Source of the DNA: Flavobacteriaceae bacterium
GTDB lineage: Bacteria; Bacteroidota; Bacteroidia; Flavobacteriales; Flavobacteriaceae
Direction: 5' to 3'
DNA length: 32,000 nucleotides
Assembly (NCBI GenBank): GCA_965224465.1
Contig: OZ245049.1
Location: 2,610,001 to 2,642,000, forward strand
Shown: one piece after another, positions 1-32,000 of the stretch
Layout of the letters: the number at the start of each line of letters is the position of its first letter
How positions within the stretch are numbered: the stretch's first letter is position 1
Program-made: the position numbers and the translations under genes
The notes under the pieces: model-generated
What the model saw: only the letters and a program-made list of their open reading frames with translations
Told to the model about the DNA's origin: nothing
Database searches by the model: none

Positions 1-193
1 ACAGCGCATTACAACACTACAGCGCTTCCATTTTTTCGCTTTTTCTTATGTAAAAAAAAGGAACTCCCCTATTCCGGTCCTCCTCAAAATTAAGTTAAAA
101 AGGTTTTTCATTTAAAATGGCATAAAGATGTCATATCAAAAACAGCTCTATCCCTTTAAAATAGTGTTATTTTTCGTGTCTAAAACAGCAGTA

Positions 194-1099
194 ATGACAA
201 ACGAAAAACTGGCACAAGGAGCAAAAGAATTGAGAAAAGAGAAAAACTTTTCACAAGAGGAGCTCGCCAAACTTTCGGGACTTTCGTTAAGAACCATTCA
301 ACGGATTGAAAAAGGAGAAACTACACCAACAGGAGAAACGCTTAAAAGATTGTCTAATGTGTTAGAGGTTTCACCCCATGAATTATTGGAGTGGAATACA
401 AGCAATGATATTCTTATAAAAACCATTCAAACAAAATATGATTTTTTACATATTTTTAAAGACAAGCTTGTTCTAAGTAGCACGGCAGAAATAGATGATT
501 TGGTAGCAGATTATGGGAAATCCGTAAATAACGTATTTAAAACACTGATGGTGTTTTTTATTTCTATCCCGATATCCAGTGTAATGGCAGTCATTTTTTA
601 CACAATAGATAGATATGGTTTAGCATTTAATTCTGGAGCTTTTTCCTTTTGCTTTTTGGTAATTGCATTCAAAACTTTACTATTTACTTCTGGGGCAACC
701 CTCATAAAAAAAGACCACATTACTAAAATAAAACTTATAAGAAGTTTATCTAAAAATGTTCTTGTAATTTCTCACAAAGAATCTGGACGCATCAAAGAAC
801 GAGGTATCGTACTAGAAAAAAACCAAGTAGCTACTGTTAAAAATGTTTTACTGTCCGAAGGTCTTATAGAAGAAAAAAATATACACCTCAATAATAAAAC
901 CATCATCCTACGAATGGCATTATCAACTCTTATGATCCTTGGTGCTTTTTATTTAGTCTATACAATGGGAATTAAAGAAATGATGTTTTATTATGGCGCC
1001 ATCTTTCTATCTTTAAGCATTATAGAATTAGTAAAAATCACAGTGAAATTGACTCAGCCAATACGCTCTAAAAAAACCAGTATTAAATATGGAGTTTAA
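194..1099 (+). CDS. XRE-family helix-turn-helix regulator fused to a multi-pass membrane domain
   Basis: In ORF 128..1099. FSQEELAKLSGLSLRTIQRIEKGETTPTGETLKRLSNVLEV is a classic Cro/C1-type HTH. Several hydrophobic segments follow (MVFFISIPISSVMAVIFY, FSFCFLVIAFKTLLF, LSTLMILGAFYLVY, YGAIFLSLSII). I moved the start to the internal ATG at 194 (MTNEKLA...), just before the HTH. A start at 128 remains possible. Confidence 0.75.
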   Translation: MTNEKLAQGAKELRKEKNFSQEELAKLSGLSLRTIQRIEKGETTPTGETLKRLSNVLEVSPHELLEWNTSNDILIKTIQTKYDFLHIFKDKLVLSSTAEIDDLVADYGKSVNNVFKTLMVFFISIPISSVMAVIFYTIDRYGLAFNSGAFSFCFLVIAFKTLLFTSGATLIKKDHITKIKLIRSLSKNVLVISHKESGRIKERGIVLEKNQVATVKNVLLSEGLIEEKNIHLNNKTIILRMALSTLMILGAFYLVYTMGIKEMMFYYGAIFLSLSIIELVKITVKLTQPIRSKKTSIKYGV

Positions 1100-1340
1100 A
1101 ACAACATCACTCCCTCATCTCTGGTAAATAACATAAAGAAGGCATCAGGTAAAACATCCAATCTGATCAAAGTTATTTTTAAACTGATACATCCACTATT
1201 TAAGCCACAGAGGAGGATCCTATACCACCAAAACTTACCGTTCCTTTGTCGTTCAATAAAAAACGGCTAGAGAATCACGATATTATGACTTTCAAAACAT
1301 AAATAGTACACAAATAGATGACAGCTTAACATCCTTATTT

Positions 1341-1985
1341 CTAATTTTCTAAAACTAAACTTCGTATAATTTCAGCATTCACTTCATGACCTCCATCAAA
1401 GGAAATAATTTTTACATTATTTTTAAATAAAGCATTGGCTTTCTCGGTTTCTTCGGCAATACGTTCAGCATTCAAATACGTATCTTTTGTCCCGTAAATC
1501 AGTATTGTTTTCGCAGCTAAAAAGGCAAAATCTTCCTCCCTTAATTCTTTAGGAATACCTCCAGAATGGAGTATTAATTGGGTACAATGTAATTGACGTT
1601 TGGCAACATACCTCGTAGCAACACTCACTCCTTGTGAGTAGCCCAACACAATTAAATTCAAGTCACAATCCAAGTTTTCCTTTTCAAAAATGGCATCAAA
1701 ATAATGCATAATATTCTCCGTCTCTTGGAGCGTATTCTCTTTTGTCAACCAACTCGCTCCAACATGCTTAAAGTTTGCCCCTTGGTAATACAGACTAGGA
1801 GCTTGCGCAGCCACAATATAATTTTCCTCTGGGTTTAAGCCTTTAAAATACCGTAAGAAATAACGACTCAGATGTCCCATTCCATGACATACAAACCATA
1901 TATTTTTTGTTTTTACGGTACGCTTATTTAGCGTAGCATACGGTTTGGTAGTACTGTAGACTATTTGTTTTTCTGTAGTATCCAT
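1341..1985 (-). CDS. alpha/beta hydrolase (phospholipase/carboxylesterase-type esterase)
   Basis: In ORF 1341..2042. It has the GxSxG nucleophile elbow (LGYSQGVS), an HG-type oxyanion motif (FVCHGMGH) and a C-terminal GGHEV histidine motif. I moved the start to the ATG at 1985 (MDTTEKQ...), because the upstream 19 codons run into an A-rich intergenic tract. Confidence 0.75.
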   Translation of the reverse strand: MDTTEKQIVYSTTKPYATLNKRTVKTKNIWFVCHGMGHLSRYFLRYFKGLNPEENYIVAAQAPSLYYQGANFKHVGASWLTKENTLQETENIMHYFDAIFEKENLDCDLNLIVLGYSQGVSVATRYVAKRQLHCTQLILHSGGIPKELREEDFAFLAAKTILIYGTKDTYLNAERIAEETEKANALFKNNVKIISFDGGHEVNAEIIRSLVLEN

Positions 1986-2095
1986 GCGAAATGTTGATTT
2001 TTTAGACAATGTAAAGTTCCATAAATATTTATTGGTGTGCAATATTCAAAAAAAAAAACTAATTTACAAATGACAAAACCTCAATTACAGCTTAT

Positions 2096-2219
2096 CGCAA
2101 CTAAATTTCCAAGTGATGATTTAGAAAAGGAATTATTTTTCGTTCTCTTTTTCAACAACGCTAGAACCTAAAATAAACTATGTATAGCTGTCATTTTGGA
2201 ATAAAGATGGTGTTATCAT
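2096..2219 (+). repeat. Dispersed intergenic repeat, copy A (short variant)
   Basis: ...aaatttccaagtgatgatttagaaaaggaattatttttcgttct|ctttttcaacaacgctagaac...tatagctgtcattttgga...ggtgttatcat aligns with the copies at 6616, 15129, 15249, 15411, 18611 and 18957. It lacks the 41-nt internal module. About 35 nt further upstream (from about 2059, ctaatttacaaatgac...) also resembles the sequence upstream of copy C, so the 5' boundary is uncertain. Confidence 0.7.
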
Positions 2220-2302
2220 TGAGCAAACTCAATACCTTAAAAAATATTATACCTTAAAAAATATTTTTAAACAATTAACACCCTCAATTCAACTATTTTA
2301 CC

Positions 2303-2310
2303 TAATTTTG
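2303..2310 (+). promoter_or_regulatory. Bacteroidota-type -7 promoter box (TAatTTTG)
   Basis: taattttg matches the TAnnTTTG consensus and lies 23 nt upstream of the ATG at 2333. Confidence 0.45.
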
Positions 2311-2332
2311 CACGCAATTTGAATTACAACAC

Positions 2333-2779
2333 ATGAAGCGCATCAACGAATACAAGAAAATATTTAAGGTAGAAGGAGTTCTCGAATTAAAAGAGCTTAA
2401 GAAAACCTATAGAAATTTGATTAAAGAGTGGCATCCAGATAAATTTACTGACGAAACAAAGAAGGACGAAGCTGGAAAAGTAAGTTTAAAAATTATTGAC
2501 GCCTATCATTTTTTAGTAAGCATTGCTCCTGCCACAAAGGAAGCAAACTTAGATGCTTATGCAAAAACTATTTCAGAATCTCAAGTTGAAGATTTCCACC
2601 ACAAAAGCATGTTGATGGAAGTTACATTTACAGATGGAAACACTTACGAATACTTTGGAGTGAACCAAAAATTATTCAACAAATTTGTAAATGCAAAAAG
2701 CCTATCAAATTTCGGGAAAAGAAAAGTATTTAACACTTTCTTGTATCGAAAATCTAAAAAAGCAACGGCAATAGCCTAA
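2333..2779 (+). CDS. J-domain (DnaJ-like) protein with C-terminal KTSC domain
   Basis: The N-terminus LKELKKTYRNLIKEWHPDKF carries the HPD tripeptide of J domains. The C-terminal part (MLMEVTFTDGNTYEYFGVNQKLFNKFVNAKSLSNFGKRKVF) resembles the KTSC (lysyl-tRNA-synthetase C-terminal-like) domain. Confidence 0.75.
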   Translation: MKRINEYKKIFKVEGVLELKELKKTYRNLIKEWHPDKFTDETKKDEAGKVSLKIIDAYHFLVSIAPATKEANLDAYAKTISESQVEDFHHKSMLMEVTFTDGNTYEYFGVNQKLFNKFVNAKSLSNFGKRKVFNTFLYRKSKKATAIA

Positions 2780-2803
2780 AGTTATTTTTACATAAAACAT
2801 ATA

Positions 2804-2832
2804 AACCGCAAGACATTTCTTGCGGTTTTTTT
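2804..2832 (+). terminator. Rho-independent terminator
   Basis: Stem aaccgcaag / cttgcggtt around a short loop, followed by a T-run (tgcggtttttttt), 25 nt after the stop at 2779. Confidence 0.75.
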
Positions 2833-2913
2833 TATGATTTAAAATGCCACACAACAACAAATAGAAGTTAACGGCACATGATTTAAAAAACCGCCCTCTA
2901 AAACAAGGCAATT

Positions 2914-2939
2914 ATACCAAATACATTTCCAAGTGACAG
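2914..2939 (+). repeat. Dispersed intergenic repeat, 5'-end fragment (copy B)
   Basis: ataccaaatacatttccaagtgacag is nearly identical to the 5' end of the full copies. Similarity is lost downstream. Confidence 0.6.
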
Positions 2940-3079
2940 ATATTCTAGCATTTAGCGAACAATTAGCTGTAAAAATATCCACCTACCCCATAAAAAGACA
3001 CCTTCGTCTAAAAAAACACAACAAAACAACTGTTTAAGATATCTTTACAAAACACGTATCCATCTCTAAATATAGTTAA

Positions 3080-4642
3080 ATGCACAAAAAAATCATCCTT
3101 CTAAGCGCTTTCTTACTTGTTTTATTAAGTTGTTCAACAAAAAGTAAAGAGGCTCCAAAACCCAATATCATATATATTTTAACAGATGATTTAGGCTATG
3201 GAGACATTTCATCCTATAATGAAAACAGCAAAATACAAACACCAAACATAGACAAACTCACAGCAGAAGGAATGCAATTTACTGACGCTCACACCTCATC
3301 ATCGGTATGTACACCTACCAGATACAGCATTCTTACGGGGAGATACAACTGGAGAAGCACTTTAAAAAGCAGTGTTCTTACAGGGAAATCTAAGGCATTG
3401 ATTTCAAAGAACAGAACTACGGTTGCCTCCATGCTACAACAAAAAGGATATGAAACTGCGTTTATAGGAAAATGGCATTTAGGATGGGACTGGGCACTAA
3501 AAGACAGCAGTAGATTTGGAGGATCGGGATGGAACGCCAAAGATTTTGAGAATATCGACTTCTCAAAACCCATTACAAACGGACCAAAAGAACTAGGATT
3601 CAGCTATTCTTACGGACATGCAGGATCTTTAGACATGGCACCTTATGTGTATGTAGAAAACGGAATGGTCACCCAGTACCCAGATAGCATCACCGAGAAC
3701 ACAGGGAAATATACTTGGTGGAGAAAAGGACCAACTTCAAAAGATTTTATACATGATGATGTAACGCCTAACTTTTTTAGACGCTCGTTCGCCTATATAA
3801 AAGAACGCGCATTAGAGAAGAAGCCTTTCTTTTTATATTTAGCATTACCTTCTCCTCACACCCCTATTTTACCCACAAAAGAATGGAAAGGAAAAAGCAA
3901 TCTAAACCCTTATGGTGATTTTGTAATAATGATTGACGCCTACATGGGCATCCTAGAAAAAACAATAAAAGAAGCTGGCATCGAAGCCAACACCCTTGTC
4001 ATATTTACGAGTGATAACGGATGCTCTCCAGCAGCTAAAATAGATGAAATGATAGCAAAAGGACATCACTCTAGCTATATATACCGTGGACACAAAGCTG
4101 ATATTTTTGAAGGAGGACACCGCGTACCCTTTATTGTAAAATGGCCCAACCGCATCGAAAAAAACACACTTTCCAACCAAACCATCTGCACCACAGACTT
4201 TATGGCAACTTGCGCCGAGATAATCAACTACACACTTTCCGACAACGAAGCAGAAGACAGCTTTAGTCTCTTACCCTTGTTTGAACAACAACCCTTAAAC
4301 ACTTTATTCAGAGAAGCCACGGTACACCATTCAATCAACGGGAGTTTTGCCATTAGAAAAGGAGATTGGAAATTGATCTTATGTCCAGATTCAGGCGGAT
4401 GGAGTTTCCCAAGACCAGAAAACAAAAAAGCAATAGATTCCTTGCCAAAATACCAATTGTACAATTTAAAAACTGATCCAGGAGAAAAAGAAAACCTTTG
4501 GACTCCAAAAAATAAAATTGCCAACAATTTACAATCACTACTTAGTAAATACATTACAGAAGGAAGAAGTACTAAGGGAAAACCTCAAAAAAATGACCCG
4601 ATTGACACCGAATGGAAACAAATAAGATTCGTTAAAAACTAA
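3080..4642 (+). CDS. Cys-type (formylglycine-dependent) arylsulfatase, lipoprotein
   Basis: The sulfatase signature is SSSVCTPTRYSILTGR (C-x-P-x-R). Metal-binding motifs are LTDDLGYGD and FTSDNG, with conserved GKWHLG. The N-terminus LLVLLSC has a lipobox. Confidence 0.9.
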   Translation: MHKKIILLSAFLLVLLSCSTKSKEAPKPNIIYILTDDLGYGDISSYNENSKIQTPNIDKLTAEGMQFTDAHTSSSVCTPTRYSILTGRYNWRSTLKSSVLTGKSKALISKNRTTVASMLQQKGYETAFIGKWHLGWDWALKDSSRFGGSGWNAKDFENIDFSKPITNGPKELGFSYSYGHAGSLDMAPYVYVENGMVTQYPDSITENTGKYTWWRKGPTSKDFIHDDVTPNFFRRSFAYIKERALEKKPFFLYLALPSPHTPILPTKEWKGKSNLNPYGDFVIMIDAYMGILEKTIKEAGIEANTLVIFTSDNGCSPAAKIDEMIAKGHHSSYIYRGHKADIFEGGHRVPFIVKWPNRIEKNTLSNQTICTTDFMATCAEIINYTLSDNEAEDSFSLLPLFEQQPLNTLFREATVHHSINGSFAIRKGDWKLILCPDSGGWSFPRPENKKAIDSLPKYQLYNLKTDPGEKENLWTPKNKIANNLQSLLSKYITEGRSTKGKPQKNDPIDTEWKQIRFVKN

Positions 4643-4774
4643 GTCTGGACTGTAAAAGTCATCCACTTGAATCATCAATTTTTTTATACTAATTTTCTAA
4701 AAACATAAAAACAAACATAAAAACGTATATTTGGTAGTAAATTCCTCACCATAACAACAGGAAGACACCTAATA

Positions 4775-5290
4775 ATGACGCAAACAACTCTTTCAAAACA
4801 CCCCTTACATCACCTTTTAGAACAAGATGATTACGAGGCATGGGAATTGAACATAACAAATTTTATAATTGACAAGGAAAGTCAAAAACACCAAGCTTGC
4901 AGTTTTACGATAAACACAGAACCCGTAATTTATAGGCACGCGCATAGCACGCCCAAAAAAGCGGGACAATTTGTTACCTTTTGGAAACGTAATTTACAGG
5001 GAGAAACCTGTCCTTTTTGTGAAACAGACCTTCTAAATTATTTTCTTATCGTTGTAAAAAAGAAAGAAGAAATTGGCTGTTTTATTTTTCCGAAATCAGT
5101 GTTGATAGAAAAAAATATTATTTCAAGTAGTAAAACAACAGGAAAAAGAGGTTTTAGAATCTATCCTCCTTGGGACATCACCACAAGTAAACAGGCTAAA
5201 AAAACACAAGATTGGCAATTGACTTATTTCGTGAAATCTATAAATAAAAAAATGATCCATCACTTTTTAAAACTATATCAACAAATCTAA
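4775..5290 (+). CDS. MepB-family protein
   Basis: 171 aa. KKAGQFVTFWKRN and the overall size and pattern resemble the MepB family. This is recognition by memory only. Confidence 0.55.
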   Translation: MTQTTLSKHPLHHLLEQDDYEAWELNITNFIIDKESQKHQACSFTINTEPVIYRHAHSTPKKAGQFVTFWKRNLQGETCPFCETDLLNYFLIVVKKKEEIGCFIFPKSVLIEKNIISSSKTTGKRGFRIYPPWDITTSKQAKKTQDWQLTYFVKSINKKMIHHFLKLYQQI

Positions 5291-5589
5291 TGTTTATTAT
5301 ATCACTAACATACATCGTTCCTTTAGCAACAGTAGACCTGCACATGGAAGCTCATATTAAGTTTTTAAACGAACAATATACACTAGGAAATTTTCATGCT
5401 TCAGGAAGAAAAACACCAAGAACGGGAGGTGTTATTTTTTCAATGATTAAGGACAGAGAAGAAATGCTCAACATCATAAATAAGGATCCGTTTATATTCC
5501 ACAAGGTTTCCTCTTTTGAATTGATTGAATTTACGCCAAGTAAAACCTGCAATGAACTCTCATACTTACTAGAACAACAAGACAACTAA
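5290..5589 (+). CDS. YciI-like (YCII-related) small protein
   Basis: 99 aa. It shows the pattern H..FL......G....SG......GG........ee......DPF typical of YciI-like proteins. Its start overlaps the upstream stop (TAATG). Confidence 0.6.
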   Translation: MFIISLTYIVPLATVDLHMEAHIKFLNEQYTLGNFHASGRKTPRTGGVIFSMIKDREEMLNIINKDPFIFHKVSSFELIEFTPSKTCNELSYLLEQQDN

Positions 5590-5607
5590 CATTCACCTAG
5601 CTACCAA

Positions 5608-6459
5608 ATGACAAAAACCAACTTTACACGTATCGCGTTAATAGCAGTTACATTTATCAGCTGTAACAAAACACTTAAAAGCACAGATTTTACCCCCGAA
5701 AACAGTTTTACGGAAGGCATTGAAGGCCCCGCAACGGACTCACAAGGAAACATTTATGCGGTGAATTTTAAAACACAAGGAACCATTGGGAAAATCAACC
5801 CTGACGGCACAGCGGCACTTTTTGTAAAACTCCCTAACAAAAGCATCGGAAATGGGATTAGATTTGGCAGTAAAAATCAAATGTTTGTAGCAGATTATGT
5901 AAATCACAACATTCTAGAGATTGACATCATCACAAAAAAAACACAGGTGTTTGCCCATGATTCAACAGTAAACCAACCGAATGATATTGCCATAGCACCT
6001 AACAAAACCCTCTACGCAAGTGACCCGAATTGGACTAACAACACAGGGAAACTTTGGAAAATAACCAAAGACAAAGGTTTTGAACTACTCGAAGATCACA
6101 TGGGAACTACCAATGGAATTGAAGTTAGTAATAATGGAAAAAAATTATACGTCAACGAATCCATTCAACGCAATATCTGGGTCTATGACATTCTAGAAAA
6201 CGGCTCCATTACCAACAAAAAACTCTTTTATAAATTCGAAGATTTCGGACTGGACGGCATGCGTTTTCACCGCAACGGAAATCTATATGTTTGCAGGTAC
6301 GACAAAGGAACAATAGCTGTTTTATCACCACAAGGAGAACTTATAGAGGAACTACAATTAACAGGAAAAAAAGTAAGTAACATCACCTTTAGCCCCGATT
6401 TTAAAACTTGCTACCTAACAATGGCAGACAGAGGATGCTTAGAGATGATAAAACTATAA
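5608..6459 (+). CDS. SMP-30/gluconolactonase/LRE-family beta-propeller lipoprotein
   Basis: Lipobox AVTFISC. Repeated propeller-blade motifs are EGPATDSQGNIYAVN, NGIRFGSKNQMFVADY, PNDIAIAPNKTLYASD, TNGIEVSNNGKKLYVNE and DGMRFHRNGNLYV. Confidence 0.8.
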   Translation: MTKTNFTRIALIAVTFISCNKTLKSTDFTPENSFTEGIEGPATDSQGNIYAVNFKTQGTIGKINPDGTAALFVKLPNKSIGNGIRFGSKNQMFVADYVNHNILEIDIITKKTQVFAHDSTVNQPNDIAIAPNKTLYASDPNWTNNTGKLWKITKDKGFELLEDHMGTTNGIEVSNNGKKLYVNESIQRNIWVYDILENGSITNKKLFYKFEDFGLDGMRFHRNGNLYVCRYDKGTIAVLSPQGELIEELQLTGKKVSNITFSPDFKTCYLTMADRGCLEMIKL

Positions 6460-6615
6460 AACATAAGTCTAGAACAAAAAAACGGGTCAATTTATTTAAT
6501 ATACGGGTTCAAAACGAGTTAAAATATGCTGTTTGAGTTCACAAACACCATTGAATTTTAAAGCACCCGCAAACCAAACTGATTTACAAATACAGGTTTA
6601 TAATTGAAGCCTCTA

Positions 6616-6779
6616 ACATCAAATACATTTTCAAGTAACGACTTAGAAATGGAATTATATTTTGTTTTAACTAGGTGGAAAATGGAAGAATAACCTAAAC
6701 TACCGTTCTATTCTTCAACAACGCTAGACTGTAAAACAAACTATTTATTGCTGTAATTTTGGATTGTAGTTGATATCAT
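6616..6779 (+). repeat. Dispersed intergenic repeat, copy C (long variant)
   Basis: acatcaaatacattttcaagtaacgacttagaaatggaatt...ttttgttttaactaggtggaaaatggaagaataacctaaactaccgttctattcttcaacaacgctagac...ctatttattgctgtaattttggattgtagttgatatcat is collinear with the copies at 15249 and 18611. Confidence 0.75.
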
Positions 6780-6962
6780 TTAGAAGACATTTGTTTTTTA
6801 AAAACAGTCACCCTAATTTTAAATTATCATTAAACACCCTTAAAATCAGTGCCATTCGAATTGTTTCGTGTATTTTTCAAGAGAGCTATAATTCAATCAA
6901 TCGTTTGAATGTAAAATCTAAGAACAAGAATTAGGACACATAAAAAGGCAAAACAACAACAA

Positions 6963-7730
6963 ATGAAACAGAAAACTGACTACTGGAACCCTAAATTATA
7001 CACTGATAAACACGCATTTGTATATGAATACGGAAGTGATTTAATCCAATTACTAAAACCACAAAAACACGAGCGAATTTTAGATTTAGGCTGTGGATCG
7101 GGTCAGTTAACCGAAGCCATCAACAAGCTAGCGCACGAGGTAATAGGCATAGACAAATCACCAGAAATGATCGCCGACGCCAAAAAAAGCTACCCAACAC
7201 TCCATTTTCAGGTAAGCGATGCTGCTAATTTTGAGTTTAAACAACCCTTTGATGCAATTTTTTCGAATGCTACCTTGCATTGGGTATTGGATTATAAAGC
7301 AGCTATAGACTGCATGTATCAACAGCTAAAACCAGGAGGAAGGATTGTGCTAGAATTTGGAGGAAAAGACAATGTAGCATCCATTACAGCAGCATTGAGA
7401 ACCTCCTTAGCAGCCAGAGGATACCTTGCACAATCACAACTAGAACAATGGTTTTTTCCAAGCCTTGGCCACTACACATCTGCCTTAGAATCACAAGGAT
7501 TTACAGTTAACCTTGCCCATTATTATGAACGTCCTACGGCATTGGCAACTGCCCAAACAGGAATTAAAGACTGGCTGACAATGTTTGCTTCCACATTTTT
7601 TAGCGATGTAGCCACAAAAGATATAATATCCATTAAAAACGAAGTACAAGAAGCATTAAAACCAATACTTTTAAAAGATGACACTTGGTATGCGGATTAT
7701 AAGAGAATTCGGATCGTTGCCATTAAATAA
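6963..7730 (+). CDS. Class I SAM-dependent methyltransferase (trans-aconitate methyltransferase-like)
   Basis: SAM-binding motif I is ILDLGCGSGQLT. Post-I is GIDKSPEMI and motif II/III is FDAIFSNATLHWV...LKPGGRIVLE. Confidence 0.85.
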   Translation: MKQKTDYWNPKLYTDKHAFVYEYGSDLIQLLKPQKHERILDLGCGSGQLTEAINKLAHEVIGIDKSPEMIADAKKSYPTLHFQVSDAANFEFKQPFDAIFSNATLHWVLDYKAAIDCMYQQLKPGGRIVLEFGGKDNVASITAALRTSLAARGYLAQSQLEQWFFPSLGHYTSALESQGFTVNLAHYYERPTALATAQTGIKDWLTMFASTFFSDVATKDIISIKNEVQEALKPILLKDDTWYADYKRIRIVAIK

Positions 7731-7737
7731 TCCTCCT

Positions 7738-8304
7738 ATGAAAAACTACCTACAGCGCTTTCAGATATTAAATGATACAGAAATCGCAGCACTATGCGAG
7801 ATCGCAATTCCGAAAACACTTGAAAAAGGAGCCTTTTTAAACAAAGAAGGGGATGTTTGCACATCGGTCGCATTTATAACTTCGGGAATATTAAGAAGCT
7901 ATTACCACGCGAGTTCTTCTGAAGAAATCACGTACTGTTTTTCTTTTAAAAACGGATTTATCAATGCCTATTCTTCTTTTATAACTCAGGAAAAATCTAT
8001 GGAAAATATCCAAGCCTTGACCCAAGTTTCCCTGCTGTTAATTCCAAAGCATCAAATAGATCGTCTTGAAAAATCCAGCCCTAATTGGATGAAATTTCAG
8101 AAAACAGTCGCTGAGAACAATTACATCAAACTCGAAAGAAGGATTTTTATGCTTCAAAAAGAAAAAGCAGAAGTCCGTTACCAAGACTTACTCACAAACA
8201 ATCCAGAAATCATACAACATATCCCCCTTCATTATATCGCCTCTTACTTAGGAATTAGCGAAAGGCACTTAAGTAGGATTCGAAAGGGAATTTATTTAGA
8301 ATAA
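7738..8304 (+). CDS. Crp/Fnr-family transcriptional regulator
   Basis: It has a cNMP-binding-like N-terminal half (FLNKEGDVCTSVAFITSGILRSYY) and a C-terminal HTH (IASYLGISERHLSRIRK). I chose the ATG at 7738 (MKNYLQRF). The longer ORF start at 7678 overlaps the methyltransferase gene by 53 nt. Confidence 0.8.
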   Translation: MKNYLQRFQILNDTEIAALCEIAIPKTLEKGAFLNKEGDVCTSVAFITSGILRSYYHASSSEEITYCFSFKNGFINAYSSFITQEKSMENIQALTQVSLLLIPKHQIDRLEKSSPNWMKFQKTVAENNYIKLERRIFMLQKEKAEVRYQDLLTNNPEIIQHIPLHYIASYLGISERHLSRIRKGIYLE

Positions 8305-8370
8305 GACATATGTCCTTTTTAAAACTCTAAAATCTCTTTTCCTTTACAGTTACTTTTAAAGACAGAGAAA

Positions 8371-8950
8371 ATGAAAGAAATAGTGATTATAAACGGGCAT
8401 CCCAACAAAAAGAGTTTTAACTACGCCTTAGCATCCGCTTACACAAAAGGAGCCCTCAGCAGTGATGCCCATATTACACATATCAATATTAGCGAATTAA
8501 AATTCAATCCTAATTTAGAACATGGTTATCAACAGCGGACACCACTAGAACCAGACCTAGAAATAGCGATAGAAAAAATACAAAAAGCCCAACATATTGT
8601 CTGGGTCTACCCTACTTGGTGGACAGGTTTCCCCGCCATTATGAAAGGTTTTATAGACCGTACTTTTTTACCTGGTATTTTTATATCAACCCATCCAAGG
8701 AAAACCATTCCCTAAACAACTACTAAAAGGAAAAACAGCCAGAATCATTGTCACTTCAGACACGCCTCGCTGGTATGACTATTTGATATTAAAAAGCCCT
8801 GGTATACGACAATTAAAAAAAGGAGTCTTAGGTTTTTGTGGGGTAAAATCAATAAAGGTTACTTATGTGGGACCGCTTAAGGGGGCAAAAAAAGAATATC
8901 GCGAGCAGTATCTTCAAAAAGTAAACAAACTAGGTAGACTCTTAAAATAA
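8371..8950 (+). pseudogene. Flavodoxin-like-fold NAD(P)H dehydrogenase (quinone), interrupted by a +1 frameshift
   Basis: Frame 1 (8371..8715) encodes the N-terminal 114 aa (IINGHPNKKSFNYALA...WVYPTWWTGFPAIMKGFIDRTFLPG) and then stops. The expected continuation reads in the +1 frame from about 8690 to the stop at 8948-8950 (YQPIQGKPFPKQLLKGKTARIIVTSDTPRWYDYL...GFCGVKSIKVTYVGPL...). The switch lies at or near the T-run ggtatttttata (about 8680-8691). Confidence 0.75.
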
Positions 8951-9208
8951 AGAAACTCTAAAATAGTATTACTAACAATTTCGATTGAACTAATGATGTT
9001 TGCAAGGCATAAAAACACTCCTCGAAGTTGAGTTAAAAGACATTAAGGAAGGAAATAGGAAGTGCTAATTCACAAAAACACTTCACTCTCTCATAAAGAA
9101 GACAAAAAGAATGAAAAAACTTACTCGATCACATTTTTCAATAATAGCATGAATCCTAATACATTGAAAAAACTATTAAAAGAATAAAACCGTTTTAAAC
9201 AAAAAAAA

Positions 9209-9230
9209 CCGAGCTCTAAAGCTCGGTTTT
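9209..9230. terminator. Bidirectional rho-independent terminator
   Basis: Stem ccgagc / gctcgg with loop tctaaa, flanked by an A-run (9201-9208) and a T-run (9227-9230). It sits 23 nt beyond the 3' end of the minus-strand pruA gene and also downstream of the plus-strand gene ending at 8950. Confidence 0.75.
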
Positions 9231-9252
9231 TCTATATAATAAATTCTTAAAA

Positions 9253-10881
9253 TTATTCTCCTAAGAATGGGTATCTGTAGTCTTTAGGTGTTACAAACGT
9301 CTCTTTAATAGTACGTGCATTTACCCAACGAAGTAAGTTCCAAACAGAACCTGCTTTATCATTCGTTCCAGATGCTCTAGCACCACCAAATGGTTGTTGT
9401 CCTACAACAGCTCCAGAAGGCTTATCGTTGATATAGAAGTTACCAGCAGCGTTTTCTAATTTGTTTGTTGCATGGTCTATCACATAACGATCTCCACTAA
9501 AAATAGCTCCTGTTAAAGCGAATTCACCTGTCTTATCAACTAAGTCTAAAACATCATCCCATTCCGCATCCTCATATACATAAATAGTAATGATAGGCCC
9601 GAATAACTCAGTAGTCATAGTTTTGTACTGCGGATTGGTTGTCACTAATACGGTAGGCTCAATAAAGTACCCTACTGAATCGTCATAACCACCACCTACA
9701 ATAACTTCTACGTCGCTGTCTTTTTTAACTTGGTCTAAATATCCTGATAATCTTTTAAATGCTTTTGCATCAATTACGGCATTGATAAAGTTAGAAGGAT
9801 CTTCTGGTGAACCCATTTTGAATGACTTCACATCTTTAATCACTGATTCCTTAATTGCTGGCCATAAACTCTTCGGTAAATACGCTCTAGAAGCCGCAGA
9901 ACATTTTTGTCCTTGGTATTCAAAAGCACCACGAGAAATTGCAGTAGCTACTTCCTGTGCATTTGCTGTTGGATGTGCCCAAATAAAGTCTTTCCCTCCT
10001 GTTTCTCCAACAATTCTAGGATACGATTTATAGTTCTCCATGTTATTCCCAATAGTTTTCCAGAAACTGTTAAATACTGGAGTAGATCCTGTAAAGTGAA
10101 TTCCAGCAAACTCTGGACTCGCTAATAAAGTATCTGTAATCATTCCCGAGTTTCCAGTTACCATATTGATAACACCGTCAGGTAAACCAGCTTCTTTAAA
10201 TAATTCCATAATAACTTGTGCAGAATACACTTGCGTTGCAGCAGGTTTCCAAACCACAACATTCCCCATCATAGCAGGTGCAGCAGGTAAGTTACCAGCA
10301 ATAGCAGTAAAGTTAAAAGGAGTTACAGCATATACAAACCCTTCCAATCCACGGTATTCCATACGATTCCAAACTCCTCGAGACGATGTTGGTTGGTTTG
10401 CATAAATTTCTGTCATAAACTCTACGTTGAAACGTAAAAAGTCGATCAACTCACAAGCCGCATCAATTTCCGCTTGCATTACGTTTTTTGACTGTGCAAT
10501 CATAGTTGCAGCATTCATTTTATAACGGTATGGTCCAGCCAATAAATCAGCAGCTTTCAAAAAGATAGCAGCACGGTGCTCCCAACTAGTAGCAGCCCAT
10601 TTTGCACGCACTTCCAAGGCATTTTCAACAGCCATTTCTATGTGCTTTTTCTCGGCAGTATGGTACTGACCTACACTGTGTTTTGTATCAAATGGAGGGT
10701 GAATTTCAACAGTATTTCCTGTTCTGTACTCTTTGCCACCAATATAGAACGGAATGTCTACCTTTTCCGCATACATTTCTTTAAATTTAGCTAATAACGC
10801 GTCGCGCTCTGGAGTTCCAGGTGCATACGAATTAACAGGCTCGTTAATTGCTTTAGGTACTTTATAAAATCCTGATGCCAT
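9253..10881 (-). CDS. pruA: L-glutamate gamma-semialdehyde (1-pyrroline-5-carboxylate) dehydrogenase
   Basis: 542 aa aldehyde dehydrogenase. It has the catalytic motifs VGETGGKDF and EYQGQKCSAASR and the N-terminal pattern FKVP...NEPV..YAPGSPER typical of the long PruA type. Confidence 0.9.
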   Translation of the reverse strand: MASGFYKVPKAINEPVNSYAPGTPERDALLAKFKEMYAEKVDIPFYIGGKEYRTGNTVEIHPPFDTKHSVGQYHTAEKKHIEMAVENALEVRAKWAATSWEHRAAIFLKAADLLAGPYRYKMNAATMIAQSKNVMQAEIDAACELIDFLRFNVEFMTEIYANQPTSSRGVWNRMEYRGLEGFVYAVTPFNFTAIAGNLPAAPAMMGNVVVWKPAATQVYSAQVIMELFKEAGLPDGVINMVTGNSGMITDTLLASPEFAGIHFTGSTPVFNSFWKTIGNNMENYKSYPRIVGETGGKDFIWAHPTANAQEVATAISRGAFEYQGQKCSAASRAYLPKSLWPAIKESVIKDVKSFKMGSPEDPSNFINAVIDAKAFKRLSGYLDQVKKDSDVEVIVGGGYDDSVGYFIEPTVLVTTNPQYKTMTTELFGPIITIYVYEDAEWDDVLDLVDKTGEFALTGAIFSGDRYVIDHATNKLENAAGNFYINDKPSGAVVGQQPFGGARASGTNDKAGSVWNLLRWVNARTIKETFVTPKDYRYPFLGE

Positions 10882-10918
10882 AGTATCTGTTTTAGTTTTT
10901 CTTGTTAAATTTGTAAGA

Positions 10919-10950
10919 CAAAGTTACAAAACCGATTTGACTTACTCAAA
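10919..10950 (-). promoter_or_regulatory. Candidate Bacteroidota promoter for pruA (-33 TTTG / -7 TAacTTTG)
   Basis: On the minus strand, TTTG lies at 10950..10947. A 20-nt spacer follows, then TAACTTTG at 10926..10919, 38 nt upstream of the pruA ATG at 10881. Confidence 0.45.
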
Positions 10951-10985
10951 ATTAATCTAATACTCAATATCCAAATACCTATATT

Positions 10986-11690
10986 ATGTGTACAGTAACT
11001 TTTTTAAGCTTAGAAAATCAGGGATTTATTTTAACATCTAGCCGAGATGAACGCAAGGAACGAAAAACAACTCCTCCTGCAACCTATCAAGAACTCGGCA
11101 GCCAACTCACCTACCCAAAAGATGAATTAGCAGGCGGCACTTGGATAGGCGTAAGTAACCGAAAAAGAGTGGTTTGCGTTTTAAATGGCGCTTTTAAAAA
11201 ACACGTACGCAAAAATTCTTATCTAAAAAGTCGTGGAGTTTTGGCAAAAGAAATTCTAAAAATGGAGGTCTTAAATAAGGAGATCCCATTCCTAAAACTG
11301 GAAGGTATCGAACCTTTTACAATGGTAATAGTTGACTGGAATGATGGACTCAAATTACTAGAATTAACCTGGAATGAAACTCATAAAACATTCCGTGAAC
11401 TAAAACTAGAAGCGACCATTTGGTCCTCCGCAACACTATACTCAGAGGACATTAAAAAACAACGCGTAGATTGGTTTAAAAACTGGACAGACAAGCACAC
11501 AAACATTCAAGATTCTATTCTTGCATTTCATCATTCAGAAATTGGAGATAAAACACAATCCATTCTTATGAAAAGAAATACAATAGAAACCGTAAGCATT
11601 ACCTCTATCCAGAAGAACACTACCGGTATTTCAATCATTTACAAAGATTTATCACGTAAAAAAACACATACACTTAACATAGATTCATAA
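10986..11690 (+). CDS. NRDE-family (DUF833/TANGO2-like) protein
   Basis: The N-terminus MCT followed by a hydrophobic strand, SSRDE and GGTWIGV are family hallmarks. Size is 234 aa. Confidence 0.7.
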   Translation: MCTVTFLSLENQGFILTSSRDERKERKTTPPATYQELGSQLTYPKDELAGGTWIGVSNRKRVVCVLNGAFKKHVRKNSYLKSRGVLAKEILKMEVLNKEIPFLKLEGIEPFTMVIVDWNDGLKLLELTWNETHKTFRELKLEATIWSSATLYSEDIKKQRVDWFKNWTDKHTNIQDSILAFHHSEIGDKTQSILMKRNTIETVSITSIQKNTTGISIIYKDLSRKKTHTLNIDS

Positions 11691-11708
11691 TTATAAACAT
11701 ACTGATTG

Positions 11709-12770
11709 CTATGAAAATAAAAAAGAAACCACAGTAATAAAGACAAATCCGACAGAAGTCAAAATAATATACATACCATTCAGTATGAAAAATTTAATTA
11801 ACGTCTTAAAAAACGACTGTTTATAAAAGCCTCTCAATGCCAAAAACAGATAAACAGAAAACAGGATAAAAGCCAAACTCCATTGACTTTCTGTTCCAAA
11901 AACTGAATCGACACAAAAGAAAATTATAAACAACAAAAAGAGTACGGTTTGCGTATTAAACACAAACACCAAATGTTCCATATAGGAATACCTTTTACGA
12001 AAATAGACCAACCAAACGAAGCATGTAAAAATGGGGAGCAGGAAAAATAAGGAAATCGAAATTTTGGAAACAATAGCATTAAAAAAAACCTTTAAATTAT
12101 CTTCATCATCCCCTACACTATAAATCATAATTTTATGATACATAGCCTTGTTAAAAAAACTAGGTTCTACCTGTAAACTATCCATTATAGAAACCACACT
12201 TAGGTCTCTATGCCTTCTAAACAGACGATCGGCTTGCTTGATTTTTTTTAAAAAATAGATGGACTCTATTTGATCTGATTCGGAGTCTAATACAGGAGTA
12301 TTATTTTGATCAAATATAGAATCTGTTTCGTGCAAAAAACCTTCCATAATTGTATTCCCCTTTTTAAAACCCTTTTGTACATCAATGCTACTCCTCCCAT
12401 TCCTTTGTTCAAATGAAGTGTTTAATACGCCATATTTAGACGATAATCCAATCATTAAAAAATAAATAATAGACATTAAGAAATAAAACCGAAACGGATT
12501 CACATACCGTTTTCGTTTCCCTTGAATATACTCCAAAGAGACCTCTCCTGGACTAAATAATAGAGGCTTTAAAGTCCTCCAAAGTGTAGAATCATAAGAA
12601 ATAAACCCTGCCAAAAACTCTGTAAAAAAATGAGAAACTCTCAGTTTACGAACATCATTTTTTTGACCACAACTCGCACAAAAGTTTTCATCCCCTTTTA
12701 ACGGCATCTCACAATTAAGGCATTCCAAGCCCTTTAGACTTTTATTTTTAAAAAGCATTGTTTTTTTCAT
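11709..12770 (-). CDS. DUF3667-like zinc-ribbon membrane protein
   Basis: N-terminal zinc ribbon CLNCEMPLKGDENFCASCGQKN. It has the conserved block LWRTLKPLLFSPGEVSLEYIQGKRKRYVNPFRFYF and several C-terminal transmembrane segments. Confidence 0.7.
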   Translation of the reverse strand: MKKTMLFKNKSLKGLECLNCEMPLKGDENFCASCGQKNDVRKLRVSHFFTEFLAGFISYDSTLWRTLKPLLFSPGEVSLEYIQGKRKRYVNPFRFYFLMSIIYFLMIGLSSKYGVLNTSFEQRNGRSSIDVQKGFKKGNTIMEGFLHETDSIFDQNNTPVLDSESDQIESIYFLKKIKQADRLFRRHRDLSVVSIMDSLQVEPSFFNKAMYHKIMIYSVGDDEDNLKVFFNAIVSKISISLFFLLPIFTCFVWLVYFRKRYSYMEHLVFVFNTQTVLFLLFIIFFCVDSVFGTESQWSLAFILFSVYLFLALRGFYKQSFFKTLIKFFILNGMYIILTSVGFVFITVVSFLFS

Positions 12771-12817
12771 GACTGTAAAATGATGTTTTTTTGCGGGTAA
12801 AAATCAGAAGCCTCGTT

Positions 12818-13204
12818 TTAATTAAGTGCCATTGCTACGGTTAATTGAAAATTAGGAATATACACCTTAAAAGATGTTGATGTTGTGAAATTCACCATCG
12901 TATAAAAACCTTTCATTGCCCCAACAGGAGAAACAAGCATACAAAACGAACTATAGCTATAACTTTCTCCAGGCTTTAAAACAGGCTTTTCTCCAATCAC
13001 TCCAGGACCTTCTACAATCTCAATATTATTCAAAGAATCAAAAATAGTCCAATTACGCGCTTGCAACTGCACTACATCATTACTCGTATTTTCTATAGTA
13101 ATTGTATAACTAAACACATAATACAACCGATAATCCCTGTACGAGGTTCCGTCAAAAATAGTCTGAACCGATATTTTGATTCCATTTGTTACTTGCTGAG
13201 TCAT
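12818..13204 (-). CDS. apaG: ApaG (DUF525) protein
   Basis: 128 aa. Y.FSYTITIEN.S...VQL..R.W.I.D......V.G.GV.G..P.L.PGESY.Y.S matches the ApaG pattern. Confidence 0.85.
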   Translation of the reverse strand: MTQQVTNGIKISVQTIFDGTSYRDYRLYYVFSYTITIENTSNDVVQLQARNWTIFDSLNNIEIVEGPGVIGEKPVLKPGESYSYSSFCMLVSPVGAMKGFYTMVNFTTSTSFKVYIPNFQLTVAMALN

Positions 13205-13639
13205 ATAAGTAGCATTAATACTTCAAAGATACAAAAATATAGGATTGGTTCCGCTTTAGAACGTTCAATTAGTGACTAAAGGTAGCATTCGAATCCTTTT
13301 TATTGCTATTTCAACACCATCAGCATTAAAAAATTAAATACTACATAGTCTAATTATAGAATAAATTCTTTTTTATTAAATCTTACACCGAACCAAAAAA
13401 GACGTTTTATAAGCAGGTAAAAAACCTTAAATTAGCAACACCCAACAAATTCAAACAGTTCCTATATGACAAACCCAAACAGTGTTAAGCTCAACATCCA
13501 CTCGAGCACTTCCTTTTGCACTAGTTATCATCAAAAACAACCAGTTATATAAAGGATTCACTAAAGCGATACTTACACAACAAATTCACCCGCCTTTTAA
13601 CCCTAAAACAAATTTAAAACAGCTAAAATTTCACAACAA

Positions 13640-15025
13640 ATGATTCCAACAAAAAACACCAAGCGAGCAACACGTTTTCTTCAACATTTAACAGGACTTT
13701 GCTTCTCCATTGTACTACTCGTAGTATCGGGATGTTCAAAAGACGACGTAGCACCAGCAAGCATGTCCATTTCCCCTCCAATAAAACAACTCAATTTCTC
13801 CCCCACCATGCACGGAGAAAAATCTACATCTAAAAACATCACGTTAAAATATGCACATTTAAGTGATGCAATTATAATTACAGCCAGTTCAAATTTTGAA
13901 GTATCAATAGATGATACAAATTTTCACCAAAGCCTTTCACTTTCAAAAGCAGAATTACCAGCAAATTCTATTAAAATTTATGTTCGTTTTTCCCCAGAAC
14001 TAAACTTGATAGAGACAGCAATAGGGACCTTAACTATTAGTTCTAAAACTACAGAGAGCATCACACTAAAACTAGAAGGCATCTCCACCCCTAAAACATA
14101 CAACTACACAACATTCAAAAACAAACGCCTTGCATTTGGAAATGGACACAACCAATCTGCTATAGATCAATTTACATTACACGAAGACTTAACAGAAATC
14201 AAAACCATTAAAATGTTTGTACAACTAACCTGTCCAGATGGAGGATGTGACCAATGGGATGTTTATGCCCATGTCCTAATCAAAGAGCAATCTTCAGGAG
14301 ATTGGTATGAACTAGGACGCTTTATCACTCCGTATTGGAATGACAACAGTCAATTAGAACGTGGTTTTGAATTTGATGTCACTGATTTCAAATCGCTTTT
14401 AAACAAAAAAGTAGAACTAAAAATATTCACCGAATGCTGGAATCCAAAAGGCTATAATGTAAGTGTAGATTTTGATTATATAAAAGGAACACCAGACTAC
14501 AGCTATTCCTCCATAACCAAAGTACTCCAATACAACAAAAACTCAATAAGCGGAGTGCCCTACGGAAAAAAACACACCCTAGATTTAACAAAATCCATAA
14601 GCATTCCCTCCAATGCAAAAGCAACTAGCTTACGCACCATAATTTCTGGTTGGGGACACGCAAAACCGTATGACGAAGGAAATAGAGGCTGTGCAGAATG
14701 GTGTTTTAGAACGCATTATATAAAAATCAACAACCAAAAAACTTTCAAACACTATATGGGACCAATAGGTTGCGGAAGCAATCCCGTAAACAATCAAAAC
14801 CCTGGCAACTGGAAAGGAGAACGCGCAGGATGGTGCCCAGGAATGGAAGTACCAACACGTATTGACATCTTAGAGAACGCAATGGCAGGCAGTACTTTTG
14901 ACTTTGAATACGACTTTAAATATTGGAGAAACAACGATCAAAACGGAGAAGCTTACAACGCTATATCAACTTATATTATTGTAAAGAGTAACACGCCTAT
15001 TGACAAAGCTACCGTTACAAACTAA
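13640..15025 (+). CDS. Peptide-N4-(N-acetyl-beta-glucosaminyl)asparagine amidase F (PNGase F) homolog with extra N-terminal domain; predicted surface lipoprotein
   Basis: Residues about 150-461 align, as I recall it, along the whole mature Elizabethkingia PNGase F. Matching blocks are VKTIKMF, CD.WD.YA.V, W.E.GRFITPYW, DVTDFKSLL, GTPDY.YS, QYNK.SI.GVPYGK.HTL, ISGWGHAKPYD, RGCAEWCFRTH, RAGWCPGM.VPTRID and KSNTPI. The positions of catalytic D60, E118 and E206 are conserved (CDQWD, FTECW, CAEW). Lipobox VVSGC (Cys32) is followed by SKDD. Confidence 0.9.
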   Translation: MIPTKNTKRATRFLQHLTGLCFSIVLLVVSGCSKDDVAPASMSISPPIKQLNFSPTMHGEKSTSKNITLKYAHLSDAIIITASSNFEVSIDDTNFHQSLSLSKAELPANSIKIYVRFSPELNLIETAIGTLTISSKTTESITLKLEGISTPKTYNYTTFKNKRLAFGNGHNQSAIDQFTLHEDLTEIKTIKMFVQLTCPDGGCDQWDVYAHVLIKEQSSGDWYELGRFITPYWNDNSQLERGFEFDVTDFKSLLNKKVELKIFTECWNPKGYNVSVDFDYIKGTPDYSYSSITKVLQYNKNSISGVPYGKKHTLDLTKSISIPSNAKATSLRTIISGWGHAKPYDEGNRGCAEWCFRTHYIKINNQKTFKHYMGPIGCGSNPVNNQNPGNWKGERAGWCPGMEVPTRIDILENAMAGSTFDFEYDFKYWRNNDQNGEAYNAISTYIIVKSNTPIDKATVTN

Positions 15026-15043
15026 TTCTAAAAAACACAATAT

Positions 15044-15081
15044 AAAGGCAGTTTTTATACATTTATAAATACTGCCTTTTT
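15044..15081 (+). terminator. Rho-independent terminator
   Basis: aaaggcagtttttata / tataaatactgccttt form a 16-bp stem with 1 mismatch and a 4-nt loop, ending in ttttt. It lies 19 nt after the stop at 15025. Confidence 0.75.
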
Positions 15082-15128
15082 AAACGCTTAATTCTTTAAT
15101 TCTCTCTAAGCATCTCCAACATCCAATC

Positions 15129-15248
15129 ATACCAAATACATTTCCAAGTGGCAATTTAGAAATGGAATTTTTTTTGTTCTATTTTCCAACAACGCTAGAA
15201 CAAAAAACAAACTATTTATATCGATCATTTTGGTTTTTAATTGGTGTC
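15129..15248 (+). repeat. Dispersed intergenic repeat, copy D (short variant), first unit of a tandem triplet
   Basis: 120 bp, ataccaaatacatttccaagtggcaatttagaaatggaattttttttgttct|attttccaacaacgctagaacaaaaaacaaactatttatatcgatcattttggtttttaattggtgtc. It abuts copy E with no spacer. Confidence 0.85.
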
Positions 15249-15410
15249 ATACCAAATACATTACCAAGTGACGGTTTAGAAATGGAATTATTTTACGTTC
15301 TAGCTAGGCGGAAAATCTAAGGATAGCCTTAGCTATCGTTCTATTTTCCAACAACGTTAAAACGAAAAACAAACTATTTATATCGGTCATTTTGGATTTT
15401 AATTGGTGTC
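15249..15410 (+). repeat. Dispersed intergenic repeat, copy E (long variant), second unit
   Basis: 162 bp. Same ends as D, plus the 41-nt module agctaggcggaaaatctaaggatagccttagctatcgttct. Confidence 0.9.
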
Positions 15411-15570
15411 ATACCAAATACATTACCAAGTGACGGTTTAGAAATAGAATTATTTTTTGTTCTAGCTAGGCGGAAAATCTAAGGATAGCCATAGCTATCG
15501 TTCTATTTTCCAACAACGTTAAAACGAAAAACAAACTATTTATATCGGTCATTTTGGATTTTAATTGGTA
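15411..15570 (+). repeat. Dispersed intergenic repeat, copy F (long variant), third unit
   Basis: About 160 bp, nearly identical to copy E with only a few substitutions (for example gaaatAgaatt, ttttTTgttc, agccAtagc). Confidence 0.9.
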
Positions 15571-15758
15571 TACGCACATATAAGTAGTGAAATCCCTGAA
15601 AACTACACACTATATCGTTATAGAAACTAAAAAAGATTAATATTTCTATTAAATACACCCTTATATATAAGTATAATGCCTAATTTTAAGACCACTAATA
15701 TAGACAACAAACTCCGTATTAATAATACGGCAATGCACGTCTATCAACATGATTTTTT

Positions 15759-18611
15759 ATGAAAAAAATAAACCTACTTCTCTGTTTAATTTTACTATTT
15801 TCTTGCCAAACAAAAAAAGTAATAACAGACACATCAAAAACTACATCACCCACAGAAGATGTCAAGCCAAGTAAAGACATCCCGCTAGACAAAAACATTA
15901 CTAAAGGAGTACTTAGCAATGGACTTACCTATTACATTCAACACAATGCAAAACCAGAAAACAAACTTGAATTGCGATTGATTGTAAATGCAGGATCTAT
16001 ATTAGAAGACGATGACCAAAGAGGGTTGGCGCATTTTATGGAACACATGAATTTTAATGGAACCAAAAACTTTAAGAAAAACGAATTGGTAGACTACCTA
16101 CAAAGTATAGGTGTAAAATTTGGAGCCCACTTAAATGCTTATACTAGTTTTGATCAAACAGTGTATATTTTACCCATACCTAGTGACGATCCTGAAAAAC
16201 TAGAAAAAGGATTTCAAATATTAGAAGACTGGGCTCACAATGCACTCCTAACAGAAAGCGACATTGATTCAGAAAGAGGTGTTGTTTTAGAAGAACTTCG
16301 CTTAGGAACAGGTGCCAATGAACGCATGTCACAAAAATATTTACCAAAAATAATGTATGGTTCTAAATATGCAGACAGACTTCCTATAGGTAAGAAAGCT
16401 ATTATAGAAAATTTCAATTACGAAAGTTTAATTCGTTTTTACAAGGATTGGTACCGTCCAGATTTAATGGCAGTAGTAGCCGTAGGAGATGTAGATGTAG
16501 CTGTTTTAGAGGCTAAAATAAAAGAACATTTCGGAAGAATCCCTAAGGCAATTGAACCAAAAAAAAGAGAAACTTTTAGCCTTAAAAATCACGACGAAAC
16601 ACTCATTTGTATCGCTTCAGACAAAGAAGCTCCATATGCCGTAACAAGCATCTATTACAAAGACGAACAAGACAGCAAAGCATTAATTAGCACAAATGAC
16701 TACAGAAACTCTTTGATAGAAGGTTTGTTTAGTCAAATGATAAGCAATAGACTCGACGAATTAAAAAACAGTCCGACCCCTCCATTCCTGTTTGCATCTG
16801 CAAGTCACAGCAACACGATGGCAAGAAACAGAAAAGCCTATCAAGGTTTTGCGGTATCTGGACAAAAAGAACAACTAAAAGCACTCCAAACTTTACTAGA
16901 GGAAAACGAACGCGTAAAACAATTTGGATTTACCCAAGGCGAATTAGATAGAGCAAAGAAAAGAACCCTTGCCGCCATGGATCTCGCTTTCAAAAACAAA
17001 GACAAAACAACTTCTGCACGTATTGCGGGACAGTTTGTAAACAATTTCCTTTCACAAGAAAATTCACCAGGAATCACTTGGAAAAACGATTTTTGTAAAC
17101 GCACCTTCCCTGGTATTACACTAAAGGACGTGAGCTCTCTAATTCATAAATACCTCAAAAAAAACAATAGAGTTATTGTACTAACAGGACCTATTGTACC
17201 TGAAGAAGAACAAATTACAGTTGCACAAATTCAGAAAACTTTAGACAATAGTACCACAGCAACCCTAAAGGCATACGAAGACAAAGAAGTTGCCAGTTCA
17301 CTGATTTCTAAAGCACCAAAACCAGGAACCATCATCTCAAAATCAAGCAACAGTAAATTAGGAACGCAAAGCTTTACCCTAAGCAACGGACTTAAAGTAG
17401 TGTATAAAAAAACTGATTTTAAAAACGATCAAATCCTTATGGAAGGTGTAAGCCTAGGAGGACAATCCCTCTATTCCGACGAAGAGTACCACAGCATAGG
17501 ATTTGCTAACGGCGCACTTACTGAAGCAGGTATCAATGGATTTTCTAAAATAGATTTAAACAAAATGATGGCAGGTAAAATAGCCAGAGTGAGACCATAT
17601 ACAGGAGGAATTACAGAAGGAGTTTCTGGAAGTAGTACTCCTAAAGACCTTGAAACCATGTTTCAATTAACCTATTTGTATTTTACCAAATTAAACAAAG
17701 ACGACAAAACATACCAAGGGTTTATCAATAAACAAAAAAGTGTAATTCCGAGACTTCTATCCAGTCCACAAATGTATTTCAGAAAAGAACTGGGCGATTT
17801 TTTAAACCAAGGAAATCCGCGATATTTAGGATTCCCTACGTTAAAATCCCTAGATCAAAGCAATTATGATCTCGCCTTTAAAAAATACAACGAACGTTTT
17901 TCTAATGCTGGAGATTTTGTATTCTACTTTGTAGGAACCATCAACGAAAAACAACTGATCCATTTAGCGACTACCTATTTGGGAAGTCTTCCGGGAAACA
18001 ATATCAAAGAAACGTATAAAATACCTAGTTTCCGTTCTTTAAAAGGCATGCATAAAAAAGTAATAGCAAAAGGACAAGACCCAAAAAGTAGTGTTCAAAT
18101 AATATTCCAAGGAGAAACAGTTTATGACAAATATGAAGCTGCCTCGATAAATGCATTAGGAAAGATTTTAACCATAAAACTGATTGAAAACTTAAGAGAA
18201 AAAGAAGCAGGAGTGTATGGCGCAAACGCAGGAGGTTTTATATCTAAAGTACCCTATGGGAAATACAATTTCAGAATTTCTTTCCCTTGTGGACCAGAAA
18301 ATGTGGATATGTTAACCGCAGCAGCTTTAAAAGAATTAAAAAACATTATTGATAATGGGCCTTCTGACAAGGATTTAAACAAGGTAAAAGAAGCAAAACT
18401 ACTTACATACAAAGAAAACATAAAGAAAAATTCGTATTGGATAAATTCTTTTAAATCTTCGTATATCAACGATAGAGACCCGGCATTGATCCTTGAAAAA
18501 ACCAAAGCAATTAATTGGTTGAATAAAAAATCCATTCAAGATGTTGCTAAGAAATACCTTAATGGAGATTATATTTTAGCCATTCACAATCCCGACAAAA
18601 AAGAAAAGTAA
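15759..18611 (+). CDS. M16-family (pitrilysin/insulinase-like) zinc peptidase, double-length, lipoprotein
   Basis: The inverted zinc motif HxxEH is present in GLAHFMEHMNFNG, with a downstream E in VVLEE. At 950 aa it is consistent with fused active and inactive M16 halves. Lipobox LLFSC. Confidence 0.9.
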   Translation: MKKINLLLCLILLFSCQTKKVITDTSKTTSPTEDVKPSKDIPLDKNITKGVLSNGLTYYIQHNAKPENKLELRLIVNAGSILEDDDQRGLAHFMEHMNFNGTKNFKKNELVDYLQSIGVKFGAHLNAYTSFDQTVYILPIPSDDPEKLEKGFQILEDWAHNALLTESDIDSERGVVLEELRLGTGANERMSQKYLPKIMYGSKYADRLPIGKKAIIENFNYESLIRFYKDWYRPDLMAVVAVGDVDVAVLEAKIKEHFGRIPKAIEPKKRETFSLKNHDETLICIASDKEAPYAVTSIYYKDEQDSKALISTNDYRNSLIEGLFSQMISNRLDELKNSPTPPFLFASASHSNTMARNRKAYQGFAVSGQKEQLKALQTLLEENERVKQFGFTQGELDRAKKRTLAAMDLAFKNKDKTTSARIAGQFVNNFLSQENSPGITWKNDFCKRTFPGITLKDVSSLIHKYLKKNNRVIVLTGPIVPEEEQITVAQIQKTLDNSTTATLKAYEDKEVASSLISKAPKPGTIISKSSNSKLGTQSFTLSNGLKVVYKKTDFKNDQILMEGVSLGGQSLYSDEEYHSIGFANGALTEAGINGFSKIDLNKMMAGKIARVRPYTGGITEGVSGSSTPKDLETMFQLTYLYFTKLNKDDKTYQGFINKQKSVIPRLLSSPQMYFRKELGDFLNQGNPRYLGFPTLKSLDQSNYDLAFKKYNERFSNAGDFVFYFVGTINEKQLIHLATTYLGSLPGNNIKETYKIPSFRSLKGMHKKVIAKGQDPKSSVQIIFQGETVYDKYEAASINALGKILTIKLIENLREKEAGVYGANAGGFISKVPYGKYNFRISFPCGPENVDMLTAAALKELKNIIDNGPSDKDLNKVKEAKLLTYKENIKKNSYWINSFKSSYINDRDPALILEKTKAINWLNKKSIQDVAKKYLNGDYILAIHNPDKKEK

Positions 18612-18775
18612 TACCAAATACAATTCCGAATAAAGGTTTAAAAATGGAATAAGTTTTTTGTTTTAGCTAGGAGAAAAACGGAAGGATAGCACCCGCTATC
18701 GTTCTGTTTTCCAACAACGATAGAACGTATAAAAAACTATTTATAGCTGTCATTTTGGATTGTAATTGGTATCAT
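18611..18775 (+). repeat. Dispersed intergenic repeat, copy G (long variant)
   Basis: It starts with ataccaaataca on the last base of the M16 stop codon and ends tgtaattggtatcat. The ends form an imperfect terminal inverted repeat (ataccaaAtacaat / ataccaaTtacaat). Confidence 0.85.
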
Positions 18776-18816
18776 ACTCCTTTTTAAAATCTTATTATTT
18801 ATTAAGAAAACAAAAC

Positions 18817-18851
18817 GGCACTTACAAAAATGTAAGTGCCATTTTATTTTT
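18817..18851 (+). terminator. Rho-independent terminator between convergent genes
   Basis: Perfect 10-bp stem ggcacttaca / tgtaagtgcc with loop aaaa, followed by attttattttt. Confidence 0.8.
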
Positions 18852-18956
18852 GATCTCCTCTGATCTTCAATAATTAGCTCATCGTCCCCTCCAACTTTAA
18901 GGGATACTAATAATTTAAACGTAAGCAATTCGAAAAATAATGTTATTTGCAACCCG

Positions 18957-19119
18957 TACAAACCATACATTTCCAAGTAAAAGTATAGCAGTGGAATTAT
19001 TTTTTGTTTTAGTTAGCTGAAAAATGGATGGAAAGCCTTAGTTAACGTTCTGTTTTTTAACAACACTAGAACGTAAAATAGACTATTTATAGCTGTTATT
19101 TCGGATTGTAATTGGGTAT
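18957..19119 (+). repeat. Dispersed intergenic repeat, copy H (long, diverged)
   Basis: tacaaaccatacatttccaagtaaaag...ttttttgttttagttagctgaaaaatggatggaaagccttagttaacgttctgttttttaacaacactagaacgtaaaatagactatttatagctgttatttcggattgtaattgggtat. It ends 2 nt before the stop codon of the minus-strand gene at 19122. Confidence 0.8.
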
Positions 19120-19121
19120 AA

Positions 19122-20378
19122 TTACCTAAACATCGCCTCACTATTCCCGTTCCCTACACCGATCACAGCATCGTATCTACTCCCAAATTTTCGATAATAC
19201 ACAAGCACTGTATATTGGTTTTCGGTTTGAAAGTAAGAACCATCTATATCTCTGTTGCTCAAAACACCGAATTTATTTTTGGTTAAAAATTGATAATTCA
19301 CAAAGCCTTGCTTGAGAAGAATTTTTACTTCGTACAATTGAGAATCATCATTGTATATCATTCTATTCTCATCGTTTAATTGCCAGTTATTAAAAGCACC
19401 ACTTACATATATTTCCTTCCCTTCTAAATCCTCCAAGGACTCTAAGTAAAAATGCACCCAAGAATAATCAGCTTCTAATTCGGTTCCTTTCCCATTGATA
19501 TTACGCACTACAAAATTACCATTCACATCAGGGAAATACGTATAAGGCTTTTCTATCCGTTCCTGGTTGGTATATAAATAGGTATGGTAAATCTCTTCAC
19601 CCAGTTCTACATTGGCAATAAATACTGTGGCATTTCTGATGGATTTGTTCTCAAAATTCAAAAACTCATTTCCTGCCCAAAAACTAGCTTTCTGATTGTA
19701 TTTATAAATCAATTGATTGTTTTTAAAATACATCGGCACAAATCCACCAATAGCGGTTTGCCAATTCTGATTTTGCAACACGGCTATTTTTATTTCTTCT
19801 TTAGGGTTATTGATTTGCACATTGGGATAATGAATCACAAAATTCACCGATTGTTTTTCTTGAATTGTTGCAATATCGTTACTACGCACAACCTGCACCC
19901 CTACATCCACAATAGATTGATACAACACAAATCTACGCGTAAAAACAACGGTATCATCATCATCAAAAACAGACAATACAAAGTTGCCACTTATTTTTAT
20001 TTGCGTCACTTTATTGGGCAAGGTAAATTGATAATGCGTATAATATTGCAAGGTATTAAACGAGTTTTCATAGCTACGAATGTGATCTTCTTCATAGCCA
20101 ACAATAAACTCGGAGGTCAACAAATCAGATTTTGTCCAATCGTACTTATAATGTTCAATTTTATAATAGTAATCTTTTTCATCTGCTTCAATATCGTCAA
20201 ACGAAATCACTAAAGGCGTTCCTAGTTTAGCAATGGGCGCATAGACATTTGCAATGGCAGGTCTAAAAATTACGGTTTTAATATATTCGGCATCATTCTC
20301 TTCAATATAGGATTGGGCAGAACCCAATTGCAAAAATAAAACAGAAAAAAACGAAGACAGTAGATATTTATAATTCAT
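19122..20378 (-). CDS. DUF5103-like secreted protein (candidate type IX secretion system plug-protein family)
   Basis: 418 aa with a signal peptide (FSVLFLQLGSAQS). LVISFDDIEADEKDYYYKIEHYKYDWTKSDL resembles, as I recall it, the DUF5103 signature. The CDS call is solid. The family assignment comes from memory. Confidence 0.6.
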   Translation of the reverse strand: MNYKYLLSSFFSVLFLQLGSAQSYIEENDAEYIKTVIFRPAIANVYAPIAKLGTPLVISFDDIEADEKDYYYKIEHYKYDWTKSDLLTSEFIVGYEEDHIRSYENSFNTLQYYTHYQFTLPNKVTQIKISGNFVLSVFDDDDTVVFTRRFVLYQSIVDVGVQVVRSNDIATIQEKQSVNFVIHYPNVQINNPKEEIKIAVLQNQNWQTAIGGFVPMYFKNNQLIYKYNQKASFWAGNEFLNFENKSIRNATVFIANVELGEEIYHTYLYTNQERIEKPYTYFPDVNGNFVVRNINGKGTELEADYSWVHFYLESLEDLEGKEIYVSGAFNNWQLNDENRMIYNDDSQLYEVKILLKQGFVNYQFLTKNKFGVLSNRDIDGSYFQTENQYTVLVYYRKFGSRYDAVIGVGNGNSEAMFR

Positions 20379-20520
20379 GCGATTGTATTTTAAATAGAAT
20401 AAGGGGCAGCCATTAGGCTAAAATAAGGTTTAATTTTGATAAAACGAACTAAACCCTCCTAAGCGTACTATTGTTGCGTAAATAAACCAAAAATAGTACC
20501 AAAAAGAGCTAATAAATTCA

Positions 20521-20528
20521 TATTTTTG
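20521..20528 (+). promoter_or_regulatory. Candidate -7 promoter box (TAttTTTG) for the nqr operon
   Basis: tatttttg matches TAnnTTTG and lies 35 nt upstream of the nqrA ATG. I saw no clean -33 TTTG. Confidence 0.35.
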
Positions 20529-20562
20529 CAAAGTTTTTTAGGACTTAAAAATTATTTTAAAT

Positions 20563-21912
20563 ATGTCACAAGACATTCGAATCAAAAAAGGCTTAACTAT
20601 TAAGCTTACTGGAGACGCAGAGGAATCAATTTCTGACGCACCACTTTCGAAGGTCTTCGCAATTAAACCAACCGATCTTTTGGGAGTAACACCCAAATTA
20701 TCAGTACGTGTTGGGGATAAAGTAAAAGCAGGAACTGTTTTATTTTATTCAAAAGCTGAGGAGCGCATCAAGGTGCTAGCCCCAGTAAGCGGAGAAATTC
20801 TTAATATTGAACGTGGAGCAAAGCGAAAAATTTTAACTGTACAAATTAGTACAGATGCAGCAATCGAACACATCGATTTTGGCGCAAAGAACCCCAAAGA
20901 TCTTACTTCTGACGAAGTAAAAGCACAGCTATTAGCAGGTGGATGTTGGCCTTTTATCCAACAACGCCCCTATGATGTGATGGCAAATCCAGACGAATCG
21001 CCAAAAGCGATATTTGTATCTGCCCTCGACACAGCACCTTTAGCAGGTGATGTAGCTTTTGCTTTGAACAATCAGAAAGAAGCTTTTCAAGTTGGTATTA
21101 CGGCCTTGTCCCAGTTGACAACAGGCAAAGTAAACCTAGCTGTTTGTGGAAAATCTGTATCGTTTTTAAACGATATAAACGATGCTGAAATCATAAAAGT
21201 TACGGGGAAACATCCAGCAGGAAATGTTGGAGTACAAATTCACCATGTAAACCCCGTAAACCAAGGAGAACGTGTTTGGACCGTAAACCCACAAGATGTA
21301 GCTGTAATAGGAAACTTGTTTTTAACAGGTAAATTTGAACCAAAAAGGGTGATTGCCCTTGTAGGATCTCAGGTAACATCTCCAAAATATTACAACATGT
21401 TACAAGGGGCTAATCTTGAAGCCTTTTTAACTGAAAACATCACGGTAGAAAACAGTCGAATAATCAACGGAAATGTATTGTCTGGTACTCAAGTTGCTAT
21501 AGACGGATATTTAGATTTTAAATCTACATCTATCTCGGTAATTCCAGAAGGAAACCACCACACACTATTTGGATGGGCTCCGTTTGCAGGATCAAAGAAA
21601 TTCAGCATGTACCGTTCTGCTTTATCATTCTTATCGCCTAACAAAAAATACACTTTAGACACCAATTTAAATGGAGAAGAGCGTGCTTTTGTAATGACAG
21701 GTGAAATGGAAAAAGTATTGCCAATGGATATTTTACCAATGCACTTATTAAAAGCGGCAATGGTGGGAGACATCGAAAAGATGGAAGCTTTAGGAATCTA
21801 CGAAGTAGCTCCAGAAGATTTCGCTTTGATCGATTATTCAAGTTCTTCAAAAATTGAAGCACAGCAAATTATACGAACCGCATTAGATTTAATGGTTAAA
21901 GAAGTAGGATAA
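20563..21912 (+). CDS. nqrA: Na+-translocating NADH:quinone oxidoreductase subunit A
   Basis: 449 aa. The N-terminus IRIKKGLTIKLTG is typical of NqrA. It is the first gene of a contiguous nqrABCDEF array. Confidence 0.9.
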   Translation: MSQDIRIKKGLTIKLTGDAEESISDAPLSKVFAIKPTDLLGVTPKLSVRVGDKVKAGTVLFYSKAEERIKVLAPVSGEILNIERGAKRKILTVQISTDAAIEHIDFGAKNPKDLTSDEVKAQLLAGGCWPFIQQRPYDVMANPDESPKAIFVSALDTAPLAGDVAFALNNQKEAFQVGITALSQLTTGKVNLAVCGKSVSFLNDINDAEIIKVTGKHPAGNVGVQIHHVNPVNQGERVWTVNPQDVAVIGNLFLTGKFEPKRVIALVGSQVTSPKYYNMLQGANLEAFLTENITVENSRIINGNVLSGTQVAIDGYLDFKSTSISVIPEGNHHTLFGWAPFAGSKKFSMYRSALSFLSPNKKYTLDTNLNGEERAFVMTGEMEKVLPMDILPMHLLKAAMVGDIEKMEALGIYEVAPEDFALIDYSSSSKIEAQQIIRTALDLMVKEVG

Positions 21913-23054
21913 TGGGACTAAATAAAATAATGGAAAAATACAGACCTCTTTTTAGAAAAGGTGGAACGTACGAAAAATTTGCCCCAGCGTTTAATGGGAT
22001 TGATACATTTTTGTTTGTACCTAATCATACAACAAAAACGGGAGCACATATTCGTGATGCGGTAGATTTAAAACGCGTAATGATTATTGTAGTGATGGCA
22101 TTATTGCCAGCGATGTTTTTTGGAATGTGGAATATTGGATACCAACATTTTTCACAATTAGGAGAAGCCACTGCATTTATGGACATGATGCTTTACGGAG
22201 CCTTCAAATTCTTACCAATGTTGCTCGTTTCTTACGGTGTTGGATTGGGAATTGAATTTGCATTTGCGATATACCGTGGACATGATATTAACGAAGGATA
22301 TTTAGTTTCAGGAATGTTAATTCCTTTAATTATGCCTGTTGATTTACCTTTATGGATGCTTGCCATCGCAGTAATCTTTGCCGTTATTATAGGTAAAGAA
22401 GCCTTTGGAGGAACAGGAATGAACATCTTAAATCCAGCTTTAGTAGCAAGGGCCTTTGCTTTTTTCTCTTATGCACCTAGCATGAGTGGAGATAAAGTAT
22501 GGGTAGCAGACGCATCTGTTGTAGATGGTATTTCTGGAGAAACTATATTGGGACAATTAGCGGCAGGCGCCGACACATCTGCCACAAGTGTGATGGATAT
22601 GTTTATGGGATATATGCCAGGATCCATTGGAGAAACTTCTGTATTAATGATATTAATAGGAGCGGCATTTTTAATCTTTACTGGAATTGCAAGTTGGAGA
22701 ATTATGGTAGCAGGAGTTATTGGAGCAGCCCTCACCGGCTTGATGTTTAATACACTTGGACTAAATGCATTGATGAATTTCCCATGGTGGCAACACTTAT
22801 TGGTAGGAGGTTTTGCTTTTGGTATTGTATTTATGGCTACAGATCCTGTAACCGCAGCACAAACCAATACAGGAAAATGGATTTACGGATTCCTCATCGG
22901 ATTTTTCGCCATTATGGTACGTGTCTTTAATGGTGCATACCCAGAAGGAATGATGATGGCTATTTTATTAATGAACGTGTTTGCACCTTATATAGATCAC
23001 TATGTAATTCAAGCAAATGTAAAACGAAGATTAAAACGTTTAAAAACCGCATAA
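21912..23054 (+). CDS. nqrB: Na+-NQR subunit B
   Basis: Polytopic membrane protein with the FMN-attachment-type motif DGISGETILG. Its start overlaps the nqrA stop (TAATG). Confidence 0.9.
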   Translation: MGLNKIMEKYRPLFRKGGTYEKFAPAFNGIDTFLFVPNHTTKTGAHIRDAVDLKRVMIIVVMALLPAMFFGMWNIGYQHFSQLGEATAFMDMMLYGAFKFLPMLLVSYGVGLGIEFAFAIYRGHDINEGYLVSGMLIPLIMPVDLPLWMLAIAVIFAVIIGKEAFGGTGMNILNPALVARAFAFFSYAPSMSGDKVWVADASVVDGISGETILGQLAAGADTSATSVMDMFMGYMPGSIGETSVLMILIGAAFLIFTGIASWRIMVAGVIGAALTGLMFNTLGLNALMNFPWWQHLLVGGFAFGIVFMATDPVTAAQTNTGKWIYGFLIGFFAIMVRVFNGAYPEGMMMAILLMNVFAPYIDHYVIQANVKRRLKRLKTA

Positions 23055-23056
23055 TT

Positions 23057-23752
23057 ATGGATAGAAATAGCAATGCATATACGTTTCTTTTTGCCATCAT
23101 TATGGTAATTGTACTAGGAGCATCTTTAGCTTTTATTGCAGAAAACACCAAAGAGGCAAGAAAACGTAACGTAGAATTAGAGAAAAAACAAAACATACTT
23201 TCCGCAATTGGAGTGAATGTAGACAGAGATCAAGCAGAAATTGATTTTGATTCATATATCAAAAAGAAGCTTACTGTAAAAACTGATGGAAGTATAGACA
23301 CCAAGGTTGATGCTTTTTACATCTCATTAAAAAAAGAAGTAAAAAGACCTGCAGCGGATCAAAGTTTACCACTTTATATCGCAGAAAAAGATGGCAAAAC
23401 CTATTATATCGTTCCTTTATACGGCGCTGGATTATGGGATGCTATTTGGGGGTATATAGGATTAGATGTTGATGAAAACACAATTATTGGTGCTGTATTT
23501 GATCACAAAGGAGAGACCGCAGGTTTAGGAGCCGAAATCAACCAAAGTTGGTTTGAAGACCAATTTATTGGAGACAAGATCATGGACAAAAACGGAAAAT
23601 TTGTTTCTGTAAAAGCCATTAAAGGAGGTGCACAAATAGATGATGTACACGGGGTGGATGCTATCTCTGGAGGAACCATAACTTCTGACGGTGTTACAAA
23701 CATGGTTCAAGAAAGATTATCAAAATATATACCCTATTTTAAAAATAACTAA
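23057..23752 (+). CDS. nqrC: Na+-NQR subunit C
   Basis: Single N-terminal TM segment, an FMN_bind-type domain and the motif [10 protein letters not shown] (covalent-FMN threonine context). Confidence 0.9.
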
Positions 23753-23754
23753 TC

Positions 23755-24426
23755 ATGGCAGCAAAAAAAGAAGCTTTGTTATCAAAGCAAAATAGAAAAT
23801 TGTTATCAGATCCATTAAATGATAACAATCCGATTGCTGTTCAAGTTTTAGGAATTTGTTCGGCATTAGCAATTACGGTACAATTAAAACCAGCGATCGT
23901 AATGTCTATCGCAGTTATTTTTGTGGTAGCTGCTAGTAATGTTATTGTATCCTTGTTACGTAATTTGATTCCAAATCGTATTCGTATCATCGTACAATTG
24001 TTAATCGTTGCATCCTTAGTAATTATAGTAGATTTATCCTTACAAGCGTACGCTTATGATGTGAGTAAAGAGCTCTCTATTTTCGTAGGACTTATTATTA
24101 CTAACTGTATTATTATGGGACGTCTAGAGGCCTTTGCCTTAGCAAATACTCCTTGGAAATCTTTCTTAGATGGAATTGGAAACGGAGCTGGGTATGGTGT
24201 CATCTTAATCATCATCGCATTTTTCAGAGAGTTATTAGGTTCTGGTAAACTATTAGGATTTGAGATTTTAGGACACAATGGTAAAACATTGGCAGATTCA
24301 ACAGGATTATATGCCATGGGATACGAGAACAATGGTTTCATGTTATTATCGCCTATGGCATTAATTACTATGGGAATCATTATTTGGATCCAACGTTCTA
24401 AAAACAGAAAATTAATCGAGAAATAA
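23755..24426 (+). CDS. nqrD: Na+-NQR subunit D
   Basis: [19 protein letters not shown] and the Rnf/Nqr D-E family topology. Confidence 0.9.
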
Positions 24427-24435
24427 GAAAAAGAT

Positions 24436-25053
24436 ATGGAAGAATTAATTAGTTTATTTATAAAAAGTATCTTTATTGATAACATGGTATTTGCATATTT
24501 TTTAGGAATGTGTTCTTACTTAGCAGTATCAAAAACAGTAGATACTGCTGCAGGAATGGGAGCGGCTGTAGTATTTGTACTCGCCATCACTGTACCTGCC
24601 AACTACTTGTTAAACGAGTATATTTTACAAGAAGGAGCTTTGTCTTGGTTAGGCGCAGAATATGCGAGCTATGACTTAAGTTTCTTGAGTTATATTATGT
24701 TTATCTCTGTGATTGCATCTATGGTACAATTGGTAGAAATGATTATTGAACGTTTTGCACCCGCATTATACGGTCAGTTAGGAATATTTTTACCTTTAAT
24801 CGCCGTAAACTGTGCCATCTTAGGAGGGTCGTTATTTATGCAACAAAAGGATTTTAACACCGTAACTGAGTCAGCCGTATTTGGCATTGGTTCAGGTATT
24901 GGATGGTTTTTAGCCATTGTAGCCATTGCTGCGATTCGCGAAAAAATTGCCTATTCAAATGTACCTGCACCTTTAAAAGGATTGGGAATTACTTTTATCA
25001 TTACTGGTTTAATGGCAATTGGATTTTTAAGTTTCTCAGGAATTAAAATTTAA
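24436..25053 (+). CDS. nqrE: Na+-NQR subunit E
   Basis: [29 protein letters not shown] is the canonical NqrE N-terminus. Confidence 0.9.
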
Positions 25054-25069
25054 TTAGAAAAATAAGATT

Positions 25070-26362
25070 ATGAGTATTATTGTAGCAAGTGTCGTATTTT
25101 TCTTAGCGATCATATTAGTTTTAGTAACTATTTTATTAGTAGCAAAGGCCAAGCTGCTGCCATCTGGTAAAGTAAAGATTACAATCAACGGAGAGAAAGT
25201 AATAGAAGTAGAATCTGGAAGTTCTTTATTGACAACCTTAGGAAACGAAAAGATATTTTTACCATCAGCATGTGGTGGTGGAGGTACCTGTATCCAATGT
25301 GAATGTCACGTAAATAGTGGAGGTGGAGACGCCTTACCTACAGAAACGCCACACTTTACACGAAAAGAATTGGCAGCTGGAGCACGTTTATCTTGTCAGG
25401 TAAAAGTAAAAGGAGACATGGATATTACCATTCCAGACGAAATTTTTGGAATTAAGAAATGGGAAGCAACTGTAGTTAGTAACTACAATGTAGCATCATT
25501 TATCAAGGAATTTATAGTTGAATTACCCGAAGATATGCCTTATAAAGCAGGTGGATATATCCAAATTGAAATTCCAGAAACGGAAGTTAAATTTAAGGAC
25601 ATGGACATTACTGCACATCCTCAAGATCACCCAGGAGAACCTCAAAAGTTCCAAGCAGAATGGGATAAATTTGGATTATGGCCTTTGGTAATGAAAAACG
25701 GAGAAAGTGTAGAAAGAGCATATTCTATGGCTTCCTACCCTGCAGAAGGACGTAAAGTTATGCTTAATGTTCGGATTGCAACACCTCCTTTTGACAGAGC
25801 TAAAAACGGATGGATGGATGTAAACCCTGGGATTGCATCATCGTATATCTTTAACCAAAAGCCAGGAGACAAAGTAATTGTTTCTGGTCCTTATGGAGAA
25901 TTCTTTATCAATGAAGATTCTGATGCTGAAATGATTTATGTAGGTGGTGGAGCTGGTATGGCGCCAATGCGTTCTCACTTATACGAATTGTTCCACACCA
26001 TGAAAACAGGTCGTAAAGTATCGTACTGGTACGGAGGTCGTTCGAAACGTGAGCTATTCTACTTGCACTATTTTGAAGCTTTAGAGAAGGAATTCCCTAA
26101 CTTTAAAATGCACTTAGTATTAAGTGAACCAATGAAAGAAGACAACTGGAAAGTAAAAGGAGATATTGATGCAGAAGGGGATGGATTCGTAGGATTTGTT
26201 CACCAATCATTAATTGATAACTATTTGAGCAAACACGAAGCTCCTGAGGATATCGAATTCTATTTCTGTGGACCACCACTAATGAACCAAGCCGTTGTTA
26301 AAATGTGTGATGACTTTGGTGTACCACCAGAGAATGTACGTTTTGATGATTTTGGAGGATAA
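25070..26362 (+). CDS. nqrF: Na+-NQR subunit F
   Basis: N-terminal TM helix, 2Fe-2S ferredoxin motif [12 protein letters not shown]...C, FAD-binding RAYSMAS and NAD-binding GGGAGMAP. Confidence 0.92.
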
Positions 26363-26389
26363 GAATCTTAGAAAACATAGTTTTAAAAA

Positions 26390-26418
26390 CCGATGCTCCA
26401 GTAGCATCGGTTTTTTTT
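26390..26418 (+). terminator. Rho-independent terminator of the nqr operon
   Basis: Stem ccgatgct / agcatcgg with loop ccagt, followed by tttttttt. It lies 28 nt after the nqrF stop. Confidence 0.85.
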
Positions 26419-26438
26419 ATGAAATAAAGAATTAAAAG

Positions 26439-26475
26439 ACATTACTAAGTGAAGGTTTAGAAATGTATTTGGTAT
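26439..26475. repeat. Fragment related to the 5' end of the dispersed repeat
   Basis: acattactaagtgaaggtttagaaatg resembles acattaccaagtgacggtttagaaatg of the full copies. The next bases, gaaatgtatttggtat, are the reverse complement of the repeat 5' terminus ataccaaatacatttc. Confidence 0.5.
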
Positions 26476-26661
26476 TACTGGTAAAAAAACCACAACAAAG
26501 TAAATCACAAACAAATTGGCATACAAACACATACAATCTTTAACAATTCTCAAAAACTTATCGTCCCTAAACAGTTCTTTATCGGGCTAGCCATGTTCTT
26601 TAACGAAAAAAACAGCTATAAATGCCTAGAAAATAAGACTTTCGAGTACTAAATCGCTTTT

Positions 26662-27108
26662 ATGAAATCAGAAAAAATCCTAAAAATACTACTTGTAGAA
26701 GACAATCCTTTTGAAGTATTTAAGTTTAAAAAAAATATTAATTCCTTAAACATAGATTGTCATGTAGCACATACAACACATGGAAGACAAGCTATAGAAA
26801 GTTTACAAACCGAACATTTACCGGATCTTATTTTATTAGACCTAGAGATGCCTAAATTACGCAGTTTACAATTCTTGAAAATCATAAAAGAGTATGAACA
26901 TCTAAAAAACATACCCACTTTTATACATGCTTCACATATCGGACAACAAGAGCTTTCGAAATGTTTCAAACTTGGTATTGCAGGATTTATTATTAAAACC
27001 GCCGTTCACAAAGATTATATTCAAGACCTAGAAGACACATTAACCACATGGTATAACAAAATAACATTACCTGAAGTGATCCAAGCTCGAATGTTGTGGA
27101 ATTACTAA
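26662..27108 (+). CDS. Stand-alone response-regulator receiver domain (CheY-like)
   Basis: ILLVEDNPFE, DLILLDLEMPKL (phospho-acceptor Asp context) and a conserved Lys in GFIIKT. At 148 aa it has no output domain. Confidence 0.8.
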   Translation: MKSEKILKILLVEDNPFEVFKFKKNINSLNIDCHVAHTTHGRQAIESLQTEHLPDLILLDLEMPKLRSLQFLKIIKEYEHLKNIPTFIHASHIGQQELSKCFKLGIAGFIIKTAVHKDYIQDLEDTLTTWYNKITLPEVIQARMLWNY

Positions 27109-27403
27109 AATAACAAAAAATATTTTCAAAACAGATTACGCTTCAAATATTCCATAAGCTTCGCACTAAAAACAGAAGCGCAACTCCAGAAAACACATCT
27201 GTCAAGCGTCCTAAAAAAGCATGAAACCTAGGCAACTAGACAGTCCTAAAATAAAACTTAGAAAGACGAAGTGCATAGATCACATTTAAGCATTTTTGAT
27301 AATTATGTCGATATAGGTTCTAATCTAAGTAAAATCATCGCTGTAAACCCCTCGTCACCAACATAAACGACTAATAAACTACAATCAAAGATAATCAATG
27401 CTG

Positions 27404-28520
27404 AATTCAAGTCACAAACGCAACTTTTAGTTAAATAATAATTGTTCCATTACAAATATAGGGTTTTCGTATTTATGTCTCTTCCTAGGTCTGTTATTTA
27501 ATTTTGTTTCTACCTCTTTGATTCTTTGATCTGTTAGGTTTGTAAAGTCACTTCCTTTGGCAAAATATTGTCTAATCAAACCATTTAAATTTTCGTTAGA
27601 TCCTCTTTCCCAAGAGTGATATGGATGCGCAAAAAAGTAATCAATACATAAATTTTCTGCAACCTGCTCATGGCCTGCAAATTCTTTTCCATTATCAGCT
27701 GTTATAGTATGTAGATAAGGCTTCCAGTCTTCTAATATTTCATTGATAGCTTTGGTGACAACAACTGCTTCTTTAGAGCTTACTTTTTTCATTTTAAGCA
27801 TTCCAGAAGCTCTATCATTTACGGTAAGTATGGCTTGATTATGGTTTTTACCTATGATTAAATCGACCTCTAAATCTCCAAATCGATTTCTTTGTTCAAC
27901 AACTTCAGGTCGTTGTTCTATACTAATGCGATTCTTTATAACCCCTCTAGAATCCTTTGATGAGCCACGTTTTCTATATCTCCTTCCCTGTCTGCGAAGG
28001 TGTGTATGTAAATCACCATCATTCCTCTTGTCTTCCCTAATATGCTGATATATACGCTCAATAGACACCGTTTCTTTACCTTGTTTTTTTAGGATACCAA
28101 CTACTTGCTCAGGACTATAATCGTCTCGCAATAACAATTCTATTGCTTGTTGAATATCTTCTGTAAAGCGTTTTCTTTTAGGCTTTTCTTTATGACGTTT
28201 AGCATACTTTTTTTGGGCTAATTCATGCTTGTAAACTCCATTTCTTTTGTCTGAATTACGCTTAATCTCTTTGCTAATAACAGACTTGTCTTTTCCTATA
28301 GCAGCTGCTATCTCAACCTGTTTATAACCTTGTTTTAACATGCAGCAAATTGTGTATCTTTGTGCTTGGGTGATGTGTTTCATACAACTTCTTTTTTCGA
28401 GATTTGAGACCGTAAGATACATATCCATCAAGACAAGAAAGGTAGGTTTTCCTACTTTTCTGTTTTGAAAATATAACCATCATAGAATCAAATCGAAAAG
28501 TTGCGTTTATTAGTTGAATT
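27404..28520 (-). mobile_element. IS30-family insertion sequence (about 1.1 kb) with 25-bp imperfect terminal inverted repeats
   Basis: IR at 27404-27428 is aattcaagtcacaaacgcaactttt. The reverse complement of 28496-28520 is aattcaactaataaacgcaactttt, matching 22 of 25. The IRs enclose one IS30-type transposase ORF whose stop codon lies inside the left IR. I could not identify a clear target-site duplication. Confidence 0.8.
27427..28383 (-). CDS. IS30-family transposase
   Basis: N-terminal HTH (ITQAQRYTICCMLKQGYKQVEIAAAIGKDKSVISKEIKRN). DDE core blocks are FGDLEVDLIIGK, ITADNGKEF, FAHPYHSWERGSNENLNGLIRQYFAKG and LNNRPRK. Start set to the ATG at 28383 (MKHITQ...). Confidence 0.92.
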   Translation of the reverse strand: MKHITQAQRYTICCMLKQGYKQVEIAAAIGKDKSVISKEIKRNSDKRNGVYKHELAQKKYAKRHKEKPKRKRFTEDIQQAIELLLRDDYSPEQVVGILKKQGKETVSIERIYQHIREDKRNDGDLHTHLRRQGRRYRKRGSSKDSRGVIKNRISIEQRPEVVEQRNRFGDLEVDLIIGKNHNQAILTVNDRASGMLKMKKVSSKEAVVVTKAINEILEDWKPYLHTITADNGKEFAGHEQVAENLCIDYFFAHPYHSWERGSNENLNGLIRQYFAKGSDFTNLTDQRIKEVETKLNNRPRKRHKYENPIFVMEQLLFN

Positions 28521-28526
28521 TAAGAA

Positions 28527-28625
28527 TATAAATAGTTTGTACTTACGTTTTAGCGTTACTAAAAACTAAAACGATAAGTTAGGGCTACCCTTGTAGTTTT
28601 TTGGCATTAAGCTCATTCTAGGAAT
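28527..28625 (-). repeat. Dispersed intergenic repeat, copy J (reverse orientation, truncated, diverged)
   Basis: tataaatagtttgtacttacgttttagcgttac...aacgataagttagggctaccc...ttaagctcattctagg is collinear with the reverse complement of the long consensus (tataaatagtttgtttttcgttttaacgttg...aacgatagctaaggctatcc...ctagctagaacg). The part expected to its left is replaced by the IS30 end. Confidence 0.6.
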
Positions 28626-29014
28626 AACCCCAAAAACACATCTATTAAATACGCATAACCGTTGTGTCATAAGCGCACCGTATCCATAGCAATTATTGTT
28701 TATTTTGTTAGACTAAAAAAGAAATCCAAGTGAAAACCTTTCTTAATTCATGCTTTTAAAAGGCAAAAACAGGAATCTCCCCTTTAGAACAAGCATATAA
28801 ACAAAATTAATCAGAATAAAAACATAATAACACATACGCGTATAACATTATTTTATATATTGATCAACGCTTAAAAACAGATACGCACTAACAACAAGCC
28901 TTCCCTACATAGTGAACTAGATGGATATGCCATCAAGTTTAGAATTGTTATTGTGAGAATATTACAAAGCATTGACATACTCAAACAACTTAATACAACA
29001 TATAACAAAACAAC

Positions 29015-29710
29015 ATGGTAAAAGCAATATTAATAATAGATGGAAAAGAAGTAAACGTACGTTGGTTTACTATCAATTTTAATCAAGGAGCAAATCCTAA
29101 CGGAAGACCTTCACAAATCCCGGTATTTATAGGTTTTAAACTAATTATAGAAACCAGAAAAGACCTAAACCTTACTGAGTGGGCCTTTTCCTCTAGACAA
29201 ACAAAACAGATAGTATTACATATTAGTTCCGTTATTGTGGGAGGCAAAACAAGAAAAATATTTTTCTATGACTGTCATCTTGTAAACTGGAAAACAAATT
29301 TTTCTTCTACAGGATCAGATCCAATGACGGAAACTTTAGAAATCACCTGTGCGGGTGTTGAAGATTCTAACTCGTTTGGTGTGTATTCTGCCTCTTGGAG
29401 AACTACTTTTAAAGAAGATACTGTTGAACCGACAGTTTTAGAACGGCCAGAACCCACCTTTTTAGGGTATCATTTTGAAAATGAAAACAGAGAAAAATTA
29501 GAACAAGAAAAAATACAAATCAATCAAAATATTGTTTTAATAATTGAAACAGAAAATGGAGAGAATGATACTATATCTATTAACTTAAACGATAACAGGC
29601 TAGATTTTGAATATAATGGTGTAGTTTTAATAAATGACACTTTAAATGAAGTTATAATAACAGGACAACAAACAGAGGTTATTCTAAAAGCTGTTGCACA
29701 ACAAAATTAA
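29015..29710 (+). CDS. Type VI secretion tube protein TssD/Hcp-like (Bacteroidota type) with about 100-aa C-terminal extension
   Basis: Residues 1-132 follow the Bacteroidota TssD pattern: A.L.IDGKE..V..F...F.Q....NGRPS, then II.ET..D..L.EW, FYD..LV......F.S.G..PM.E.L.I.C. Residues 133-231 have no counterpart in canonical Hcp/TssD of about 130 aa. Confidence 0.8.
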   Translation: MVKAILIIDGKEVNVRWFTINFNQGANPNGRPSQIPVFIGFKLIIETRKDLNLTEWAFSSRQTKQIVLHISSVIVGGKTRKIFFYDCHLVNWKTNFSSTGSDPMTETLEITCAGVEDSNSFGVYSASWRTTFKEDTVEPTVLERPEPTFLGYHFENENREKLEQEKIQINQNIVLIIETENGENDTISINLNDNRLDFEYNGVVLINDTLNEVIITGQQTEVILKAVAQQN

Positions 29711-29711
29711 A

Positions 29712-31028
29712 ATGATGACAGAGCAAAAACGTACTAATGGTATTGCTTCTTTCGGTAGTGGTAGAGGAAATACAATGAGAATTGAGTTTCCTGAAGTCGA
29801 TACTTCTTTGAGTTTTATTGCAAAACTAGAAAGACTAGATACTTATAAAGGAGAGTTTGGTTTCGATTGGATGCGAGATAATTATTTAGACAAAGAAGAT
29901 GGAACAAAAGGTATTTGCGAAAATCAAGATGCCTTAAAAAAAGAATACACACCTACAAAAATTCATGACCAAGATTATTTTGTGCCTTGGCTTAGTATGT
30001 TTCCAAATCAAGAAAATGTAATTCTTAAATTAGTGATTACAGAAATTCAAGGTAGTGTAGAAGATACTGATATTATAAAATTACCACCAAAAAGTGGAAT
30101 AATATTTGAACCTAACCAACTAAAAGTGTCAGAAGCCAATGGTAAAAAAATAACTATAATTTGTGAATCGCCTTTAAGTAAAGATATTACCATTTCATTA
30201 TTAGATAAATATGATAAGAAGGTTGGCATGGTTAATATTGTTAAATGTAAAGATGCAATTAGTTTACCTTTAAATTTGGTTTTGGTTTCTGAAAGCAGAC
30301 ATATCAATAAGCTAAAAGAGAAGCATCAAAACACAATGCTTACACTAGAGAGTAATCTTCAAAATAACTCATTTAATCAAGCTTTTATAAAGCCTTACTT
30401 TACAAATGATCTAAATACTGCTCCAATTATTTCTTTAGATAATTTTAGTGAAAATGATTATAATGGAACTAATTTGTCAAAAAAAGGGAAGGTAAAAATA
30501 CTTGAAAAGTTTAAAAATGATGTTGTACAAAAAAAAGGAATTTCATTATTCCTATTAGCAACAAATCATGAAAGAAATCAAGCAGGTGATTCTCAAATAG
30601 TTCCTCTTAATTGGAGCAATGTGTTTATCTATATAAATGTTGGGACAGATTCTGATTACGTTCATGAAATAGGTCATGCATTAGGTCTCACGCACAGCTT
30701 TAAAGAGGGTAAAGACAAGGTGTATTATAGAAATCAGATAGGAGAAGGAAAATTAAATGAATTTAAAACTAAATTAGAGAGTCAAATAAAATATTTGGAT
30801 AAAAATTTAAGCACAGAAAATAGAAAGAAAGTTAATAAGAATATTGAGGTTTTAAATAAGAATATTAAAAAATATCAAGAAAGGTTTTCAATAGGAGACA
30901 AAAACCCGTATAAATTTAACAAAAGTGGTACTACAAATTTTATGGATTATTTTAACGATGCTAAAGATTTTTACAGATGGCAATGGAACGTAATGTATCA
31001 AGAAGTAAAAAAATACTATTCTATATAA
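29712..31028 (+). CDS. Putative secreted toxin with C-terminal metzincin-like zinc metallopeptidase domain
   Basis: HEIGHALGLTH (nt 30663-30695) fits HExxHxxGxxH. TTNFMDY (Met codon at 30942) is a pappalysin/M43-like Met-turn candidate. I do not recognise the N-terminal 190 aa or so. I prefer the start at ATG 29712, 2 nt after the Hcp stop. ATG 29694 (a 17-nt overlap) is also possible. Confidence 0.7.
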   Translation: MMTEQKRTNGIASFGSGRGNTMRIEFPEVDTSLSFIAKLERLDTYKGEFGFDWMRDNYLDKEDGTKGICENQDALKKEYTPTKIHDQDYFVPWLSMFPNQENVILKLVITEIQGSVEDTDIIKLPPKSGIIFEPNQLKVSEANGKKITIICESPLSKDITISLLDKYDKKVGMVNIVKCKDAISLPLNLVLVSESRHINKLKEKHQNTMLTLESNLQNNSFNQAFIKPYFTNDLNTAPIISLDNFSENDYNGTNLSKKGKVKILEKFKNDVVQKKGISLFLLATNHERNQAGDSQIVPLNWSNVFIYINVGTDSDYVHEIGHALGLTHSFKEGKDKVYYRNQIGEGKLNEFKTKLESQIKYLDKNLSTENRKKVNKNIEVLNKNIKKYQERFSIGDKNPYKFNKSGTTNFMDYFNDAKDFYRWQWNVMYQEVKKYYSI

Positions 31029-31031
31029 ATT

Positions 31032-31466
31032 ATGAAAAATATACTATATATCGCTTTATTATTGGTCTCCTGTTCAAAAAAAATAACTATTCAAACAATT
31101 AAACCAATACCTTTAATAGAAGAACACTTAGATAGCAGTAAAAAACTATATTTATCAGGAGAAATATATCCAATTCCAGAACCAAAACAATACTATACTT
31201 CTGTTCTGTTGTTACATTACAACGATTCTACTAAAATATTCGCAAGTTCTGATTTTGATGGTAGGTTTGCATTTTATGATTTTAAACCTGAATTAATCAA
31301 TAAAGAATCTTACATATATGCAGTAAATAAAGGATGCATAGCTAAGAGAATTTTATTTGATAGTTTAAAAAATCCAATACGTATTTATTTAGTACAAGAT
31401 TCAATAAAGGGGCTTTCTTATGATGCGTATATTGATCTTCTTATTAAAAATCGACCTATTGATTAA
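31032..31466 (+). CDS. Small lipoprotein, candidate cognate immunity protein
   Basis: Lipobox LLLVSC at the N-terminus, 144 aa. It starts 4 nt after the stop of the metallopeptidase gene. I recognise no family beyond a weak resemblance to carboxypeptidase-regulatory-like beta-sandwiches (DGRFAFYDF). Confidence 0.55.
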   Translation: MKNILYIALLLVSCSKKITIQTIKPIPLIEEHLDSSKKLYLSGEIYPIPEPKQYYTSVLLLHYNDSTKIFASSDFDGRFAFYDFKPELINKESYIYAVNKGCIAKRILFDSLKNPIRIYLVQDSIKGLSYDAYIDLLIKNRPID

Positions 31467-31555
31467 TAGGAATTAATTTACTCACCTTACGCAATAATAA
31501 TTTAGATTTAAGGAAATAATTGTCTATATTGTTAATAACTTTGAGAAGAAAAAAG

Positions 31556-32000
31556 ATGGATAATTTTGTTGATTTATATACCGATTATTTGATAAGTTCA
31601 AGTTCTTATACTACAGCAACAGGAATGTCCCACTTGCTTTGCATAAAACATGATAAAATAACAAGAGCATTGTCAACAGGTGTTTACGACAGTAAATTTC
31701 TATGGAAAACGGCAAAACCTTATATTGAAGAATTGACACAATCAAAAGAAACCGTTATTTTAAGTTTTGATGATTCTATACAAGAAAAACAATATACAAA
31801 AGAAAGTGAACTTAACACTTGGCATTTTGACCACGTGTTTGGGAGGTCTGTAAAAGGAGTTAATTTTCTAACAGCTTTAATAGAAGTAGCCGGTATGCGT
31901 TTGCCTTGTAGTGTGGAGTTTATAAAGAAAGACCTTTGGGTAACCGATAAAAAAACAGGAAAACAAAAGCGTAAAAGCAGCAAAACCAAGAATGAATTAT
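31556..32000 (+). CDS. DDE transposase (IS4/IS701-like), 5' part, truncated by window end
   Basis: Not in the ORF track because it has no stop in the window. My manual translation from ATG 31556 is MDNFVDLYTDYLISSSSYTTATGMSHLLCIKHDKITRALSTGVYDSKFLWKTAKPYIEELTQSKETVILSFDDSIQEKQYTKESELNTWHFDHVFGRSVKGVNFLTALIEVAGMRLPCSVEFIKKD... The blocks DLYTDYLI....TATG.S.LL....HDKITR.LS and FDDSI.EK.YT.E.....WH.DH...RSVKG.N.L match, as I recall it, a common bacterial DDE transposase family. Confidence 0.7.
   Translation, partial: MDNFVDLYTDYLISSSSYTTATGMSHLLCIKHDKITRALSTGVYDSKFLWKTAKPYIEELTQSKETVILSFDDSIQEKQYTKESELNTWHFDHVFGRSVKGVNFLTALIEVAGMRLPCSVEFIKKDLWVTDKKTGKQKRKSSKTKNEL

Follow-up and report, generated by a model that had tools for sequence, protein, structure and literature searches.

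What are the hairpin-forming repeats that crowd the intergenic spacers of the 32-kb stretch of marine Flavobacteriaceae DNA analysed here (the window)? A sequence-only reading had proposed a family of self-complementary repeats and offered three explanations for it: a non-autonomous transposon, a REP-like element or a set of small structured RNAs. The family is confirmed: the window contains seven full copies of 117-162 nt, each on the + strand and between genes, along with three fragments (Table 1); the core pattern GTTCTNTTYTYYAACAACRNTARA matches seven times against 0.01 expected, and the full copies reach nhmmer E-values of 1e-22 to 1e-49. As had been claimed, every copy, fragments included, is strictly intergenic and none has coding capacity, with no ORF of at least 80 aa overlapping any of the copies (57-162 nt). 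Overall, we believe that the family very probably consists of MITEs, gene-less mobile elements whose targets are T-N-A sites in intergenic DNA, and that the repeats are best explained as a commonplace type of bacterial repeat and not as a new RNA family.

Table 1. Repeat copies and the resident insertion sequence in the window; copy limits run from TACC through GGTA.
Feature	Coordinates	Strand	Form	Flanking triplets
Copy A	2095-2212	+	short form, 118 nt	TTA 2092-2094 left; TTA 2213-2215 right
Solo 5' terminal fragment	2915-2939	+	TACCAAATACATTTCCAAGTGAC, 22/22 match	TTA directly before
Copy C	6617-6775	+	long form, 159 nt, diverged	TAA, TCA
Copy D	15130-15246	+	short form, first in head-to-tail array	TCA 15127-15129; shared TCA 15247-15249
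Copy E	15250-15408	+	long form	single TCA spacers 15247-15249, 15409-15411
Copy F	15412-15570	+	long form, last member of array	TAC right
Copy G	18612-18771	+	long form	TAA 18609-18611 left
Copy H	18957-19118	+	long form, most diverged copy	TAA 19119-19121 right
Decayed mini derivative	26435-26474	+	nhmmer E=0.11 only, weak statistical support	TTA follows
IS30-family insertion sequence	27404-28520	-	25-bp terminal inverted repeats AATTCAAGTCACAAACGCAACTTTT; transposase ORF 27427-28431	
Copy J	28526-28599	-	truncated, central and 3' part (HMM positions 63-134), E=1e-7	

The architecture of the copies is that of a transposable element. Imperfect terminal inverted repeats of ~23 bp (TACCAAWTACAWT...GGTA), where at least 10-15 bp is expected of a MITE, bound an interior that is mostly palindromic and rod-like, and the copies begin and end sharply at these repeats. 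The element begins 5' TACCAAWTACATTTCCAAGTGAC at the left and closes with GTCATTTTGGATTGTAATTGGTA 3' at the right; when the right end, TACCAATTACAATCCAAAATGAC, is reverse-complemented, it agrees with the left end, TACCAAATACATTTCCAAGTGAC, at ~20 of 23 positions, and this is true across copies. The imperfect inverted-repeat ends and the internal pairing arms described earlier are both real, but the "invariant core" placed between the arms is not invariant: only GTTCT..TT.T..AACAAC..TA.A is fixed, and divergence from the consensus among the window copies is 17% in the core, against 12-17% in the other segments. The shorter forms keep both ends, the ~118-nt form by loss of 42 nt between two GTTCT repeats and the ~60-nt form by loss between two CCATTT repeats. 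A 57-nt mini derivative with TAA on both flanks lies at 4306-4366 of a related locus, L001, and in the window the decayed mini derivative joins the 5' arm to the right end (...TGTATTTGGTA).

Direct 3-bp TNA target-site duplications flank the elements. The three nucleotides outside TACC...GGTA are the same on the left and the right in 13 of 20 copies; counted as independent insertions, 11 of 18 match (permutation p=0.003), and where TNA is present on both sides, 11 of 14 do (p=0.0007), the duplicated triplets being TAA, TTA and TCA. None of the compared copies carries a complementary combination such as TAA with TTA, the kind of pair expected from an extended inverted repeat. When the window is taken by itself, the flanks match in copies A, D and E and mismatch in C, F, G and H; the mismatches are consistent with old, decayed insertions, yet they weaken the window-only case.

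The family also extends well beyond the window, where full copies occupy five separate sites flanked by unrelated genes. Two North Pond Flavobacteriaceae MAGs, NORP150 and NORP129, carry it at unrelated loci, and one contig assigned to the Labilibaculum bin NORP351 has it as well, for a total of ten loci across the three; no members turned up in the JGI metagenome collection, among IMG/VR viral sequences or in the plasmid collection. Four of the ten MAG copies sit at the ends of the stored contigs. Filled and empty sites can be compared in two settings, which bear on the insertion polymorphism that the sequence-only reading had proposed to look for. At the NORP150 loci L001 (4986-5308) and L013 (3884-4206), which are unrelated and have different flanking DNA, a complete copy flanked by TAA on both sides splits the central loop of a second copy that is itself flanked by TAA on both sides. 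Removal of the inner copy and one TAA leaves a 16-nt loop, the same length as in the uninterrupted paralogues L004 and L007, which represent the empty site for both nested insertions. The second setting is L014, a syntenic contig of a relative (M16 peptidase 78% identical in amino acids) with the same gene order as the window from TANGO2 through nqrF and the response regulator. There the spacer measures 168 bp and holds a conserved terminator, compared with 510 bp in the window, where it houses copies G and H, and nhmmer finds no copies in L014. From the spacer length, the conserved terminator and the coding ends, and not from a base-perfect empty-site alignment, we infer that the G and H sites are empty in L014, which stands at roughly genus-level divergence.

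These observations suggest a general pathway for the spread of the family. A transposase acting in trans would bind both ends of an element and insert it into a T-N-A triplet, most often TAA or TTA; a 3-bp staggered cut followed by repair would then leave the TNA duplicated on each side. The placement of all copies between genes is attributable to the frequency of TNA in AT-rich spacers and to selection that purges in-gene insertions, and some copies fall exactly on stop codons because TNA sites include stop codons. For example, the M16 peptidase gene ends in the TAA to the left of copy G, and the copy lies after this stop codon and before the intrinsic terminator of the same gene (18817-18850); the target duplication would keep the stop codon intact both here and for a copy in L002. 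The TAA to the right of copy H adjoins the stop codon (19122-19124) of the convergent T9SS-plug gene. Copy A occupies a divergent spacer between a hydrolase gene (-) and a DnaJ/KTSC gene (+). Each insertion would also recreate TNA beside the element, so that an existing copy could receive a new one next to it or within it. This accounts for the NORP150 nested composites and for copies D, E and F, a head-to-tail tandem array with a 162-bp period and single TCA spacers. E and F are 96% identical and probably arose by a 162-bp tandem duplication. Outside the D/E/F group, pairwise identities of 74-82% mark the window copies as old; the 92-96% likeness of the NORP150 copies points to more recent activity of the family there.

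At the same time, the copies have features that might be read as those of small structured RNAs or of RNA elements acting in cis, such as terminators or 3'UTR stabilisers, in which the hairpin is under selection at the RNA level and mobility is secondary or absent. Each copy folds into a long rod (+ strand z-scores down to -5.8), the + strand fold is the more stable one in G and H, the middle of the long form (GATAGCnnnnGCTATC with a T-run after it) scores as a weak terminator-like hairpin on both strands, and G lies in the M16 3'UTR upstream of the terminator. It was the orientation bias that inclined the sequence-only reading towards a role at the RNA level. A shared direction in seven of seven full copies does count against MITEs under simple random insertion, but because D-E-F is one array it amounts to just five independent events (two-sided p ~0.06). 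In the NORP loci orientation is mixed, and roughly one copy in two runs antisense to the genes on both sides. The minus strands of E and F fold nearly as well as the plus strands, as expected of a DNA palindrome. Covariation in an alignment of the copies does not exceed that in shuffled controls: the RNAalifold consensus has an energy of -3.7 kcal/mol and no compensatory pairs, the rod structure pairs 89.0% of cells against 88.7% in shuffles, the covariation score of 0.101 compares with 0.096 in shuffles and is reached by 91 of 500 of them, and five pairs are changed on both sides where shuffled controls give 4.6. Nor does the core of the window copies show stronger conservation than the other parts. 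A search of the entire window against Rfam gives no match that passes the gathering threshold, and only chance matches to miRNA hairpins at E<=10; with Rfam as the sole comparison, this agrees with the earlier remark that the repeat was not recognised as a described element. RNA genes, finally, are not expected to have target-site duplications or nested copies, and we regard an RNA family as very unlikely.

Two further explanations concern how the copies multiplied. REP/REPIN-like elements moved by a RAYT (an IS200/IS605-type Y1 transposase), or PATE-like IS200/IS605 derivatives that insert as single-stranded DNA beside a fixed short motif, would likewise be intergenic, palindromic, ~60-160 nt long and clustered head-to-tail, and the uniform orientation in the window could mirror a replication-strand bias. 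The flanking triplet, however, is not fixed but varies among TAA, TTA and TCA, with left and right covarying copy by copy, which indicates a duplication made at insertion rather than a fixed cleavage motif. REP/REPIN elements make no target-site duplications, and it is here that the REP-like reading offered earlier fails. Moreover, the family ends in true terminal inverted repeats rather than subterminal hairpins, and the window contains no ORF for a Y1 transposase or RAYT; such an origin is highly improbable. Purely local segmental or tandem duplication of one intergenic sequence, with no transposition at all, would suit the 162-bp period of the D-E-F array and the near identity of E and F. 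It would not suit the unrelated genes around the five window sites or copy boundaries that match the inverted repeats so sharply, and it is already refuted by the dispersal of the family, which has copies at unrelated loci in two or more other genomes. We give local duplication practically no weight. Of the three earlier proposals, that of MITEs has the support of the terminal inverted repeats with their TNA duplications, the nested insertions, the deletion derivatives and the empty syntenic sites.

If the repeats are MITEs, which enzyme moves them? The sole transposase in the window belongs to the IS30-family element, and one end of copy J lies only 5 nt from it. We considered this element, of a family expected to give 2-3-bp duplications, as a partner and rejected it; its ends are unrelated to those of the MITE, and it therefore stands outside the repeat family. 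An autonomous element with the same ends was found neither in the window nor in ~120 kb of related loci, the JGI metagenomes, IMG/VR or plasmids. Bacterial IS5-family ends usually start GG/GA, unlike the TACC of the window family. Nonetheless, the PIF-Harbinger/IS5 superfamily is typified by 3-bp TWA/TNA/ANT duplications (PMC4482050), and the window family makes duplications of this type. Our best guess, by inference from the 3-bp TNA target duplication, is thus that the mobilising enzyme may be a DDE transposase of the IS5/PIF-Harbinger type; as no IS5-family partner was found, the target duplication is the one thread that ties the family to this group. Tourist-type MITEs of the PIF/Harbinger-IS5 group share the 3-bp T(N/W)A target duplication (PMC4482050) and are, like the window family, small, AT-rich, palindromic and non-autonomous, but they are eukaryotic.

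Among bacterial repeats, there is a close likeness to the Correia elements (CREE) of Neisseria. These are intergenic MITEs of ~100-160 bp, present in many copies, that fold into a long hairpin and come in two size classes set apart by an internal deletion of ~50 bp. Their terminal inverted repeats measure ~25 bp, their target duplication is short and AT-rich, and promoter, RNase III site and terminator roles are documented for them; we know of no cognate transposase. The window family resembles them in size, intergenic location, terminal inverted repeats, the shortness and AT-richness of the target duplication, the two size classes, the hairpin, copy number and the lack of a known cognate transposase. 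It differs in which target is duplicated (TNA, 3 bp, as opposed to TA, 2 bp), the hosts belong to different phyla, and we see no sequence relationship. Closer in phylogeny are the MITEs of Porphyromonas gingivalis (BrickBuilt, MITE239/293/464/700), whose terminal inverted repeats are common to resident IS5-family elements (PMC4596501). They too are non-autonomous, intergenic and from the Bacteroidota, but their terminal inverted repeats (GAGACCTTTGCA) are unrelated to those of the window family, and they are longer, in some cases with internal tandem repeats, and have irregular target duplications. More broadly, tens of thousands of MITE clusters have been catalogued in the Bacteroidota, Flavobacterium included, and most are genus-specific (NAR 2024, PMC11602168); judged by description, the window family fits this picture.

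A more elaborate scenario, which we consider unlikely, is that MITEs have expanded to exceptional density in an undescribed flavobacterium related to Kordia, with a TNA-targeting transposase uncharacterised in the Bacteroidota as the driver and with some copies co-opted by the host. If it were true, extrapolation from the seven full copies in 32 kb would put several hundred copies, or over 1000, in the 5.24-Mb genome. The notion of co-option comes from the copies on stop codons and in 3'UTRs together with the bidirectional terminator-like hairpin, and co-opted copies might serve, for example, as insulators between convergent genes or as 3'UTR stabilisers.

Regardless of whether any copy has acquired such a role, recognition of a conspicuous hairpin-forming intergenic repeat as selfish mobile DNA avoids its mis-annotation as a regulatory RNA. 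The repeats probably break short-read assemblies of related MAGs. The family provides a clean bacterial case of 3-bp TNA targeting, in which stop codons are hit yet preserved and self-targeting builds arrays and nests, and it can be used both as a lineage marker and as a handle on the transposase responsible.

Overall, we believe that the repeat family of this window is very probably a MITE that duplicates a 3-bp TNA target on insertion. A direct-repeat search recovered the family where the sequence-only reading had placed it, with 5-8 collinear copies per family, and all copies are intergenic, as had been claimed. The core pattern GTTCTNTTYTYYAACAACRNTARA has seven matches on the plus strand, where dinucleotide shuffles lead one to expect 0.01, two further blocks of the element have 5-6 matches each against 0 expected, and a profile HMM built from 17 copies matches the seven full copies with E-values of 1e-22 to 1e-49, along with one truncated copy and two short pieces (see the table). 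The full copies form two size classes of about 118 nt and about 160 nt, the short form missing 42 nt between two GTTCT repeats. Copies begin with TACCAAWTACATTTCCAAGTGAC and end with GTCATTTTGGATTGTAATTGGTA; the terminal inverted repeats are imperfect, with ~20 of 23 positions matching. The window has a G+C content of 33-36%, and its M16 peptidase is ~61% identical to Kordia proteins.

Coordinates of repeat copies and of other features in the window and in related loci
Feature	Sequence	Coordinates	Strand	Remark
Copy A	window	2095-2212	+	short form
Copy C	window	6617-6775	+	long form
Copy D	window	15130-15246	+	short form
Copy E	window	15250-15408	+	long form
Copy F	window	15412-15570	+	long form
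Copy G	window	18612-18771	+	long form
Copy H	window	18957-19118	+	long form
Copy J, truncated	window	28526-28599	-	HMM, E=1e-7
Two short pieces	window	2915-2939; 26438-26473		weak HMM matches
GATAGCnnnnGCTATC hairpins	window	15322-15337; 15484-15499; 18685-18700		
M16 TAA stop codon	window	18609-18611		
Right-hand TTA of copy	L002	5540-5542		
Nested composites	L001; L013	4986-5308; 3884-4206		
57-nt derivative	L001	4306-4366		two ends only
Flavodoxin-like / FMN reductase	window	8371-8950		
ORF with reductase C-terminal part	window	8783-8950		
IS30-family element	window	27404-28520		1117 bp
Hcp/TssD protein	window	within 29015-31466		231 aa; ~100-aa C-terminal extension
Next protein	window	within 29015-31466		444 aa; HEIGHALGLTH zinc-protease motif; no Pfam match
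Following protein	window	within 29015-31466		144 aa

The case for transposition rests first on the borders of the copies. In the alignment, the copies abruptly cease to be homologous beyond a left-hand TACC and a right-hand GGTA, and the three bases outside these limits read T-N-A on both sides with the same middle base (TAA/TAA, TTA/TTA or TCA/TCA). Left and right triplets are identical in 13 of 20 copies, or in 11 of 18 independent events (permutation p=0.003); when only copies flanked by TNA left and right are counted, the figure is 11 of 14 (p=0.0007). Were the inverted repeat simply longer, the flanks would be complementary, which they are in no copy, and matching TNA flanks, none of them complementary, are the mark of a 3-bp target-site duplication. 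A 5-bp duplication around an element reading ACC...GGT was rejected, since the outer positions of the 5-mers differ between left and right and the T and A beside ACC and GGT are constant and complementary.

Two loci of the MAG Flavobacteriaceae NORP150, L001 and L013, each hold a full copy within the central loop of another, with TAA/TAA flanks on the inner and on the outer copy; taking out the inner copy together with one TAA restores a loop of normal length. These composites of ~323 bp lie at unrelated loci with different genomic flanks, with outer TAA duplications at each, so that either the composite moved as a whole or insertions have repeatedly targeted the loop of the element. A 57-nt derivative in L001 also has TAA/TAA flanks.

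Comparison with a syntenic ENA scaffold, L014, points to empty sites. Its M16 peptidase is 78% identical to that of the window, and its gene order is that of window positions 10986-27108 (TANGO2, DUF3667, DUF525, N-glycanase, M16, T9SS plug, nqrA-F, response regulator); an HMM search found no copy of the MITE anywhere in L014 or L015. The interval from the M16 stop codon to the convergent T9SS-plug gene measures 168 bp in L014, including a conserved terminator hairpin, and 510 bp in the window, the additional sequence being copy G, between stop codon and terminator, and copy H, between terminator and convergent gene. Copy G has inserted exactly at the M16 stop codon, and both M16 orthologues are 950 aa, so that this insertion left frame and stop intact. 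In the related locus L002, a minus-strand ORF likewise has the right-hand TTA of a copy for its stop codon; in both cases a stop codon (TAA) is itself the duplicated target, and the gene thereby retains it. Copy H stops 3 nt short of the T9SS-plug stop codon. At the L014 site corresponding to copies D, E and F, 13 of 16 positions match the terminal repeat and a AAACTATTTGTA block is present, and a local alignment of this stretch with copy D does not exceed shuffles (49 of 300 reach its score); we did not count this by-eye likeness as a relic of the element.

The D-E-F array itself has single TCA triplets between its members and another before D. E and F share 96% identity, as against 74-82% for other pairs in the window, and D and E end in GGTG, F in GGTA. 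The simplest history, read from these sequences, would be two neighbouring insertions, a short D and a long F, on one common TCA target, after which unequal exchange at the similar 3' ends of D and F would have duplicated 162 bp.

The sequence-only reading had also weighed a structured RNA, describing an invariant core and finding the orientation bias compatible with a function at the RNA level. The interior of the element is mostly palindromic, and either strand can therefore fold into a long rod (MFE -23 to -48 kcal/mol, z-scores down to -5.8); in E and F the minus-strand fold is nearly as stable as the plus. RNAalifold on 17 copies gives a consensus of -3.7 kcal/mol with 0 compensatory pairs, and in a 52-pair rod 89.0% of cells pair, against 88.7% when 3' partners are shuffled among sequences, with a covariation score of 0.101 against 0.096 that 91 of 500 shuffles reach. 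Pairing no better than in shuffles reflects inherited sequence, not maintained structure. No Rfam family matches the window at the gathering threshold, and at E<=10 the D-F array yields only chance sub-threshold eukaryotic miRNA hairpins, of the kind that any long hairpin attracts; no tRNA or tmRNA was found in the window. With neither an Rfam match nor covariation above shuffles, the structured-RNA reading is not supported. The core is under no special constraint, because divergence from the consensus among window copies is a uniform 12-17% over ends, arms, insert and core. The bias towards the plus strand does hold in the window, where it amounts to five independent events (p about 0.06), but the family as a whole does not share it, orientation being mixed in the NORP loci, where about half of the copies run antisense to the genes on either side. 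Scanning for Bacteroidota-type promoters (TTTG, 17-23 nt, TAnnTTTG) gave no full match within the copies and a single -7 box, in copy C, and an outward-facing promoter was dropped on that ground. In the middle of the long form, the GATAGCnnnnGCTATC hairpin, with a 6-bp stem and a following T-run, scores weakly as a terminator on both strands, possibly as a side effect and not as evidence of function.

Outside the window, searching a single genome for each GTDB species with the core pattern turned up the MITE family only in NORP150 (7 loci), in the MAG Flavobacteriaceae NORP129 (3 loci) and on a single contig, assigned to the bin Labilibaculum NORP351 and derived from that same North Pond assembly; three remaining matches were rejected as chance occurrences inside genes. 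The copy on the Labilibaculum contig is 92-94% identical to those of NORP150. Labilibaculum falls in another order, the contig is a product of the same co-assembly, and mis-binning is a likelier explanation than horizontal transfer. Four of ten MAG copies (L004, L006, L007 and L011) lie within ~300 nt of the end of the stored locus, which fits repeats breaking short-read assemblies, and MAG copy numbers are thus probably underestimated. JGI metagenomes gave 0 matches to the left end and 6, all chance, to the right end; IMG/VR gave 0 matches and PLSDB plasmids none by blastn. The family is thus narrowly distributed.

The one transposase encoded in the window belongs to a complete IS30-family insertion sequence with 25-bp terminal inverted repeats (334 aa, minus strand, HTH_38 and rve domains), and we rejected this element as a partner of the MITE because its ends are unrelated. 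Its flank triplets differ (CTG and TAA), and it ends 5 nt from copy J, which suggests insertion followed by an adjacent deletion; a splitting of copy J by the element is unsupported, as splicing out the IS did not carry the HMM alignment over the junction. In ~120 kb of related loci, a regex search found no solitary pair of MITE-type ends around an ORF, only MITE copies and chance matches inside ORFs. IS30-type elements duplicate 2-3 bp and IS3-type elements 3-5 bp. Duplicating 3 bp of a T(N/W)A target is the defining habit of the PIF-Harbinger/IS5 ('PHIS') superfamily (PMC4482050), which by analogy would rank an IS5-type DDE enzyme first for mobilising the MITE, with IS30- or IS3-type enzymes as alternatives.

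Two other regions of the window deserve mention. The flavodoxin-like / FMN reductase gene is apparently broken by frameshifts, its Pfam match being confined to positions 2-110 of a 198-position profile and its C-terminal part lying in a separate ORF, and it is probably a pseudogene. The region of the Hcp/TssD protein and the two genes after it, where G+C drops to 0.28, resembles a type VI secretion effector/immunity module.

Among described elements, the Correia elements of Neisseria are similar in having two size classes through internal deletion, long terminal inverted repeats, a hairpin fold and intergenic locations, but they duplicate TA and not TNA. The target resembles that of Tourist/PIF-type MITEs, and the IS5-derived MITEs of Porphyromonas gingivalis are unrelated in sequence. 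MITEs of Bacteroidota have been catalogued in very large numbers and are mostly genus-specific (PMC11602168), and the family of this window thus belongs to an already known kind of element.

Follow-up and report, generated by a model that had tools for sequence, protein, structure and literature searches.

The 32-kb window (the whole stretch of DNA analysed here) carries three co-directional genes on the forward strand, all of them intact and tightly coupled: ORF1 (29015-29710, 231 aa), ORF2 (29712-31028, 438 aa) and ORF3 (31032-31466, 144 aa). The initial annotation had described them as tightly packed, with intergenic gaps of 2 and 3 nt. The packing and the second gap (TAA-ATT-ATG) stand, and the first junction reads TAA-A-ATGATG, that is, a gap of a single nucleotide. 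ORF1 and ORF2 are in different frames; an alternative start of ORF2 at a TTG (29694) would give an overlap of 17 nt with ORF1, and the database copy of ORF2 (P0003) starts one Met later. Promoter-like or terminator-like sites inside the three-gene block did not exceed the shuffled expectation. The non-coding region 5' of ORF1 (28521-29014, forward strand, no ORF of 60 aa or more) is presumably the promoter region, and a scan model that does not include Bacteroidota promoters detected no sigma-70-type enrichment there. The genes had been read as a tube protein, a toxin and an immunity protein of a type VI secretion system (T6SS), and this reading was supported on every testable point (TssD HMM and fold, toxin fusions, pairing of ORF3 with the toxin and sister cassettes in other genomes). 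ORF1-ORF3 are very probably a TssD-effector-immunity module of the T6SSiii type.

The cassette has insertion sequences on both sides, as first noted. Upstream there is a complete IS30-family element (27404-28520, reverse strand), with a transposase ORF (27427-28431, reverse strand; HTH_38 and rve Pfam matches) and inverted repeats of 25 nt, 88% complementary, at 27404-27428 and 28496-28520. This element is a neighbour of the cassette and has no part in its function. Downstream lies the 5' part of a second DDE transposase gene (IS701/DDE_5-like, 31556-32000, forward strand), cut by the end of the window and also only flanking, which matches PF13546 (DDE_5) with E=7.5e-5 and 22.8 bits, below the 27-bit cut-off. 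A composite transposon was rejected because the two elements belong to different families (IS30-type and DDE_5-type), and no long direct or inverted repeats bracketing the cassette were found. The other ORFs of the window include an nqr operon, a sulfatase, an M16 peptidase, a T9SS plug protein and similar genes. An Rfam search of the window gave no match.

ORF1 consists of a conserved core, a linker and a C-terminal extension (hereafter ext). The TssD/Hcp tube-protein core (residues 1-126, 29015-29392, forward strand) matches the Pfam TssD family PF17642 over residues 2-116 (E=4.3e-24, 85.3 bits for a cut-off of 25.8). In the AlphaFold2 (AF2) model, ORF1 has the Hcp beta-barrel fold and a confident C-terminal beta-sandwich, and the best Foldseek matches of the core were 8gra_B, 6bdc (F. 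johnsoniae Hcp1) and 7yw0 (B. fragilis Hcp5), with TM(target) 0.79-0.81, so that both the HMM and the structural check agree with the TssD/Hcp assignment made from the letters alone. The linker (residues 127-147, 29393-29455, forward strand; '...WRTTFKEDTVEPTVLERPEP') has low pLDDT (ca. 51-63, and <50 at residues 131-134) and is the boundary where paralogues go from conserved to divergent. Ext itself (residues 148-231 plus the stop codon, 29456-29710, forward strand) is a six-strand beta-sandwich of ca. 85 aa (strands 148-155, 172-180, 186-190, 196-200, 209-214 and 219-228; pLDDT 85-92), which we propose as an effector-docking domain from the AF2 model, the database clusters and its co-variation with effector leaders. 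No family had been recognised for this extension initially, and it matches no curated family in Pfam or NCBIfam. A search for ext retrieved 103 clusters in 1.84e9 representatives, nearly all of them with the domain at the extreme C-terminus of proteins of ca. 230 aa; it hardly occurs anywhere but at the C-terminus of TssD proteins. We considered whether ext could be a toxin domain, as in Hcp-ET, i.e., Hcp fused to C-terminal toxin domains (Ma et al. 2017, as cited in PMC13213661 and PMC11148199), and rejected it: this 85-aa beta-sandwich has no motif or family match, and the toxin is the next gene. Ext is a conserved, TssD-specific beta-sandwich and not a toxin. At least one covalent TssD-effector fusion (L037, HMM E=7e-5) contains an ext-related domain as its internal spacer, and ext may therefore serve another purpose than docking. 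Homology to the spacers of four other fusions (L013, L019, L022 and L025) is plausible by eye, not significant by HMM, and is not claimed.

ORF2 begins with a leader (residues 1-29, 29712-29798, forward strand; '…NGIASFGSGRGNTMRIEFPEV'), the proposed docking tag, which is disordered in the AF2 monomer model (pLDDT <50) with only two 2-residue strands. The same motif is found on unrelated effectors behind the same ext type, and many effector leaders, when the sequences are read by eye, show a strand-turn-strand pattern that is often followed by Pro. Next comes a conserved beta-rich N-domain (residues 34-193, 29811-30290, forward strand; pLDDT ca. 85-95) with an invariant Y-x-G-E-F-G-F-D-W-M-R. 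The N-terminal half of the toxin had been described as lacking a recognised family, and the N-domain gave no PDB match by sequence or by fold (Foldseek). In the homologue table it either follows a TssD or DUF4280 domain or has no N-terminal domain recorded before it, and the standalone forms for which the context was read have the leader and are located behind an extended TssD. It is possibly a prodomain or a targeting domain.

The remainder of ORF2 (residues 195-438 plus the stop codon, 30294-31028, forward strand) is assigned as a metzincin-like catalytic domain by its zinc motif, Foldseek and profile matches. The zinc motif HEIGHALGLTH is at 30663-30695 and the Met-turn, putative and taken from the alignment, is N-F-M-D-Y at 30936-30950; H318, E319, H322, G325 and H328 (HExxHxxGxxH), as well as N409 and M411 within N-x-M-D-Y, are invariant in 19 sequences. 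Foldseek retrieved the catalytic domains of ADAM22/33/8, atrolysin C and BmooMP (E 8e-5 to 1e-3), with TM(target) 0.44-0.52 to isolated adamalysin/ADAM/snake-venom metalloproteinase catalytic-domain entries, and serralysins matched in a profile search at E=0.002. The PDB sequence search matched at the zinc-motif region only. The Pfam peptidase models remained below threshold (M10, 19.0 vs 24 bits; M43, 16.9 vs 23; M66, 15.8 vs 20.6), with the M10, M43, M66, reprolysin and astacin matches clustering at HEIGHALGLTH, and NCBIfam Mep72 scored 20 vs the 645 required. ORF2 shares with the metzincins (adamalysin/reprolysin M12B, serralysin M10B, astacin M12A) the HExxHxxGxxH motif, a conserved downstream Met (N-x-M-D-Y) and the adamalysin-like fold. 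It differs from them in that no Pfam or NCBIfam peptidase model scores it above the gathering threshold, and in its family-specific N-terminal beta domain of ca. 160 aa (GEFGFDWMR). We conclude that ORF2 is, as modelled, a metzincin-like protease, in line with its first description as a toxin of this kind.

Among the 72 homologues of ORF2, many are N-terminally fused to TssD (560-680 aa) or to the PAAR-like DUF4280 (ca. 600 aa), and because of these fusions we consider it a T6SSiii effector. The closest relative is a fused toxin (P0004, 64% identity) from the fish pathogen Tenacibaculum maritimum, and a TssD-fused paralogue (P0014) exists in the same genome as the window. The standalone toxins of this type (426-481 aa) have conserved leaders and were directly behind an extended TssD in six of the six cases checked. 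The direct TssD-toxin fusions (P0004, P0014, P0053, L036 and L041) have neither ext nor leader.

ORF3 is a small lipoprotein (31032-31466, forward strand) with a signal peptide and the lipobox L-V-S-C (Cys14, at 31071-31073), and a putative periplasmic immunity protein. The lipobox Cys aligns in both full-length T. maritimum copies (P0138 and L001), and a third, fragmentary copy (P0139) starts after the lipobox. It had been annotated as belonging to no recognised family; neither Pfam and NCBIfam nor a PDB sequence search gave any match, and in 5.8e9 proteins there are only two other clusters of homologues. In two T. maritimum assemblies, the gene directly 3' of the fused toxin P0004 is a homologue with 61-62% identity, so that the proposed pairing with the toxin holds for the closest relative of ORF2, and the more distant catalytic variants have unrelated genes downstream. 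A linked small gene that diverges together with the toxin (61-62% vs 64%) and is absent behind the distant variants is the signature of a cognate immunity protein. Since ORF3 is found only downstream of the closest relatives of ORF2, it is likely, judging from these sequence comparisons, to be its immunity protein.

The extended TssD of ca. 230 aa is a conserved family of Flavobacteriaceae (64 clusters). Downstream of it, 24 loci from other genomes have an ORF of 268-694 aa (in L027, a piece of 107 aa), the effectors being diverse, and usually then a small ORF, the gap between the extended TssD and the effector being from -11 to +12 nt in 23 of these loci and 145 nt in the remaining one. Eleven of the 13 downstream proteins scanned match no Pfam family at the thresholds used. 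The survey of homologues for neighbouring T6SS loci, suggested at the outset, showed that sister cassettes do adjoin T6SSiii core genes: ClpV-TssB-TssC and TssF-TssE in Ulvibacter (L032), and TssC in Algibacter (L057). A scan of metagenomes gave three short loci only.

A new feature of the family is the co-variation of its parts. Over 29 loci, the identity between ext domains correlates with that between effector leaders (Spearman 0.44, Mantel p=0.0005), and the other correlations were -0.04 (core-ext), -0.14 (core-leader) and 0.14 (ext-body). That is, ext type co-varies with the ca. 25-aa effector leader; its relation to the effector body is only weak, and to the TssD core there is none. The leader motif of the window type, G[IVL]A[SR]F..G.GNTM, is found in five loci, which are exactly the five best ext matches among 30; ext identity separates them from the rest (Mann-Whitney p=2.7e-4) and core identity is not discriminating (p=0.82). 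The TssD cores of these five loci are of two subtypes (24% vs 59-69% identity to ORF1) and their effector bodies of two unrelated kinds, and for two of the loci (L063 and L064) the leader type was correctly predicted from ext before the downstream ORFs were read. Along similar lines, five paralogues from the same genome have cores 84-98% identical and ext domains only 21-54% identical. As ext and leader lie no more than ca. 100-300 bp apart, co-inheritance by linkage contributes to the correlation; the absent core-ext and weak ext-body correlations argue against pure linkage, but do not exclude linkage.

From these data we propose that the cassette is probably an auxiliary effector module of the T6SSiii, functioning as a "split" Hcp-effector. 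Through its conserved core, ORF1 would be built into the Hcp ring or tube, probably as a minor component beside canonical TssD, and its variable ext would bind the ca. 25-aa, beta-hairpin-like leader of ORF2 in a non-covalent tether that takes the place of the peptide bond of the TssD-toxin fusions. We lean, by a narrower margin, towards ext as the part that physically docks the leader. Upon firing, by an apparatus presumably encoded elsewhere in the source genome, the 438-aa metzincin-like protease would be delivered into a neighbouring Gram-negative cell and attack a target in the periplasm or cell envelope, and the lipoprotein ORF3 may protect sibling cells by neutralising it. Ext, leader, toxin and immunity gene would be exchanged as a cassette behind the near-invariant TssD core, leading to several paralogous loaders with different cargo in one genome. 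This would be similar to polymorphic toxins (Rhs, CDI), which have a conserved N-terminal delivery part and a swappable C-terminal end with its immunity gene, except that here the swapped unit spans a gene boundary. More tentatively, ext and leader may constitute a previously undescribed interchangeable docking pair, a sort of "address code", by which the T6SSiii of marine Flavobacteriaceae loads large effectors of unrelated families onto a Hcp that is otherwise invariant.

One alternative is the classical loading in the Hcp lumen, with the effector hairpin bound to the inner surface of the TssD ring and ext acting as spacer, cap or stabilising decoration. This is how the nearest systems studied work, Bacteroides Hcp2-Hcp3 and Pseudomonas Hcp3 (PMC13035841, PMC13213661, PMC13323088), and in the Bacteroidales a minor Hcp loads the effector (B. 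fragilis Hcp2-Hcp3 and Hcp1-Hcp2 heterohexamers with Bte1, Bfe1 and LysM; PMC13035841, PMC13213661). There the hcp gene is also directly 5' of the cargo effector, both systems are T6SSiii, and the B. fragilis effectors load via an N-terminal antiparallel beta-sheet pair that co-evolves with the minor Hcp (PMC13035841). This short beta-strand module (conserved in structure and divergent in sequence) may be the counterpart of our leader, and its lock-and-key co-evolution with the loader resembles the co-variation of ext and leader. The spacer of L037 and the siphophage tube proteins with C-terminal Ig-like domains are also compatible with lumen loading; the best BFVD match, which covers the whole protein, was a 264-aa major tail protein with the same order of tube-protein fold and beta-sandwich. 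The Ig-like domains of siphophages decorate the outside of the tail tube, where we would expect the T6SS sheath to sit. In the Bacteroidales, the inner surface of the Hcp ring is hypervariable and determines specificity, and the genes belong to the main T6SS locus. In our family, on the contrary, the core is near-invariant among paralogues that carry different ext domains, a separate C-terminal beta-sandwich varies, and the modules are scattered on the chromosome. An invariant core with a variable ext is the opposite of the pattern that inner-surface specificity predicts, leader type is not tracked by core identity, and even a core with 24% identity carries this type of ext and leader. We therefore consider lumen loading unlikely, and docking through ext remains our preferred reading. 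Size counts against that reading: by our own estimate, the lumen of one Hcp ring could not hold a 50-kDa cargo together with ext, and a ring has been argued to accommodate at most one extended Hcp (PMC13323088). The cassette would resemble an Hcp-ET split into two chains joined by ext and leader: as in Hcp-ET there is a C-terminal extension on TssD/Hcp, and the toxin family is the same as in the true TssD fusions (P0004, P0014, L036 and L041), but the extension of ORF1 is not the toxin, which is a separate polypeptide.

It might also be that the module is a stranded remnant in a genome that lacks or has lost its T6SSiii, kept at most for the protection that ORF3 would give against related toxins. 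IS elements on both sides would fit this, and the initial annotation had called the cassette an orphan; there are indeed no T6SS core genes among the 23 other window ORFs scanned. As a peculiarity of this locus the term does not hold, since orphan placement is typical of the extended TssD family even where other copies in the genome adjoin core genes. Moreover, the three ORFs are intact and tightly coupled, and the same genome has at least five extended TssD paralogues and at least two more toxin paralogues, one of them TssD-fused, all of which makes a remnant improbable.

Even less probable is a protease directed against a host or a eukaryote rather than against bacteria, with ORF3 not being an immunity protein. 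The fold, closest to adamalysins and snake-venom metalloproteinases, and the closest relative in a fish pathogen point in this direction. Against it, the small lipoprotein gene is conserved directly downstream and diverges in step with the toxin, and the distant catalytic variants carry unrelated genes in its place. There is also precedent for an antibacterial T6SS metallopeptidase with periplasmic immunity: the C-terminal metallopeptidase of P. aeruginosa VgrG2b acts in the periplasm of the target, and the adjacent PA0261 is its periplasmic immunity protein (PMC6899460). Our cassette likewise has a zinc metallopeptidase next to a putative periplasmic immunity gene, although the sequence family and the carrier are different (a VgrG spike fusion of a proteobacterial T6SSi) and there is no detectable homology beyond the HExxH region. 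Finally, that ORF1 and ORF2 were once a single TssD-toxin fusion gene, split by a frameshift and now a pseudogene, might be suggested by their different frames 1 nt apart (or overlapping by 17 nt in the TTG reading) and by the existence of fused homologues, but it is effectively refuted by the family data, as more than 50 clusters of extended TssD of ca. 227-236 aa end at the same point, standalone toxins with leaders consistently follow them, and the direct fusions lack ext and leader, so that the window pair is not a broken copy of such fusions.

How the T6SS tube chooses and carries its cargo is an active question, and structures of Hcp-effector complexes first appeared in 2026 (PMC13323088, PMC13035841). 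If docking of the leader by ext is true, it would add a third route to covalent Hcp fusion and lumen capture, lying between the two, which could be re-programmed by swapping ext and leader pairs. It would explain how one conserved tube protein carries many large, unrelated toxins and why the modules are scattered and mosaic. It would also provide a bioinformatic rule (an extended TssD, then a leader) to find new T6SSiii effectors, and a small portable tag for loading engineered cargo. The metzincin and lipoprotein pair represents a new candidate effector-immunity family, shared with T. maritimum.

The three ORFs form a compact block on the plus strand, comprising an extended TssD/Hcp (ORF1, 29015-29710, 231 aa), a metzincin-like toxin (ORF2, 29712-31028, 438 aa) and a small lipoprotein, the putative immunity protein (ORF3, 31032-31466, 144 aa). 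The tight, co-directional packing described in the initial annotation stands, and so does its 3-nt gap between ORF2 and ORF3 (TAA-ATT-ATG), but the ORF1/ORF2 junction (TAA-A-ATGATG) leaves 1 nt and not 2. Promoter-like and terminator-like sites within the block showed no excess over shuffled expectation. Both transposases recorded at the first reading were found. Upstream is an IS30-type element with 25-nt inverted repeats (27404-27428 and 28496-28520) and a transposase with HTH_38 and rve domains, and downstream a DDE_5-like gene, scoring below threshold, starts at 31556 and continues past the window end. As these flanking elements belong to different IS families, we rejected a composite transposon. 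The other 23 window ORFs scanned were housekeeping (nqrA-F, sulfatase, aldehyde dehydrogenase, M16 peptidase, a T9SS plug protein etc.), and none was a T6SS core gene, as already noted.

Residues 2-116 of ORF1 matched Pfam TssD (PF17642) with 85 bits (cut-off 25.8), and the AlphaFold2 model, built from 34 homologues, has the Hcp fold. Its best Foldseek matches were the B. fragilis Hcp-VgrG-PAAR complex, F. johnsoniae Hcp1 and B. fragilis Hcp5 (target TM ca. 0.8). The proposed TssD/Hcp identity survived the HMM search. After a low-confidence linker (residues ~127-147), the model predicts a confident six-strand beta-sandwich (residues 148-228, pLDDT 85-92), here called ext; no curated family covering it was found in Pfam or NCBIfam, in line with the earlier remark that the Hcp extension resembled no recognised family. 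Extended TssD proteins such as ORF1 make up a conserved family (ca. 227-236 aa, 64 clusters) with members in Psychroserpens, Olleya, Tenacibaculum, Tamlana, Bizionia, Aquimarina, Ulvibacter and others. Queried by itself against 1.84 billion representatives, ext gave 103 clusters, in nearly all of which it occupies the extreme C-terminus of a ca. 230-aa protein or a fragment thereof. Exceptions were P0164 (363 aa), a TssD in which ext occurs twice in tandem, P0156 (492 aa), with two tandem copies behind a ca. 310-aa N-terminal non-TssD region, and giant repeat proteins that matched in part. Duplication of ext and its attachment to a different carrier are thus both possible, as the first two architectures show.

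Of the 72 ORF2 homologues, many have TssD (fusions of 560-680 aa) or a PAAR-like DUF4280 domain (fusions of ca. 600 aa) at their N-terminus, a Rosetta-stone pattern that marks the family as cargo of the Bacteroidota-type system (T6SSiii). Fused forms include the closest relative, P0004 from Tenacibaculum maritimum (64% identity), and a paralogue within the source genome (P0014). ORF2 itself has three parts and begins with a leader (residues 1-29, pLDDT <50). A conserved, beta-rich N-domain follows (residues 34-193), in which Y-x-G-E-F-G-F-D-W-M-R is invariant, and the alpha/beta domain at the C-terminus has HExxHxxGxxH and N-x-M-D-Y as its invariant motifs. This last domain superposes on the catalytic domains of adamalysin, ADAM and snake-venom metalloproteinases (Foldseek, E~1e-4) and has a weak profile match to serralysins. 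Given this match in fold and motif, and scores under every threshold for the curated peptidase families of Pfam and NCBIfam, ORF2 is a metzincin-clan enzyme belonging to no defined family. The N-domain had no match among solved structures, which agrees with the initial annotation, where the N-terminal half of the toxin was left without a family. In a Bernardetia sp. protein with the N-domain and metzincin (P0069, 453 aa), a lipoprotein-like signal peptide, MKIILYILLFLMCISCQSC, replaces the T6SS leader or fusion, and this sequence suggests that in some Bacteroidota the enzyme is also exported via a Sec/lipoprotein route.

ORF3 carries a lipoprotein signal peptide (…LLLVSC-SKK). Surface lipoproteins of Bacteroidota use an acidic export signal after the lipobox cysteine; in ORF3 basic residues follow this cysteine, and the acidic signal is absent. 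An immunity protein of lipoprotein type implies a periplasmic or envelope target. The family has just two other clusters among 5.8 billion proteins. Two T. maritimum assemblies encode a homologue (61-62% identity) directly 3' of P0004, the fused toxin, and behind distant catalytic variants (e.g., Tenacibaculum sp. A30) unrelated small proteins come next. Such co-divergence of ORF3 and toxin would be the pattern expected of a cognate immunity protein. A known analogue of the ORF2/ORF3 pair is the VgrG2b metallopeptidase with its periplasmic immunity protein PA0261 (PMC6899460). The T. maritimum pairs (L001, 1-9107; L002, 1-6091 and 11517-17387) sit within islands of type I restriction-modification, GmrSD, MmeI-like and AbiEii genes, i.e., in a defence or variable region and not a T6SS locus. 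Elsewhere, as many as four paralogous ORFs of ca. 185-214 aa stand in tandem 3' of TssD-fused metzincin toxins (L019, 12044-14850; L020, 11261-13973); these ORFs, with 17 members over seven loci (L013, L016, L019, L020, L022, L025 and L030), are probably immunity-gene arrays.

A scan of TssD loci, using one genome per species, returned 51 loci, 24 of which encode an extended TssD. The ORF that comes second lies at -11 to +12 nt in 23 of the 24 (145 nt in the other), measures 268-694 aa (only a 107-aa piece in L027) and belongs to diverse, mostly unannotated families; a small ORF usually comes third. Most of these loci lacked recurrent neighbours, so that orphan placement is the rule. T6SS core genes adjoin the cassette in an Ulvibacter genome, where ClpV, TssB and TssC (E=5e-242) follow it and TssF and TssE lie on the opposite strand, and in Algibacter lectus (TssC 1.7 kb downstream). 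All six standalone ORF2-type toxins examined, that of the window included, were directly behind an extended TssD. Two Tenacibaculum species share, at the same chromosomal site, a near-identical 261-aa extended TssD (L054, 9223-12098; L055, 9223-12149), and their toxins (466 and 481 aa, respectively) differ in the C-terminal parts, which looks like in-place cassette replacement. In L054 there are three additional small ORFs (61, 141 and 80 aa) behind the ca. 235-aa downstream gene.

We compared pairwise identities over 29 loci (Spearman and Mantel), with residues 1-30 of the downstream protein taken as leader. Ext varied with the leader (Spearman 0.44, Mantel p 0.0005), while the TssD core followed neither ext (-0.04, p 0.63) nor leader (-0.14, p 0.96); ext against the first 90 aa of the effector body gave 0.14 (p 0.012). 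Since ext and leader are neighbours on the DNA, linkage contributes to their correlation. The leader motif of the window, G[IVL]A[SR]F..G.GNTM, is present in five other loci, exactly those with the five best matches to the ORF1 ext among 30 (Mann-Whitney p=2.7e-4), and core identity did not discriminate them (p=0.82). In these five, a single ext and leader type goes with two TssD core subtypes (24% and 59-69% identical to ORF1, respectively) and with two unrelated effector bodies, the GEFGFDW-metzincin and the 'AHMNIG.ALMPFM' types. Two of the five, the Psychroserpens loci L063 and L064, were prospective tests, picked by ext type before the downstream ORF was read. Among five source-genome paralogues the cores are 84-98% identical and the ext domains 21-54% (98% and 31%, respectively, between ORF1 and P0076). 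Direct TssD-toxin and DUF4280-toxin fusions have neither ext nor leader, the linker leading straight into the N-domain. All this is evidence that ext and leader may behave as one module. The leader is disordered in the ORF2 monomer model, and many leaders, by reading of their sequences, look like strand-turn-strand elements, often with a Pro behind them. The TssD-metzincin fusions L013, L019, L022 and L025 (628-680 aa) contain an extra beta-rich spacer of ca. 80 aa (residues ~150-270, 'ITNINWIHPETKE…LEIKEQW'), and then a '…LQIVPPPKVLVxFR' segment ahead of the N-domain; a remnant of ext and leader was considered, as they are alike by eye, and discarded, the match to the ext HMM being non-significant.

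What the data support best is a split Hcp-effector, in which ext would bind the effector leader in place of the covalent bond found in Hcp-toxin fusions; docking is what we infer. A caveat to it is the covalent fusion L037, where an ext-related domain forms an internal spacer (E=7e-5, ext HMM). The conserved TssD core would allow the loader to join the tube, and ext, leader, toxin and immunity gene would be swapped together as a cassette. There is a parallel in the lock-and-key loading of Bacteroides, in which an effector N-terminal module, a beta-sheet pair, is captured by a minor Hcp (PMC13035841, PMC13213661), whereas the specificity site differs, being the Hcp inner surface there and, on the split-effector reading, an appended domain in the ORF1 type. 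By our own estimate a cargo of ca. 50 kDa is too big for a single Hcp ring, and at most one extended Hcp per ring has been argued (PMC13323088), so that the candidate topologies are a heterohexamer, several rings or the tube tip. Nothing describing a docking domain on an extended TssD turned up in the searchable literature, the coverage of which is incomplete, and the data are evidence for what may be a modular and so far undescribed device for docking cargo on Hcp. As a module it is of an ordinary kind, a T6SSiii auxiliary effector-immunity cassette, and it carries a new, putative effector-immunity family. The tube, toxin and immunity roles first proposed are supported by the TssD match, the TssD and DUF4280 fusions, the ORF3 homologue 3' of P0004 and the core genes beside relatives. 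A live T6SS is likely in the source genome, which has at least two further toxin paralogues besides five or more extended TssD paralogues.

The organism has a Bacteroidota type IX secretion system, given that a 418-aa window ORF (19122-20378, minus strand) matches the first domain of the T9SS plug protein (PF17116, E=2e-40). NqrF, NqrA, the M16 peptidase and the sulfatase each formed a cluster of one when ca. 15 billion proteins were grouped at 90% identity (examples of singleton-cluster genes from window 1-27100 are 25070-26362, 15759-18611, 20563-21912 and 3080-4642), and in that collection the source genome therefore lacks a close sequenced relative. A stand-alone response-regulator receiver protein without output domain (26662-27108, plus strand, 148 aa) is encoded in the stretch separating the nqr operon from the IS30 element, and a PNGase F-like protein (13640-15025, plus strand) has both the N- and C-terminal N-glycanase domains.
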